Shown: in pieces, positions 1 through 64,000 of the stretch
Numbering within the stretch: the first letter of the stretch is position 1
Layout: the number at the start of each line of letters is the position of its first letter
Assembly: GCA_965224245.1 (NCBI GenBank)
Contig: OZ245046.1
Coordinates: 992,001 to 1,056,000, forward strand
Reading direction: 5' to 3'
Origin: Candidatus Eiseniibacteriota bacterium
Lineage (GTDB): Bacteria; Eisenbacteria; RBG-16-71-46; CAZAMP01
Length of the DNA stretch: 64,000 bases
Program-made: the position numbers and the translations under genes
Notes under the pieces: generated by a model
Databases searched by the model: none
What the model was told of the DNA's origin: nothing
What the model saw: only the letters and a program-made list of their open reading frames with translations

Positions 1-2
1 GT

Positions 3-2426
3 CGCCTGGACGTGATCGACGTCACCGATGGTTCGAGTCCGGCGGTCGTGCTCAGTGTCACCGATCCCGCGATGCGGGTGTGGGACGTCGACGTGTCCGG
101 AGATCTCGCCTACGTCGCGGATGCGGATGGGGGATTCCGGATCGTGGACGTTGCCGCCCCGGTGATGCTCCAGCGGGGTGGTGTGACCCTGGCGTCGGAT
201 CCGGTGGACATCGACGTCGTGGGGGACCACGCGTTCATCGCCGCGTATGATCTCGACGTCGTGGACGTCTCCGATCCGGACATGCCGGTGAGACATGCCG
301 CCACCGCCGTGGAACGGGGAATCTCGGCACGTGCGGTCCGCGTCTACGGTGACTATGCTTACGTGGGTCTGGCCGGAGTCGGGCTTGCCGTATACGACAT
401 CTCGGATCCGATGAGCGCATCGATGATCACGTTCCGGCCCTTCGCACAGGACATCGAGGCGATGGTGATCGACGGAGATCATCTGTTCGCCGCCGATACC
501 TTCGATGGTCTGGTCATCGTGGATCTGGCGAACGCGCCGTCCCCCTCGGTCGAAGGGACGATCTGGACCGGTGCCAACCCACTCGGCGTGGCCGTCGCCG
601 GGAACCGAGCCTACGTGGTGGATGACGTCGGTTCACTCACGGTCGTCGACGTCACCGATCCAGCGGCCCCCGTCATTCTCGATGGGTTCAGCTGGCTCGG
701 ACAGGTATTCGTGAATCTGGACGTTCATGGCAACCGGGCCCACGTCTGCGTGCACAATCCCGTCAGTACGTACGGAAGGGTGGCCACCTTCGGGATCACC
801 GCGGAGTCACCGACCCTCCTGGAGACCTATGGCGGATCTCAGGAGTTCGCGGAGCAGGTTGCGAACGCCGTGACGCTGGCCGGTCAGCACTCGTACGTGG
901 CTGCCCACAACGACCTGAACGATGAAGGGGGGCTGGAGATCTACGACCTCACGGTTGCTCCGGCCGTCAACGTGGACCGGGCCATTCTCGGCTACTCGAC
1001 GGACGTCGCCATTCAAGGAGATCATGCGTACGTCACACGGTGGAACGTCGCGCCGGGCGTCGCCGGCCTCGATGTCGTGCAGGTGTATCAGCGATCCTTC
1101 GAGAGTGACTCGTCCCGGACACAGTCCCTGACCGTGGCCGCGCCCCCCGAGGGTGACATCGTTCGTGTGAGACTCGAGGCGACGGAGACGGGCTCGCTCG
1201 ACTGGTACGTCACCGCGTCTGGCTCGAGCTGGACCGCGATCGAGCCGGGGGAGGGCTGGCACGGTTTGTCTCCCGGGATTGGACGGGATCTGCGGTGGCG
1301 CTCCGAGCATGTGCTGACGGATCTGACGGTCAGTCCGAGCTGCCAGCAGCTGACGCTCGACTGGCTGCTCGATGCCGCCCCGCTGAATGCGGTCGACGAC
1401 GTGCCCGACGATCAGGGCGGCTGGGTCAGGCTGAACATCAGCCGATCGGGGTATGACTTCGCCGATGAGACGCTGTTTCCGGTCACGGGTTACCAGGTGT
1501 ACCGGAGGGTCGACGACGTTTCCAGGCAGGCGGTCCTGGCGAATGCTCCCTCGGCGACGGCCTCGACGCTCATGGGCACACCCGTGCTCGCATCGCTCGG
1601 CCAGGCGTCCATCCGCCGATACGATGGACGCGACCACGTCGTGGGTGAACTCGTGCAATCGGGCGAGTTCCCACCCGGCGCCTGGGAGCTACTCGAGTTC
1701 CATGCCGCGACCCAGCAGCCGGACTACACGATACTGGCGCCCACCGTCGGCGACTCGACCGCGACCGGCGGCATCGACTGGTCGGTGTACCTCGTCACCA
1801 CGCACACGACCACACCGTCCGTGTGGTTCGCCAGTCAGCCCGACAGCGGCTACTCGGTGGACGACGTCGCGCCCGGTGTGCCGTCGGGTCTCGCTCTGGC
1901 GGGCATGGAGCTTTCCTGGGATGCCGCGCCGGAAGACGACTTCCAGTACCACACGGTCTACGGCTCGGAGAGCCCGACCTTCGAGGAGACGGCGACGCTC
2001 ATCGACCACACCGTGGATCCGATGTACGACGTATCCGGATCACTCTTCGGCTACTACCACGTGACGACCACCGATCATGCCGGCAACGAGGGCGAGGCGG
2101 CGAGCGTGGAAGGCATGCTCCTCTCATCGCCGGTCGTCCCGATCCCGACTTCATTTGCGGTGTCGACGGCCGGAGCGAATCCGTTCGGGAGCCGAGCGTC
2201 GCTATCGATGGCCCTCCCCGAGCCATCGAGCGTGCGGGTGGTGGTCCATGACGTCGGGGGACGCGTCGTACGGACCCTGGCGGAAGGAGCATACGCGGCC
2301 GGCTATCACTCGATCGTGTGGGATGCACGCGACGATGACGGCAGGCCCGTCGGCCCGGGCGTCTATTTCGCCCGGATCAAGGCCGGGGAGCACCAGGCGG
2401 TGCAGCGGCTCACGATGATCCGGTAG
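3..2426 (+). CDS. LVIVD-repeat secreted protein with FN3-like linker and FlgD-Ig/T9SS-like CTD (5' partial)
   Basis: Repeats of DVxVxGxxAYVAD..GLxIVDVSDP, a DVPDDQGGWVRL..RSGYDF module, and a C-terminus NPFG..VVVHDVGGRVVRTL..WDARDDDGRPVGPGVYF. The frame is open to the window edge. Confidence 0.9.
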   Translation, partial: RLDVIDVTDGSSPAVVLSVTDPAMRVWDVDVSGDLAYVADADGGFRIVDVAAPVMLQRGGVTLASDPVDIDVVGDHAFIAAYDLDVVDVSDPDMPVRHAATAVERGISARAVRVYGDYAYVGLAGVGLAVYDISDPMSASMITFRPFAQDIEAMVIDGDHLFAADTFDGLVIVDLANAPSPSVEGTIWTGANPLGVAVAGNRAYVVDDVGSLTVVDVTDPAAPVILDGFSWLGQVFVNLDVHGNRAHVCVHNPVSTYGRVATFGITAESPTLLETYGGSQEFAEQVANAVTLAGQHSYVAAHNDLNDEGGLEIYDLTVAPAVNVDRAILGYSTDVAIQGDHAYVTRWNVAPGVAGLDVVQVYQRSFESDSSRTQSLTVAAPPEGDIVRVRLEATETGSLDWYVTASGSSWTAIEPGEGWHGLSPGIGRDLRWRSEHVLTDLTVSPSCQQLTLDWLLDAAPLNAVDDVPDDQGGWVRLNISRSGYDFADETLFPVTGYQVYRRVDDVSRQAVLANAPSATASTLMGTPVLASLGQASIRRYDGRDHVVGELVQSGEFPPGAWELLEFHAATQQPDYTILAPTVGDSTATGGIDWSVYLVTTHTTTPSVWFASQPDSGYSVDDVAPGVPSGLALAGMELSWDAAPEDDFQYHTVYGSESPTFEETATLIDHTVDPMYDVSGSLFGYYHVTTTDHAGNEGEAASVEGMLLSSPVVPIPTSFAVSTAGANPFGSRASLSMALPEPSSVRVVVHDVGGRVVRTLAEGAYAAGYHSIVWDARDDDGRPVGPGVYFARIKAGEHQAVQRLTMIR

Positions 2427-2594
2427 AGCCGGCACGGCACCTCACGGCCTACGCGTGATCTCGTGCGTCACCTGGAGCCGTTGCGGATCTGTATCTGCGT
2501 CGTATCAGACCTGGACCGGCCGGCGATCACGAGGCTCCCGGTTTGATATACTCGAGCTGCGCCCGATCGACGATGCCCACACCGGGAGATCCAC

Positions 2595-5500
2595 ATGCCC
2601 GATCGAGCCGCTTTCTTGCTCGCCGTCTTCGTTGCTGCACTTCCGATCACATCGACCGGCGAACCTCTCTCCTACGTCGAGGACTTCACGAGCACGGCGT
2701 TTCGTGACGCGTTCGGCACCACGGCATATTGGGACCCGGTGGCGGGCGAGCTTGGACTCTATCCGTTCGTCGCCAGCTCCATCGGCTCCGCAGCCACGAA
2801 CGAGAGCGCCGTCGACCTGTGGGTGAGTGGTGACCACCTGTACGTCGCCGACGAGTCTGCCGGACTGACCGTTCTGAGCATCGTGGTCGCGTCGAGTCCG
2901 ACCGTGGTCGGCGCCGTCGACACGCCCGGGCTTGCCCAGGCGCTGGCGGGCCAGGGAAACCACGTCTTTCTCGGTGACGGGGAGTCGGGCCTGGCGGTGA
3001 TCGACGTCGCCGATCCGACGAGCCCCACGATCGTGGGATCGATCGACACGCCGGGAGTCGCCGCCGACGTCGCCGTCGACGGTAATCATGCGTACGTGGC
3101 GGACTCGGGATCCGGGCTACAGATCGTGGAGGTGTCGGCACCATCCGGACCCACCATCGTGGGGGCGGTGGTGATCCCCGGCACATCGCTGGGGGTTCTC
3201 GTCGCCGGAGACATCGCGTACGTCGGAGCCGGCGATTCCGGAGTGCAGGTCGTGGACATCTCCGATCCCACGATGCCGAGCCTCGTCGGCTCGGTCGACA
3301 CGCCCGGTACCGCGCGCGGGCTTGCCGTCTCAGGTGACCGACTCTACGTCGCGGATGGGAGCGCCGGGCTCCGGGTCGTGAATGTCTCCTCTCCCGCGAG
3401 CCCCGTCATCGAGGGAGCCGTGGCCACGCCCGACGTGGCTCATGACGTTCGCGTCTCGGGGCGCCGGGCCTTCGTGGCGACCGGGAGCTCGGGGCTCCAG
3501 ATCGTCGACGTCACCGATCCTGGCAACCCGGTCATCGTGGATGCGCAGGACACTCCGGGCGACGCTCGTGCCCTCGCGATGTCCGGGCACCTCGCGTACG
3601 TGGCGGACTCGGGTTCGGGGCTCGACGTGATCGAGATCGAGATGGCGATCCCACTCACGTCTCTCTCGAACTACGACACGTCGGGCAGCGCCACGTCGAT
3701 CGTCGTATCGGGAGACGTCGCCTTCGTGGCGGACTATGGGGCTGGGATCGTCACGCTCGACGTCTCCGATCCGTCGGTGCCGATGCTCCTCGACAGCTAC
3801 GACACCCCCAACGTGGCACGGGATCTCGCCCTCTCGGGCGATGTGGCGTACGTCGCCGACGGGACGAGCCTCGTCGTGCTGGACGTCTCCGACCCTACGA
3901 ACCTCACGCTGCTCGGCACGTACGCCGGCAACGCGCAGGACGTGGCGATCTCCGGGAACACGGCGTACGTGGCGGACGGAGGCAACACCCTTCTCGTTCT
4001 CGACGTCTCGGATCCGAGCGTGCCCACGCTGGTCGGTAGCCTTCCGGGAATCGGCGCCGACGGAGTCGCCGTCGCCGGCGACGTCGCGTATGTCGCAAGT
4101 GATTCGGGGCTATCGTCCGTGGACGTGTCGGTTCCATCCTCACCGGTTCTACTCGGGAGCCTCGCCACGGCCGACTGGGCGCGCAAGGTCACGATCTCCG
4201 GGGATGTCGCCTACGTGGCGGCGCGGGACGCCGGCCTTCTGGCCATCGACGTGTCCGATCCTGCCGCGCTCGCATTCCTCGGCGCCTACGACACACCCGG
4301 CTCTGCACTTGGAGTCGCCGTTGCCGGCGACCTTGCCTTGGTGGCGGACTGGACCCGGGGGCTGGTCACGCTCGACGTCACCGATCCCACGTCGCCGACA
4401 CTGGCGCAGTCCTTCGAAACGCCGGGTAGCTCCTGGAACGTCGCGACGTCAGGAGACGACGTCTTTCTCGCCGATGGGAACTCCGGCCTCTACGTGCTCC
4501 AGGGGGCGCAGCGAGAACTCGATCCGCTCCGCAACGAAGGTCTGTCCATTCCGATCGATACCTCGAGCGAGAACGTGGCGTGGGTCCGGGTTTCGGCTAT
4601 GCAGGTCGGCGCGGTCACCTGGGAGATCAGCGCGGATGGTGGGAGCAGCTGGCTCTTCGTGAGTCCGCACGGAGGGTGGTCACGACTCCCGGACCCCGGC
4701 AGCGATCTGGTCTGGCACTCGAGTCACACCTGGGTTCCCACGCCCGGCCCGGACATCAACCCCACGGTTTCTCACCTTCAGATCGACTGGTATCACCAGG
4801 CCGCTTCGATCGACTCGATCGTGGACGTGCCCGAGGATCAGGGAGGTTGGGTTCGGCTCTACTTCACGCGATCGGGGTACGACTTCGAAGAGGAGTGGAT
4901 GACTCCGATCACGACCTACGTGGTGCAGCGGCGGGTGGACGATGCACAGCTCGTCTCGAGGGTTCGCACGGAGAGCCTCCCGCTCTCGACAGAGGCACCG
5001 CCACGGGTTCCGGCTCCGGACGTGGGAGCGGCTCCGGGAGGCGTCGATCGGACGTGGCGCCGACTCGAGGAGCGCGTCTTTTTCGAGGCCGTCGAAAGCA
5101 GGGCATCGGGCGGGGAGGCGGACGTCTGGGAGATCCTGGGCAGCTTCCCGGCCTTCAACGAGGAGAACTACGTCTATCTGGCGCCCACGGTGGCGGATTC
5201 CTCGGAGACGCTGCGGTACTCCGTCTATCGGGTGACGGCGCATACGGAGGTGCCGTCCGTCTGGTTCGCGAGCCTTCCCGACAGTGGCTATTCCGTGGAC
5301 AACATCGCTCCGAGCGTTCCGACCGGGCTCGCGCTCGTGGGCAACGACCTCTCGTGGGATGCCGCACCGGAATCAGACTTCGAGTACCACACCGTGTACG
5401 GATCGGCGGCTGCGGAGCTAGACCCGACGGCGACGGTGATCGGCTACACGGTCGTGCAGACGTTCGACGTGAGCGGTGAGTCTCACGCGTACTACCACGT

Positions 5501-5864
5501 GACGACGTCGGATCACGTGGGCAACGAGTCGGGTGCGGCCAGCGTCGAGGGTGATCTGCTTTCCTCGCCCGATGCGTTGCCACCCTCGGCGTTCGTGGTG
5601 TCGGCACCGGGACCGAACCCGTTCCGCGGCCATACGTCGCTGTCGATCGCGCTCCCCGAGGCAGGGAAGATGCGGATTGTCGTCTACGACACGAGTGGGC
5701 GAGCGGTGCGGACGCTGGTGGATGAAACATACACGGCAGCAGTCCATCGCGTGGTCTGGGACGGCCGCGACGATGGCGCATGGCTCGTCGGTCCGGGGGT
5801 CTATTTCGCGCGGATCACGGCGGGTACGTCCAGGGCCGAGCGTCGTCTCACGCTCATCAGATGA
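2595..5864 (+). CDS. LVIVD-repeat secreted protein with FlgD-Ig/T9SS-like CTD
   Basis: GGGAG RBS, signal peptide, many LVIVD repeats, and the same C-terminal cassette as 3..2426 and 56789..60073. Confidence 0.92.
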   Translation: MPDRAAFLLAVFVAALPITSTGEPLSYVEDFTSTAFRDAFGTTAYWDPVAGELGLYPFVASSIGSAATNESAVDLWVSGDHLYVADESAGLTVLSIVVASSPTVVGAVDTPGLAQALAGQGNHVFLGDGESGLAVIDVADPTSPTIVGSIDTPGVAADVAVDGNHAYVADSGSGLQIVEVSAPSGPTIVGAVVIPGTSLGVLVAGDIAYVGAGDSGVQVVDISDPTMPSLVGSVDTPGTARGLAVSGDRLYVADGSAGLRVVNVSSPASPVIEGAVATPDVAHDVRVSGRRAFVATGSSGLQIVDVTDPGNPVIVDAQDTPGDARALAMSGHLAYVADSGSGLDVIEIEMAIPLTSLSNYDTSGSATSIVVSGDVAFVADYGAGIVTLDVSDPSVPMLLDSYDTPNVARDLALSGDVAYVADGTSLVVLDVSDPTNLTLLGTYAGNAQDVAISGNTAYVADGGNTLLVLDVSDPSVPTLVGSLPGIGADGVAVAGDVAYVASDSGLSSVDVSVPSSPVLLGSLATADWARKVTISGDVAYVAARDAGLLAIDVSDPAALAFLGAYDTPGSALGVAVAGDLALVADWTRGLVTLDVTDPTSPTLAQSFETPGSSWNVATSGDDVFLADGNSGLYVLQGAQRELDPLRNEGLSIPIDTSSENVAWVRVSAMQVGAVTWEISADGGSSWLFVSPHGGWSRLPDPGSDLVWHSSHTWVPTPGPDINPTVSHLQIDWYHQAASIDSIVDVPEDQGGWVRLYFTRSGYDFEEEWMTPITTYVVQRRVDDAQLVSRVRTESLPLSTEAPPRVPAPDVGAAPGGVDRTWRRLEERVFFEAVESRASGGEADVWEILGSFPAFNEENYVYLAPTVADSSETLRYSVYRVTAHTEVPSVWFASLPDSGYSVDNIAPSVPTGLALVGNDLSWDAAPESDFEYHTVYGSAAAELDPTATVIGYTVVQTFDVSGESHAYYHVTTSDHVGNESGAASVEGDLLSSPDALPPSAFVVSAPGPNPFRGHTSLSIALPEAGKMRIVVYDTSGRAVRTLVDETYTAAVHRVVWDGRDDGAWLVGPGVYFARITAGTSRAERRLTLIR

Positions 5865-6003
5865 GCCCCGAGCCAGTCACCGACCCGGTACTGGTCAACC
5901 TCTCGACTGGTCCGAGTCCATCCGCTCCTGGTATGGTTGGGTTTTGCAGCATGCGAAGTGGCTGTCACTGAAGTCGATTCCGAAAGTGGTGAGGACCGGT
6001 GGG

Positions 6004-6741
6004 ATGGTGAGACAGACACGCGCCAGTGGCATGAGGTGGATGGCCCCGGCGGCGCTGCTGGCCACGACGACACCCCATGCGGCGATGGCCGAGGGCACCA
6101 TCGACCCGCTTCTGCACGGCATCGCGACGGTCCTGGCCCTCGGCGACGAGACGGGCGGTAGCAGCTCCGATTTCGTGGCCTGGGGCTCTTTCGCCGTGAC
6201 GCGGACCGACTCGCTGATCGTGGGGTCTGATCGAGTCGACGCCACCGCATTCGTCAGTGCGACGATCGAGCCATCTCGGGCTCACATCGTGATGGACGAG
6301 TCGGTGGACGCGGACGTGGCGCAGTCGACCGAGACGCCTCACCTGGCGCGTGCCACGACGAGCACGTCGTTCCAGCTGGAGGTGGACGAGCCCACCGAGT
6401 TTCGTCTTCTCGGCACCCTCCACGTCGACAGCCCGCCGGGGCACGTCCGGATCAGCATTCGGGATCAGGGGACGGACGAGTACGTCGTTCGCATGCTCTT
6501 CGACGAGCCTGTCGACGATCAGGACGTCGATCTGACCGGGTACCTGGAGCCGGGTGTGTACACGATGAGGCTCGCGGCCACGGCGAGCGTCACCCACGAG
6601 ACACCGGAGCGATCGTCGATCACGGGCGTCGACGTCATCTTCGAGTACGTCCTACCGAACACCCCCGTCCGAACACTGTCCTGGGGGGGTATCAAGCGGA
6701 TCCACCAGGGACACGCGGTCGGGTCGCCCGATACGCGCTGA
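6004..6741 (+). CDS. Secreted hypothetical protein with C-terminal TPVRTLSWGGIKRIH tail
   Basis: 3' part of ORF 5533..6741. Start is probably ATG 6004 or 6031, ahead of the signal-like MAPAALLATTTPHAAMA. Beta-rich body; tail motif at 6661-6705. Confidence 0.75.
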   Translation: MVRQTRASGMRWMAPAALLATTTPHAAMAEGTIDPLLHGIATVLALGDETGGSSSDFVAWGSFAVTRTDSLIVGSDRVDATAFVSATIEPSRAHIVMDESVDADVAQSTETPHLARATTSTSFQLEVDEPTEFRLLGTLHVDSPPGHVRISIRDQGTDEYVVRMLFDEPVDDQDVDLTGYLEPGVYTMRLAATASVTHETPERSSITGVDVIFEYVLPNTPVRTLSWGGIKRIHQGHAVGSPDTR

Positions 6742-6858
6742 CCGGAAGTGCCGCCAGGACCCGATCGGCGCGAATTGAGGCCTCGAGCCCACACGCGGTA
6801 CAATCCACCGACAGACCTCGCAAACGCGCCCCGCACTCACCCCCGTGGAGGCAAGACA

Positions 6859-9114
6859 ATGAGGTCGTATTGCGCGTCCGCACTCCTGATGTTGCTGATT
6901 CCGGCCCCGGCGTTCTCCCAGGACTGCATCGATTTCGGCGACTATCTGCGCTGGACGGGTAGCACGAGCTTGTCAGGGAACCCCAGTGACGTCCTCATCT
7001 CGGGCGATCATCTGTTCGTCACCGGCGCATTCGGCTTGCAGGTGTTCGATGTCTCCAGTCCGGAGGATCCGTTCATCGTGGGAACCGGAGCCCCGGGGGG
7101 CACTCTCGCAGTGGATGTCTGGGGCACGATCGCATACCTCGCCAAGGGCGACTCGGGTCTCATGCTGGTGGATGTCTCGGATCCGGCGAGTCCTCAGGTC
7201 GTCGGCAGCATCGACACCGCCATGTTCATCTGGACCGCGGACGACGTTGCCGTCTCCGGTTCTCACGCCTACGTGGCGAACTACTACTTCGACCTGACCG
7301 AGTTGAGCTACTCGTACAGCCTGCAGGTGATCGACGTCACGAATCCGGAGGATCCACAGATCGTCGGAAGCGTGGACACGCCCCGTGGGGCCACGCGGGT
7401 CACGGTCTCGGGCAATCACGCTTACCTGGCCGACGGCACGGGGCTGCAGATCGTCGACATCACCGACCCGACGGCCCCACAGCTCGCGGGCACCGCGGAT
7501 ACGCCGGGACTGGCCGTCGACGTGGCTGTCTCCGGCTCCGCCTCCCATGCCTACGTCGCGGACTCGGAGTCCGGGCTACAGGTCGTCGACGTTGCGGACC
7601 CCGTGAACCCGGTGATCGTCTCCGGCGTGGACACGCCATGGCCACTTGCCGTCAGCAGGGTCGCCGTATCAGGTAGCCGCGCCTTCGTGACGGAGGACTT
7701 CACCGGCTCCGGACTGGAGATCGGCGGACTGAAGGTGATCGACGTCGCGGATCCGGCGTCTCCGAACATCATCGGCAGCGTGGGCATGCTCGGAGTCGGG
7801 ACCGGCGTGACCGTGGCGGGGAGCAGCGCCTTCATCGCAGCGGCGTCCGACCCGTACTTCGACGCCAGTCTGCAGATAATCGACATCACGAGCCCCGAGA
7901 GCGTGCCCTTCGTCGGAGTCCTGAATACGCCAGGAGATGCCACCGACGTGTACGTGTCGGGTGAACGCGCCTACTTGACGGCCAGCCCCACGTACAACGT
8001 CACGAGCCTGCAGGTCGTCGACATCTCGTTGCCCCAGAATCCCCAGCTACTCGGCGCCGTGGACATGCCGGGCCTGGCCCGCAACGTCGCGGTCTGGGGT
8101 GACCATGCCTACGCGGCCGCGGACTCCGGTCTGTACGTGCTGGATGTGACCGTCTCCACAGACCCCCAGCTCGTGGCACATCTGGATGCGACCGACCAGC
8201 TTCGTGACGTGGCGGTCCTCGGCGCCTACGCCTTTCTCGCGGATCGGGACTTCGGCTTTCGGGTGGTCGACGTCTCTGAGCCCGAGGATCCTCAGCTCGC
8301 CTTCAGCCTGGCCACACCCGGGTCGGCCAGGGGAGTGGCCGTGCAGGATACGTACGCGTACGTCACGGACGGTGACCATGGCCTGCAGGTGATCGACATT
8401 TCGATCCCGGAGTCCCCCTGGATCGCCGGCAACGTGATCACCCCGGGATCGGCTACAGGGGTCGCGGTCTTCGAGTCCCATGCCTACGTCACCGACTCGG
8501 TTTCCGGACTGCAGCTCATCGACATCAGCGATCCGGAGCTCCCTCACATCATCAGCGCGGTGGATACGCCGTCGCATGGCGGGCGGGTGGCGCTCTCGAG
8601 ATTGCATGCCTACGTGTCGGACGGCATCACCGGTCTCCACATCATCGACGTCGCCGTTCCCGAGGCCCCGCTACTCGTGGCCAGCGTGGACATGCCGGGG
8701 GCCGCCGGCGGGGTCGCCCTCAGCCCCGAACATGTCCACGTCGCGCAGGCTCACCCGTACTTCGACTCGGGTCTGAGGGTGTTCGCGCGCGACTGCGGAG
8801 ACCTGAGTGCAACGTCCTCCGAGGTGCCGGCCATGGGGACTCGCCTCCTCACGGCTCATCCCAATCCGTTCAATCCCCGGACGACGATCGGCTTCGTGCT
8901 GCCGGAAGCGACCACGGTCAGTCTTCGCGTGTTCGACGTTTCCAGCCGGATGGTACACGTCATTCTGGAGAACGAGGCTGCTCCGGCTGGGCAGCACGAG
9001 GTGGTCTGGAATGGCAGGGACGAGTCGGGTCGCCAGCTAGCGTCGGGGACTTACTTCTATCGCCTCGAGGCCGTGGGCTACGCGGAGACCAGGAGCGTGG
9101 TGCTCGTGAGGTGA
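6859..9114 (+). CDS. LVIVD-repeat secreted protein with FlgD-Ig/T9SS-like CTD
   Basis: GGAGG RBS before ATG 6859, signal peptide MRSYCASALLMLLIPAPAFS, LVIVD repeats, and a PNPFNPRTTI..WNGRDESGRQLASGTYFYRL CTD. Confidence 0.92.
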   Translation: MRSYCASALLMLLIPAPAFSQDCIDFGDYLRWTGSTSLSGNPSDVLISGDHLFVTGAFGLQVFDVSSPEDPFIVGTGAPGGTLAVDVWGTIAYLAKGDSGLMLVDVSDPASPQVVGSIDTAMFIWTADDVAVSGSHAYVANYYFDLTELSYSYSLQVIDVTNPEDPQIVGSVDTPRGATRVTVSGNHAYLADGTGLQIVDITDPTAPQLAGTADTPGLAVDVAVSGSASHAYVADSESGLQVVDVADPVNPVIVSGVDTPWPLAVSRVAVSGSRAFVTEDFTGSGLEIGGLKVIDVADPASPNIIGSVGMLGVGTGVTVAGSSAFIAAASDPYFDASLQIIDITSPESVPFVGVLNTPGDATDVYVSGERAYLTASPTYNVTSLQVVDISLPQNPQLLGAVDMPGLARNVAVWGDHAYAAADSGLYVLDVTVSTDPQLVAHLDATDQLRDVAVLGAYAFLADRDFGFRVVDVSEPEDPQLAFSLATPGSARGVAVQDTYAYVTDGDHGLQVIDISIPESPWIAGNVITPGSATGVAVFESHAYVTDSVSGLQLIDISDPELPHIISAVDTPSHGGRVALSRLHAYVSDGITGLHIIDVAVPEAPLLVASVDMPGAAGGVALSPEHVHVAQAHPYFDSGLRVFARDCGDLSATSSEVPAMGTRLLTAHPNPFNPRTTIGFVLPEATTVSLRVFDVSSRMVHVILENEAAPAGQHEVVWNGRDESGRQLASGTYFYRLEAVGYAETRSVVLVR

Positions 9115-9175
9115 AAGGGAAGCAGCCCGTCGAGAGACACCGCTCGGTTGGTGAGTGATGACCGTGCGCCGGTTC

Positions 9176-9308
9176 GCTCGAGGATCCCGGATACGACGTG
9201 TCGGGAAGTCCGTACGCGTACTACCACGTGACGACGACCGATCACGGTGGCAACGAGGGGGAGGCCGCGAGCATCGACGGCGAGCTGCTCTCGTCGGCTG
9301 ATGATGGG
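9176..9308 (+). pseudogene. Orphan fragment of an LVIVD-protein C-terminal linker
   Basis: Translates LEDPGYDVSGSPYAYYHVTTTDHGGNEGEAASIDGELLSSADDG, matching VDPMYDVSGSLFGYYHVTTTDHAGNEGEAASVEG (about 2013-2115) and paralogous segments near 5460 and 59670. No start codon and no CTD follows. Confidence 0.8.
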
Positions 9309-9351
9309 CGGCCGCCGGGAGGCGAGCACGAGTTTACGACGATCCGGCGAG

Positions 9352-9747
9352 CTACTGGGTCTCGGTCCTGAAGTTCATCGTTCCGCTCGCATCGTGAAAC
9401 GTGAGACCGATCGTCCACACGCCGGCCACTCCCTCGGCACTCATCTCACTGCCGCTGGCCTTGAGAGCGCTCGAGTAGACCTGCGTACCGTCGGCGTCGA
9501 GCAGCGTCATGGATGCGGTGCCTCCCGACAGGGCCGAGGAGTGATCGATGGATACGCGCGAGCCGGCACTCTGCCACGTGTATGACAGGATCGTGCTCAC
9601 GTTCGTCGCGTCGGTGACCTGGAACTGAAACGTCCCGGGCTCGTTCACGATCTCCGGCTCGAACTGATCGAGCGAGCTGGTCGTGGTGTCGCCGGAGCAG
9701 CCGGCCACCAGCAGGGCGGCCGCGAGGGTCGCGAGGAGTTTTCGCAT
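9352..9747 (-). CDS. Small lipoprotein, hypothetical
   Basis: Lipobox MRKLLATLAAALLVAG-C followed by a beta-rich mature domain. Confidence 0.85.
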   Translation of the reverse strand: MRKLLATLAAALLVAGCSGDTTTSSLDQFEPEIVNEPGTFQFQVTDATNVSTILSYTWQSAGSRVSIDHSSALSGGTASMTLLDADGTQVYSSALKASGSEMSAEGVAGVWTIGLTFHDASGTMNFRTETQ

Positions 9748-10115
9748 GGTTCCCATCCCTCGTGGGGGGTAATGGCGTTCGTTCTCCCCCTTTCGGCAGG
9801 TTGCCCACCGTTTCCGAGGACTGAATCGCCCGATGGCGGACGACGGCCGACGTGGGTCCTGATGGCGCAGCGCACCCGTCCATCGTGAGGCAGCGGCTGC
9901 CCGATGACGAACCCTAACGCGGTCACGCGCTCCAGAGCGTAGGGGGACTTCCTGTTTGGAATGGCGTTCGGTTGATCCGGTGTGGGGTGGTGAGGTGCAG
10001 CCTCTCGCCCGTCATCTTCACCGTGATCCATTGAGGTCCACCCGAGCGTGACGGAGCCTCGGGCAGTTGCGGCGCATCGATTGGCGGAAGCACTGACGCC
10101 AACTTCGGTGGCGCG

Positions 10116-13100
10116 TCACAGGACCTCTTCGTCTATCTCGTCCTCGTCCTTGTCGATCCCGGGAGGCTGGGCCGCCTCCCGGCCGTTCCGGGGCACGGCA
10201 TCGCGGAGCTCCGGTGCGGGCGCGTCGGATGGACTGGCCGGCTCGATGCCCGGGTTCCGACCCGGGCCGGGCGCGTCGCCCGCGGGAGCCGCGCTCAGGG
10301 GCGGACCCGTGCGCAGCTGATCGATGCCCGGACCGGGACGCGGGCCGACCACCTGGGGGAGGACGGGCCTCCCGCCGACTCCACGGAGGAGGTCGTTGAA
10401 GCGTCCGGCCTGCTCCTCCAGATCGGCTTCGAGGGGATCGTACTCCTGTGTTGGTGGTTCCTCGGCCGCCGTGGACGGGGCCTGCTCACTTCTGATCCGC
10501 TCGTGGTACTCCCGCGCCAGTTCATCGGGGTCCGTGCCTCCCATCATCTGTGCCCATACGCCGAAGCCGTAACCTCCACCGTTCAACCAGTCGTACTGAC
10601 GATGCCAGCTGAGATTCGGATCCTCGGGAAGATCCCTGGGGTCGGTTCCCAGCGGATCGACCCGCGAGAGAGGATTCTGGAAGAACGCCTGGTAGGGATT
10701 GATGCTTTGCGGCTCGCGCAGTCCCAGAGGATCGCGTGAGATGAACCGGGCGCAGATCGGATCGTAGTACCGCGCCCGCATGGAGTAGAGATGGCCGTCG
10801 CGCACCACCCCGTACCGCCCGTGGAACGTGAAGGGGCTGTCCGACGCGCCGCTCTCGGCGAGGAGCCTGCCGAGGGCGTCGTAGGCGTAGCTGTCCGTGA
10901 TCGCGCCCGTGCCGTCGGTGAGGAAGATCGTCGAGCCCACCTCGTCGAAGTGGTGGAAGCGCGGCGAGTCGTCCCCGGCGTCGATCGTGTGCAAGAGGAG
11001 GCCGCCGGGTGTGTGGACGCAGTACGTGCGATCCACGGAACCGCGGGCGACACCTCCGTCACGGATCACCGAGATCGCGGGCAGACCGAGTGCGTAGTTC
11101 CAGACGAACCCCTGCGTCTCGGGCCCCTCGGAACGCGTGAGCACGTTGCCGAACGCGTCCCGGGTGAACCCGACCGGGGTCACCCCGTCGGAGTAGCTCT
11201 CGAGGCGTGAGGCCAGGTCCCAGGCGTACGTGTGCGTCCCGTCGTCGAGGAGACGCCCCATGTCGTCGTAGCTCGCGCCCACGACCTGGTTAGCCGGGTC
11301 GTACTCGTACTCGGTCAGTCCGAGTGCCGGTGTGGCGTGGAGCGGCACGTTCCGCACGGCCCCGGTGATGAGCCCCCGCGCATCCCGGGTGAGCGCGATC
11401 GACGAGAGCCCCGGTCCCTCGGTCGTCGCGATCAGGAGGTCCCGCTCGTCGTACGTGAACGCGGTCGTGACCCCGTTGGGTCGCTCGATCGAGGTGAGCC
11501 GCCGGTCGGAGTCGTAGGTGAGCGTCGTCATGCCCACCCAGTCGGTCACCGTGACCGGGAGCCCCCGGGCATCGTAGCCGTAGGTCACGACCTTGCCCGG
11601 GGCCAGGGTCAGCACCTCGAGCCGGCCGTCGGCGTCGTAGGTCATCGAGAGCCCGTTGCAATCGGTCAGTCGGTCGGCGGCGTCGTAGGCGAAGCTCGTG
11701 CCCGTGGCGGTGAGGAGCCGATCGTCGGCGTCGTAGCCGTACGCGAGCAGCGTGCCGTCGGAGTAGCTCCGCAGCACGAGGCGGCCCGCGGCGTCGTAGG
11801 TGAAGTTCACGACGCCGAGCCCGCCGGGGAGTGTGATCTCGCTGACCCGGCTCCGGTCGTCGTAGGTGTAGAAGTACTGGTTCCCGAGGGGATCACTCTC
11901 GGACGTCACGCGCCCGTGCGCATCGGCCGGGTTCTGCCACAGGAAGCCGCGCGGATCGGTGACGCTCGCCACCTGCATGAGCCCGTTCCGATCGTAGCTG
12001 GCCAGGATCCCCGGTGCGGCCAGCGCGACCTCGGAGATCCTCTCGTTGCCGTCGCGGGTGACGTTGGTGGTCGCCGCCACGGGGTCCGTCACGCGCACGA
12101 TGCGGCCCAGTGCGTCGTACGTGTAGCCCACAACATCCCCCAGCGGTGACTGCACCTCCGTGAGCCGACCCAGGGCGTCGCTCGTGAACGTCCACGTGTC
12201 GGCCAGGGGGGAGCGGATCGATGTCGGCACTCCCTCGGCGTCGTACGTGTAGATCCAGATCCCACCCGCCTCGTCCGTCAGCGAGGTGAGCCGACCCCGC
12301 GCGTCGTAGTCGAAGCTCACGACATCGCCCACCGGGTCGGTGATCGTCGCGATCCGTCGGAGGCCGTCTCGGGTGGCAGCGGTCACCAGGCCCAGGGGAT
12401 CGGTCACCGCCGTCAGGTCGTCGTTGAGGTCATACCCGAAGAGCGCCGAATGTCCGAGAGGGTCGGTGTGCATCCGTAGGTTGTCGTTGTCGTCGTAGGC
12501 GAAACCGGTGACGTGCCCGTTCTCGTCGGTGACGCTGGTGACGTTGTCGCTCGGGTCGTAGCCGATCGCGACCGTCACGCCGCCGGGACGGGTGATGAGA
12601 ATCGGGCGCTTGGCCGCGTCGTAGCCATGGGCCGTCGTGTTGCCGGATGGATCGGTGGCCGAGAGGAGCGTGGCGTCGGCGTCGTAGACGTACGTCCAGA
12701 CGCCCCCGTCCGGGTTCGTCACGGTCAGCGCCTGCCCCGCCGGGTTCCGGGTGTAGCTCCAGGTGTTCGCCTCGCGATCGGTGAACGAGACCACGTTGCC
12801 CGCCGCATCGTAGGTGATCGCGGCCGCCGCGCCGGTGGGGTAGTCGATGCCGGTGAGCACGTGGAACGTGAATCCGTCCTGGACCTGCGGGGTGTAGGTA
12901 TAGGTGAACGTGTTCCCGAGGTTGTCCGTCCGGCTCGTGACGTAGCCCGACATGGGGTCATGCGTGAGCGAGCTCGTGTCGCCCAGGCGGTCTGTCGTCG
13001 ATATCCGCCGGTGAAAGCCGTCGTAGGCGTAGTGGACCGTGTTTCCGGCCTCGTCCACGAAGCCCACGAGGCGACGCTCCGGGTTGAAGAGGTGGCTTCG

Positions 13101-15137
13101 CGGATTCCCCAGGGGATCGGTGATCGTCGTCGCGCCGGGCCCGTACGCGAAGCTCGTCACGTTGAGCTCGCCGTCGGCCTGGGCCAGCACGCGACCGTTC
13201 GGGAGGTAGGCGTTCTGGATCGGCACGTTGCCCACGGGCTCGGTGATCGCGAGAATGCGGCTGGCGCCGTCGTACGCGTACTGGGTCGTCTTCGCATCGG
13301 GGTCCGTGACCGTGGTCAGGTCCCTGCCCGTGTAGCCGTACTGCACCGTCCGACCACTCTGGTCGGTGACCGACACGATGCGGGGCGCGGCCCCGCTCAC
13401 CACGTAGCCGAAGCTCAGGGTTCGCCCCACGCCATCGTCGATCAGGGCCAGCGTGCCGTCGGGGTTGTAGGTGAGCGTATGTGTGTTGCCGCTCCGGTCT
13501 CGCACCCGCTCCAGCGGGCTCTGCTCCTGATCGGCCAGGGAGGCGAACTCGAACGTGAACATCAGGCGATTGACCGGATCCATCATCTCGAGCGTCGTGC
13601 CACTCTCGACCAGCTGAAACGGTGTGCCCCGGAAGGTGGTGAACCCCAGCGGGGCCGGCACCATCTGCCAGTCGGGACCCACCTTCTCGAAGAAGATCAC
13701 CATCCCGCGCTGGTAGTAGATCGCGACCCGGGTGGCGCCGAGTCGCAAGAGTGCATACTGATGGTTGTGCACCCAGTTCGCGCCCACGGGGCTGGATCCT
13801 GGAGCGTAGAAGCCCCAGAACGCGGCCGACTGGCCCACGAACGACCCGTGGTGGCGCGCGAAGCGGAGGGGAAGGTGGCCGCCGAGATCGAGGTCGGTGG
13901 CCCACGTGACGTACTCACCCAGCGATGTCACCACCGGATCGCTCGCTGCCGGTGGCGGAGACGGCTCGTTCGAGAGGGTCCGGAGCTCACCGAGCTCACC
14001 GAGCTCGAGCGCGCCGAGTTCGCCAAGCTCGTCGAGTTCACCGAGCGCGCCGACGTCGGAGCCGTTCGACCCACTCGACGGGAGCAGATCCGGATACCGG
14101 TACAGCTCCCCGGAAGTGGGCGGTGGGCGAACCTCTGCCGTCGTCGAGCAGTCGACCGCCGCCCCCCGGTCGTCGGTCACGGTCAACGTGACGACGTAGC
14201 TGTTCGGCGTCGTGTAGACGTGAGTCGGCGTCGGACCGCTTCCCATCGCGCCATCGCCGAAGTCCCAGTCGTAGCCGGCGATGCTTCCATCGGAATCGAA
14301 AGAGCCCGTGCCGTCGAACGTGATCGGCTCGTCGACCACGCCGCCGTAGGGCCCACCCGCGTCGCACACCGGAGGTGAGTTCGACGTCGTGTCGCACTCG
14401 GTGGAGATCGTCAGCTCCACGGCCCAGCGGTCTCCGAACCCGAGGTCGTTCAGGTCGGTCCAGCTGCCGTGCTCCCCGCTCAGGTTGACGTACGCATTGC
14501 CCGGGATCCCCGTTACGCCCTCGCGTCCGATCGACCAGTCCGCGGGAACGGTTCCGTTCACGTAGATCACCCCGACATACAGACGCTCGCCCTCGGTCAC
14601 CTCGCACGGGCATCCCGCGCTGACGAAGGAGACGTACTCGTGAACGACCGGACCTGCCTCGGGGATCGTGACGTCGAGAACCTTGGCGCACTCGCTACCG
14701 CAGGCGTCGTCGGGGATGCCACCTGCATCGCGCCAGAGGTAGAGATGGTATTGATCGCCGGGGTCGGCCTGCTCGAACCGGATGCGGGTTGCGGTCACGA
14801 CTCCGGCCGAGCACGCCTCGACCGCGAAGGCCATCCCGATGAGGTTCTGCGGGGTGCGGGCCGGGAACTCGGCGGGGACGCAATCACCCTGGACGAAGCT
14901 GCCCTCCAGACCCAGCGATGCACCCGTGGGAACCGCTCCCTGATCGGAGACGCACCCGGGTGAAGACCCCGACGCGCGGGCCGCCTCGCCCCGGGAATCG
15001 ACGCCGGTAGGCGGTGTGGTGCGAACGGTCGCTCGCTCGGCGTCTGCCGGCAGGGAGGTCAGGAGCGCGGCCAGGAGCGCAACCATGCCGGGGTATGACA
15101 TGCCTGACTTCCTGAAGACGGCCACGCTGTTGGACAT
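10116..15137 (-). CDS. Signal-peptide RHS/YD-repeat protein with PKD domain and RHS core
   Basis: Signal peptide, PKD motif (DAGGPY..FDGTGSFDSDG..YDWDFGDG), DPVVTSLGE motif (DUF6531-like), many YD repeats, core motif RARYYDP..RFISRDPLG..NPY..NPLSRVDPLG, and a 176-aa C-terminal tail. Confidence 0.92.
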   Translation of the reverse strand: MSNSVAVFRKSGMSYPGMVALLAALLTSLPADAERATVRTTPPTGVDSRGEAARASGSSPGCVSDQGAVPTGASLGLEGSFVQGDCVPAEFPARTPQNLIGMAFAVEACSAGVVTATRIRFEQADPGDQYHLYLWRDAGGIPDDACGSECAKVLDVTIPEAGPVVHEYVSFVSAGCPCEVTEGERLYVGVIYVNGTVPADWSIGREGVTGIPGNAYVNLSGEHGSWTDLNDLGFGDRWAVELTISTECDTTSNSPPVCDAGGPYGGVVDEPITFDGTGSFDSDGSIAGYDWDFGDGAMGSGPTPTHVYTTPNSYVVTLTVTDDRGAAVDCSTTAEVRPPPTSGELYRYPDLLPSSGSNGSDVGALGELDELGELGALELGELGELRTLSNEPSPPPAASDPVVTSLGEYVTWATDLDLGGHLPLRFARHHGSFVGQSAAFWGFYAPGSSPVGANWVHNHQYALLRLGATRVAIYYQRGMVIFFEKVGPDWQMVPAPLGFTTFRGTPFQLVESGTTLEMMDPVNRLMFTFEFASLADQEQSPLERVRDRSGNTHTLTYNPDGTLALIDDGVGRTLSFGYVVSGAAPRIVSVTDQSGRTVQYGYTGRDLTTVTDPDAKTTQYAYDGASRILAITEPVGNVPIQNAYLPNGRVLAQADGELNVTSFAYGPGATTITDPLGNPRSHLFNPERRLVGFVDEAGNTVHYAYDGFHRRISTTDRLGDTSSLTHDPMSGYVTSRTDNLGNTFTYTYTPQVQDGFTFHVLTGIDYPTGAAAAITYDAAGNVVSFTDREANTWSYTRNPAGQALTVTNPDGGVWTYVYDADATLLSATDPSGNTTAHGYDAAKRPILITRPGGVTVAIGYDPSDNVTSVTDENGHVTGFAYDDNDNLRMHTDPLGHSALFGYDLNDDLTAVTDPLGLVTAATRDGLRRIATITDPVGDVVSFDYDARGRLTSLTDEAGGIWIYTYDAEGVPTSIRSPLADTWTFTSDALGRLTEVQSPLGDVVGYTYDALGRIVRVTDPVAATTNVTRDGNERISEVALAAPGILASYDRNGLMQVASVTDPRGFLWQNPADAHGRVTSESDPLGNQYFYTYDDRSRVSEITLPGGLGVVNFTYDAAGRLVLRSYSDGTLLAYGYDADDRLLTATGTSFAYDAADRLTDCNGLSMTYDADGRLEVLTLAPGKVVTYGYDARGLPVTVTDWVGMTTLTYDSDRRLTSIERPNGVTTAFTYDERDLLIATTEGPGLSSIALTRDARGLITGAVRNVPLHATPALGLTEYEYDPANQVVGASYDDMGRLLDDGTHTYAWDLASRLESYSDGVTPVGFTRDAFGNVLTRSEGPETQGFVWNYALGLPAISVIRDGGVARGSVDRTYCVHTPGGLLLHTIDAGDDSPRFHHFDEVGSTIFLTDGTGAITDSYAYDALGRLLAESGASDSPFTFHGRYGVVRDGHLYSMRARYYDPICARFISRDPLGLREPQSINPYQAFFQNPLSRVDPLGTDPRDLPEDPNLSWHRQYDWLNGGGYGFGVWAQMMGGTDPDELAREYHERIRSEQAPSTAAEEPPTQEYDPLEADLEEQAGRFNDLLRGVGGRPVLPQVVGPRPGPGIDQLRTGPPLSAAPAGDAPGPGRNPGIEPASPSDAPAPELRDAVPRNGREAAQPPGIDKDEDEIDEEVL

Positions 15138-15356
15138 CGACGCTCCACGGTTGCACGTTCGGCACGCCTGAATCCTGGCTCACGGCCTCAATGGTGTCAT
15201 ACAAGCACGGGATGGGTGTACTGGAAACCGGGGAGAACGCGCGGCGAAGGCGGATGAGCCCGATCCGGCTGCAGATGAGACGTCCGCCCCCTCGTCCCGA
15301 TCGATGGTTTCGGTTAGAATTCATCCTGGAGTGCGGCTCACGCGGAGGCTCGAAGG

Positions 15357-15899
15357 ATGATGCGCCAGACACGAAACCCCGGTGTGACGAGAGGCTCGAC
15401 GGCGGCGCTGGGCGTCGCGCTGGCCCTGGCACTCACCCTCACGCCCCTCGCCGCCGCCGAGCTCTCGTATGTCTACGACGAGATCGGACGACTCACCACC
15501 GTCGTCCACGGCGACTCGCTGACCGTCTCCTACGAGTACGACGCGAACGGAAACATCCTGTCGGTGGCCGTGGAGTCGGGGATGCTGGACGTGGGAGAGA
15601 GCGAGCCACCCGCATTGCCGACGACGTTCGGGCTCGGGCATCCACCGGAGAATCCCGTGAGGCATTCGACGCGGATCCCGTTTCAGCTCGCCGGGGCCCG
15701 GAAGGTGACGCTCGACGTCTACGACGCCGTGGGGCGCCGCGTCCGGCGGCTCGTGGAGGGCCCCATGCCCGCCGGCTTCCACGATGCGAGCTGGGATGGA
15801 CTCACGGACGGGGGGGCGACGGCGGCGCCGGGGGTTTATCTCTACCGCATCGTTGCCGGCTCCTACACCGCGACCCGGAAGCTCGTCCTCGTCCGGTAA
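15357..15899 (+). CDS. Mini protein: signal peptide + two YD hairpins + FlgD-Ig/T9SS-like CTD
   Basis: LSYVYDEIGRLTTVVHGDSLTVSYEYDANGNILSV followed by ENPVR..VYDAVGRRVRRL..WDGLTDGG..PGVYLYRI. Confidence 0.88.
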   Translation: MMRQTRNPGVTRGSTAALGVALALALTLTPLAAAELSYVYDEIGRLTTVVHGDSLTVSYEYDANGNILSVAVESGMLDVGESEPPALPTTFGLGHPPENPVRHSTRIPFQLAGARKVTLDVYDAVGRRVRRLVEGPMPAGFHDASWDGLTDGGATAAPGVYLYRIVAGSYTATRKLVLVR

Positions 15900-15929
15900 C
15901 CTGCCTTCATGCCTCGACACACGAGACGA

Positions 15930-17468
15930 TCAGTGATCGACGACGAGTCTCCGGGTCTCGCTGGAGCCACCGGCCTCGAGGCGGTAGAAGTAGGTGCCCG
16001 TCGCGACACGCCGTCCGGACTGATCCCGGCCGCGCCAGACACACGCGTGCTGACGACCGCTCGCCACGAACCCGTTCAACAAACTCCGGACGCGGCGCCC
16101 GCTGCCATCGTAGACGTCCAGTCGAACGTACGTGTCCACGGAGACCGAGAACGTGATCCGTGTGCCGGGTCGGAACGGGTTCGGCGCGTTCTGAGCGAGG
16201 GAAAGTCGCACGTTCGGAACGAAGCTCGGCCCGATGACTGCCAGGAGATCCGAGCGCGGCCACTCCACGACGGAGAAGCGATACTGCTGATCGACCCCCC
16301 TGTCCGATTGGCGCAGCTCCACCGACGACGGGCCCACGAGCTGGATCCCGATCGACCCGTGAGGGAAGTCATCGGTGCCCTCGCAGCGTGCGGTTTCCCC
16401 CATGATCGACGTCGAGTCCACTGGCACCGGGACGATCGAGTCCGTCCAGATGTCTTCCCCCGCTCCTGCATCCGTCCAGCGCGTGCCCGACAGGTGCTGG
16501 ACGGTCATGCGATCGTTCGACACGATCCAGGCCACGGTCGTGATGGAGCTCGGGTCCGGCACGGTGCTCGGAAGCTGAAAGCGGATCGTGTCGACGTCCG
16601 AGAGCCACACCTCGGCGCCCTGCTCATCCACTCGAGAGCCGCCGCTCCGGTGCTGAGCATGAAGGAACGTCCGTGCAGGGGCGAAGGGCGTGGGAAGAAC
16701 CTCGTCCTCGACGTCACCGGCCGAGTCGTAGACGTGCTCGACTCGTTGCATGGACCAGTTCTCGCCCGTGAGCTCGATGACGGCGTAGGAGACGGTCGCC
16801 TCGAACCCCGTGCCGCCTCGCGTGAGTACGGGCTCGTCCCAATCGGGATCCCAGGCCGCCGTACACATCGCCTGATGAACGCCGTCGGGCGTGGAGTGGC
16901 TCGAGGCCTGGCCCGTGATGAACACGACGACGTCGTCGTGATCGAGGATCCCGGATGTGGCGTCCCCCCGAGCTTCATCGGCCCAGACGGGATCGAACGA
17001 GACGAAGCCCGTCCCGCGAACCTCGACGGCATTCGCGCCGGACGACTCTCCCTGGTACTCGACGAGCTCCCACGTGATCCGTGTGTCGCCCTGGTCGGAG
17101 TACCGGCTGAACGTGAAGTGAGTATCGAGGCTGCCGGCTTCGGAGATCCAGACCATCCATCGGTCCGCATCCTGGCGTCCGCCGCCGCTCGTCGCTCCCA
17201 TGCCCGTGAGTCGGGTGCCGGTGATGCGGACGAACGCAGGGCCCACGGGAGGCACGTAGTCGAGCGCGGCCGCAGTCATCGACACGTCGGTGCTACCGTG
17301 TTCGATCACGGTCGTTCCGCGTTGCACGGAGAAGTCGCTGGACGCCGTAGCGCCGGTGGCAGCGAGCGTGAGGCCGAGGACGAGTGCGGGCACGCTGCCG
17401 GCCAGCCACGAGCTCGTACCCATCCTCCGCAGGGTCTCCCGGGTCCGTGTGATGAGATCGGCGTGCAT
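15930..17468 (-). CDS. Secreted protein of unknown function with FlgD-Ig/T9SS-like CTD
   Basis: GGGAG RBS before ATG 17468, hydrophobic signal, and a QNAPNPF..VYDGSGRRVRSL..WRGRDQSGRRVATGTYFYRL CTD. Confidence 0.85.
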   Translation of the reverse strand: MHADLITRTRETLRRMGTSSWLAGSVPALVLGLTLAATGATASSDFSVQRGTTVIEHGSTDVSMTAAALDYVPPVGPAFVRITGTRLTGMGATSGGGRQDADRWMVWISEAGSLDTHFTFSRYSDQGDTRITWELVEYQGESSGANAVEVRGTGFVSFDPVWADEARGDATSGILDHDDVVVFITGQASSHSTPDGVHQAMCTAAWDPDWDEPVLTRGGTGFEATVSYAVIELTGENWSMQRVEHVYDSAGDVEDEVLPTPFAPARTFLHAQHRSGGSRVDEQGAEVWLSDVDTIRFQLPSTVPDPSSITTVAWIVSNDRMTVQHLSGTRWTDAGAGEDIWTDSIVPVPVDSTSIMGETARCEGTDDFPHGSIGIQLVGPSSVELRQSDRGVDQQYRFSVVEWPRSDLLAVIGPSFVPNVRLSLAQNAPNPFRPGTRITFSVSVDTYVRLDVYDGSGRRVRSLLNGFVASGRQHACVWRGRDQSGRRVATGTYFYRLEAGGSSETRRLVVDH

Positions 17469-17958
17469 CGATCGTCTCCCGAGAGCGGGGGCCCGCTGCC
17501 GGCATGTGTCAGGTACGAGTCTAAGGCATCTGGAGTGAGGCGAGATTCGCCGCGCCGACATTGAATGCTGATCACCAGGAGCGTGGTCGCTGCCAACCAC
17601 GGGCTCGAGGGGCCTCTCCGCACCGTTGCCTGAAACGGCGCTCGGCTCATCGTCGTGGCCCGCTGACAGGTAAGGAACGGCCAGCTGGTCGGCGGAGCCG
17701 AGCCCAGCGGCCCGCCTGGATGTGCCTGCAGGACACGGGCCCCTCTCGCGGTGTCCTGGAGGCTCGATCCCGACGAGAGCGCCTTCATGCACCGCGCGAG
17801 GCGGAAGACCGCACATGGCGTTGCCGAACGTCGTGCGCTCCGCTACGGTACACTCTGGCCCAGGGTCCGAGGGGAAGGCACTCCGGCCCGTGCAGAGCGT
17901 CGATGTGGCTCCCGCGTCGCGGAGCCACCGGTCATGTACCCCGACCTGGAGGCGCCCG

Positions 17959-18606
17959 TTGACCCGAGTGCTCATCGTCGCGTCGCTTGCGGTGCTGCCG
18001 GCCACCTCTGCCGCCTGGGACGAGATCCAGCGCCAGCAGGTGAACGACGAAGCCGAGATGTTCGCCTCGCACTGCTACGAGGAGATGTGGAACGAGGTCG
18101 CCGACGATGTGTACCTCGAGGGTGCGCTCGTCCAGGCAATCTCGTGGTGGGGGTTCTCCTACCACGATCGTGACCGGCTCGACTTCTACATCCGGTTCTA
18201 CGAGCGCACGGCGGAGGGAGCACCCGGAGCACTGGTCTACGAGCACCTGGCCGTGGACGTACCGGGTGAGGTCCGTCCCCCGTGGGGTCGGGAGTATCTC
18301 GCCGAGATCCCTCCGTTCCTGGCCAACGGCGACTACATGCTCAGCATCGTGGAGTACTGCCGAGACTACTACTTTCGCTGGCGGACCGGCGATGGCAACG
18401 ACGTGACGATCTGGATCCGTGGTGATCTCGATGGGGTTTCGCAGGGAGAGTGGACGAGTGGCGATCACCCCTGGATCGGCCTCGACGGGATCGACATGTC
18501 GTTCGTCCTGTGGGGCGAGCTACCGGCGACGCCGACCGAGGGCGTGAGCTGGTCGCGCATCAAGTCGACATATCGCGGATCGAGGCTCTCGAGCGGCCAG
18601 CGATGA
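17959..18606 (+). CDS. Secreted protein with C-terminal TPTEGVSWSRIKSTYR tail; passenger homologous to the PEP-CTERM protein at 32981
   Basis: GGAGG RBS before TTG 17959, signal peptide (M)TRVLIVASLAVLPATSAA, tail at 18529-18576. Confidence 0.82.
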   Translation: MTRVLIVASLAVLPATSAAWDEIQRQQVNDEAEMFASHCYEEMWNEVADDVYLEGALVQAISWWGFSYHDRDRLDFYIRFYERTAEGAPGALVYEHLAVDVPGEVRPPWGREYLAEIPPFLANGDYMLSIVEYCRDYYFRWRTGDGNDVTIWIRGDLDGVSQGEWTSGDHPWIGLDGIDMSFVLWGELPATPTEGVSWSRIKSTYRGSRLSSGQR

Positions 18607-18641
18607 CGGAGTCGTCTCGAAGCAGCTCGCGGTATGATGCG

Positions 18642-20210
18642 TCAACGGTCGAGCACCAGGCGGCGAGTCGAAGGATCCCTCCCGGCGAGCCGCAGGAAGT
18701 AGATACCCGCGGGTAGCGGGCGACCGTCAGCGGTCCGACCATCCCACGTCAGCTCGTGTCTCCCGGGACGAAACACACCGGAAGCGAGCGTGCGCACTCG
18801 GCGCCCGGATACGTCGTGGACGTCGAGTCGGATGTCGGCAGCACTCGAGAGCTCGTAGACGATACGGGTGTGATCACGAGCGGGATTGGGAACGATCGGA
18901 AGAAGCGCGGAGTGAACCGCCGTCGGGGCGTTGTCCTCGACGTCCAGTCCCGTGAACTGGCGATACCTCACGAACATCGCCGACATCGTCTCGCCGTCTC
19001 TGAGATCCGCCCAGATGGCGTACGGCGTTCCATCCGGATCCAGCGTGATGGCCGGAAACCGCGCGTCCAGATCCCCGAGATCGGTCACGAACTCGCTCTC
19101 GCTCCAGTTGATCCCTCCATCCGTCGAGTACGACAGCATCAGATCGGACTTCTCGTCACCGGGGACGCCATCCCGCTCGTCTTTCCAGAGCAGCCACAGG
19201 ACATCGTTCGAGGGGTCGTGGGCCCACCAGGAGAAACGGCTCGGCTCGTCGGCCAGGGCGACCTCGGAGCTCCAGGTGAAGCCCAGGTTCATCGAACGCT
19301 GGTACGTCGCCATGCCCACCGGACCATCTTCCTGAGTGTAGGCGAGGTGGATGACACCGTGGGTGTCGACGGTGGCGGTGGGATCCAGCTCGTTGGCGCC
19401 CGGGAGTGTCGGGACCCGGTGCTCGAGGAAGGTGAGTCCGCCATCCGACGAAACGGCGACGTATACGTTTCCGTCACTCGTATCAGGAGGCCGGATGTCA
19501 CGCCAGGGAACGGCCACGATGTCCCCGGTGGTGCCCTGGACGCTGAACCGCGGCCACGCGGCATGCATGTCGGCTCCGACGGGGCTGATCTGCCGGGGTG
19601 GCGGGAATGGCGCGCCACCAGGCTCGGATCGCGTGTAGTACACGCTCGGTGCGACCCCGTCCTCGCCGATGTGCCAGGCCACGTGGACACGACTTAGGAC
19701 ATCGACGGAGATGCTCGCGGTCTCGGCATCGAAGGGCATGGTGCCGCTCACGTCAGTCGGAGCGGGATCCCAGCCGGCTCCAGGGATGAATCGCCGGTAG
19801 TAGACGTGAGTCGGATCACCGGAGACACCGTTGACCCAGGCGACGTGCAGGTGACCGTCGGGGCCGACGGCGATGTTCGGTCCGTGGGCGATCAGTGACC
19901 CGATGGAGAGCTGAAGGGCGTCGCTCCATCGGAGCCCGCCATCCTCCGAGCGTGTGTAGAAGATGCGATAGTCGTCTGCGGTGTGGTACACGACATGGAT
20001 CACACCGCTTGCATCGACGGCGATCATGCGACCCACGCCGCCGCTGGCGTTCAGAGAGGAATCGGTGACGGGCATCTCCGGCCCCCAGTAGGGGCTGACT
20101 CCGTGCGGTTCCGCGGCCCGCCCCGCATCGGTTCCAAGCCACAAGCCCGCCGAACACAGGACGAGCGCGGTGCCGCGGCCCGTAGGACGAAACGTGAGTC
20201 TCTCCAGCAT
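18642..20210 (-). CDS. BNR/Asp-box (sialidase-like) beta-propeller with FlgD-Ig/T9SS-like CTD
   Basis: Asp boxes SEDGGLRW, SSDGGLTF and STDGGINW; GGAGGAG RBS; C-terminal WDGRTADGRPLPAGIYF. Confidence 0.85.
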   Translation of the reverse strand: MLERLTFRPTGRGTALVLCSAGLWLGTDAGRAAEPHGVSPYWGPEMPVTDSSLNASGGVGRMIAVDASGVIHVVYHTADDYRIFYTRSEDGGLRWSDALQLSIGSLIAHGPNIAVGPDGHLHVAWVNGVSGDPTHVYYRRFIPGAGWDPAPTDVSGTMPFDAETASISVDVLSRVHVAWHIGEDGVAPSVYYTRSEPGGAPFPPPRQISPVGADMHAAWPRFSVQGTTGDIVAVPWRDIRPPDTSDGNVYVAVSSDGGLTFLEHRVPTLPGANELDPTATVDTHGVIHLAYTQEDGPVGMATYQRSMNLGFTWSSEVALADEPSRFSWWAHDPSNDVLWLLWKDERDGVPGDEKSDLMLSYSTDGGINWSESEFVTDLGDLDARFPAITLDPDGTPYAIWADLRDGETMSAMFVRYRQFTGLDVEDNAPTAVHSALLPIVPNPARDHTRIVYELSSAADIRLDVHDVSGRRVRTLASGVFRPGRHELTWDGRTADGRPLPAGIYFLRLAGRDPSTRRLVLDR

Positions 20211-20590
20211 GGCGATCTCCTCCGACCGGCGGGACACGATCTCCGGGAGCCACCTCTGACCGAGGTGCTTTCCATCTGGACATGCGAGAATCTGCTTCGA
20301 ATGTGCAACGAGCCAGCGCGCGGGGCGTTTTCGGCGGTATCTGAGCGGACCCGGGTGTGAGACGGCCTGTCTGCCGCGGGGCCGAGGTCCGTCCAGTTGT
20401 CCATCGTCTACTCGTAGACGCTGCCCGTCGAAGTCTGAGATCCTCGTACTGGAGGGTCGAGCGAGCTGCCGGAGCCGAACCGGGGGGATCACCGGTGGCG
20501 GCGCCGTTCCGCCGTGGACGATCGGTCCCACATCGGACCCGGGGGCGTCTCTGGCGAGCGGCCTCGAAGACCGCGCAAGGAGGTGTCGGG

Positions 20591-21361
20591 ATGAGCGGGG
20601 ACGTCGAGCGGATGCAAGCCGCCTTCATCGGCGTGTTCCAGACGATGACGGAGGGCGTCGCCGGGCGATCCGTGTTCCGCAACGAGGGCGTGTTCTCCGC
20701 CACGACGCGTTCGCCCATTCCTCTGTTCAACCCGATCCTGATCGAGCATTCCGATGCGACGCCGGACGGATTCCGGATTGCCGTCCGGAACTCGGCCGAT
20801 CAGGGCGTGCGCGTGTCTGCACTGCTCCGATCGGGTGTCGACCGTCGATTCGTGGACGTGGCCACCGACCTTGGACTCGAGCAGTCGTCGGAGAGTGCAC
20901 CGGGCATGGCGTTGAAGACGATCGCGGATTCGACGTCTCCAGCCGGCCTGGAGATCAGGACCTCGGGCGCTGTCCTCTACGACCACCACGTGTCCCTCGT
21001 TGCCGCCGGATTCGGCATGCCGCCGTCGCTCGTGGACACGTTCATGTCGCCCGTCATGCAGGCGCGCGCGGACGTGCAGTTCCACGTCGGGTACATCGAT
21101 GCCGAGCCCGTGGCGACGTCCTTCGGCTTCGTTCACTCGGGAAGCGTGACCGTCTTCAACGTGGCGACCTCGCCCGCATTCCAGCGACGTGGCTTCGGCG
21201 CCGCGATGACCATGCAGGCGATCGCCGGGGGCGTGCGGTCGGGGTGCGACGTCGCCTATCTGCAGTCGACTCCCGCCGGAATCCGGGTGTATGAGCGTCT
21301 GGGGTTCCGGGTCGTCGTGACCTACGAGCAGTGGATCACTCCGGTCCAGAGGAGCAGGTAG
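20591..21361 (+). CDS. GNAT family N-acetyltransferase
   Basis: Motif A VATSPAFQRRGFG and LQSTPAGIRVYERLGF; AGGAGG RBS. Confidence 0.88.
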   Translation: MSGDVERMQAAFIGVFQTMTEGVAGRSVFRNEGVFSATTRSPIPLFNPILIEHSDATPDGFRIAVRNSADQGVRVSALLRSGVDRRFVDVATDLGLEQSSESAPGMALKTIADSTSPAGLEIRTSGAVLYDHHVSLVAAGFGMPPSLVDTFMSPVMQARADVQFHVGYIDAEPVATSFGFVHSGSVTVFNVATSPAFQRRGFGAAMTMQAIAGGVRSGCDVAYLQSTPAGIRVYERLGFRVVVTYEQWITPVQRSR

Positions 21362-21449
21362 CCGGGAGGCCTGGTCCGCCCGCGCCGCCGAGAGGTAGGG
21401 AGCGTGGGGTCGGCGGCGTGACCCGTTCCGACCCCGAAAGCACGCTGCA

Positions 21450-23660
21450 TCACGGTGTGAAGACGACCCGCTGGACATCCCGGGCACCGGAAGCCGCCAC
21501 GGCGACGAAGTAGATCCCCGGCGCGGCCCGTGAGCCGCCCGTGGTCGCGCCATCCCACACCACCCGGTGACGTCCGCCCGGGAGCCGCTCCGACGCGGCC
21601 AGGCCGGCCACACGCTTGCCCTGCACGTCGAAGACGTCGATGGAGACGTCCGCGGGCGTCGCGAGGTCGAACACGACCTCGGCCGAGACGGAGAACGGGT
21701 TGGGCATGGCACCGCGTACCCGCAGCGACGCGACCCCGACGTCCGCCGGGGGAACTCCCACCACGGCTTCGGGGATGAACAGGATGCCTGCCGGCTGCAG
21801 CACGCCGCCGGAGCCGGGAGGCCCACCGGCACCCGACATGACGAAGTCGTCGACGTAGGCCCCGGTCGCACCGTCGTACCGCTTCACGGAGTTCGTGTTC
21901 CGCGACGCCACGTAGAGGTTCTCGTCCGGACCGAAGGCGAGCCCGTGGGGATTGGCGAGCCCGCCGCTGGCAGGCGCCACGAAGACGTCGATGAACTCAC
22001 CGGTCAGGGCGTCGAACCGGAGGACGCTGTTGGCGGTGCCGTTCGACACGTAGAGGTACCCGTCGTGGAAGATCAGACCCTGTCCCGCGCCGAGGCCGCC
22101 TGCGCCGTCGGAGACGAAGCTTCCGAGGCTCGCTCCGGTCGTTCGGTCCACCATCTGGATCGTGTTCCCGCGGGTGCCGTTGCCGACGATGTAGATGTTC
22201 CCGTCGGGGCCGTACTCCATGTACTTCGGCGAGGTCATACCCGTCGGTGCGAGCGAGGCGAACGTGCCCAGGTACGCGCCGGTGTCACCGTCGTAGCGCC
22301 GGATGTCCCGTGTCACGTTGTCGAGAAGGAGCAGATCGCCGGCGTCGTCCCAGAGAAGGTCGACGAAGACCTGTGCTCCCTCGAGCCGACCGTCGATGAA
22401 GTTGTCGACGAGTCGTCCGGTGGTGAGGCTCATGCGCTGGATCACCGTGAGGGACGGCATGTACACGTCCCCCTCGGGTCCGACCCGGAACTGGTGCACC
22501 CAGGAGGCGCCGGACCACAGGTCGCCGCGGTACTCGCCCGTCGTGCCGTCGAAGAAGCGTGGGCGGTTCGTGAGGTCCGAGGTCATGCCGGAGACGAGGA
22601 GGTCTCCCGGGCTGGCGAAGACCTGGCACTGATCGAGCACGAGATCCTCGTTCAGGTCGACCTCGTCACCGGCCAGGATCTCGTCGACGTCATCGAGGAG
22701 GTCGCCGTCGCAGTCGACGAGGACCTCCGGTCGCGACGGACCGATCAGGTCGTCCGAGAACACGAAGAGAGTGTTCAGCATGCGATCGACCTGTCCCGGG
22801 GTGAACGCGTTCCGGTAGAGATAGCCCGCGTGCCCAGGAGGCCAGCCCGCCTCCATGTAGAGGTCCGTGCGCGGCGCGTAGGGAGGGTCTCCGACGCACG
22901 GGCCGGGGTCGTCCGCGAAGTAGAACCCCGTCGCCGTCGTGTTGCCCGCGTGTACCGCCGGCGAGGCGGGGGTGTCACAGACGCGATCGCCCGCGGTCGC
23001 GCAGTTGGACCCGTCGACGCATTCCAGTCCGTGCTGCGTCTCGTAGGGATGCCAGAGCCAGAACAGGTGTCCCATCTCGTGTGGGGGAAAGGGCGGGTTG
23101 TAGGGCAGCCCGACGACATCGCCGTAGATGTGCCCGCGGGGGCTCGTGACGGAGGTGTACCCCCGCGCCTGGAAGTCGTCGAAGAGGAGCTGATCGGAGA
23201 AGAAGATGTTTGCGACGCCGGGTGTCTCGAAGGTGTTCATCAGTGCGTGAGCCTCGGCGATGGTATTGAGCGTGTACCAGTCGTCGTTGTTGACGTAGCG
23301 GATCACGGGCCGCGCCACGAATACGAACGGCGTGTCGCGGAAGCCGTGGTTGAGGTCACGCATCATGTCGTGGAAGAGCTCGACGTCCGTGACGCCGCCG
23401 GTCCCGTCCGAGCGGCGAAGGATGAAGAACTGGAGCACGATTCGATGCGGTCCCTCGCCGCGGGCATGCGATGCCGCCGCGGCATCCGCCAGACTCGCCT
23501 CCGCCTGCTCGTCGAATCGAAGCATGCACGAGGGACCGGACGTCGCACCGTGACCGTGCTCCGCCGGCAGGGCGTCCGGCGCACCGGCCGCCACCGAGAT
23601 CACCGCGAGTGACGAGGCCGCCGTCACGGCACGCAACGACGACGTGAACGAGTTCGACAT
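21450..23660 (-). CDS. M43/pappalysin-like zinc metalloprotease + NHL/Vgb propeller + FlgD-Ig/T9SS-like CTD
   Basis: HEMGHLFWLWH zinc motif, GDRVCDTP, Met-turn-like LYME, FTPGQVDRM, then GPDGNxYVAS..SVxRYDG repeats and a CTD. Confidence 0.85.
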   Translation of the reverse strand: MSNSFTSSLRAVTAASSLAVISVAAGAPDALPAEHGHGATSGPSCMLRFDEQAEASLADAAAASHARGEGPHRIVLQFFILRRSDGTGGVTDVELFHDMMRDLNHGFRDTPFVFVARPVIRYVNNDDWYTLNTIAEAHALMNTFETPGVANIFFSDQLLFDDFQARGYTSVTSPRGHIYGDVVGLPYNPPFPPHEMGHLFWLWHPYETQHGLECVDGSNCATAGDRVCDTPASPAVHAGNTTATGFYFADDPGPCVGDPPYAPRTDLYMEAGWPPGHAGYLYRNAFTPGQVDRMLNTLFVFSDDLIGPSRPEVLVDCDGDLLDDVDEILAGDEVDLNEDLVLDQCQVFASPGDLLVSGMTSDLTNRPRFFDGTTGEYRGDLWSGASWVHQFRVGPEGDVYMPSLTVIQRMSLTTGRLVDNFIDGRLEGAQVFVDLLWDDAGDLLLLDNVTRDIRRYDGDTGAYLGTFASLAPTGMTSPKYMEYGPDGNIYIVGNGTRGNTIQMVDRTTGASLGSFVSDGAGGLGAGQGLIFHDGYLYVSNGTANSVLRFDALTGEFIDVFVAPASGGLANPHGLAFGPDENLYVASRNTNSVKRYDGATGAYVDDFVMSGAGGPPGSGGVLQPAGILFIPEAVVGVPPADVGVASLRVRGAMPNPFSVSAEVVFDLATPADVSIDVFDVQGKRVAGLAASERLPGGRHRVVWDGATTGGSRAAPGIYFVAVAASGARDVQRVVFTP

Positions 23661-23747
23661 GACGCTCTCCCCCGGGCCGAGGTTGAATCGCGCGGGCACC
23701 GGTCGGGGGTGAGGTGGGAGTCACACCCCCGGTGCCGACGATTCCCT

Positions 23748-23774
23748 CTAGTCTCCGGCGAGGGGGATGTGGAC
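23748..23774 (-). promoter_or_regulatory. Candidate ECF sigma promoter GTCCAC-N17-CTAG upstream of the M43/Vgb gene
   Basis: Identical bipartite motif and spacing to 26716-26742. Confidence 0.55.
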
Positions 23775-23800
23775 GGTCCAGCGAGAGAAAGATGCGGTGG

Positions 23801-26026
23801 TCAGTCGCGATCGATCACCGACCGGATGCCGGCCGCCCGGTCATGATCTCCACGTCTCTCGTAGATCGTGGCGATCTTGCCTCCGGTGAACACGAAGAGC
23901 GGCAGCACGCGCGGCTCCGCTCGCTCGATGGCCGTCCGGAACGCGTCGGCGGTCCCGGCGTGCAGCCCCTCGTCGCGAACGCGGGACGCGACGGACTGGA
24001 GCTCGGCCCGATGATCGGGGTGGCGCTGCGAGAGATCGTGACACCGGTTGACGATCGCCAGGATGTAGAAGTGGAGCGCCTCGTCGTGGCGACCGCGATG
24101 GAAGAAGGTGTTCGCGAGCTGCCCGTAGCTGGCGGGAAGCCGCCAGTCCATCGCGCCGTCACGCAGCTCGATCGCCTCCCGCAGCACCACCTCCGCCTCG
24201 GCCTGCCGGCCCAGCGCCGAGAGGACCTCTCCGTGACGTTGCGTCGCGGTGATTAGCCCGGGATGCCCGGGTGGAAGCGCGCGGAAGACCTCACGCGAAC
24301 GGGCCAGGTAGCTCACCGAGCGCTCCCACGCGACCGTTCGCGAGAGGAGATCTCCGTACTCGAGGAGGGTCCGGGCGAGCGCCTCGGTCGGCTGATCCGG
24401 ATACCGATCGAACATCTCGATCGCGGTCTCGAACGACTCGATCGCGGGCTCGAGCCCCGCGAGCTCTCGCGGCTCGTTCGGAGGCGAGGGATTTGTCAGC
24501 TGGAGGCACCGTGCCCGCGCGAATCCCAGGGCGCCCCAGGTCTCGGCCACCTGGAGACTGGGATCGCCGACCACCGACGCGAAGTGACCCCGCGCCTCCT
24601 CGAGATCGTCGAGCCCGCCGCAGTCCCTGGTCACCACCCGGGCGAGTCCGCGAACGTGGAGGAGTCGCGCATAGCGCGCGTCCCGCGGCGAACGGAGCGT
24701 CTCCCGGAGCGACAGCGCGCGATCGGCCTCGGTGAGGGCCTTCGTCCAGCGGTGGCTGCTGGCGTAGCGAAGCGCGAGTCGTTCCCGCACCCGCAGCTCG
24801 ATGTCGGGCTCGGCCGATAGCTCCTCGGTCGCACGCGCGGACGCGTAGTCGAGCTCGTCGATCGGCTCCCCGTCGGGACCCATGCCGGGCGAGAGGGTGG
24901 ACTCCAGGAACACCTCGACGCGGGAGGCTCGCAATGCGTTTCGCTCCGCCGACCGGTAGAGCACCGTCATCGTCACGCCGAAGGCGATGACGACGAGCGA
25001 CAGGACCGACATGACCGACGCCGCCACGGGATGCCGCCGCATGACGCGGCGCATCGACGACAAGACGGATGTCGTCTCCGCCTCGACCGGCTCTCCGGCC
25101 AGAACCCGGTCCAGGTCGCGGGCGAACGCGTCGATCGAGGGGTAGCGATCGTCGGACGACTTGGCCAGGGCCTTGCGGATCACCGCGTCGAGGGATCTCG
25201 TGACCCCGTGGTTGCGCTCGCTCGCGCGGCGCGGATCCTCGAGCGTGATGGCATGAACCGCCGACGCGAGCGAGGTCCCCAGGGGGTACGGCAGCTCGCC
25301 GGTCAGCATCTCGTGCAGAAGTACCGCGAGCGAGTAGAGATCGCTCCGTGCGTCCACACCCGTGGCGTCGCCGACGAACTGCTCGGGTGCGGCATACGCG
25401 ATGGTCCCCATGAACGAGCCGGGGCGAGAGGCCGACACCGAGAGGCTGGACAGCGACGCGGCATCTGCATCCAGCTTGGCCAGACCGAAGTCGAGAATGC
25501 GTGCCCGGCCCGCGGCGTCGACGAGCACGTTCGATGGTTTGAGATCGCGGTGAATGACGCCGCGCTGGTGCGCGTGGAGGAGGGCGTCGCAGACCTGCCG
25601 GCAGAGTCGCACGATCTCGTCCACCGACCGCCGGGCACCACCGTTGGCCGCCCACTCCGAGAGCGGCTCTCCCGCGATCCAGTCCATGACGAGGAAGCGC
25701 TGGCCGCCCTCGTAGATCACGTCGACCACGCCCACGATACCGTCGTGACGGAGCGCTCGCGCCGCCTCGATCTCCCGCTCGAAGCGAACACGACTCTGCT
25801 CGGACGCGAACGCGCCATGCAGGAGACGCTTGACGGCCACCGTACGGTTCCCGGTCCGGCCGCGGTACACGACACCCTGTCCGCCGCGACCGACCTCGTC
25901 GTCCAGCGTGTAGTCGCCGATCCGCCCGAGGGGCGCGCTCTGCTCCACCGCACGGATCCGATCGAACCAGGCGTCGTCGTCGGTCGGGAAGCCGAGGCGG
26001 CCCAGCTCCGGGGCGCGTGGTGTCAT
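23801..26026 (-). CDS. Hanks-type Ser/Thr protein kinase with TM helix and TPR-like C-terminus (ECF-associated)
   Basis: GRGGQGVVY, VAVK, HRDLKPSN, DFGLAK, GTIAYAAPEQ and a TM segment. The start overlaps the sigma stop (ATGA). Confidence 0.93.
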   Translation of the reverse strand: MTPRAPELGRLGFPTDDDAWFDRIRAVEQSAPLGRIGDYTLDDEVGRGGQGVVYRGRTGNRTVAVKRLLHGAFASEQSRVRFEREIEAARALRHDGIVGVVDVIYEGGQRFLVMDWIAGEPLSEWAANGGARRSVDEIVRLCRQVCDALLHAHQRGVIHRDLKPSNVLVDAAGRARILDFGLAKLDADAASLSSLSVSASRPGSFMGTIAYAAPEQFVGDATGVDARSDLYSLAVLLHEMLTGELPYPLGTSLASAVHAITLEDPRRASERNHGVTRSLDAVIRKALAKSSDDRYPSIDAFARDLDRVLAGEPVEAETTSVLSSMRRVMRRHPVAASVMSVLSLVVIAFGVTMTVLYRSAERNALRASRVEVFLESTLSPGMGPDGEPIDELDYASARATEELSAEPDIELRVRERLALRYASSHRWTKALTEADRALSLRETLRSPRDARYARLLHVRGLARVVTRDCGGLDDLEEARGHFASVVGDPSLQVAETWGALGFARARCLQLTNPSPPNEPRELAGLEPAIESFETAIEMFDRYPDQPTEALARTLLEYGDLLSRTVAWERSVSYLARSREVFRALPPGHPGLITATQRHGEVLSALGRQAEAEVVLREAIELRDGAMDWRLPASYGQLANTFFHRGRHDEALHFYILAIVNRCHDLSQRHPDHRAELQSVASRVRDEGLHAGTADAFRTAIERAEPRVLPLFVFTGGKIATIYERRGDHDRAAGIRSVIDRD

Positions 26027-26619
26027 TGCCAGGCCTCTTCCTGCTCGATCTGGTCGGCCACGAGCTGCTTCAGACGGTCCCGTACGCGCTGCTTGGCCTT
26101 CTGGATCGCGTCCACCGAGAGCCCCGTCGCGTCCGCGACCGACGCCGTCGACTCACCCGCGAGGAGGCGCCTGAACGCCTCCACGGACCTCGCATCGAAG
26201 GTGCGCTCCACCGTGCGCAACGCCAGGCGGAGGTGATGATCCACCCACTCCTCGTGCCACGTGGCGTCGGGGTCGTCGGTCGACTCGAGCCCCGTGAGGA
26301 GCTCCTCGGGAAGCTCTAGCACCTCGCGGCTCCGATATGGACGGGCCCGATGGCGCTGAATGGCATTCCCGACCACGCGGCCGAGGTAGCTGCGGAAACG
26401 GCCCCGCTCGGGCTGGTAGCGAAAGGTCCGGAACGCCCGCAGGAGATTGAAGAGCACGATCTGTCGAACGTCCTCGGCGTCGGCCAGGTCGAGCCCTCGC
26501 TTGCATCCGTAGCGGACGATGAGGCCGCCGTAGCGCTCGTCGAACCGCCGCCACGCGTCCTGGTCCTCCGCGTTGCCCAGCCGGCTCAGCAACGTGGGTT
26601 GAGTGGTGTGCCACGCCAT
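26023..26619 (-). CDS. ECF sigma factor (kinase-associated type)
   Basis: TLLSRL..DQDAWRRFDERY, DAEDVRQ and GRFRSYL in region 2; region 4 HTH SVADATGLSVDAIQKAKQRVR. Confidence 0.9.
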   Translation of the reverse strand: MAWHTTQPTLLSRLGNAEDQDAWRRFDERYGGLIVRYGCKRGLDLADAEDVRQIVLFNLLRAFRTFRYQPERGRFRSYLGRVVGNAIQRHRARPYRSREVLELPEELLTGLESTDDPDATWHEEWVDHHLRLALRTVERTFDARSVEAFRRLLAGESTASVADATGLSVDAIQKAKQRVRDRLKQLVADQIEQEEAWQ

Positions 26620-26715
26620 GGCGTCATCTTACGACATGGCCGGGGCGCGTCGAGCGCCGGGCTCCGTTCGACGAACTCGACGGGCACCACCGTGGCGATT
26701 CCGTTCGCTCCAGGT

Positions 26716-26742
26716 GTCCACCTCGGGCCCGTCGTGCCCTAG
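26716..26742 (+). promoter_or_regulatory. Candidate ECF sigma promoter GTCCAC-N17-CTAG upstream of the Vgb/NHL gene
   Basis: Same motif as 23748-23774, 44 nt before ATG 26787. Confidence 0.55.
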
Positions 26743-26786
26743 GGGCAGATACGGGGTTGTGTCGAACTCGGAAGGAGGAGCTCCGA

Positions 26787-27968
26787 ATGCGTGGTTGCAG
26801 GATACTGTGGACAATCCTGGGGGTCCTGACCCTCTGTGTCGTCGGCGAGGTGTTCGCCGCGGACCGGGACATCTACATCGCGAGTCGCGACACCGACTCC
26901 ATCAAACGCTACGACGGTGACGACGGGTCCTACCTGGGAGACTTCGTGAGTCCCGGAAGTGGCGGACTCGATCAGCCCCAGGAGTGCCTCTTCGGCCCCG
27001 GCGACGACCTGTTCGTGACCGGCTTCCAGAACACCCAGGTCCTTCGCTACGACGGCCTGACGGGGGAGTTCATCGGACCGTTCACGTCGGGGTACTCGCT
27101 CAGCCTTCCGGCGAAGATGCAGTACGGACCCGACGGTCACATGTACATCAGCCAGTGGGCCGGGTCGGAGAGGGTGGTGCGCTTCGATCGGGAAACGGGG
27201 GTCTTCATCGACGAGTTCACCGAGTTCGGCGTGATCAACAACTGCGGCATGGCCTGGGATCCCGACGGCAACATGTATCTCGCCTACTGGGGCTCCGATG
27301 GCGAGGACGGCGGTGTCTGGAAGTTCGGTCCCGACGGCTCGGATCTCGGCATGGTCATCGATGCGAACGTGCGTGGCCCCGTCAACCTGTGGTTCGGCCC
27401 CGACGACGATCTCTTCGTGCTGGACTGGACCGAGGGGAGCGTGGAGCGATTCGACGGGACGACCCTCGCGTACGAGGGCCGATGGATCACGAACCTGTCC
27501 CGCGCGGAGGGGTTCGTCTTCGGTCCCGACGGGCGTCTCTTCATCTGCGACTGGCAGCTCAATCGGGTCGCGCGCTACGAGCCCGACGGCACGTTCCTCG
27601 ACATCTTCGCCTCCGGCGGCGGCATGCTCCGCCCCAACAGCATCACCTTCGGACCCGATCGCACGGTCTCGGTAGACCAGGCCACCGGCCCCGGTGTCGT
27701 CCGACTCGGGACGCCACGACCGAACCCGTTCCGTGGATCGACCCACGTCGAGGTCGTCGTCGATGCGGCGGGGCTCGGTTCGGTGGAGGTCTTCGACGTG
27801 GCCGGACGGCGGGTCGCGACTCTCCTCGACGGGGAGCTGGCCGTCGGACTCCATCGACTCGAATGGCACGCGGGCGCGGCCGCGGCCGGTGTCTACTACC
27901 TGTCCCTGACCCTCGGCGGCGACGTCGAGACCCGTCGCATTACCCGGCTCGCACCGTCGATCCGGTGA
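26787..27968 (+). CDS. NHL/Vgb-like beta-propeller secreted protein with T9SS-like CTD
   Basis: AGGAGG RBS, signal peptide, FGPDGxLY repeats, and a PNPF..VFDVAGRRVATL..AAGVYY CTD. Confidence 0.9.
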   Translation: MRGCRILWTILGVLTLCVVGEVFAADRDIYIASRDTDSIKRYDGDDGSYLGDFVSPGSGGLDQPQECLFGPGDDLFVTGFQNTQVLRYDGLTGEFIGPFTSGYSLSLPAKMQYGPDGHMYISQWAGSERVVRFDRETGVFIDEFTEFGVINNCGMAWDPDGNMYLAYWGSDGEDGGVWKFGPDGSDLGMVIDANVRGPVNLWFGPDDDLFVLDWTEGSVERFDGTTLAYEGRWITNLSRAEGFVFGPDGRLFICDWQLNRVARYEPDGTFLDIFASGGGMLRPNSITFGPDRTVSVDQATGPGVVRLGTPRPNPFRGSTHVEVVVDAAGLGSVEVFDVAGRRVATLLDGELAVGLHRLEWHAGAAAAGVYYLSLTLGGDVETRRITRLAPSIR

Positions 27969-28297
27969 GACCGGGATAGCGGTGCCGGAGTTCGAGCCCC
28001 CGCCGGACCACGGCGCGGGGCTCGGGCGCCTCTCCGCCTCTCCCATTCGACTCGGTGTTCGGGCCGTCCGGGAGAGCGCGATCCCGGGCCGACCCGCGAA
28101 ACCGGAAACCTCCCCACCTCGCGTGCACTTCGAGCGATCCCGGCATTGGATTCCTTGGAGGTCGCGAGGGGCGGGAAGGTGCGTCCAGGACCCCGTGCGT
28201 GTCCTGGGTCCCCCGGCCCCCGTGGCGGCTCGCATGCCGTGCGTGGCCCCGACCGACGCTCGGTACGATGCTCGAGGCACAGAGACAGGTGGTGTCG

Positions 28298-31200
28298 ATG
28301 GCGGTCATCCTGAGGTCGATCGGTGTCGGGCTACTCCTACTCGTGCCGACGATCACCCTCGCCGTGACCCCGTTCGTCCACGAAACGGTCGACGGTCCAC
28401 AGGACACCGGGCTCTTCAACTCCATCGCCGTGGAAGCCGACGGCACCATCCACATCAGCTACCACGAGGACACGTACGACGACCTCAAGTACGCCGTCCG
28501 GACCGCGGACGGATGGACCATCGAGACCGTCGACGCGGACGGTGTGGTGGGCTACGAGACGTCGATCGTCCTGGATGCGGCGGGCCACCCTCACATCAGC
28601 TACTACCGGAGCGGGGACTCGGTCAGGTACGCGACCAAGTCCGCCGGCAGCTGGACGATCGAGGCGATCGAGACCGGGATTGCCTGCCGCGGCACGTCCA
28701 TCGGGCTCGATTCCGCCGGAGATCCCCACGTCGTCTACGTCGACGCCACCGCCGGCGCGCTCGATCACGCAACGCGAACCGATGGCGTCTGGTCCATCGA
28801 GACGATCGACGACAGTGGGGAGGTCCATGACGACACGTCGCTCGAGATCACGGCGGACGGGATCCTGCACGTCAGCTACCAGGGTGGTGTGGACGGCGAC
28901 CTCATGTACGGCACGAAGGTCGGGTCCATCTGGACCCTGGAGGCGGTCGCGATCGTGAACGAGGTCGGCTCTCATTCGTCGCTCGAGCTCGACAGCGGAG
29001 GCCACCCGCACATGGTCTACTACGACGAGACGAACGGCGACCTGCGCTACGTCCATTCGAGCGGTGGTGACTGGACCTTCGAGCTCGTGGATGCGCTGGG
29101 GGACGTGGGGCTGTACGCATCTCTTGCTCTGGATGCCGCCGACGTGCCTCACGTCTCGTATCACGACGCGACTCGTGGTGATCTCCGGTACGCCAAGCGA
29201 GAGGGGGGAACCTGGTCGGTCGAGAGCGTGGACACGCCCGGCCTGACGGGAGGCTGGACGTCGATCGCGCTCGATGCCGAGGGCAACCCGCTCATCGCCC
29301 ATCACCGCGAGTTCACCTCGAGAGCGCTCCGGCTCGCGGACTCCACCATCCGGCTGACCTCCCCGGTCGGAGGGGAACGCTGGAACACGGACTCGTCGGC
29401 CACCATCACCTGGCGTGGGGTCGGGGAGGTGGACATCCAACTGTCCCTCGATGGCGGCGCCAGCTACGTCGCGCTGGCAACCGGGGTCACCGGAGGGGAG
29501 GCCGTCGTCCACCTTCCCGGGATGGAATCCGATCACGCTCTGGTGAAGGTCGTTCGCGAGACGCCTCACTCCTCGTCGGTGTCAGGCTCCTTCACCATCG
29601 CGAAGGCACGCATCGCGCCATGGTGGACGAGCTTCGCGGTCACCGAGGGGTCGGCGGGCCGATACTCCTCCCTCGCGCTGTCGGCGGGTGGTCAGCCTCA
29701 CGTGAGCTACTACGACGCCTCGACGTTCTCGCTCCGCTACGCCATCGAGGACGGCGCGGACTGGCTCGTCGAGGACGCCGACGACTCGCTGGGGACCGGC
29801 AGCCACTCGTCGCTGGCGCTCGACGTGCACGGCGATGCGCACGTGAGCTACACGGACCTCCTGAACACGGCGCTCAAGTACGCAACCCGCGTCGATGGGA
29901 TCTGGTCCACGACCTTCGTGGACTCGGCGGGAGACGTCGGCGCCTACACCTCGCTCGCGCTCGATGACGAGGACCGTCCCCACATCAGCTACCACGACGC
30001 CACGAACGGAGCCCTGAGGTACGCCACGATGGACGGGGTCTGGGTGACCGAGACCGTCGATTCGGACGGCACGGTCGGCGAGTACACCTCGATCGCCGTC
30101 GATGACCAGGGGTATCCCCACGTCAGCTACTACGATGCGGGCAACGGCCACCTGAAGTACGCCACGCGAGACGGAGCGTGGAGCGTCGAGACGGTCGACT
30201 CGCTGGCCGTCACCGGACAGCACACGTCGATCGCGCTGGACGACCGCAACGATCCCCACATCAGCTACTACGCCCTGACCGGCGGGAATCTCGAGTACGC
30301 GGTCAAGCGCGACGGGGTGTGGCACATCGAGACCGTCGATGCCTCGGAGAACGTGGGCGATTACACGTCCATTGCCATCGACTCCCGGGGCCGGCCGCAC
30401 ATCAGCTACTACGACGAGGTCGGCTATGACCTCCTCCACGCGGTCAAGGACGGCACGGTCTGGCGCATCGACGTCGTCGACTCGCGAGGGTTTGCCGGCC
30501 CCTACAGCTCGCTCGCACTCGACGAGCTGGACAACCCCCACGTCAGCTACTTCGATCCCACCGATGGTGACCTCAAGTACGCGTCCGGGGGGCTCGCGGT
30601 CACCGGACCGGCCGGCGGAGTGACGTGGCCCGTCGGAGGGCCCCGAGCGATCACGTGGGACGGGATCGGCGTCGTCGACATCTCGATCTCCGTGGACGGT
30701 GGAGGCACCTACGTTCCGGTGGCGTCTGGAGCCTCTCGTGGCACCTACCCGCTCCTGGTACCACACATCCCGACCCGCTTCGGCCGGGTGCGGGTGGAGC
30801 GGCGGGAGGAAGCCAACGATCACGGCACGTACGTGTACCTCGCCGCGATCTCCGAGAGCGAGCTCTTCACGATCGACGCATCGGTAGCGCTGTTGAGCTT
30901 CCGTGTCGATGCACTCGAGGACGACACGGGCGTCGTCGTCGCGTGGCGAACAGAGCCCGGCGTGCCCGATCTCGCGGGATACCGGCTCGAGCGTCGACGT
31001 GGAGGGGGCTACGTCACGGTCGTCTCCCACTCGACCGACACGACCCACCGCGATCCGGAGGGGACGATGGAGAGCGTCTACCGACTCTTCGCCGAGGGCG
31101 GCTTCGGTGACGAGCTCTACCTGGGCTCGACGGACGACGGCGCGACGCCGCCACCACGTGGCGGGCTCTCTGTCCATCCGGTGCCGCTTCGCTCGGGCAC

Positions 31201-31441
31201 GCTGACCGTCGAGTTCGCCACGACGCTCGGCGGCCCGGACGGAGCGACGACGGTCGCCATCTACGACATCCTGGGCCGACGCGTCCGAACCCTCGGCGAG
31301 GGGATCTTTCCACACCCGCAACATGTCGTGACCTGGGACGGAACACGCGAGAACGGGACCCCGGCGTCCAGCGGGGTCTACATCGTCGAGGCCCGCACAC
31401 CGATCGGCCGGGTCGCGAGGAAGTTCACTCTCATACGTTGA
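28298..31441 (+). CDS. Secreted double beta-propeller (SLALDxxGxPHISYYD repeats) with Ig-like spacers and FlgD-like CTD
   Basis: Two arrays of GxYxSxAxD..PHISYYD..LxYA repeats, each followed by a TxPxGGxxW..ITW domain; ends WDGTRENGTPASSGVY. Confidence 0.88.
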   Translation: MAVILRSIGVGLLLLVPTITLAVTPFVHETVDGPQDTGLFNSIAVEADGTIHISYHEDTYDDLKYAVRTADGWTIETVDADGVVGYETSIVLDAAGHPHISYYRSGDSVRYATKSAGSWTIEAIETGIACRGTSIGLDSAGDPHVVYVDATAGALDHATRTDGVWSIETIDDSGEVHDDTSLEITADGILHVSYQGGVDGDLMYGTKVGSIWTLEAVAIVNEVGSHSSLELDSGGHPHMVYYDETNGDLRYVHSSGGDWTFELVDALGDVGLYASLALDAADVPHVSYHDATRGDLRYAKREGGTWSVESVDTPGLTGGWTSIALDAEGNPLIAHHREFTSRALRLADSTIRLTSPVGGERWNTDSSATITWRGVGEVDIQLSLDGGASYVALATGVTGGEAVVHLPGMESDHALVKVVRETPHSSSVSGSFTIAKARIAPWWTSFAVTEGSAGRYSSLALSAGGQPHVSYYDASTFSLRYAIEDGADWLVEDADDSLGTGSHSSLALDVHGDAHVSYTDLLNTALKYATRVDGIWSTTFVDSAGDVGAYTSLALDDEDRPHISYHDATNGALRYATMDGVWVTETVDSDGTVGEYTSIAVDDQGYPHVSYYDAGNGHLKYATRDGAWSVETVDSLAVTGQHTSIALDDRNDPHISYYALTGGNLEYAVKRDGVWHIETVDASENVGDYTSIAIDSRGRPHISYYDEVGYDLLHAVKDGTVWRIDVVDSRGFAGPYSSLALDELDNPHVSYFDPTDGDLKYASGGLAVTGPAGGVTWPVGGPRAITWDGIGVVDISISVDGGGTYVPVASGASRGTYPLLVPHIPTRFGRVRVERREEANDHGTYVYLAAISESELFTIDASVALLSFRVDALEDDTGVVVAWRTEPGVPDLAGYRLERRRGGGYVTVVSHSTDTTHRDPEGTMESVYRLFAEGGFGDELYLGSTDDGATPPPRGGLSVHPVPLRSGTLTVEFATTLGGPDGATTVAIYDILGRRVRTLGEGIFPHPQHVVTWDGTRENGTPASSGVYIVEARTPIGRVARKFTLIR

Positions 31442-31493
31442 TGCAGCGACCGCTCCGCGTTCACGGGATGGAGCCGGACTGGCCGCAGCGCCC

Positions 31494-31940
31494 TCAGTAC
31501 GGCGTGCCCTCTTCCAGAAGCCGCTTCGTCATGAGGAACATGACGTGTCCCTTCGGGTAGTCCGGAATCGACGCGAGAACCTCGTAGCCGCGCTTCTCGT
31601 AGAAGGGCTTCGCCTGCCAGCTCGTCGTCTCGAGCAGCGCCCGCTCGTATCCATGCTCGATGGCGAACCTCTCCGCGCGCTCGAGGAGTGTCGAGCCGAT
31701 GGCGTGTCCGCGCAGAGCCTCCGACACCCACATGACTTCCAGGTGGAGCACGTTCCAGAAGCAGGCAGCGCGGAGTCCCCCGACGAGGCGTCCGTCGTCC
31801 TCGCGGGCGAGCACGAATAGCTGTTCACCGGAGTCAGGGTCCGCGAGATCACCGATCGTGCGCCGGTTGTGCGCCACCAGTGCCTCGCTGATCACGCGGG
31901 CGTCCTCGGCTGAAGGGGCGGTGGTGACGCTGATCTCCAC
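31494..31940 (-). CDS. GNAT family N-acetyltransferase
   Basis: MWVSEALRGHAIGSTLL and LETTSWQAKPFYEKRGY; AGGAG RBS before GTG 31940. Confidence 0.88.
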   Translation of the reverse strand: MEISVTTAPSAEDARVISEALVAHNRRTIGDLADPDSGEQLFVLAREDDGRLVGGLRAACFWNVLHLEVMWVSEALRGHAIGSTLLERAERFAIEHGYERALLETTSWQAKPFYEKRGYEVLASIPDYPKGHVMFLMTKRLLEEGTPY

Positions 31941-32249
31941 GATCACTCCTGTCTGACGGTCTGGCACATGGATGAACGATGAGGGAAGGCATCCCTCGTC
32001 GGGTGGATGGGTCCAGCTGAGGGCTGGCCTCAGAGTCCGTGAGCATCCCATGGATGGGAGCGGCTCGCCAGTCAGGGTCATCGTGCAGCCGGACACTCTG
32101 GACCTCGGCGTCGCGTTGTCTCCTCGTGAGTCCACGACCCTGGGTGTCCAGGCGCAGGAGGCTCCCGGGCACGGTTGACGTGACGCCGACGAAGGCTCGA
32201 TCCAGTGTTCGGACACCACGCCATCCGCGACGGGCCCGCTTCGTCGGAC

Positions 32250-32275
32250 GACCATGATGCGAACGCATCATGGTC
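32250..32275. repeat. Perfect 12-bp inverted repeat (GACCATGATGCG-AA-CGCATCATGGTC)
   Basis: Read directly in the divergent intergenic region; could be an operator or a hairpin. Confidence 0.6.
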
Positions 32276-32402
32276 GGGAACGTGCACCCTCTTTAATCCC
32301 CCAGGTCACGGGTTGGAACGGCGCTCGTCCGAGCCGTCGTTCGGTCGGGGATCGAGGGCAGTCACGATACCCCTCACTTCGGTGATCGAAGGAGGCGCCT
32401 GC

Positions 32403-32953
32403 ATGAATCCCGGCATCCGCCTCTTCGGAGTTTCCGTGGCGGCGATCCTTCTCGCCTCGCTCGCCAGCAGATAACCCCATCGGGGGATGTCTCGTACGAC
32501 ACCGCTGCACCCGGAACGGGGACGATCTCCTGGAACGGATGCATGACGATGAAGGCGAGTGGAAACGTCGGCGTCGGAACGTCGACACCCGGGTATCGGC
32601 TTCAGGTTGGCAACCCGGGGGACGGTACCGAGGCCCGTGCGAACGCATGGAACCTGCTCAGCTCACGCGAGTACAAGCGCAACGTCGCACGACTGGGGGA
32701 ATCCGACTACGCGGACGTGCTGGAGCAAGTCCGCCGGACGGACGTCGTGCACTACGAGTACACCGCCGACGAGGCTCGAACCCGACACCTCGGCATCATC
32801 GCGGAGGATGCGCCCGCCGACGTGGTGACGCCCGACGGCCAGGCGGTGAGCCTGGGCGACTACGCCGCGTTCCTTCTGGCCGCGATCAAGGCGCAGCAGG
32901 CCGAGATCGAGGTGCTCGGAGAGGAAGTCCGGGCGGCCAGGGAGGGACGTTAG
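32403..32953 (+). pseudogene. Internally deleted fibre-like protein with peptidase S74 (intramolecular chaperone) domain
   Basis: AAGGAGG RBS and signal peptide MNPGIRLFGVSVAAILLASLA stop at 32474. Another frame reads ..GNVGVGTSTPGYRLQV..WNLLSSREYKRNV..HLGIIAEDAP..AAIKAQQAEIE. Confidence 0.7.
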
Positions 32954-32980
32954 GTTCTCGTCGTTCGCAGGGAGGGGCTG

Positions 32981-33715
32981 CTACGCCGGGCCGCCCCGGC
33001 GACGGTGCCTCCGCGCTGCGAAGCCGGCCATGCAGAGAGCGAGCACGGCCAACGTCGCGGGCTCCGGAATGGCAGTCCGGGCCTCGCCGTGAAGCGTGAA
33101 CGCCAGGTTGTATGGATCCTCCGCATGCCACTGGGTATCGCCCCAGTAGGCCGCGGATCGCTGATAGAGGGGAGGAGTCGTGCTGAGTCCATCTCCCGTG
33201 GCCCAGAACCAGTCGGAAGCGACGGTCGTCGTGTTGTTGGCGATTGACAGGTTGTAGCTCGTCCCGCCGAGAAGCGTCGGTGTATCGGCGAATGATGTCG
33301 TGTATCTAAAGACGTCGATTCCGAAGATCGTGCCGGCGAAGCTACGAGTGACCGAGTTGCCGACGTTGTACGATGAGACGAGTGCTCCAGGACCACTACC
33401 TCCCGAGAAGAAGCTGATCGTGAAGTCGTCCTGGGCCGGGATGTCGAGAGAGTTGAAGTCATATCCGCCGTACCAGATGACGGTATTGACGGTGGCGTCG
33501 AAGCTCAGGAGGAAACCGTCGGCGGTTTCGAAGGAACCGCCAACGGTGTCGTCATCGAGATCGCTCAGGAAGCCGCTTCCCCAGTTCATCGCCTGTTGAA
33601 ACAGAAACAGTGCTTGCGCCTGCCCCACGATGCTCACGAGAAGTACCGACGAGAGAAGGACGATGCGTCGTGCCGAGAGCGTGCGGAACATCGGGGACCC
33701 TCCATCCTGCGACAT
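32981..33715 (-). CDS. PEP-CTERM sorting-domain protein
   Basis: Signal peptide and C-terminal IPEPATLAVLALCMAGFAARRHRRR. The start may be the second Met (MFRTL). Confidence 0.92.
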   Translation of the reverse strand: MSQDGGSPMFRTLSARRIVLLSSVLLVSIVGQAQALFLFQQAMNWGSGFLSDLDDDTVGGSFETADGFLLSFDATVNTVIWYGGYDFNSLDIPAQDDFTISFFSGGSGPGALVSSYNVGNSVTRSFAGTIFGIDVFRYTTSFADTPTLLGGTSYNLSIANNTTTVASDWFWATGDGLSTTPPLYQRSAAYWGDTQWHAEDPYNLAFTLHGEARTAIPEPATLAVLALCMAGFAARRHRRRGGPA

Positions 33716-33755
33716 GGATCTCGACTCAGGCGGACTCCACGTTACACAGGGTCAC

Positions 33756-33770
33756 GCAAGCGACGTGCCA
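33756..33770 (-). promoter_or_regulatory. Sigma54 -24/-12 promoter of the PEP-CTERM gene
   Basis: Minus strand reads TGGCAC-GTCGC-TTGC, the exact consensus spacing. An AT-rich tract (33775-33810) lies just upstream. Confidence 0.8.
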
Positions 33771-34103
33771 ATCTGCTTTAACTGTCACTATTACAACGAC
33801 TTATATGATCGATGGGGTTGCCTGCAGCTCCGCAACCCGCCCGAGCCGTCCGTGGAGGTGTCAGGGCAAGCGATCCCGTACTGAATGCCAATCGTGCATT
33901 CGCGAGCTAAACACCATAGTTACTCGGACTTGTGCTGACCCAAAAAACAGTCGGGTCGGCCTTACACCGAGCTGCCCCACCTTGCTCGAGTCGGCTCCGT
34001 GTCCGTGTCATCCACCGCGATCGATGAGGCTGAGAGGCAGTACGACAGCGAGCGTCGCCGGCACGTCACCTACGGTTCTCGTGTCTGGGCGACGCGAGGC
34101 GGG

Positions 34104-36578
34104 TCAGTCGCACTGGAGTTGCATCCTCGTGAGCAGAGCCTCGAAGCGAGGATGCGATCGGAGCGGATCCAGTCGCGGATGGACCTTGATGAGGGCCAGT
34201 GTCTGATCGTGCGCATCGAATGCACGCTCCAGCCAGTCGAGGGCCGTCTCCACGTCCCCGAGGCACGCGTGAACCGAGGCGATCCCGTACGGCGAGACGT
34301 AGCGGGTCCTGGCCAGGGCCTTGATCTGGTCGAGGATGGCGAGCGCATCCTCCCGGCGGCCCATCCGCGCATAGACGTGAGCCAGTCCGGACGAGGGTTC
34401 CGGCGGTCCCTCGGGCGCGAGCGCCTCCGCCTTGCGGAACTCGTCGATCGCCTCCTCGTAGCGGCCCGCCAGCTCCAGTGCGCGCGCGAGATCCGTGTGA
34501 CCGGCGAGCAACGTCGGATCCATCTCGATCGACTTGCGGTAGTAGACCATCGCGTCCTCGTACCGGCGCGCGTAGAAGAACATGTCCCCCACCGAGGTGT
34601 GAAGAAGCGGTGAGAGTGGATCGAGACGAAGCGCCTGCTTGACGCAGGTGATGGCCTCCTCGTGGCGTCCCAGTCCGGAGAGAAGACCCGCGTAGAACCG
34701 GTAGGCGGTGGCGTACCCGGGGTTCAGCTCGATCGCTCGCGTGAACGACCGCTCCGCGGCGTCCCAGTCCCAGTCCCACATGCGCTGGATGAATCCCAGG
34801 GAGGTGTGAAGCTCCGCCCAGCCGTCGTCGATCGCGAGTCCCTGCAGGGCGGCCGTCTTCGCCGTCGGGTACGCCTCACCGGAGGGGAGCGCCTTGATGT
34901 TGCCGAGCACGCTGTAGCTGTCGGCGATACCGGCGAAGGCCAGCGCGAACAGGGGGTCGAGTGACCGGGCCTGGTCGAAGAACCCGATCGCGATGCGCAT
35001 GCCTTCGGGAGTCTTCCAGCGCGCCCACGCGTGTCGACCCTTGAGATAGGCCTCGTACGCCTGGGCGTTCTCGGTCTGGCGCCGCGCGAGCGTCTGCATC
35101 TCCTCGTGGCTGAGCTCGAAGCGAAGGTGCTCGGCGATCTCCCGGGCGAGCACGTCCTCGATCTCGAGAATCTCGGCCACGGTCCGGTCGAAACGCCGTC
35201 CCCACAGGACGCCCCCGTGCGCGGAGTCGACGAGCTCCGCCCGTATGACGAGCTTGTCCCCGCGCTGTCGCAGCCTCCCGGTGAGGATGGCGCGTACGCC
35301 GAGCTCGCGTCCCACGACCAGCGGATCGTCGCCGTGCTCGCGGAAGCGGACCACCGTGCTGCGAGCCATCACGCGCAGCCGCGGCAGACGCGAGAGATTG
35401 TCGATCAGCGCATCGGTGATGCCGTCGATCAGGTACTCGGAGTCGTCGGTTGCGCCGTCGTTCTGGAACGGGAGCACCGCGATCGAGTCGATCGTATCCG
35501 CGTGCTCGGCCTCCGTGGTCGAGATCCCACCGCGGGAGCTCGCGTCCGCACCGCGCTCCATCGACCGTCGCACCGCGGTGAGCTCGCGGAGCAGATCATC
35601 CGCACCCGCGTGACGCCGACCGGGGTCCTTCTGAAGACATCGATCGATGACGCGCGCCAGGTCGACCGGGAGCGAGGGGTCGTGGTCGGTCACGAGCCGG
35701 GGCGAGCGATTGAGAAGCGCTTCGAAGTAGGTAGCCGGCGTGCTTCCCTCGATGGGCACCTGGCCGGTCGCCATCTCGTACAGCACGACCCCGAGCGAGT
35801 ACAGATCGGTGCGTGCGTCGAGATTCTGGCCCCGGGCCTGCTCCGGAGACATGTAGAGGGGGGTCCCGGCCACGAGTCCGGACTGGGTGATCTGGTCATC
35901 GGAGGTCTCCGGGGCGACGAGCTTGGCCAGCCCGAAGTCCAGGATCTTGGCGAGCCCCCCGTGCGTGATGAACAGGTTGGCCGGCTTCAGGTCGCGATGC
36001 ACGATTCCGGCCCGATGTGCCGCATCGAGTCCCGACAGGATCTGCTCGGCGAGATCCAGCAGTCGCGAGACGTCGAGCCGGCCCGCATCGAGTCGCGACC
36101 GGAGCGTCTCTCCCTCCAGGAGCTCCAGCACCAGGTACGGCCCCCCCTCGACCTCGCCGATGTCATGGACCGTGCAGATGTTCGGATGATTGAGCGCGGA
36201 GGCGGCCCGGGCCTCGCGGAGGAAACGCTCGACGGGCGCGGGATCGGTGTGCGCCATCGGAGCGAGCATCTTGATCGCGACGGACCGTCCGAGCCGGGGA
36301 TCCCGGGCCCGATACACGACGCCCATGCCGCCTTCCCCGATGACGTCCACGATCTCGTACCGGTTCAGGCGGTCGCCGGCGCGAAGGACCCGGGAGGCGG
36401 CCGGGGTCTCCAGAAACCCCGACTCGGCGGAGTCGAAGGACCGGAGAAGGCCCTCCACATCGCTCCGCAGCTCGGGGTCGTCACCGCAGGCGTCGTCGAG
36501 CAGCCGCTGCCGGCGCGCTGGCGGGAGCGTACACACCTGCTGGAAGAGCGCCTCGGCTCGTTTCGCGCGACTGGTCAT
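34104..36578 (-). CDS. Ser/Thr protein kinase with TolB-like (SIAVLPF) domain and TPR repeats
   Basis: GEGGMGVVY, HRDLKPAN, DFGLAK, GTPLYMSPEQ, SIAVLPFQN, TPRs, ending DPLRSHPRF. Confidence 0.93.
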   Translation of the reverse strand: MTSRAKRAEALFQQVCTLPPARRQRLLDDACGDDPELRSDVEGLLRSFDSAESGFLETPAASRVLRAGDRLNRYEIVDVIGEGGMGVVYRARDPRLGRSVAIKMLAPMAHTDPAPVERFLREARAASALNHPNICTVHDIGEVEGGPYLVLELLEGETLRSRLDAGRLDVSRLLDLAEQILSGLDAAHRAGIVHRDLKPANLFITHGGLAKILDFGLAKLVAPETSDDQITQSGLVAGTPLYMSPEQARGQNLDARTDLYSLGVVLYEMATGQVPIEGSTPATYFEALLNRSPRLVTDHDPSLPVDLARVIDRCLQKDPGRRHAGADDLLRELTAVRRSMERGADASSRGGISTTEAEHADTIDSIAVLPFQNDGATDDSEYLIDGITDALIDNLSRLPRLRVMARSTVVRFREHGDDPLVVGRELGVRAILTGRLRQRGDKLVIRAELVDSAHGGVLWGRRFDRTVAEILEIEDVLAREIAEHLRFELSHEEMQTLARRQTENAQAYEAYLKGRHAWARWKTPEGMRIAIGFFDQARSLDPLFALAFAGIADSYSVLGNIKALPSGEAYPTAKTAALQGLAIDDGWAELHTSLGFIQRMWDWDWDAAERSFTRAIELNPGYATAYRFYAGLLSGLGRHEEAITCVKQALRLDPLSPLLHTSVGDMFFYARRYEDAMVYYRKSIEMDPTLLAGHTDLARALELAGRYEEAIDEFRKAEALAPEGPPEPSSGLAHVYARMGRREDALAILDQIKALARTRYVSPYGIASVHACLGDVETALDWLERAFDAHDQTLALIKVHPRLDPLRSHPRFEALLTRMQLQCD

Positions 36579-36905
36579 CGTGTCGACGTGGGCTGCGACG
36601 ACATGGAGATCTCCCGGGCCGGTTCGATGTCGAGCGAGTCGATGTTACTCGATCCGGGACCGCGGGTGCACCCCGCCGTATTGGGGAGTCGGCGCGCGCA
36701 GCGAGCGAAACCCGGGCGCGTGCCTCGTCGTACCCGATCGAGTATGCTCTCCGGGCGCCGCCCGAACGCGGCGTCCGGATGTCGATCCGGCTTCCGATGA
36801 AGCCCGGGTTCGTCACGCGACGTCGGTCGATCCGACCGACACCAGAAAGGAGGCTCGTGATGTGCGAAAAGAAACGTCATTCCGCCCAGAAACCAGGAGC
36901 CTCCA

Positions 36906-37676
36906 ATGGTCGACCGCCCTCTGTCCGTACCGTGCCTCGAGCAGTTCTATCAGGACGGCCTGATCACCCGTGACGTCCGCACCCTTCGCAGCGGCAAGGA
37001 AGCAACGGTGTACCGCTGCGTGGCCGACGTTCCGGTCGACCTGATCCCGACCGCGCCGTCCGTGCCCCTGAGCTCCGTTCCCGGCCATCTCGCCGCCAAG
37101 GTGTATCGCGAACGCGCGAGCCGCGGGTTCAGGTCCGAAGCGACCTATCTGACCGGACGGCTGCGACCGGGGAAGCGATCCACCCGTGCCATCGTGCAGC
37201 GATCCAGACTCGGGAAGCGGATGCTGGAGGGACTGTGGGTGTCCGGCGAGTTCGAGACCCTTCAGCGTCTCCACGAGGCCGGCGCCGACGTTCCGACACC
37301 CGCGGCCCGTACGTCGCGGGCGATCCTGATGTCCTTCGTGGGGACCGACGGCGAGCCGGCGCCGGCATTGAGGGAGGCGCGGCTCGATCCGACCCGCGTG
37401 CGCCGTGTGCTCGATCGGATCCTCGACAACGTGGACCTGTTCCTCGGGGAGGGAATCGTGCACGGAGATCTGTCCCCGTACAACATCCTCATGGTCGGCG
37501 AGGATCCGGTGATCATCGACTTTCCCCAGGCCGTGCGCGCGGCGTCGAATCCGTCGGCGTTCGAGCTGCTGGTGCGTGACGTCGCCGGCGTCTGCGACTT
37601 CGCGGCCCGCTTCGGGGTACACGTCGATGCCTGGGCCGTGGCCGGGTCGATGTGGCGCCGACACCGTCACGCATGA
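36906..37676 (+). CDS. RIO1 family atypical kinase
   Basis: LRSGKEATVY, AAKVYR, VHGDLSPYNIL, IIDFPQAV. Confidence 0.9.
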   Translation: MVDRPLSVPCLEQFYQDGLITRDVRTLRSGKEATVYRCVADVPVDLIPTAPSVPLSSVPGHLAAKVYRERASRGFRSEATYLTGRLRPGKRSTRAIVQRSRLGKRMLEGLWVSGEFETLQRLHEAGADVPTPAARTSRAILMSFVGTDGEPAPALREARLDPTRVRRVLDRILDNVDLFLGEGIVHGDLSPYNILMVGEDPVIIDFPQAVRAASNPSAFELLVRDVAGVCDFAARFGVHVDAWAVAGSMWRRHRHA

Positions 37677-37719
37677 CGGCGACGCGCCCGCCGAGCACGG
37701 CTCGTGAGCGAGGGGCGTT

Positions 37720-37749
37720 TTCCAAAAAACGACGGGTCGACAGTATAAT
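37720..37749 (+). promoter_or_regulatory. Putative sigma70 promoter (TTCCAA-N18-TATAAT)
   Basis: Perfect -10 TATAAT at 37744-37749 upstream of 37937; weak -35. Confidence 0.45.
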
Positions 37750-37936
37750 CGCGTTGGGGGGAAGGATCGGCACCCGGCAAGACCCCGCCGGACGTGCCGA
37801 TGGTGGTCACGAGGTCGAGGATTCCGAAGCACTCCGGGCCGCACTCTCGTACATGCGAGCAACCGCCTCGATCGGGCCGCCGACGTGGGAGGGCCCGAAG
37901 GCAGCTCGGGGCCGGAACACACGGAGGTCGACCACC

Positions 37937-39598
37937 ATGTCCGGATCGACGCACACGCACCCCCTCACCGGGCTCGTCACACGGATTGCGTTCAGCATGT
38001 CCGCGGCGACGATCACCCTCGTCCCGATGATCGCCCACGGCGCCACACCGTGGTCACGGACCTACGGAGGCGCCGGCACCTACGAGCAGCCGCTGGACGT
38101 GCGAGAGCAACCCGACGGCACCCTCATCGTCGCGGGCGTGTCCGACTCGTTCGGCACCATGAGCGGCGACGTGTGGTGGCTCCACCTCGGCGCCGACGGT
38201 GGCGTGATCTCCGAGCGGGTTCACGGCAATGCGCTCGCCGGGGGAGCCGCCGACGCGACCCTGGACCCGGACGGCGGAATGGCCGTGGTGGGCGCGCACA
38301 CGCTCGACATCTTCAGCGACCGCGATGCCTGGGCTCATCACGTCGATGCCGCCGGGAACGTGGACTGGGCGGTGAGCTTCGATGCCGACCCCGGCATGCA
38401 CGCCTTCTACGGGGTCGCGCCCACCTCGGACGGTGGCTACGTCGCGGTCGGGTCGACGGCGTTCGACAACGGCATCCCCATTCATGCCTGGATGGTCCGC
38501 TTCGACGGCGCTGGCTCGGTGCTGTGGCAGCGTCAGTACCACGCCGGCGTGGCCGAGCACGCGAACTTCGTGGTCGAGACCGAGGACGGGGGCTTCGCGG
38601 TCGCCGGGTGGACGACCTCCACGGGCGCGGGAATGACGGACGTGTGGCTGATGAAGACGGACTCCGCCGGCGCCATCGAGTGGCAGAAGACCTACGGCGG
38701 CGCCGATCAGGAGGAGGCCACGGGGCTCATCCAGACCTCTGACGGCGGCTACGCGCTTTCCGCCTTCACCGGCTCCTTCTCGGCGGCGGGGCACGGCGGC
38801 TGGGTCCTTCGCCTGGATCCGGCCGGTGAGGTGATGTGGACCGCGGCGATGGGGGACGTCTGGGGCGACGTCCGTGACGTCGTGCAGACTCAGGACGACG
38901 ACCTCGTCGTGACGGGACGCCTCACGGGGCCGGCGACGAACGATCTGTGGCTGGTCAAGCTGCGCGACGTCGACGGCACCGTGGTGTGGCAGCGCTCCTA
39001 CGAGGGAGCCGAGGGGGACTGGGGCAGCCGCTCGGTCGAGCTCGCCGACGGGGACCTTCTCGTGGGCGGGATATGGGGCTACGGCTTCCCCGAGGAGGAC
39101 ATGTGGCTCCAGCGCACCGACGCCACCGGCCTGGTGGACGGGTGCGCGCTCATCGCCGACACCGACCTGACGCCGTCGAACCCGCGAGCCGTGGTCGCGG
39201 ACGCGGAAGCCGTCCCGGGCACGCCGCGACCGGTGCCCGAGCCGATCGCATTTGTGTCGAGCGTGTCGACCGCCGTGGTCGATACGAAGTGCGGCGCGAC
39301 CATCGGCGTGGAGGATCCGGATCCCTCGATCGTGGTGAGCAGCCCGCTGCGCCTCGTGTCCAGTCCGGGCGCCGGACCCTCGACGATCGTCTTCGAGCTG
39401 TCCGGCATCGGACCGGCGCGCGTCGACGTTCACGACGTGTCGGGACGACTCGTGGACACGGTCTACGAGGGGCCGCGGGCCGGCGGTCGCCACGAGATCC
39501 GATGGCCGTCGTCGGACTCGACGCCCGGTGGCGTCTACTACGTCACCCTGCACGCCGACGGACAGAGGTGGACGGAGCGGCTCGTGCTCACGCGGTGA
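37937..39598 (+). CDS. Secreted beta-propeller (WxKTYGG..TxDGG repeats) with T9SS-like CTD
   Basis: GGAGG RBS, repeats DVWLMKTDSAGAIEWQKTYGG, CTD VHDVSGRLVDTV..PGGVYYV. Confidence 0.87.
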   Translation: MSGSTHTHPLTGLVTRIAFSMSAATITLVPMIAHGATPWSRTYGGAGTYEQPLDVREQPDGTLIVAGVSDSFGTMSGDVWWLHLGADGGVISERVHGNALAGGAADATLDPDGGMAVVGAHTLDIFSDRDAWAHHVDAAGNVDWAVSFDADPGMHAFYGVAPTSDGGYVAVGSTAFDNGIPIHAWMVRFDGAGSVLWQRQYHAGVAEHANFVVETEDGGFAVAGWTTSTGAGMTDVWLMKTDSAGAIEWQKTYGGADQEEATGLIQTSDGGYALSAFTGSFSAAGHGGWVLRLDPAGEVMWTAAMGDVWGDVRDVVQTQDDDLVVTGRLTGPATNDLWLVKLRDVDGTVVWQRSYEGAEGDWGSRSVELADGDLLVGGIWGYGFPEEDMWLQRTDATGLVDGCALIADTDLTPSNPRAVVADAEAVPGTPRPVPEPIAFVSSVSTAVVDTKCGATIGVEDPDPSIVVSSPLRLVSSPGAGPSTIVFELSGIGPARVDVHDVSGRLVDTVYEGPRAGGRHEIRWPSSDSTPGGVYYVTLHADGQRWTERLVLTR

Positions 39599-39610
39599 TG
39601 GGTCGATGGG

Positions 39611-40111
39611 CTACAGCGACACGATCCGGCCCCCGATGATCTCGTCCTCGTCGCCGGGGTAGTTCTCGTAGCAGATCTCCTCGATGCCCTTGGAGTACTT
39701 CGAGCGGTAGAGCCCGAAGTTCATGTCGAACAGCTCCTTCTCGAGGTGGCTGTAGCGATGGCCCATGGTGTGGTAGCTGTTCCAGAAGATGGGGGACGCC
39801 GGTCTGTGACGCCTTGACCATCCTCATGACGTCCGACATCGATCCGGCCGGCCGGTCGTCCCCACGACCTCCAGTCCGGCGCGCTCCGTCTGCTTGGCCG
39901 GGTTGTTGTCGAGGTTTCGAAGCGTGGCCATGATGATGTTCAGGTTGTGGCGGGTCTTTCCGATCTCGTCGAAGCTGTCGACGCCTCGGCCTAGCTCGAG
40001 GACCTTGCGGCACCAGAAGAGCGAGACCGCCGTGCAGATGCCCTGCGAGCCCTGGGGGTCGTTCTTCTGGTAGAAAGCGTTCTCCAGCGGGAAGACCTGG
40101 GTGGCGGCCAC
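39611..40111 (-). pseudogene. YopT/AvrPphB (peptidase C58)-like cysteine protease, interrupted
   Basis: GICTAVSLFW, SYHTMG and LFDMNFG lie in one frame with an in-frame TGA at 39824-39826. A -1/+1 pair in the GGGG and CCCCC runs would restore GDDRPAGSMSDVMRMVKASQTGV. Confidence 0.65.
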
Positions 40112-40473
40112 GTCTCCGTGCCAGAACTTCAGTCCGAACGCCGTCGACGTCCTCCATTCAAACCGGTCGGTTGTGAGATCATTGGGATCGCTGGACCACG
40201 GGCCCCTGCCGACGTCGAAGTACCTTCTCCGGGTTGGCGCCAGGAGTCCGTTGGTGCGCCCGCTTCCTCCGGGCGTGGTCGGGGATTGTAGCGTGTTGGC
40301 AAATCGGCGTCACCGAGAGGTGCCTGGACGATACGATCCCGCGCCGGGGTTGATCCGGTCCACACGAACAGAGTCGGCAGCGCGTGATAGGAGAGGCCGC
40401 CCGATCTCGGACTGAGATCGACGGCGTGCCGCGGGGAACCGAATCCTGCGTGCCGCAACGCACGGGAGTCCGA

Positions 40474-43461
40474 ATGACACCGCACCGGCTGATCCTCGCC
40501 CTCGTCGTTTCATGCTGTGCAGGCGGCGCATCCGCCACGGACTTCCAGTACGAGATCTTCCCCGGACCGGTGAACAGCTCCTTCGACCTCGCCCTCGACT
40601 GGGCGGGACGTCCCCACCTCGCGTACGAGAACCGCGACACGTACGACATGGAGCACGCCTCTCGCGGACCCGCCGTGTGGGTGGCGGAACCGATCGAGTG
40701 TTCGAGTCCGGCCTCGGACGCGAGGATGGCGATCAGCGTCGAGCCCGACGGCGACGTGCACATCGCATCGGGCTCCCAGGTCTGGGGGGGAGATCAGGAC
40801 TTCGTCACCTACTTTCATCAAGAGGACGGCATCTGGCAGAGCTGTGAATACGTCCTGATCGGACCCGGTCGCGGGTTCGTCTGGATACCGGATGTCGAGG
40901 CGGACCGGCTGGGCCGCACGCATCTCGTTGCCCACACCTCTTCCGGGAACTCGGACACCTACTACCTCCGCCGCGACGGCGACGTGTGGTCAGAGGTGTT
41001 CACGCTTCCCTGCTGGGGTCGGATCGATCTCGAGCTCGACTGGACCCGACACACACCCGGGGCTCTGTACCGCAGCCACGTCGACTATCCACTCTATCGC
41101 GCCGACTTCACCCAGGAGCCCTTCGGAGACGTGGGAGGTCCCTGGGAGTCCGAGACCGTCACGTCCGACGGGTATCTCGCATTCCACTTCGGGATCCTCG
41201 GTATCCCACACGTGGCCATCGGCACGTCGACGGACGTCGAGTACGGCTACCGGGAGACCACCGGGGAATGGCTGATCTCTCCCGTCCTGTCCGGGTACTG
41301 GGTGTACGGGATCGAGCTCGAGATCGACAGCGGCCAGGATCCCCATATCGTCTTCTCCGATCGGAACACGAACCAGCTCTTCTACGCCCGGCGTGTGAGC
41401 GGTGTGTGGTCGGTCGAGGTCATCGACGCACACGACTTCAACGATTCCTTCGCCCTCGCCCTGGACCCCTACGACAACCCCCACGTCGCGTACTGGGACC
41501 GTGTGGCGTCCGAGCTGACATACGCGGCGGTACGGGACTGCGACGGGGACGGCGTCCTCGACGACGTGGAGATCGCGAACGGGACCGCCATGGATTGCAA
41601 CGAGAACGGCGTTCCCGACGATTGCGAGATCGACGCCGGCGTGGCGAGCGACTGCAACGGCAACGGCATCATCGACGGGTGCCCGGAGGAGTCGGACTGC
41701 GACGAGGACGGCACCCCCGACGACTGCGAGATCGCCGCGGGCACCGCCTTCGACTGCAACGGCAATGGCATTCCCGATGGGTGCGAGATGGCGTCGGGCA
41801 TCGGCGACTGTGACGGGAATGGCGAGGCGGATCTGTGCCAGTTCGCGTCGGAGCTCACGCTCGTTGGAGGCAGTCGATCCGTGTACGGCGACGTCAACGG
41901 GGATGGCCTCACGGACGTCGTCCTCGGAGAGCCGGATCACAACGACGGTCGTGGACACGCGGCGCTGTTCTACGGCTCCGATCCGACCGACGTCACCGCC
42001 GATCGGACGTACGATGGAAGCGACGTCCTCGAGGGTCTGGGAACCTCACTCGCCATGGGGGATCTCGACCACGATGGGTTCGACGACTACGTCATCGGGG
42101 CGCCGGGCCCGGGACCGGGGGATCCGCTCTACCACAACGGCAGCTTTCGCATCGGCTTCGGCGCGGCCGACGACGCGGACGTCGTCGAGGTCGTGTACGA
42201 CACCCCCGGGTGGAAGGATCAGCTCGGCTACGCCGTCGCCATCGTGGACGTGAACGGAGACGAACACGATGATCTGGTGGTGGGGGTTGCCTGGAACGCG
42301 TCGATTCAGTTCTTTCTCGGCAACCCGTTCGACTTGACACCTGACGCCACCTGGTACGGCGCCTCCGGCTCGGGCTTCGGAAAGATGATCGAGCGAGTGG
42401 GCGACGTGAACGAAGACGGTCTCGACGACCTGCTCGTGGGGCTGTCCTCGCTCGACGAGGCCAGAGTGTATCTGTCCCAGTACGGCGGCCTTCCGGTCGA
42501 GGGGCCGACGCTCACCGGCATGTCGGCCGGGGAGGCGTTCGGCTTCTCCGGTGGCGGCGTCGGCGACGTGAACGGCGACGGCCATCACGACGTGATCGTG
42601 GGCGCTCCGTCGTACGACGGCGCAATGGCCGATCAGGGACGTGCCTACCTGTTCCTCGGCGGACCGGGAATGGACGGCGTCGCCGACCTCGTACTCGAAG
42701 GGTCGGCTGCGGGCGAGGCCCTGGGCCGCGATGCCACCATCATTCCCGACGTCAACGGTGACGGGTTCGACGAGGTGTTCCTGGGCAACGACACCGGGCA
42801 GGAGGCGCCACGGATGTCGGGCCGGGCCTACATGTGCCTGGGTGGTGATCCCCTGGACGACGCGCTCGATCAGTTCTTCGCGGGACAGCGCGATCACGAC
42901 GAGGCCGGATCCTCGGTCGGCTACGCCGGCGACACCGACGGCGACGGCCGGCCCGAGATGCTGGTCGGTGCGCCGGCCTACTGTCCACCCGGGGGTGGAT
43001 GTCCCGGCGGACCGATCGAGCCCCGGTCTTATCTCTTCGAGTACGACCTGCCGGCGCTCGGGGATTGCAATGCCAACGGGGTGAACGATGCGTGCGACAT
43101 CGCCGATGGAACCTCCGGAGATTCGGACGGTGACGGTGTGCCCGACGAGTGCCAGCTGCTCGGCATCGAGGACATCCCGGCCGTTCCGGGCATCCGGATC
43201 GTGGGGGTGTATCCGACGCCGTTCCACGCGACGACGCGGATCGTGATCGATCTCGACGAGAGGGGGCGCGTGGAGGCGGACGTGTTCGACACGGCGGGCC
43301 GCCACGTGACGGCGCTCGCCGACGGAGCCCGCCCCGCGGGGCGCCACGTTCTGGGCTGGAACGGTCGCGCCGAAGGACGCTCGATCTCGGGCGGGACCTA
43401 CTTCGTCCGGGTACGGGCGCTGGGTCGCGAGCTCACGTCGAGGCTGATTCTGGTCAGGTAG
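40474..43461 (+). CDS. Secreted protein: PH(I/V)xY propeller + Cys/Asp repeat stalk + FG-GAP propeller + FlgD-like CTD
   Basis: Signal peptide, DCNxNGxPDxC repeats, GDVNGDGxxDxxVGAP repeats, CTD. Confidence 0.88.
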   Translation: MTPHRLILALVVSCCAGGASATDFQYEIFPGPVNSSFDLALDWAGRPHLAYENRDTYDMEHASRGPAVWVAEPIECSSPASDARMAISVEPDGDVHIASGSQVWGGDQDFVTYFHQEDGIWQSCEYVLIGPGRGFVWIPDVEADRLGRTHLVAHTSSGNSDTYYLRRDGDVWSEVFTLPCWGRIDLELDWTRHTPGALYRSHVDYPLYRADFTQEPFGDVGGPWESETVTSDGYLAFHFGILGIPHVAIGTSTDVEYGYRETTGEWLISPVLSGYWVYGIELEIDSGQDPHIVFSDRNTNQLFYARRVSGVWSVEVIDAHDFNDSFALALDPYDNPHVAYWDRVASELTYAAVRDCDGDGVLDDVEIANGTAMDCNENGVPDDCEIDAGVASDCNGNGIIDGCPEESDCDEDGTPDDCEIAAGTAFDCNGNGIPDGCEMASGIGDCDGNGEADLCQFASELTLVGGSRSVYGDVNGDGLTDVVLGEPDHNDGRGHAALFYGSDPTDVTADRTYDGSDVLEGLGTSLAMGDLDHDGFDDYVIGAPGPGPGDPLYHNGSFRIGFGAADDADVVEVVYDTPGWKDQLGYAVAIVDVNGDEHDDLVVGVAWNASIQFFLGNPFDLTPDATWYGASGSGFGKMIERVGDVNEDGLDDLLVGLSSLDEARVYLSQYGGLPVEGPTLTGMSAGEAFGFSGGGVGDVNGDGHHDVIVGAPSYDGAMADQGRAYLFLGGPGMDGVADLVLEGSAAGEALGRDATIIPDVNGDGFDEVFLGNDTGQEAPRMSGRAYMCLGGDPLDDALDQFFAGQRDHDEAGSSVGYAGDTDGDGRPEMLVGAPAYCPPGGGCPGGPIEPRSYLFEYDLPALGDCNANGVNDACDIADGTSGDSDGDGVPDECQLLGIEDIPAVPGIRIVGVYPTPFHATTRIVIDLDERGRVEADVFDTAGRHVTALADGARPAGRHVLGWNGRAEGRSISGGTYFVRVRALGRELTSRLILVR

Positions 43462-43485
43462 CCGAAAGGGCAGAGGGAGCGCATC

Positions 43486-46400
43486 GTGCATCATCCCCAT
43501 CATCGGAACGGATGGCGGTCACGAATCGTGGTGGCTTCGCGACCGGCGTTCACTGCCCTCGTCGCGTTCGCGTCTCCAGCCGGTGCCATCGACTTCACCT
43601 TCGAGACGGTCGTCCCGTCCGGGGCCGGACCCGCGGCGATCGCCGTGGACGAGACGGGCATCCCTTGCATCGTCTACGAGGATCTCGTGACCGGCGGGCC
43701 GATGTACACCGTGTGGAACGGATCGGGCTGGGACACCGAGCCCGCTGGAGCCGCGATCGATCCGACCAGCCTCTACAACTTCGATCTCGACCTCGACCCG
43801 ACTGGCCAGCCGCACCTCGTTCACTGCTGGGACAACCCGACGAGCAACGGCGTCGCCTACCGGTTCCGGGACGCGAGCGGCACCTGGACCCGCGACGTGA
43901 TCGACGCGGTGCCGTCCGAGCTGGATCCGTTTCTTCTCTCGCGACTGGAGGTGGACGCCGCGGGGCGGGTGCACGTGATCTCGTACCAGATCAACCGCTC
44001 CATCGGTGATCGACTCGAGTACGTACGCAAGGACCCCGGTGGCGACTTCGAGCTGGTTCTGGGCATCGACGGAGATCGAGCCGCGGACATCGCACTCGCG
44101 AACGAGGTCAGCCCACGCATCGTCTACCTGAAGGAAGGCGGTCACGGTCTCTACTACCTGTTTCCCGATCCCGACGGTGGTTCCTCGTGGTTCACCGACC
44201 AGATCAGCGGGGCGGGGTTCGCGCAGCTCGCTCTCGTCATGGAGGGCTCCGCGATCGCGCACATCGCGAACTTCACCGGCAACCGGACGCTTCGGCACGT
44301 CTCGAACGCTACCGGGTCCTGGGTCGAGACGGACATCGACACCGATGAGAACGCAGGATGGCAGCCGTCGATCGCGCTGGACGAGAACGACGTTCCACAC
44401 CTCGCCTACTCGTACTCGCCGACCGACGACCTCCGCTACGCGACGTCTGCCGGTGGCTCGTGGAGTGAGCGCACACTCGACGCGGTCGGCGACACGGGGC
44501 ATTCGAGCGGTATCGTCATGGATGTGTTCGGCAATCCGCACATCGTGTACCTGGATGAGACGAACCAGGCCGTTCGCTACGCCTACATCCGGGACTGCGA
44601 CGCCGACGGCGTGTCCGACGCCGACGAGATCGCGGCCGGGACCGCCTTCGACTGCAACGGCAACGGGATCCCCGACGAGTGTGACGTCCTGACCGGGGCC
44701 GCGGAGGATTGCAACGGGAACGGACTCGCCGATTCGTGCGAGACCGACTGCAACGCGAACGGCGTGCCGGACGATTGCGACATTGCCGGCGGCACCTCGC
44801 AGGACTGCAACGGCGACGGTGTCCCCGACGAGTGCGAGCCCGACTGCGACGGCGACGGCGTCCCGGATGCCTGCGATACGTTCGAGGACTGCAACGGCAA
44901 CGGGGTGCCCGACGAGTGCGACATCGCCGACGGCACGTCCTACGACTGCAACATCAACGGCGTCCCGGACGAGTGTGACGGGCTGCCCGACTGCAACGAG
45001 AACGGCGTTCCGGATCGATGCGACATTCTCGATGGCACGTCCGGCGACTGCGATTTCGACGACGTCCCGGACGAGTGCCAGGCGTCGTACGCCGACTGCA
45101 ACGGAAACGGCATCTTCGATCGCTGCGACATCGAGGATGGGACGTCCCTGGACTGCAACGTCAACCTCACACCGGACGAGTGTGACCTCGTGGACGGGTT
45201 CACCGACTGCGATCTCGATGGGGTGATCGACGTCTGCAACCTCGTGCTGAAGCTGGAGCTGGACGGTGCGTCGGCCGGCAACGAGTTCGGTCGCGCGATC
45301 GCGAGCGGGGACATGAACGGCGACGGACTCCCGGACCTCATGGTCGGAGCCCCGGGCTTCGGGGCCAGGCTCGTGTACGTCTACCTCGGCGGCGAGCCGA
45401 TGGACGACGTGCCCGACCTGGAGCTGAGCGGCACCGGCGCGACGTTCGGCACGGCGATCGCGGTGGGAGACTTCAACGCGGACACCTACGACGACGTCGC
45501 CGTGGGGGCTCCCCACTCGGGCTCCGGAGCCAAGCGCGTGTACGTGTTCCTCGGCTCATCGGTTCCCGACGCGTCCGCCGACGTCGTCATCAGCGCAGGC
45601 ACGAGCGGAGCCAACAACGAGTTCGGCGCGGCGCTGGCGGCGGTGAACGTGAACGGGGACGCGAACATGGATCTGGCGGTGGGGGTGCCCGCGAACGGGA
45701 ACGCCCACGTCCGGATCTATCTCGGCGACGACTTGACGAGCACGTGGGCGACGCTCACCGGCGCGGGCACCAGCGACGAGTTCGGCGCGTCGGTCGGAAA
45801 CGCCGGTGACGTGGATGGAGACGGACTCGAGGACGTCGTGGTCGGGGAGTTCGAGAGCGACGTGCCGGGCTTCCCCGCGGCCGGACGCGCGCATCTGTTC
45901 CTCTCGCAGCCCGGCGGGACGCCGGTACCGGGCCCGGAGTACCTCGGCGAGGCCGCGGGATCCCGCTTCGGCTACACGGTCTCGGGCGCGGGGGACGTGA
46001 ACGACGACGGCTTCGCCGACGTGGTGGTGGGGGCTCCGTATCACGCCACGTCCGTCAGAGGGGCCGCGTTCCTCTACCTGGGCGACGTGGTGCCCGACGC
46101 CACGGTGGATCTCATGATCGAGGGCATCGACTGGTTCGATCCCATCGGGGGCACGGTCGGGCCGGCCGGTGACGTGAACGGCGACGGCATCGACGACTTC
46201 CTGGTGGGAGTCGGTCTGGGTGGCTTCGGTGACGGGCTCGCGCACCTGTACTTCGGGGGCGACGACCTCGACGCCGAGAGCGAGAGGGTGTTCTTCGCGC
46301 CGCTCTCGTACGACGGCGTGGGCTCGGTGGGACCGCTCGGAGACATCGACGGGGACGGATACCCCGAGTTCGTGGTCGGAGGACCGGAGCACGACGTGCA

Positions 46401-46851
46401 GCGCGGTCGCGTGATGATCTTCGACATCGACATTCCGGACTTCGGGGACTGCAACGACAACGGGGACCCCGATGCCTGTGACATCTCCGGCGGTGCGTCC
46501 TTCGACGTGAACGAGGACGGCATTCCGGACGAGTGTCAGGCGCTATCCACCGAGACCGGATCCTCGACATCACTTCGAACCCGCCTCATCGGTGCATCCC
46601 CGGCGCCGTTCGGCGAGGCGGCCGAAGTCCGGTACGAGCTTGCCGCTGCCTCGCACGTGGTGCTCGAAGTGTTCGATGCCGCCGGGCGCCGCGTGGCGCA
46701 CGTGGACGAGGGGCCGATCGCGGCGGGTCGACACACGATCGTCTGGGTCGGGCGGGACGATGGGGGCCGCTCGTTGCCGAGTGGCGCCTACTTCCTGTCG
46801 CTCTGGCTCGACCACGAACGGTTCAGCTCGCGGCTCGTGTTGCTGCGGTAG
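43486..46851 (+). CDS. Paralog of 40474 with a longer Cys/Asp repeat stalk, FG-GAP repeats and FlgD-like CTD
   Basis: Same domain order with 13 tandem DC..C units; GGGAG RBS before the GTG start. Confidence 0.88.
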   Translation: MHHPHHRNGWRSRIVVASRPAFTALVAFASPAGAIDFTFETVVPSGAGPAAIAVDETGIPCIVYEDLVTGGPMYTVWNGSGWDTEPAGAAIDPTSLYNFDLDLDPTGQPHLVHCWDNPTSNGVAYRFRDASGTWTRDVIDAVPSELDPFLLSRLEVDAAGRVHVISYQINRSIGDRLEYVRKDPGGDFELVLGIDGDRAADIALANEVSPRIVYLKEGGHGLYYLFPDPDGGSSWFTDQISGAGFAQLALVMEGSAIAHIANFTGNRTLRHVSNATGSWVETDIDTDENAGWQPSIALDENDVPHLAYSYSPTDDLRYATSAGGSWSERTLDAVGDTGHSSGIVMDVFGNPHIVYLDETNQAVRYAYIRDCDADGVSDADEIAAGTAFDCNGNGIPDECDVLTGAAEDCNGNGLADSCETDCNANGVPDDCDIAGGTSQDCNGDGVPDECEPDCDGDGVPDACDTFEDCNGNGVPDECDIADGTSYDCNINGVPDECDGLPDCNENGVPDRCDILDGTSGDCDFDDVPDECQASYADCNGNGIFDRCDIEDGTSLDCNVNLTPDECDLVDGFTDCDLDGVIDVCNLVLKLELDGASAGNEFGRAIASGDMNGDGLPDLMVGAPGFGARLVYVYLGGEPMDDVPDLELSGTGATFGTAIAVGDFNADTYDDVAVGAPHSGSGAKRVYVFLGSSVPDASADVVISAGTSGANNEFGAALAAVNVNGDANMDLAVGVPANGNAHVRIYLGDDLTSTWATLTGAGTSDEFGASVGNAGDVDGDGLEDVVVGEFESDVPGFPAAGRAHLFLSQPGGTPVPGPEYLGEAAGSRFGYTVSGAGDVNDDGFADVVVGAPYHATSVRGAAFLYLGDVVPDATVDLMIEGIDWFDPIGGTVGPAGDVNGDGIDDFLVGVGLGGFGDGLAHLYFGGDDLDAESERVFFAPLSYDGVGSVGPLGDIDGDGYPEFVVGGPEHDVQRGRVMIFDIDIPDFGDCNDNGDPDACDISGGASFDVNEDGIPDECQALSTETGSSTSLRTRLIGASPAPFGEAAEVRYELAAASHVVLEVFDAAGRRVAHVDEGPIAAGRHTIVWVGRDDGGRSLPSGAYFLSLWLDHERFSSRLVLLR

Positions 46852-46947
46852 GCGGGGCGGCAGCCGTCGCCCCGGAGCCCCAGCTCCCCGGACGGCACGA
46901 CCTAAATCGAGTCCCGGACACCCTGCCGTCGTCCATCCGCGACGCGG

Positions 46948-48351
46948 TCACTTCAACAACGTCATCCGCCTGGTCTCCACGTGGCCTCCCACGACGAGGC
47001 TGTAGAAGTACACCCCGGACGCGAGGACCGCCCCCTCGGGGGTACGCGCCGTCCAGGTCACCTCGTTCAGGCCTGAAGGCGATGCATCACCGTCGAGCGG
47101 CCGACCCACCAGACGGCCGGCGGCGTCGTAGATGCTCAGCTGCACCGCCTCGGCGCGCGCGAGGGAGAAGCGGATGGTCGTTCGGGGGTTGAACGGGTTC
47201 GGGGAGCAATCGTGCAGTCGGGGCGTCGCAGAAGTCGATGTCCATTCCGGCACGTCGATGACGTCGGGCAGCATGCTGATGTGCATGTGGGTGTGGTGGA
47301 ACAGATACCACCCCAGTCCGGAGTCCTCCGTCTCGTAAGCCAGGGGAACCGCCGACCGGAGCTCCGCATCGATCCAGCCGAGCGTCACCAGCTCGTCGAG
47401 GGCGCTCTCGAGGATCGGACCGATCCGTCCGTCCACGCCTACGGCTCGCAGGTTGGGATGCTCGCTGAGATAGGCGATGAACAGGGCGGTCCGCCAGGGA
47501 TCGAGCGCGTACGGGTCGTCCACGAGGTGATACTGGTCCACCGTTCCCAGGTAGTGATCGCCCACGGCTCGCAGAAGATCGTCCGGCGCGTACAGCTGGT
47601 AGTAGCCGGTGTCGATGTCCTTGCCGTCCTCGTGTGTTCCCGGTGGATGCCTCGGCGCGCCGACGTCGGTGCCGGGTGTGCCACTGTCGGCCTGACTCAT
47701 GTCTCCGAGGCCGAGAGGGGCGAAGTTGCCGTAGTCCCAGTCCGTGGTCTTGCACTCGACCTTGGCGGCGGCGTACTTGATGAGGTAGACGAGATCCCGT
47801 CGCAGATAGCTGTACCGCTGGTCGTCCCACGTCTCGCCGCCCGGCATGGGGTAGTTCAGGTACCCGGGGCCTTCGACCGGCTCGAACGGGATCAGCTCGC
47901 TGCAGTAGAAGATGTCGCCGTCTTCACAGAGCACGGGCGGAAGATCACCGCAGTCCGGACCCGGCGCCGGACCGGGATACGGTGTCACCGCCAGCTCCCG
48001 GGTCACGAACCACGTCCCGAGCAGAACCGAGGACTGCCACACATCGCCGGCGATGGTCTCTCCGACGACGGTGCCGTCGAGCCCGAGGACCGCCGGATCG
48101 CCGATCGTGACGACGTCTCCGTCGATGGTCATGGGAAGTGACTGATGAAAGGCCCCGATCTCCGGAACGTACAGCACGGCCACGCCCGTGCCGCCCGAGT
48201 CGGTGAGATGGAGATCGACGGGGGTGGTGAAGAACTCGTCGTCCACGCTCCAGCCGGCGCCGTACCACTGACCGCTCAGATCCGCACGCGCTTGCATCGG
48301 ACCGAGCAGGAGCATCAGCAGCGCCGGTGCGAGCACTGTTGGCCGCGCCAT
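46948..48351 (-). CDS. Secreted MepA-like (LAS-type) murein endopeptidase domain protein with FlgD-Ig CTD
   Basis: LGDMS..HPPGTHEDGKDID..HHTHMHIS motifs; GAGGAG RBS; PNPFNPRTTI CTD. Confidence 0.75.
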   Translation of the reverse strand: MARPTVLAPALLMLLLGPMQARADLSGQWYGAGWSVDDEFFTTPVDLHLTDSGGTGVAVLYVPEIGAFHQSLPMTIDGDVVTIGDPAVLGLDGTVVGETIAGDVWQSSVLLGTWFVTRELAVTPYPGPAPGPDCGDLPPVLCEDGDIFYCSELIPFEPVEGPGYLNYPMPGGETWDDQRYSYLRRDLVYLIKYAAAKVECKTTDWDYGNFAPLGLGDMSQADSGTPGTDVGAPRHPPGTHEDGKDIDTGYYQLYAPDDLLRAVGDHYLGTVDQYHLVDDPYALDPWRTALFIAYLSEHPNLRAVGVDGRIGPILESALDELVTLGWIDAELRSAVPLAYETEDSGLGWYLFHHTHMHISMLPDVIDVPEWTSTSATPRLHDCSPNPFNPRTTIRFSLARAEAVQLSIYDAAGRLVGRPLDGDASPSGLNEVTWTARTPEGAVLASGVYFYSLVVGGHVETRRMTLLK

Positions 48352-48778
48352 CGTGAAACTCCTCGTTCGAGCTCACACGTCATCATGTGTCACCTACGGT
48401 GGCGATGACGAACACCACGTTGATTGTATCGCCTCTCGGGTCGTGCGGCGGTGGCTGTGGTCGAGAACAGCACCTCTGGCTGGAACGCCGTTCGAGAACC
48501 CACGGGGATGAGAAGGACACCCTCCGGGCGATCGGGAGGAAGTGCCGCGATGTGTCATTGCGACAGCGGTCCCTGGGTCACGCCCGCGAGCGGTGGCGCC
48601 CCGGAAGCCCGAAGGAACGCCTCGCTCAGGATCCGCGGCGGTCGGGCGTCGATCTGACGTCATCGGCAGACCTGCCTCCGGCGGGGCAAGAGCGACCGGC
48701 GCCGGCCCGCTTCCGGGCACACGCGGAGGCTCGGCGCAACGCCGGGGCAACGGGGGCGACGACGGCGGGTCGGTGGGC

Positions 48779-48793
48779 TGGCACCTCGCTTGC
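48779..48793 (+). promoter_or_regulatory. Sigma54 -24/-12 promoter
   Basis: TGGCAC-CTCGC-TTGC, about 70 nt before ATG 48863. Confidence 0.75.
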
Positions 48794-48862
48794 GTCTCAC
48801 ACGACACGGACACGTCGTCCACGGTCACTCGAGGCTGCTCGCCCGCATGGGAGGTCGTTCAG

Positions 48863-49396
48863 ATGCGTTTCAGTGCCACTCTCGTCGCCATCGGAATCAC
48901 TCTGGTCACGTGTGTCTCCGCCTACGCGGATCAGAGCTGCGTCGCTACCTGCGGCACGCCGCCGGGCGATCGATCGGGGTCGATCACGATGTGGATCGGG
49001 GACAATCCGGGTGCGTGCGGCGCCGGCTGCCAGTTCGTTCCCGAGGTCGGCATGATGTTCACGATCGTCGGCTACGGCGGGGGTGGAGAGGGGACCGGCT
49101 GTACGCTCGGTGCTGGTGACTGTTGCCTCCACGCGAAGCTCTGCGATGCCTGGGTGAACTCGGTCGACTGCGGTGACATCCAGCAGAACCAGACGTGGTG
49201 CTGGAGAGAGGCTCCCCCGATCGGCTGTCTCGCGGACACGACCCCATGGTTCGAAGTGGCGGCCGATCGCACAGGCGTGCTTGACCACACACCGTATGTG
49301 TGCGGTGAACAGTTCGAGATCGTGCAAGTCAACAGCTCGAGCTTTCCGTACTGCATAGAGGTGGTGGCCGCGGAGTGCAACTCGTGGTCGAAGTAG
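48863..49396 (+). CDS. Small secreted cysteine-rich protein (14 Cys in the mature part)
   Basis: GGGAGG RBS and signal peptide MRFSATLVAIGITLVTCVSAYA. Confidence 0.82.
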   Translation: MRFSATLVAIGITLVTCVSAYADQSCVATCGTPPGDRSGSITMWIGDNPGACGAGCQFVPEVGMMFTIVGYGGGGEGTGCTLGAGDCCLHAKLCDAWVNSVDCGDIQQNQTWCWREAPPIGCLADTTPWFEVAADRTGVLDHTPYVCGEQFEIVQVNSSSFPYCIEVVAAECNSWSK

Positions 49397-49684
49397 ATGG
49401 AGATCGCGCGGCCGCCCGGGTTCATCGACCCGGGTGGCCCCGCGGCTCTCGGACGAGTCGCGTACGGCCTGCTTCGCCGGGGATCTCGTACCATTCAATC
49501 AATGAAACATAGATATCAAATGGACTTTGATGGACGATCCGTCCCATCCTCTCTCGTGCCAGGGGATGAGAACAGTTAATCGCCCCATTCGGGGCACCAA
49601 CCAGAGCACCCTGGCTAGCCGGGGTCGTTCCCGGCGGATTCGTCGGGCCCCGCCACGCGGAGCACCCTGGAATACCCATAGAGA

Positions 49685-49714
49685 TTGACACCACGTGTCT
49701 GTGTGCATTATACG
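49685..49714 (+). promoter_or_regulatory. Putative sigma70 promoter (TTGACA-N18-TATACG)
   Basis: Perfect -35 upstream of 49805; imperfect -10. Confidence 0.4.
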
Positions 49715-50302
49715 TCTCACCCGTCGTGACTATGAGCGGACGTTCTCGCGATCTGGATCACCTCAATTGGCCTTGGATCTTCTCTATTGATCGGAGGTTG
49801 GGTAATGCGCCGTGTTTTGGTCTCGGCGTCGTGCTCGCTCGTGGTCTCGTCCTCCCTCTGCCTCGCGGTCGATCGCGCGTCGCTCTCCATCCATCTCGAG
49901 CCGGCGTCCTACGACGGGTGTGACGCGTTCGACGCCGTCGCGTCGACCTGCTCGGATCTCGTCGTCGAAGGAGATGCCAGTGTCGCGCAGTTCGCCTTCG
50001 TCGTCGCCGCCGGAGTCGGGCAGCTCGAGGGCCTGCAGTTCGGCATCGAGTACGACGCCGCGGTCGACGTCTCGAGCTGGCAGCTGTGCACGGGTGGCTT
50101 TCAGGTGCCTGAGGACGGGTGGCCCGATTCGGGAAGCGCGATCGCGGTCACATTCAACCCCGAGGCCTCGACGACGGCGGAGGACAGCCTCGTGGTCGTG
50201 GGCTGTAGAGAGACACCCCAGAGTTGAGCTAAGGCGACACCCAGATTTACGCACTATCGCGTAAGTCCTATGTCTGTGACGCTCTCGATCGAGGAGGGCG
50301 TC

Positions 50303-51562
50303 ATGGCCAAGCTCGATCGAGGGGATCGCATGAGCATCATCTCGTTGTCGGACCGGGGTCACTCGTCTCGCCGGATCGCCCGCATGCTGGGCGTGACCGA
50401 GGGCACGGTTCGCTACCATCTCCGACGCCACCGCCAGGGCGACCACGACGGCCGGGCCGATCAGCCGCATCTGGCGAGCGCGCACGCCGAGGCCATCACG
50501 CGGTGGATCGAGTCCCGTGGCACCGGTCCGCTCAACGTGGCCGCCCTTCACGATCATCTCCAGGAGGAGCATCGCTACACGGGGAGCCTGCGCTCGGTAC
50601 AGCGCTTCGTTCGCACGCACTACCCCACGCCCGCGCGCCGCGCCCGCCGACGCGTGGAGACCCCGCCGGGCGCGCAAGCGCAGGCGGACTGGAGCGAGTG
50701 GCGGGACGTGTGGATCGGCGGCCGGCGCGAGCGTCTGTACGCGTTCGAGCTTCAGCTGAGCTACAGCCGGTACGCGGTTCGGGTGTGGTCGCGGCGCAAG
50801 GACCAGCTCTCGTGGCATCACGTGCACAACGAGGCGCTGCGGCGTCTGGAGGGCGTGCCGGCCACGATCCGCGTGGACAACGAGCGGACGGCGGTCTCGC
50901 GCGGTGCGGGGTGCTGGGGCGAGCTCAACCCGTCGTACCGGCAGTACGCCCGCGTGGTGCGCTTCCACATCGACGCCTGCCCGCCGCGTGAGCCGTGGAC
51001 GAAGGGGAAGATCGAACGCCGCATCCGTGACGGTCGTTTCTGGAGCGACCCTCGCGACCGTCACTGGGACTCGCTGGTGGAGCTTCAGAGCTGGACCGAC
51101 GAGAGGAGCGTTCGCTCGGCACACCGCCGCCGGTGTCCGCGCACGGGAACGAGCGTGATGAGCGCGTACGCGAGCGAGCAGCCGCTGCTGGGCGCACTGC
51201 CGATCCAGCCCGAACCGTTCGACGTGGTGGTGATGCGGGCGGTGAGCCACGACTGTCTGGTGTCGTTCGAGGGGCGACAGTACTCGGTGCCGTTCCGGTT
51301 CGTGGGTCGCCGGGTCGAGGTGCGTGGCTGCGCCGAGCGGGTGCAGATGCTGGGCGAGGGTGCGATCGTGGCGATGCATCCGCGCTACGGGGAGGAGCGG
51401 ATCGTGATCGATCCGGCCCATTACGAGGGCGAGGACACCGCCACGGTGCGTGCTCCACGCCCGCTGGGGAAGATGGGCCGACGTCTGGAGGAGATCGCCC
51501 AGATGGTGCCCGAGGCGCGTCCGGTCGATCTGTACGCGGCGATCGCCGAGGTGGCCCGATGA
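50303..51562 (+). CDS. istA: IS21 transposase
   Basis: N-terminal HTH, ETPPGAQAQADW, LSYSR, VDNE, KGKIER, YSVP. Confidence 0.93.
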   Translation: MAKLDRGDRMSIISLSDRGHSSRRIARMLGVTEGTVRYHLRRHRQGDHDGRADQPHLASAHAEAITRWIESRGTGPLNVAALHDHLQEEHRYTGSLRSVQRFVRTHYPTPARRARRRVETPPGAQAQADWSEWRDVWIGGRRERLYAFELQLSYSRYAVRVWSRRKDQLSWHHVHNEALRRLEGVPATIRVDNERTAVSRGAGCWGELNPSYRQYARVVRFHIDACPPREPWTKGKIERRIRDGRFWSDPRDRHWDSLVELQSWTDERSVRSAHRRRCPRTGTSVMSAYASEQPLLGALPIQPEPFDVVVMRAVSHDCLVSFEGRQYSVPFRFVGRRVEVRGCAERVQMLGEGAIVAMHPRYGEERIVIDPAHYEGEDTATVRAPRPLGKMGRRLEEIAQMVPEARPVDLYAAIAEVAR

Positions 51563-52377
51563 GCAGCACCCCCAAGACCAAGAAGATCACGCCCCGACTC
51601 GATCTGGACACGACGCGGGAACGGCTCGAGCAGCTCGGACTGGCGCGTGCGGCCGAGTCGCTCGATCACCTGATCGCCGAGGCGGTCAAGGAGGAGATGC
51701 CGCCGCAACGGTTCCTCGATCAGCTGCTCGGTGAAGAGCTCTCGTTCCGCGATGAGCGTCGCGTACGGACCTCGCTGAAGCTCTCCGGTCTGCCCACTGG
51801 ACAGACGCTGGGGAACTTCGACTTCGCGTTCCAGCCGTCGATCGAGCGCTCGCGGATCGAGACGCTGGCCACGTGTCAGTGAATCCGAGAGAACCGGACG
51901 CTCTTGATCCAGGGACCGCCAGGAGTCGGGAAGACGCATCTGGCGGTGGCGCTCGGCATCCGAGCGGTCGAAGCCGGGTTCGGCGTCACGTTCATGCGAC
52001 TCGAAGAACTGCTGGCCGCACTACGGCGCGATGCCGATCTGCCACCGGCGAGGATCCGGCGACGCAAGTATGCGAACGTGTCGCTGCTCGTGATCGACGA
52101 AGTCGGGTTCGAGCCGATGAACCGGCACGAGGCGAGTCTGTTCTTCCGGCTCGTCAGCTATCGCTATCAGCGCGGCGCGATCCTCATCACCACGAACAAG
52201 GGCATCCGAGACTGGCCGGAGATCCTCGCCGGAGACGAGATCCTGGCCACGGCCATCCTCGATCGCCTGCTTCATCGCAGTCACGTGCTGAACATCGCCG
52301 GGCGGAGCTACCGGCTCCGGGACCTGGAACGAGCCGCGACGGCCGCTCACACGACCTCAACTGCGCGCGACACCTGA
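51559..52377 (+). pseudogene. istB: IS21 AAA+ helper ATPase with internal nonsense codon
   Basis: FDFAFQP..TCQ*IRENRTLLIQGPPGVGKT, LLVIDEVG, ITTN, AILDRLLH. TGA at 51880-51882 sits where TGG is expected. Confidence 0.88.
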
Positions 52378-54490
52378 CGGTGTCGCTTGCTGACTCCCGA
52401 GGGCCTGTAAGACGATGAAAGGAGAACCACTTATCCCGAACTCAGGTGCGTAAGACTGGGTGTCGCCTAAGTGCGTAACACTGGGTGTCGCTTGACATGG
52501 GCTACTTTCTGATCGACGCAGGCAGCACGGGTGCGATCAGTGCGACCGTCGATGATCGTTTCAAGCGTGCGGAGTACGTCTCGTCCGGTGAGTTGAAAGA
52601 GTTCGGGTTGTTCGGGGCCGCGGACGTGGATGGTGAGGGTGCCGGCGAGACGCTCTGCGGCGTCTCGATGAGCGACTTCGCCTTGAGCATCCCGGACACG
52701 CTCCCGATCCCGATCGGCGACACCGATTCCATCGGTGTCGCCGGGGGAATCCCCGAGCGCTGGAAGGAATCGACCGGAGCATCCGGCAATCGGGCGTCGA
52801 CATACTGCATCGGCTGGCTGAACGACCGCCCGGGCACGTCGGTCAGCTTCGGCTTCTGGGAGCCCGTCGACGACGTCGTGGAGTACCTCGTGCAGTTCAA
52901 CGATCTCGTCGAGGGGCCGATCTCGCAGAAGACCCTCTGGCAGCGCACGGCGAACCCGATCGGGGAGATCCAGAGGCCGTACTCGCACTGGATGGAGATC
53001 GGCTCGGACGACCGTGTGTTCGTCGCCCACGCGACGTCCGACGCCGAGGGGTACTATCTCGGAACGAAGACGGCTTGCGTGACCACCGATGGCGCCCAGT
53101 GGATCGTCGATCACGACCCGAGGTGGGGCGGCGATCGCCATCTCCTGCGGGACATCAACCTCACCAACGACGGTTTCGTCGCCGTTCTGATGGAGCGGCG
53201 ATACGACAACGGAGATGATCCCTGGTATCTCGGTCAGCTGGATCTCTACGATCCCGCAAGCGGGACGGTGATGCTCACGGCACCCGTGCTGTCCGATGCG
53301 TCGGTGAGCGGGAGCTATCTCTGGCGGAGCGTGCACGATCCGGAGCACGACGTGATCTGGGTGCTCGCGTCTTCGATCGCAGATGACGGCTATACGTTCG
53401 ACTTCGTCTACGAGGTCTACCGGTCGAACCTCCAGCGGGCTGCGGCCGGTCGCATCACCGCGCCGACGAAGCCCTTCATGTCCGAGAACGTCTTCGGTGC
53501 GGCGTGCGGGGGCAACGGAGACGTCTACTTCTCGGGAGTGGCCCTGCCCGACGTGGACTCCGAGGTCGACGCGTTCATCATGCGACTCGACTTCGACGGC
53601 AGCGACGCATCGGTCAACTACGTCAACACGCTCGATGCCGTGGATCTGACGGCACTCGACTCGGGGATCTTCGTGTCGGGTGAGACCGCCGAGTACATGA
53701 TCGGGGATCTGGCCGTCAATCGCTTCGGCGGCGCCGACGACGTCGTGATGCCGGGCTCCGTCTGGTGGTCGGAGACGAGCCGTGAGTACCAGGTGGCGCT
53801 TCGCGTCAAGAAGGACACGGGCCTGCCCGACCTGGTCTCGTCGACGCGATGGCCCGGGGGCTACGTCGTCTCGTACTTCGGTGAGATCGCCGGACGTCTC
53901 CTCGCGGCTGACATCGACGAGAACGGAGGGGTGGTACTCGGGGGTACGAGGGCGTTCTACGACACCGTCGAGGGATACTCCGGGGAAGCCAGCATCACGC
54001 GACGACCCTTGAACTCCTTGGAGTCACCCAGCGAGCGGTGGGATGTCTCTCTCCCCGGAGCATCGGATGCCAGCGGGCGCACATCCATGACGCGATCGGT
54101 TGCCTCGACATCCATCGCCGGGTATCTCTACCACGTGGCGGGCGGGACCGAACGAACAGGCGCGACGTCGCTGGAGTACCTCAACTGGAACGGGTTGTGG
54201 TCGTACGACTTGCCCATCGCGGTTCCGGGAGGTGGGGGCGAACGGCTCGAGTCGCTCCGGGTCACGGCGGGCCGACGACCCGTCGTCAAACACGCATTCA
54301 CGTTGGGGAATGGCGGTACAATAGACGTGTTTGGCACGGCGGGAAGACTGGTGCGCACGGTCGCGTTCGGGCCTGACGATGAGTACACGGTGCTTGATGA
54401 ATTGCCTGTTGGAGTCTATTTCCTGAGACTGGAAGCCAAGGAAGGACGTTCAGTTGGTAAGGCCATAGCGACTCCGTGAGGAGGGTCGGA

Positions 54491-55021
54491 ATGGACAGGC
54501 TGTTGGCGATCGGGACCTCACTTCTAGTTGGCTGCCTCGCTCAGGCTGCGCTCGCAGAGCAGCTGGATGTGGCGGTGACTGCCTATGTCGGCGACGAGCT
54601 CTGGGACTTTCAAGGGTTCGTCGAGTTCCACGATGTGGACAGAGAGTACGGAGAGACCTTCGTCATCGAGTTCCAGTGTGAGCCAGACGACGAGAACACC
54701 GAGCTGTTCGTGATGACGTTCGATTCGCGTTCCGGCGATGGTAGGGGTGAGACGGGAATACGAGCGATTGGAGAAGCGCCCGACCGATGGGATCGGATGG
54801 GGGTCCGTTACGTGCGGTACGAGAATCTCGGGGAACGATCGTTTCGATCGAGCTTCGGCGCGACGCATGGCACCGAAGCATACGTACCCGGGGATCGCAT
54901 CTCGAAGGTCCGGATCCACGCATGGGGGAACACCACCGAGGTGTTCGATGTGCTCATATCGAACTACGATGTACCTGTCATGAATGCCTCGTGGACGAGA
55001 ATCAAGAACCACTACCGCTAG
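54491..55021 (+). CDS. Secreted hypothetical protein with C-terminal VPVMNASWTRIKNHYR tail
   Basis: GAGG RBS, signal peptide, tandem paralog of 55123. Confidence 0.85.
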   Translation: MDRLLAIGTSLLVGCLAQAALAEQLDVAVTAYVGDELWDFQGFVEFHDVDREYGETFVIEFQCEPDDENTELFVMTFDSRSGDGRGETGIRAIGEAPDRWDRMGVRYVRYENLGERSFRSSFGATHGTEAYVPGDRISKVRIHAWGNTTEVFDVLISNYDVPVMNASWTRIKNHYR

Positions 55022-55122
55022 TCGGCGATCGTCTGGTCCCGGCCGCCTTCGGCGACTCTCCTGCGCGTTATCTTGCTTGCGACGCTCCGGGGCCACCCAT
55101 GCAACTCGGTGAAGAGGGCGGA

Positions 55123-55653
55123 ATGAACAGACCGCTGACAGTGGGGAGCTGTCTTCTGGCCGGTGCCTTCAGTCATGTTGCGCTGGCGGAGCAACTGGAA
55201 GTGGCGGTGACCGCCCACGTCGGCGATGAGCGCTGGGACTTCCAAGGGTTCGTCGAGTTCCACGATGTGGACCGAGCGTACGGGGAGGTCTTCGTCATCG
55301 AGTTCCAGTGTGAACCGGACGACGAGAACACCGAGCTATTCGTGATGACATTCGACTCGCGATCTGGTGAGGGCAGGGGCGAAACCGGAGTACGAGCCGT
55401 GGGAGACGGCCCGGACCGATGGGATGGGATGGGGATCCGCTACGTGCGTTACGAGAACCTCGGGGAGCGGTCGTTTCGATCGAGCTTCGGCACGGCGCAC
55501 GGCGCCGATGCCTACGTTCCCGGGGATCGCATCTCGGAGGTGCGGATCCACGCCTGGGGGAACACCACCGTGGTGTCGGATGTGCTCATCGCAGACGATG
55601 ACGTACCGGTCGTGAACGCCACGTGGGCGAGAATCAAGAGCCACTATCGGTAG
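55123..55653 (+). CDS. Secreted hypothetical protein with C-terminal VPVVNATWARIKSHYR tail
   Basis: Same length as 54491..55021, with long identical stretches. Confidence 0.85.
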   Translation: MNRPLTVGSCLLAGAFSHVALAEQLEVAVTAHVGDERWDFQGFVEFHDVDRAYGEVFVIEFQCEPDDENTELFVMTFDSRSGEGRGETGVRAVGDGPDRWDGMGIRYVRYENLGERSFRSSFGTAHGADAYVPGDRISEVRIHAWGNTTVVSDVLIADDDVPVVNATWARIKSHYR

Positions 55654-56575
55654 TCTCGTCACGCGGATCCGGTGAGGTCGACTCCATGCGGATATCGACG
55701 TCTCCGATGGCCAGGCACGCCATCGAGATCGAGCCCAGATCGAACCCACGACTGAAGGTGGTGATCTCCTCGCGGTCGTGATGCAGACCCAGGCTGTACA
55801 GGAGCGGGTAGAAGTGATCCGGCGTCGGGTGTGCCCGCCGGGCCACGTGGCCGAGCGTCTCGTAGTCCACCACGGCTTCGAAGTTCCGATCCTCGATCGC
55901 ACTCAACATCGTCGCCTCGAACTCGACGGCGTAGTCGAACGGCTCGGCCGTCGCACGCATCTCGCGCAGATTGTGCACGAGGTTGCCCGATCCCACGATC
56001 AGAACGCCCCGGTCGCGGAGTGCTCGGAGCTCCCGCGCGAGCGCGTAGTGAAACGCCGGTGGCTTCGCGTAGTCGATCGAGAGCTGCACCACCGGAATCT
56101 CGGCCCCGGGGAACATCGGAAGCAGGACCGACCAGGTTCCGTGATCCAGTCCCCACTCCTCGTCTCGCGTCACGTGCACCCTGCGGACGAGCGCGATCGA
56201 TTCCTCGGCCAGCTCCGGCGATCCCGGCGCGGGATACTGCTGGTCGTAGAGAGCCTGCGGGAAGCCACCGAAGTCGTGAATCGTCCGCGGCCGCTCCATC
56301 GCCGTCACGCGCGTGTCTCCCCGCGTGAGCCAGTGGGCCGACACGCAGAGGATTGCCCGCGGCCGCGGCAGCGTCTCGCCCAGGTGCCGCCAGGCCCGCG
56401 TATAGGCGTTGTCGGATATGGCGTTCATCGGAGACCCGTGACCGATGAAGAGGACCGGAAGCCGATCCGAGCGTGGCAGCTCGTTCAGCTCCGAGAGCGC
56501 GGAGATCGGACGTGAGTGCATGATGGTCAACCCCGCCAGTCCAGTGGTGGTCGAGAGAAAGCGTCTTCGGTCCAC
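55634..56575 (-). CDS. ygiD: 4,5-DOPA dioxygenase-type extradiol dioxygenase (LigB family) with Tat-like leader
   Basis: PVLFIGHGSPMNAI, SAHW, TIHDFGGFP, WGLDHGTW, GSGNLVHNL, AHPTPDHFYPL. GTG start after GGAGGAG; leader DRRRFL. Confidence 0.88.
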   Translation of the reverse strand: MDRRRFLSTTTGLAGLTIMHSRPISALSELNELPRSDRLPVLFIGHGSPMNAISDNAYTRAWRHLGETLPRPRAILCVSAHWLTRGDTRVTAMERPRTIHDFGGFPQALYDQQYPAPGSPELAEESIALVRRVHVTRDEEWGLDHGTWSVLLPMFPGAEIPVVQLSIDYAKPPAFHYALARELRALRDRGVLIVGSGNLVHNLREMRATAEPFDYAVEFEATMLSAIEDRNFEAVVDYETLGHVARRAHPTPDHFYPLLYSLGLHHDREEITTFSRGFDLGSISMACLAIGDVDIRMESTSPDPRDETTDSGS

Positions 56576-56788
56576 GGCGCGTCTCCTCCGCGTTGGGATC
56601 CTCGCGGGAACTGTATCACGTCGCGATGCGGTGACTCCGCGCATCCGACGGGACCTCGCAGCCTCGCAGGCGACATCGTTCCGCGTGGCCCGGCTCGTGG
56701 TTCGGAGGGTATCATTGAGAGCTGGCCACCTTCTCGGGGGCAGGTGACCGACATCTTGCCGTGAGCACCCGAACCCACGAGGTGTGCG

Positions 56789-59700
56789 ATGACGAATCCG
56801 AGACGAGCGGTGCTCGCGGGTCTTCTCATGACCGCGGTCGCAGCCGCGAGGGCGGAGGACTACCTCGAGTCCTTCACGACGACCACGTACGAGGATCCAG
56901 CGACCTCCACCGTCCTCTGGGACACGGGAGCGGGTGAGATCCGACTCCCGGAGCTGGATCCGGCCCCCGTCGGGAGCCACGCGACACCGGAGCCCGCGCT
57001 CGACGTGTTCGTTTCCGGAGACCTGCTCTACACGGCGACCAACGCGGCGGGGCTTCTGATCTTCGACGTCCGGGACGTGACGTCGCCCACCCTCCTGTCG
57101 GCGTTCACGACGGCACACAAGGCCCAGGAGGTGATCGTCGCCGGAGATCTCGCCTTCGTCGCCGACGCGCTGGGCGGTCTCCAGATCATCGACGTCCGGA
57201 ATCCCGCCGCGCCGGTGCTGGTCGGGGGCATCGCCGTTGCCGGCAACGCGTTGTCGGTGGCCGTGGACGGCAACCACGCCTACGTCGCAGACGCCCTGGC
57301 GCTCCGGGTCATCGGCGTGGCCGATCCGACCAGCCCCGTGCTCGTGGCCAACCTCGGCACTCCGGGGACCGCACGTGGCGTCGTCGTCTCGGGGCGCCTC
57401 GCCTACGTTGCCGACGACGCGGCAGGCATCCAGGTCGTCGACGTGAGCACGCCGGCGAGCCCCACCCTCGTCGGGAGCAACGACGAGGGTCTCACCGCTC
57501 TCGGTGTCTTCGTGTCCGGCGACCAGCTGTTCGTGGCCAATGGCTCCGCCGGGCTCGCCATCCTGGACGTGAGCGATCCCACCGCGCCGAAGGTGATCGG
57601 GGCGGTCGACACGCCCGGAACGGCCACACACGTGACCGTGTCGGGGGATCGCGCGTATCTCGCGTGTGACGCCTCGGGCCTTCAGATCGTCAACGTGTCC
57701 GACCCGACCAATCCGCATGTCGTCGGTGACCATCCCACGTCCGGAGACGCCGACGGGGTCGTGGTGTCGGGGGTCCATGCGTTCCTGGCGAGCTCGTTGG
57801 GCGGCATCGAGATCGTCGAGGTCGCACGACACCTGGTCGACCCTCGCGTGGTCGGGCAGTTCGCGCTTCCGATCGGGACCTTCGGCGTCGAGGTGGCGGG
57901 GGATCTCGCATATGCCGCGACCCAGGGCGGCCTTCACATCGTGTCGAAGGCGGATCCGACGGCGATGTTCGAGATCGGGATGCACACGACGCTCGACGGC
58001 GGCCGTCGCGTCACCCTCTCGGGTGATCTGGCGTACGTCTCGACGTCGGGGGGCAACGTCGAGATCGTCGACGTGCGCGATCCCGCGAGCCCTGCCCTGG
58101 TGGCCACCATTCCGTCCACCGATCTGGTCGAGGGCGTCGTGGTATCGGGGGAGCAGGCGTACGTGGCCAGCGGTCTCAACGGGCTCCGCGTATTCGACGT
58201 ATCGACTCCATCACTTCCCGTCCTGATCGGAAGCTATGACGAGGCGGGACCCTTCTTCGTGTCGGATGTCATCGTCGATGGAGATCTCGCCTACATCGTG
58301 GCTGGCAGCCACGGCCTCCGGATCCTCGACGTCACCGACCCCTCGAGCCCGGCTGCTCTCGGTAGCGTCGTGCCGGGCGGCGGCGAGGGCTTCTATCGGC
58401 TCGACGTCGCCGGTGAGCACGCGTTCGTGATCGATCAGAACTCCTCGTCGCTCCGGGTCTTCGACGTTGCAGATCCGTCCTCGCCGGCGCTGGATGGCGT
58501 CCTCGGCATCGCGGGGCCGGCCACCGACGTTCGTGTCAGCGGTAATCGTGCCTACGTGTTTGCCGCCGACCTCTGGGTCGTCGACGTCACCGATCCCACG
58601 TCTCCCGCCATCGTCGGCGGCCTGCCGCCTGGCGGTTCAGGCTTCGTCGATGCTGACGTGTCCGGTGAGGTCGCCTACGCCGCGGACTTCTTCGGCGGGC
58701 TGGCGGCGATCCAACTACGGACCGACGTCCCGAACGACGCCAACGGCCGGAACGGCCAGTCGCTCCCGGTCAACGACCTCGCTCTCGAGATCGCGACCGT
58801 GCAGATGACGACGACGCAGCTCGGTCCCGTGAGCTGGGAGGTGAGCGGGAATGGTGGAGGCACCTGGCGCTCGATCGTTCCCGGCGGGAGCAAGGTCAGC
58901 TTCTCGCCGGCGGGCACGGGTCTCCTCTGGCGCTCCACCCATGGCTACGATCTCGAGATCAACCCGACGTGCAGCTCCCTCGAGCTTCACTTCCTGTACG
59001 CACCCGGGGTCATCGCGGACGTGGTCGACGTCCCCGATGACCAGGGAGGATGGCTCAGGCTGCAGTTCGATCGATCCGGCTACGACTTCGCCGACGAGCC
59101 GACGACGCCGGTGACGGGGTATGCCCTCCACCGTCGCGTCGACGATCCGCTGGCGCCCGCTCGTGCTACCGGGGCCGGGTGGCTCTCACCCGATGAGCTC
59201 GGACCGGAGACGCTCCGGGATCTCCCGTCGGCGCGCGACGCGGGGGCACGCATCTTCCTCGACGGCCGCGCCGAGGCACCCGCGTTCGACGACGACGTTC
59301 ACCGCCTCGGAGATCTTCCGCCCGGGGTCTGGGAGGTCGTGGGATGGGTGCCCGCGATGCAGAGGGACAGCTACATCGGACTCGTTCCCACCGAAGGCGA
59401 CTCCAGCAGCACCGGCATCCCGTGGTCGGTATACGTGGTCACCACGCACACGACGACCCCGTCGATCTGGTTTGCGAGCCTGGCCGACAGCGCGTACTCC
59501 ACCGACGACGTCCCGCCAGCCGTTCCGACCTCGCTCCGCTTCGACGCTCCATTCCTTCTGACCTGGGATCCCGCACCCGAGGACGACTTCGCCCATCACA
59601 GCGTCTACGGGTCCGAGTCCGCGGACTTCGATCCGATGGCGTCCTTGATCGGATACACGATCGAGCCGAGCTTCGACGTATCGAGCACGTCGTACGCCTA

Positions 59701-60073
59701 CTACCACGTCACGACGTCCGACCATGCCGACAACGAGAGCGACGCCGCGAGCATCGAGGGCAGCCTGCTCGCATCGCCCGAGGATGGCGTTCCCACGGCG
59801 TTCGCGCTGTCGCGCACGGGGCCCAACCCGTTTCGTCAGCGGACGTCACTGACGATCGCCCTTCCGAAGCCGACGAAGGTGCGCCTCGTGCTCCATGACG
59901 TGGGCGGTCGTGTCGTGCGGACGCTCGCCGACGGGGCGTACGCGGCCGGCGTTCACGCGATCGCGTGGGACGCCCGAGACGACGCAGGTCGACCGGTCGG
60001 ACCCGGAATGTACTTCGCACGGATCGAAGCAGGCGAGTTCGAAGCCGTTCGTCGGCTCTCGGTGATCCGCTAG
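56789..60073 (+). CDS. LVIVD-repeat secreted protein with FlgD-Ig/T9SS-like CTD
   Basis: Paralog of 2595..5864 over its full length. Confidence 0.92.
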   Translation: MTNPRRAVLAGLLMTAVAAARAEDYLESFTTTTYEDPATSTVLWDTGAGEIRLPELDPAPVGSHATPEPALDVFVSGDLLYTATNAAGLLIFDVRDVTSPTLLSAFTTAHKAQEVIVAGDLAFVADALGGLQIIDVRNPAAPVLVGGIAVAGNALSVAVDGNHAYVADALALRVIGVADPTSPVLVANLGTPGTARGVVVSGRLAYVADDAAGIQVVDVSTPASPTLVGSNDEGLTALGVFVSGDQLFVANGSAGLAILDVSDPTAPKVIGAVDTPGTATHVTVSGDRAYLACDASGLQIVNVSDPTNPHVVGDHPTSGDADGVVVSGVHAFLASSLGGIEIVEVARHLVDPRVVGQFALPIGTFGVEVAGDLAYAATQGGLHIVSKADPTAMFEIGMHTTLDGGRRVTLSGDLAYVSTSGGNVEIVDVRDPASPALVATIPSTDLVEGVVVSGEQAYVASGLNGLRVFDVSTPSLPVLIGSYDEAGPFFVSDVIVDGDLAYIVAGSHGLRILDVTDPSSPAALGSVVPGGGEGFYRLDVAGEHAFVIDQNSSSLRVFDVADPSSPALDGVLGIAGPATDVRVSGNRAYVFAADLWVVDVTDPTSPAIVGGLPPGGSGFVDADVSGEVAYAADFFGGLAAIQLRTDVPNDANGRNGQSLPVNDLALEIATVQMTTTQLGPVSWEVSGNGGGTWRSIVPGGSKVSFSPAGTGLLWRSTHGYDLEINPTCSSLELHFLYAPGVIADVVDVPDDQGGWLRLQFDRSGYDFADEPTTPVTGYALHRRVDDPLAPARATGAGWLSPDELGPETLRDLPSARDAGARIFLDGRAEAPAFDDDVHRLGDLPPGVWEVVGWVPAMQRDSYIGLVPTEGDSSSTGIPWSVYVVTTHTTTPSIWFASLADSAYSTDDVPPAVPTSLRFDAPFLLTWDPAPEDDFAHHSVYGSESADFDPMASLIGYTIEPSFDVSSTSYAYYHVTTSDHADNESDAASIEGSLLASPEDGVPTAFALSRTGPNPFRQRTSLTIALPKPTKVRLVLHDVGGRVVRTLADGAYAAGVHAIAWDARDDAGRPVGPGMYFARIEAGEFEAVRRLSVIR

Positions 60074-60368
60074 GCTTCTCGGCGACCGCGCTCGGCCACC
60101 GGGCATCCACGTGACGCCGCGGGCCGACGACGTCCGGCCGCCGGTCGATCGCGTGGTCGAGCGCCGGAAAACGGCTCAGGCTCACTGGATTCCGCGACTT
60201 CCCGGGCGCTCGGACTCTCACCTCCACGATCCCCCGGGGGCGGCGACCTTCACGTAATCGACATTCTCACAACAGGATACAGGAGAAGTCCCTTCGCAGG
60301 CCGTTTCATGAAACAATCACACATGTTGAGCGTAATGTGTAATGCTCTAGCAGCCAAGGAGGTGCGAG

Positions 60369-60554
60369 ATGACCGAGGAGCAGATCCGAAAGATCGCGGA
60401 CGCGGTGACCGCTGCGTTGAGAGCGAACGAGACCACCGATGTCTGCAGCCCGTCCGACGCGGCCGGCGATGCCTGCTGTAGCGGGACCACTACCTGGAAG
60501 GCGGGCGGCGCCGTCGTGTGCATCTGCGTCAGCCCGCAGGAGAAACGCTCGTGA
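60369..60554 (+). CDS. Small Cys-rich hypothetical protein
   Basis: AAGGAGG RBS; DACC..VVCICVSP; stop overlaps the next GTG (GTGA). Confidence 0.65.
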   Translation: MTEEQIRKIADAVTAALRANETTDVCSPSDAAGDACCSGTTTWKAGGAVVCICVSPQEKRS

Positions 60555-60997
60555 CGCACGAACGAGAGCCCTCGTTCGACCTTGCCGGCATCCTGGAGAC
60601 CGTTCAGGAGAAGCTACGTGAGAAGGGCATTCACGTGGACCTGGGTGGAGACATGGCGGCATGTTGCGACTCGGAGGGCACGCCGAAGGTGAAGGTGGTC
60701 TGCGTCGCGCCCGGGCTTCGAGACTCGGTGCGCGAGATGGGCAAGGCGCCGCGCGGCCAGGTCGTCATGGTGCGTGTGGACGACGAGACGAGCGAGTCCC
60801 TCGACGCCTGGGTGGCGACGGGTGCCGTGAAGAGTCGCTCGGAAGCGGCGGCGCTGTTCATCCGGGAAGGCCTGAAGGTGCGGGCCGACGAGCTCGAGCG
60901 TCTACGGGACGCGCTGCGCGACGTTCAGGACGCCCAGGAGAAGCTGCGGCGGCGCGCGCGAGAGATGTTCGGACAGGAATCCGACGAGACGTCATGA
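60551..60997 (+). CDS. Ribbon-helix-helix (CopG-like) regulator with Cys-rich N-terminus and coiled-coil tail
   Basis: VVMVRVDDETSESLDAWVATGAVKSRSEAAALFIREGL; AGGAG RBS. Confidence 0.72.
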   Translation: MTHEREPSFDLAGILETVQEKLREKGIHVDLGGDMAACCDSEGTPKVKVVCVAPGLRDSVREMGKAPRGQVVMVRVDDETSESLDAWVATGAVKSRSEAAALFIREGLKVRADELERLRDALRDVQDAQEKLRRRAREMFGQESDETS

Positions 60998-61019
60998 CAC
61001 GATCGTCGGGAGGTCACGC

Positions 61020-61931
61020 ATGGCAATTCACCAGATGACAGATCGTGCGACGACGAACGGGTCCGTGCGCGCGAGTGACGAGTGGTCGACCACGGTGAAG
61101 ACCGCGCTGTGCGATCCCGTAGCGGTTCGCGAGCTGGTCGACCGCGCGGAACGTTCCGATCGGCTGCGGGTCGCCAACGCACGGATGCAGGCGGATCTGG
61201 ACGCCGCCGCTCGCATCCAGCGCTCGCTGCTTCCCAGGCAGTCACCGCTGATGCACGGCGTCCGCGTGGCGTGGGAGGTTCTGCCGTGCACGGAGCTCGC
61301 CGGGGACATCCTGGACGTCTTTGCTCTGGACGAGGACCACCTCGCGCTCTACGTCGTGGACGTGAGCGGACACGGCGTCGCGGCGGCGATGCTCTCGCAC
61401 ACGGTGCACCGGCTCCTCTCGAGCCCGGCGTCCATCATCACGCGCCGGCGAGGGGGAGAGATCGTCGGACCGGCGGAAGTCTGCCGGCAGCTCAACGAGC
61501 TCCTTCCGATGGACCCGGAGACGCGGCAGTACGCCACGTTGCTCTACGGAGTCATCGATCTCCGGGCCCGGACGTTCCGCTTCGCATCGGCCGGGCACTG
61601 TCCACCCGTGTTGACGTCGATCGGCGGGCCGGCGGTGGAGATCCCGGCACGTGGTTTTCCGATCGGTGCGTTTCCCGACTCGCAGTACGAGGAGCACGTC
61701 GTGCACGTGCCGCCCCGCGCGAGGCTCCACCTCTACTCGGACGGGCTCGTGGAGCTCGGCGCTCGTGAGGGGGTGTTCGTGGAGCCGGCCTGGTTGCTGC
61801 AGGTGATCGAGGAGAGCGGGAGCCGATCGGTGGAAGCGTCGGTGCCGTTCATTCTCGAACGGGCGCGTGGCGTCAACCCCAGCGCGACGTTCTCGGACGA
61901 CGTGTCCCTGCTCGTGCTGGAGATCGAGTAG
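61020..61931 (+). CDS. PP2C/SpoIIE (RsbU-like) phosphatase
   Basis: AARIQRSLLP, LAGDILD, DVSGHGVAAA, SAGH, LYSDGLVE, DDVSLL. Confidence 0.9.
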   Translation: MAIHQMTDRATTNGSVRASDEWSTTVKTALCDPVAVRELVDRAERSDRLRVANARMQADLDAAARIQRSLLPRQSPLMHGVRVAWEVLPCTELAGDILDVFALDEDHLALYVVDVSGHGVAAAMLSHTVHRLLSSPASIITRRRGGEIVGPAEVCRQLNELLPMDPETRQYATLLYGVIDLRARTFRFASAGHCPPVLTSIGGPAVEIPARGFPIGAFPDSQYEEHVVHVPPRARLHLYSDGLVELGAREGVFVEPAWLLQVIEESGSRSVEASVPFILERARGVNPSATFSDDVSLLVLEIE

Positions 61932-62255
61932 CGGCATCGACGAGCCGCGTGCTCGGGACCGGGAAGACGAGCGCATTCGCGCGCGTGCGAACGCCCGGCC
62001 GGGTCGGGGGCTTCCCGTGCCGTTCCAGCGGGCCGCTCGAGCCTCTCGACGTGATCGAGCCGTCAGTTTGTCACGGACACCCGGTGAAAAGTCACGCCCC
62101 GGGTCCCTCCCGACCGGCCGCGAGGATTCTCGACTCTCATAACACTCGCTCGACCAGGCGTGTACCGGATTCGAGCGGCCCCGGCATGGTTCTTCCATGA
62201 GACAGGTACACGTGACGATCTCCTCGATCCGTGACGGGCCACCAAGGGAGGAACG

Positions 62256-64000
62256 ATGTGCCGACCGAGCCAACCACGTCGACGTGGACGATCCGAGCTC
62301 AGCCTGAGCTTCACCCTCGCCCTCACGACTCTCGTCGCCTCCACGGTCGCCGCCCAGCCGGACGCCGCGAGATCGAGCGTCGAGCCCTGGGATGACCTCG
62401 GCTTCGCCCGGGTCAGTCCCGGGACGCAGAGCGGCATCGATCTGACGACGGTCCGCGTGCGGGACGCGGCGGGGAATCCGGTCGTGGACAGCGCGGTGGA
62501 GATCGTGTTCGACGCGTGCTTCACGCTCTGTGTCGACGACCCGGACGACGGACTCACGGGCGTCACCAACGGCTCGGGCAACGTCGTGCTGGATCCACGG
62601 GTCGGCGGTTGCTCGACCTGTACGATTCGTGTTCTCGCCGATGGCGTGGTGCTGCGCGAGTTCGATCAGGTCATCAGCCCCGACTGGGACGGCACGTGCG
62701 CCGATGGCGTCGTGGACGATCACGACCTCGAGAGCTTCGGTCTCTTCGGAGGTGTCTGCTTCGACTGGAACGGCGACGGCGAGGCCACGCTGGCGGACTT
62801 CGCGGACATCAACCTTGCGTACGGGGATGCCAACGACAACCCGTGTCCAGTGGATGCCAACGTCTCGCCGTGGGATTCGGACGGCGTTGCGTACTTCGTT
62901 CCCGGCCAGACGGGCGACGATCTGGTGACGGTCAACGTCCCCGGGCGTGGTGCGGGAACGCCGGTGGAGATCCGGATCGCCGGGTGCGACGCTCTGTGCG
63001 CGGATGCATCCACGCTGTCCGGCGAGACCGACGCCAGCGGCAGCATCACCTTAGACCCCGCGGTGGGAGGCTGCGACGACTGCACGGTGCAAGTGCTCGT
63101 GTGTGGGGTGGTGGCAACGGAGTACACCACGATCGCGTCACCGGACCTGTGCCCCGACGGCCGCGTCGACGAGTGCGACTACGCCGTCTTCCAGCAGTAC
63201 TTTCTCGGTACCGACCCCTGCGCGGACTTCAACCGTGACGGCGTCGTCGATCTCAACGACCACAACATGCTCCTCGCCCTGATCGGAAGCTCGAACGACA
63301 CGATCTGCCCGCCGAGCGCGTCCCTGAGCACGGCCGCGCTGTGGGATGGGTACGGGCATGCACTCGTGAGTCCGGGCACCGGGAGTGTGGATCAGCTTCA
63401 GGTGACGGCGAAGAGCGCATCGGGCGCGCCGCTTCCGTTCGCGAAGATCTCGCTCCGTTTCGAGGGCTGCGAGGCGCTGTGCGGCAGCACAGACGACATC
63501 AGCACCCTCGCCGACGAGAACGGCGTGGCCGTGCTCGATCCGGAGCTCGGTGGGTGCGACGTGTGCGACGTCTACGTCGACGTATGCGGTCACGAGATCC
63601 GCCACTTCACGAGCGTGGTCAGCCCCGACTGGAACGGCCTCGCCGCCGACGGTGTGGTCGGCGCCGACGACGAGGCCTGGTTCCTTGCACAGATCGGACT
63701 CTCCGATGCCTGCGCCGACTACGATGGCGACGGGGACGTCGACGGCGACGATCAGTCCATCCTCGCGGCCGCACTCGGCGACACCAACGATGAGCTGTGC
63801 ACACCGCTGGCGATCGGCGAGCCGGCGGTCCAGCCGATCGCGCTCGGTCTCTCGATCACACCGACCCCCGCGACGTCTCGGGTTACACTCGAGTTCACGC
63901 TCACCTCGTCCGGTGAAGTCGCGATCGACGCCTTCGACGTGAACGGACGTCGCGTGCTGGACGAGATCCGCGGTGGGTTCGCGGCCGGCCGCAATCGCAT
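62256..64000 (+). CDS. Secreted protein with three Ig-like + dockerin/EF-hand-like modules and start of a T9SS-like CTD (3' partial; absent from the ORF track)
   Basis: GGGAGG RBS and ATG 62256; open to the window end by manual translation. Three repeats of WD..PG..C..LC..LDPxxGGC..C..SPD..DG.V..CxDxxxDG, then TPTPA..AFDVNGRRV. Confidence 0.85.
   Translation, partial: MCRPSQPRRRGRSELSLSFTLALTTLVASTVAAQPDAARSSVEPWDDLGFARVSPGTQSGIDLTTVRVRDAAGNPVVDSAVEIVFDACFTLCVDDPDDGLTGVTNGSGNVVLDPRVGGCSTCTIRVLADGVVLREFDQVISPDWDGTCADGVVDDHDLESFGLFGGVCFDWNGDGEATLADFADINLAYGDANDNPCPVDANVSPWDSDGVAYFVPGQTGDDLVTVNVPGRGAGTPVEIRIAGCDALCADASTLSGETDASGSITLDPAVGGCDDCTVQVLVCGVVATEYTTIASPDLCPDGRVDECDYAVFQQYFLGTDPCADFNRDGVVDLNDHNMLLALIGSSNDTICPPSASLSTAALWDGYGHALVSPGTGSVDQLQVTAKSASGAPLPFAKISLRFEGCEALCGSTDDISTLADENGVAVLDPELGGCDVCDVYVDVCGHEIRHFTSVVSPDWNGLAADGVVGADDEAWFLAQIGLSDACADYDGDGDVDGDDQSILAAALGDTNDELCTPLAIGEPAVQPIALGLSITPTPATSRVTLEFTLTSSGEVAIDAFDVNGRRVLDEIRGGFAAGRNR

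Follow-up and report, generated by a model that had tools for sequence, protein, structure and literature searches.

A 16-residue helical C-terminal tail as a candidate sorting tag in Eisenbacteria, with a PorU-like peptidase as its possible reader

The destination of bacterial surface proteins is predicted chiefly from their C-terminal sorting signals, and all signals so far described, to our knowledge, consist either of a signature plus a membrane helix, served by a membrane protease, or of a whole Ig-like domain, as in the T9SS. Four genes in the window (the whole stretch of 64,000 nucleotides analysed here) encode proteins whose tails share the motif [TV]-P-x4-[ST]-W-x2-[IVL]-[KR]-x2-[YFH](R), which fits neither class, raising the question of whether this tail is itself a sorting tag and what, in that case, would read it.

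The four tails listed in a preliminary description of this DNA were found where it had placed them, all on the + strand, its coordinates marking the first base of each motif (Table 1). Its statement that the proteins end in the motif stood for all four as regards a C-terminal location, but the extreme C-terminus is occupied only by tails 3 and 4 (..HYR-stop), further residues following tails 1 and 2. The four proteins form three groups without mutual blastp likeness, as had been proposed, and are exactly 4 of the 120 tagged ORFs found in the genome, beside 16 ORFs of the window with a T9SS-type domain. Gene 2 itself has no Pfam match; within its paralog cluster, DUF7901 was matched in 3/6 paralogs scanned.

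Table 1. Tagged genes and their tags, a PEP-CTERM gene of the window, and the PorU-like paralog (window positions, except for the paralog).
Feature	Position	Strand	Details
Tagged gene 1	6031..6741	+	236 aa if begun at ATG 6031, a start codon picked by a crude hydrophobicity score and hence uncertain; sole member of its passenger family; N-terminus resembling a signal peptide, MRWMAPAALLATTTPHAAMA
Tag of gene 1	6661..6705	+	TPVRTLSWGGIKRIH, then 11 more residues to stop
Tagged gene 2	17959..18606	+	215 aa from TTG 17959; in a 12-member tagged paralog cluster
Tag of gene 2	18529..18576	+	TPTEGVSWSRIKSTYR, then 9 more residues
PEP-CTERM protein	32984..33715	-	PF07589 match (28 bits; cut-off 20.7)
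Tagged gene 3	54491..55021	+	176 aa; tandem paralog of gene 4
Tag of gene 3	54971..55018	+	VPVMNASWTRIKNHYR-stop; one of the highest-scoring hits when the phylum was scanned
Tagged gene 4	55123..55653	+	176 aa; tandem paralog of gene 3
Tag of gene 4	55603..55650	+	VPVVNATWARIKSHYR-stop; protein ends ..HYR-stop
PorU-like C25 paralog, this genome	G000:C1:3035872-3040440	-	~1.98 Mb beyond the window

Form and position of the tail

The motif is concentrated at protein ends far beyond chance. In a whole-genome control, covering 59,396 frames that run from stop to stop and reach at least 60 aa, the core [ST]W..[IVLM]K..[YHF] was matched 107 times in forward sequences, against 6 in reversed sequences and 1–3 in five shuffles, and 99 of the 107 matches lay within 30 residues of the frame's end rather than at random positions. 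Columns outside the selection were also conserved, with P at W-6 in 95/99 and T/V at W-7 in 86/99. A core-profile search, in which the tag was required to lie ≤20 residues from the stop, raised the number of carriers from the four first seen to ~120 tagged ORFs in the 6.9-Mb genome of this uncultured, soil-type bacterium (chance, 1–6). The 150 best hits in a search of 1.84 billion representatives included 142 in which the tag lay ≤3 residues from the protein end.

Among the 120 tagged ORFs the basic position is occupied by K in 105, R in 12 and another residue in 3, and this exchange of K for R indicates that the residue is not a fixed chemical acceptor. In the 99 K-type cases the protein continues for ≤3 residues past the aromatic position in 77 and for ≤18 in all; a single Arg follows the aromatic residue in 49, with no Arg-rich cluster, and the aromatic residue is itself the last of the protein in 15. 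Only 8–9 residues of the tag follow Trp, the helix is amphipathic, and there is neither a membrane-spanning segment nor an Ig-like domain. Serine at W-1 is encoded by AGC 43 times and by TCN 36 times, and no conservation was found in the DNA 3′ of the stop codon in tagged genes, indicating that selection acts on protein rather than DNA. AlphaFold2 predicted a short helix at the W..IK..Y stretch in two unrelated families, in one of them on a flexible linker (pLDDT ~54), with a pLDDT of ~80 in the other.

Passengers and described sorting signals

Tagged ORFs fall into at least 47 unrelated passenger clusters (blastp), and the modules recognised on them by Pfam and NCBIfam are of surface type (Beta_helix, PD40, GEVED, CBM96, DNRLRE and choice-of-anchor X). 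A signal-peptide heuristic was positive for 76/120 tagged ORFs, the same rate as in ORFs with the T9SS domain, which served as positive control (303/456), against 91/600 and 33/600 in other ORFs. The T9SS C-terminal domain (CTD), located on 456 ORFs with the genome's own CTD profile, was found on 0/120 tagged ORFs; paralogs bear either the tag or the T9SS domain at the same passenger/anchor junction, like for like, bearing out the proposal that the motif is placed where other proteins carry a CTD. Tagged proteins have a median of 228 aa, compared with 772 aa stop-to-stop for carriers of the T9SS domain.

Among known systems, one close parallel is the T9SS type A CTD (TIGR04183 / PF18962, here in a FlgD_ig-like form) and PorU. 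Like that domain, the tag is C-terminal on Sec-exported, mostly surface-type proteins, is interchangeable between passengers, and is linked to a gene for a PorU-family C25 peptidase, in genomes with SprA and PorU. However, the CTD is an Ig-like beta-sandwich of 67–108 residues (PMC11285876), whereas the tag is a helix of 16–20 residues, and the enzyme linked to the tag scores below the PorU cut-off. Identity with the CTD is ruled out by the lack of any match to TIGR04183, PF18962 or PF13860: no CTD family was found among 60 tagged proteins scanned, nor in 36 proteins and four bare tails, in a search whose positive control, FlgD_ig, was recovered in 10/28 window ORFs. The four window proteins, said at the outset to have no FlgD-Ig CTD, matched no family of any kind at E≤10 in Pfam and NCBIfam.

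The tripartite signals (LPXTG, PEP-CTERM, PGF-CTERM, GlyGly-CTERM and MYXO-CTERM, read by sortase, exosortase, archaeosortase, rhombosortase and myxosortase) bear a partial resemblance to the tag in their short Pro signature, helix and terminal basic residue, and are likewise carried by many unrelated passengers, including ‘choice-of-anchor’ type domains. They differ in that they are read by a membrane protease, the tag's candidate enzyme being a soluble or surface C25 peptidase, and in having a transmembrane segment of hydrophobic residues as well as an Arg-rich cluster (Haft preprint, 10.1101/2023.06.07.544157). In the tag no transmembrane segment follows the signature and the helix is amphipathic; PEP-CTERM in particular (PF07589) was not matched in tagged proteins. 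Approximately eight PEP-CTERM proteins coexist with the tag in this genome.

IPTL-CTERM (PF18203 / TIGR04174) begins with Pro, a few residues and then S-x-W-G, and so resembles the tag, but it has a transmembrane helix. Its model PF18203 reached at best 17.5 bits in the genome against a cut-off of 20.8, in the PEP-CTERM protein of the window and in no tagged ORF, excluding this identity as well. No more than a lead is given by a distant Atlas cluster (score 0.79): of the proteins in this cluster, which neighbours the cohesin-like family, 40% bear IPTL-CTERM. The beta-signal of outer-membrane beta-barrels was also rejected, the aromatic residue being last in only 15/99 tags and both modelled passengers being soluble beta-sandwiches with a helical tail.

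No model of NCBIfam release 20, WGxxGxxG-CTERM (NF038039) included, was found at E≤10 on the tails of the four window proteins, 36 full proteins or four bare 22-aa tails, although HMMER filters may drop very weak matches, and literature searches recovered no paper on the tail. Matching no Pfam or NCBIfam model, it looks undescribed, in agreement with the preliminary description, which knew of no established name. The further suggestion made there, of a short amphipathic-helix tag recognised by an uncharacterised export or attachment machinery, is supported by position, co-occurrence with signal peptides, modularity, exclusion from T9SS-domain proteins, junction swaps and helix prediction alike. 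None of the outcomes named there as refuting it was encountered, and we regard it as highly probable that the tail is a modular sorting or anchoring tag of ~16 residues.

A PorU-like paralog and arrays of tagged genes

What might read the tag is suggested by gene order: tagged genes are arrayed a short way upstream of the gene for a divergent, PorU-like C25 peptidase, a second enzyme paralogous to the T9SS sortase. Each genome checked encodes both a true PorU and this full-length paralog (Propeptide_C25, Peptidase_C25 and FlgD_ig). In the present genome the paralog scores 213.6 bits with the PorU model NF033707, below the cut-off of 420 (true PorU, 468.8), and 206 bits with Peptidase family C25 (PF01364; cut-off 23), with a match to Propeptide_C25 as well. 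NCBIfam already holds a second PorU-related peptidase family beside PorU (PorU2 / PorVQ2, NF052324 / NF052325), but identity with PorU2 is ruled out (81 bits against a cut-off of 450) and PorVQ2 has no match over its cut-off in the genome, placing the paralog on a further, uncatalogued PorU-like branch. His1015 and Cys1060, presumably its catalytic residues, are invariant in 20/20 paralog sequences. In P. gingivalis PorU (6ZA2) the position aligned with this Cys belongs to the A-T-C motif.

In a second phylum the 20 best loci by rank were taken and 18 upstream regions counted. Same-strand arrays of 2–5 tagged genes occupied 15/18 regions upstream of the paralog, ending 215–460 nt before the paralog match; the 113 kb examined on the upstream side contained 44 tags and the 146 kb on the downstream side none. 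In Eisenbacteria, tags were present in 10/20 upstream regions (36 same-strand tags in 250 kb), or 5/15 when genomes noticed beforehand were removed, compared with 1/15 downstream regions and 1/25 regions upstream of true PorU; because genomes within a phylum are related, these locus counts overstate independence. Eisenbacteria arrays lie 3.4–13 kb from the paralog, with a tag within 1.5 kb at only 1/30 loci. The linked proteins belong to at least nine families without blastp or hhalign likeness, whose sole common feature is the tail, although within a lineage the arrays are mostly of one family (42/44 in the second phylum, 37 in family f2), so that linkage may concern those subunits rather than the tag in general. 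In the present genome 1/120 tagged genes is near the paralog, 6.9 kb upstream, separated from it by a UbiA-family gene plus a 248-aa ORF on the opposite strand and by three genes for isomerases.

Tagged genes also adjoin genes for SurA-like isomerases, in this genome (same strand, 242-nt gap), in two others (G043, with an 11-nt gap, and G018) and, in convergent orientation, in family f2. Given the distances of 3.4–13 kb and the convergence of f2 arrays with intervening isomerase genes, arrays and paralog do not form one operon in Eisenbacteria.

Taken as a whole, the evidence is best explained if the tail is a short tag for sorting or attachment, as yet undescribed, and the PorU-like paralog its probable reader, an account to which we give somewhat better than even credence. 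The tag would comprise a T/V-P signature, a four-residue spacer and the amphipathic helix [ST]-W-[GSA]-x-[IVL]-[KR]-x-x-[YFH], usually with a closing Arg. Judging from their N-termini, tagged proteins would be exported by Sec with removal of the signal peptide; gene context suggests that they may then be handled in the periplasm by the SurA-like prolyl isomerases encoded beside them, before transit to the cell surface; the T9SS pore SprA scored above cut-off in 5/5 tag-rich genomes. The second C25 cysteine peptidase, dedicated to the tag, would recognise the tail and cleave or transfer near the T-P signature, much as PorU takes off the T9SS domain and anchors cargo. This role for the paralog, suggested by conserved linkage and the intact His/Cys pair, is plausible but falls somewhat short of probable when taken by itself. 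Against it is the size of the tail, which would have to bring about passage of the outer membrane with only 16 residues, as known PorU substrates need an Ig-like domain of 67–88 residues, described as both required for export by the T9SS and enough for it (PMC11285876). Alternatively, one of two T9SS-domain subtypes could be what the paralog serves.

Alternative readings and distribution

That the tail is not a functional unit seems to us barely credible: a chance motif is refuted by the control scans, a DNA repeat over gene ends by codon variation, both synonymous and across non-synonymous families, and the last structural element of one fold by the 47 passenger clusters, the helix moreover being preceded by a flexible, low-confidence linker. 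A tag that acts unprocessed deserves more weight, though we think it unlikely. As a non-covalent anchor or docking peptide, the helix, with W, I/L/V and Y on one face and K/R flanking, would bind a membrane leaflet, lipopolysaccharide or a receptor module such as a cohesin-like domain, which would suit the helix predicted in two families, the beta-sandwich folds of the largest tagged family and of the f2 array family (best PDB matches include cohesin modules, weakly, at TM 0.3–0.57) and the dockerin-like DxNGDG loop of the f6 tagged proteins. However, dockerin-like loops are not enriched among tagged ORFs of this genome (2/120, against 23/456 T9SS-domain ORFs), the fold matches are weak, and in-plane anchors are usually less conserved than a tag with P in 95/99 and K/R in 117/120 (W being invariant by selection); nor would such an anchor account for a T-P signature at fixed distance or for linkage to a C25 peptidase.

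A little less probable again is that the paralog serves only the small array proteins, as pilin- or cohesin-like subunits of a surface fibre, the tag on the other ~100 proteins having a different reader, which might be the ordinary T9SS. One family per lineage dominates the linked arrays, their proteins are uniform in size (~165–260 aa, except one pair of ~395 aa), nearly all tagged genes of this genome lie away from the paralog, and Foldseek matches the f2 model, though weakly, with pilins of Gram-positives and with cohesins; yet the pilin matches reach just TM 0.17–0.33, and the nine linked families have the tail alone in common. In Gram-positives, moreover, related sortases read the same type of signal both on substrates encoded beside them and on those encoded elsewhere. 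Established knowledge of Gram-positive pilin clusters does offer an analogy, in tandem arrays of small beta-sandwich proteins, a sorting signal shared also by scattered genes, and a dedicated, pilus-specific paralog of the housekeeping sorting enzyme, but the enzyme there is a sortase rather than a C25 peptidase, the envelope is different and the structural likeness weak. Less probable still, and improbable in itself, is a periplasmic reading, in which the tail would be recognised as a client motif by the neighbouring SurA-like parvulin chaperones, or would mark proteins for retention or quality control, and tagged proteins would work in the periplasm. SurA prefers aromatic-rich peptides, and tagged genes directly adjoin SurA-like isomerase genes, but the passengers are typical extracellular modules with paralogs bearing the surface-directing T9SS domain, and in the second phylum it is the peptidase gene itself that the arrays adjoin.

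Returning to the tag with its PorU-like reader, a broader picture may tentatively be drawn, in which two uncultured phyla would run a second, undescribed surface-sorting branch beside the T9SS: a 16-residue helical tail would replace the Ig-like domain of 70–100 residues and have its own PorU-like sortase, encoded beside arrayed genes for small subunits of cohesin/pilin-like type (in Eisenbacteria also beside SurA-like chaperones), building or decorating a surface assembly with ~2% of the proteome. Linkage to the paralog supplies a concrete candidate enzyme which, if correct, would mean that the PorU family acts on more kinds of substrate than is now known. The tag, marking roughly 1 ORF in 50 here, was present in nearly every sampled genome of the two phyla (199/201 from Eisenbacteria and 81/81 from the second), and with a profile of it the secretomes of these soil and sediment lineages could at once be predicted better. 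All tagged proteins are labelled ‘hypothetical’ in the current annotation.

Conservation of the C-terminal tail

The translations of the four window ORFs singled out in the preliminary description agreed with those given there, and all four (genes 1–4) end in a tag of about 16 residues, [TV]-P-x4-[ST]-W-x2-[IVL]-[KR]-x2-[YFH](R). In the tandem paralogs, genes 3 and 4, the stop codon immediately follows ..HYR, while 11 residues lie beyond the tag in gene 1 and nine in gene 2. None of the four matched Pfam or NCBIfam at E≤10, and a word-index homolog search with gene 2 returned gene 2 alone.

A six-frame scan of the whole source genome (6.94 Mb, 27 contigs) for the core [ST]W..[IVLM]K..[YHF] recovered 107 occurrences, compared with 6 in reversed and 1–3 in shuffled sequences, and 99 of the 107 lay within the final 30 residues of the open frame. 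Among these 99, two columns outside the search pattern were also conserved, with Pro at position W-6 in 95 and Thr or Val preceding that Pro in 86; Arg came after the aromatic position in 49, and Arg followed by the stop codon in 42. A profile search, which adds variants such as Arg in place of Lys and Trp in place of Tyr, brought the total to 120 tagged ORFs (105 with Lys, 12 with Arg, 3 other). It is the protein sequence that is conserved: the Ser immediately preceding the Trp was encoded by AGC (43) and by TCN (36), the remaining codons followed genome usage, and no conservation was seen in the sequence beyond the stop codon. This codon use, together with the unconserved downstream sequence, rules out a DNA-level repeat or terminator. 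Four further good tags were found inside long frames (see table), followed by 39–560 further open codons rich in Arg and Pro; these look like non-coding, G+C-rich read-through resulting from lost or late stop codons, rather than fusions.

No model in the curated libraries (Pfam, NCBIfam) matched the tail, and no description of it was found in the literature on sorting signals and Eisenbacteria secretion. IPTL-CTERM, which we take to be similar in appearance, gave no match above cut-off in the source genome, and kinship with it was rejected as unsupported by the profile. According to passages of a recent preprint, the standard design of sorting signals is tripartite and includes a transmembrane segment, and an orphan signal, WGxxGxxG-CTERM, is mentioned (Haft 2023, 10.1101/2023.06.07.544157); its motif, however, differs from that of the present tail.

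Carriers of the tag and its relation to the T9SS domain

The tail is a modular, conserved and strictly C-terminal element of exported proteins. The 99 carriers of Lys-type tags formed 47 blastp clusters (the largest of 18, 14 and 12 members), and their Pfam/NCBIfam passenger modules included right-handed beta-helices, PD40 propellers, DUF7901, GEVED, CBM96, X25/CBM20, DNRLRE and choice-of-anchor X, with no such match in the tail region itself. By the stricter version of a signal-peptide heuristic, the rate in tagged ORFs (76/120) equalled that of ORFs with a type IX secretion (T9SS) C-terminal domain (303/456), far above that of other ORFs (91/600 and 33/600). Carriers were small (median 228 aa from chosen starts, or 296 aa stop-to-stop, versus 772 aa stop-to-stop for T9SS-domain carriers). 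Public homologs of the largest tagged family, in which the tail is kept, are unnamed or annotated ‘hypothetical protein’.

The tag excludes and replaces the T9SS domain. No ORF in the source genome had both, 64 of the 99 passengers had paralogs, many of them bearing a T9SS domain, and in pairwise alignments the tag began at the exact start of the paralog's linker to that domain. Of the 28 larger ORFs scanned within the window (63–69% G+C), 10 have this domain in its FlgD_ig form and one has PEP-CTERM, so the earlier remark that the motif occupies the place of its neighbours' other anchors was well founded; the genome's own T9SS-domain profile marked 16 window ORFs. As 456 T9SS-type domains, approximately 120 short tags and approximately eight PEP-CTERM tails are all present in this genome, three classes of C-terminal sorting signal coexist in it. 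The four LVIVD-repeat beta-propeller genes of the window flank tagged genes 1, 3 and 4.

For the largest tagged family AlphaFold2 predicted a beta-sandwich fold (pLDDT 89) in which W204–S209 form a helix; the best PDB matches were to cohesin modules, weakly (TM 0.33–0.57). A second, unrelated tagged family from other genomes was also predicted to be a beta-sandwich, weakly matching cohesins and Gram-positive pilins, and its tail was a low-confidence appendage (pLDDT ~54) ending as a helix (W234–Y241). On our own reading, a helical wheel would place position +6 on one face together with W, I/L/V and Y, with K/R flanking. Dockerin-like loops showed no enrichment in tagged ORFs of the source genome (2/120, versus 23/456 T9SS-domain ORFs).

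Coordinates of features in the window (G000:C1:992001-1056000) and on contig C1 of the source genome (G000)
Feature	Location	Strand	Remarks
Tag motif start, gene 1	window 6661		
Tag motif start, gene 2	window 18529		
Tag motif start, gene 3	window 54971		
Tag motif start, gene 4	window 55603		
LVIVD-repeat beta-propeller protein	window 3-2426	+	large; T9SS-type domain
LVIVD-repeat beta-propeller protein	window 2595-5864	+	large; T9SS-type domain
LVIVD-repeat beta-propeller protein	window 6748-9114	+	large; T9SS-type domain
LVIVD-repeat beta-propeller protein	window 56789-60073	+	large; T9SS-type domain
RHS/YD-type polymorphic protein	window 10116-15137	-	1673-aa ORF; RHS repeats, PKD domains, DUF6531; amid surface-protein genes
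Ser/Thr protein kinase	window 23801-26026	-	TPR repeats
Ser/Thr protein kinase	window 34104-36578	-	TPR repeats
PEP-CTERM protein	window 32981-33715	-	Pfam PF07589, 28 bits; start also given as 32984
Tag inside long frame	G000:C1:2709692-2711167	-	
Tag inside long frame	G000:C1:2551940-2554735	-	
Tag inside long frame	G000:C1:3281394-3282077	+	
Tag inside long frame	G000:C1:6267449-6268375	-	
PorU-like paralog	G000:C1:3035872-3040440	-	1515 aa; Propeptide_C25, Peptidase_C25 (206 bits), FlgD_ig
Three tandem SurA-like parvulin (Rotamase) genes	G000:C1:3042039-3047102 (record L269:2039-7102)	-	directly downstream of tagged cohesin-like gene
Tagged gene nearest paralog	G000:C1:3047343-3048083	-	

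Linkage of the tail to a PorU-like paralog

The neighbourhoods of the 120 tag loci in the source genome contained no obvious shared machine gene. T9SS-domain genes were near 77/120 loci, against approximately 52% expected (a rough Poisson figure from 456 such genes); as raw counts, TPR-repeat proteins of one cluster (two of which are the window's Ser/Thr kinases) lay within 5 kb of 21/120, and ECF-type sigma factors near 10/120.

A search with the model of PorU, the T9SS sortase, found both a true PorU and a divergent full-length paralog in 5/5 tag-rich genomes, in all of which the T9SS pore SprA also scored above cut-off. The paralog of the source genome shared 25% identity with that genome's own PorU over >1100 residues, and its sole PDB relative by sequence was PorU (6ZA2). 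It scored under the cut-offs for both PorU (213.6 versus 420 bits) and PorU2 (81 versus 450 bits), and was rejected as a member of NCBIfam PorU2/PorVQ2. His1015 and Cys1060 were invariant across 20 paralogs from both phyla discussed below.

The tail is genomically linked to this PorU-like paralog with its intact His/Cys pair. A profile built from the first 450 residues of the paralog matched in 119 of 121 near-complete Eisenbacteria genomes, most having two matches, and the 14 kb upstream of the best match was compared with that of the second, the true PorU. Same-strand tagged ORFs were present in 10/20 regions upstream of the paralog (36 same-strand tags and one opposite in 250 kb), or in 5/15 when the five genomes in which the coincidence had been seen beforehand were removed, compared with 1/15 downstream of the paralog gene and 1/25 upstream of true PorU; in the sole positive of the latter (G044) the match ranks may have been swapped. 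At only 1/30 Eisenbacteria loci was a tag no more than 1.5 kb from the paralog. An initial, non-blind look at wider Eisenbacteria flanks had given tags in 7/12, two of the five misses having <4 kb of sequence. In the second phylum, the 20 best loci were taken by rank, 18 of which had 1.5 kb or more of sequence on the upstream side: 15 of these 18 had same-strand arrays of 2–5 tagged genes, ending 215–460 nt before the match, with 44 tags in 113 kb upstream and 0 in 146 kb downstream. The linked tagged proteins comprised at least nine groups without blastp or hhalign likeness to each other, although per lineage they were mostly of one family.

In Eisenbacteria, SurA-like parvulin isomerase genes lay between the arrays and the peptidase gene; families f1 and f6 additionally had a gene of the UbiA family there. 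Along the minus strand of the source genome, the tagged gene comes first, followed by three isomerase genes, two plus-strand genes (an ORF of 248 aa and one of the UbiA family) and finally the paralog. The pairing of tagged gene and isomerase recurs in G018 and, across an 11-nt gap, in G043; in family f2 the two are convergent. Four ‘conserved unknown proteins’ in the stretch separating arrays from peptidase (X, Y, A and B) were discarded as antisense frames on the basis of third-position GC and Pfam, the real genes opposite encoding UbiA, a phosphodiesterase and parvulin isomerases. In genome G006, two PorU-like paralog genes are neighbours (C12:22359-27843, minus strand) and match the paralog profile at E 3.5e-57 and 5.2e-48, with a third match elsewhere.

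We infer that the tail is a signal for sorting or anchoring. The isomerases would chaperone the tag carriers, the paralog would read the tail and then cut or transfer it, and the tagged proteins would reach the cell surface.

Distribution of the tag

The tag is spread through two phyla. A 22-column profile built from 23 tails (E≤0.1) matched in 199 of the 201 Eisenbacteria genomes sampled, including the unpublished G015, with at least 4,993 matches, per-genome counts being lower bounds. Family f6 was low-scoring only because it has its own narrow flavour of tag, TTWGKIK; it was therefore rejected as the tag-poor comparison group in phylogenetic profiling, leaving no clean tag-absent group. Several f6 carriers have a dockerin-like D-x-N-G-D-G loop right behind the signal peptide (L204–L222; genomes G012, G019, G034, G054 and G115).

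A degenerate DNA pattern, applied to one genome per species, found at least 125 loci; among the matches listed, named records were nearly all Eisenbacteria, and the tails of the few labelled otherwise look genuine. Genomes under other labels had 2–98 tag matches each. In the second phylum (that of G205), the tag was detected in 81/81 genomes at E≤0.01; as a lead, an Atlas search points to Krumholzibacteriota. Of 1.84 billion representative proteins, only 213 passed E≤0.001, a ceiling set by the shortness of the profile, and in 142 of the best 150 among these the protein ended within three residues of the tag match. Among the records labelled otherwise, genuine-looking tags occurred in MAGs given as Saccharimonadaceae (3.1-Mb genome), Udaeobacter and Gammaproteobacteria (21, 10 and 3 matches; records L110, L120 and L134, genomes G201, G202 and G204), the labels or binning of which are probably wrong.
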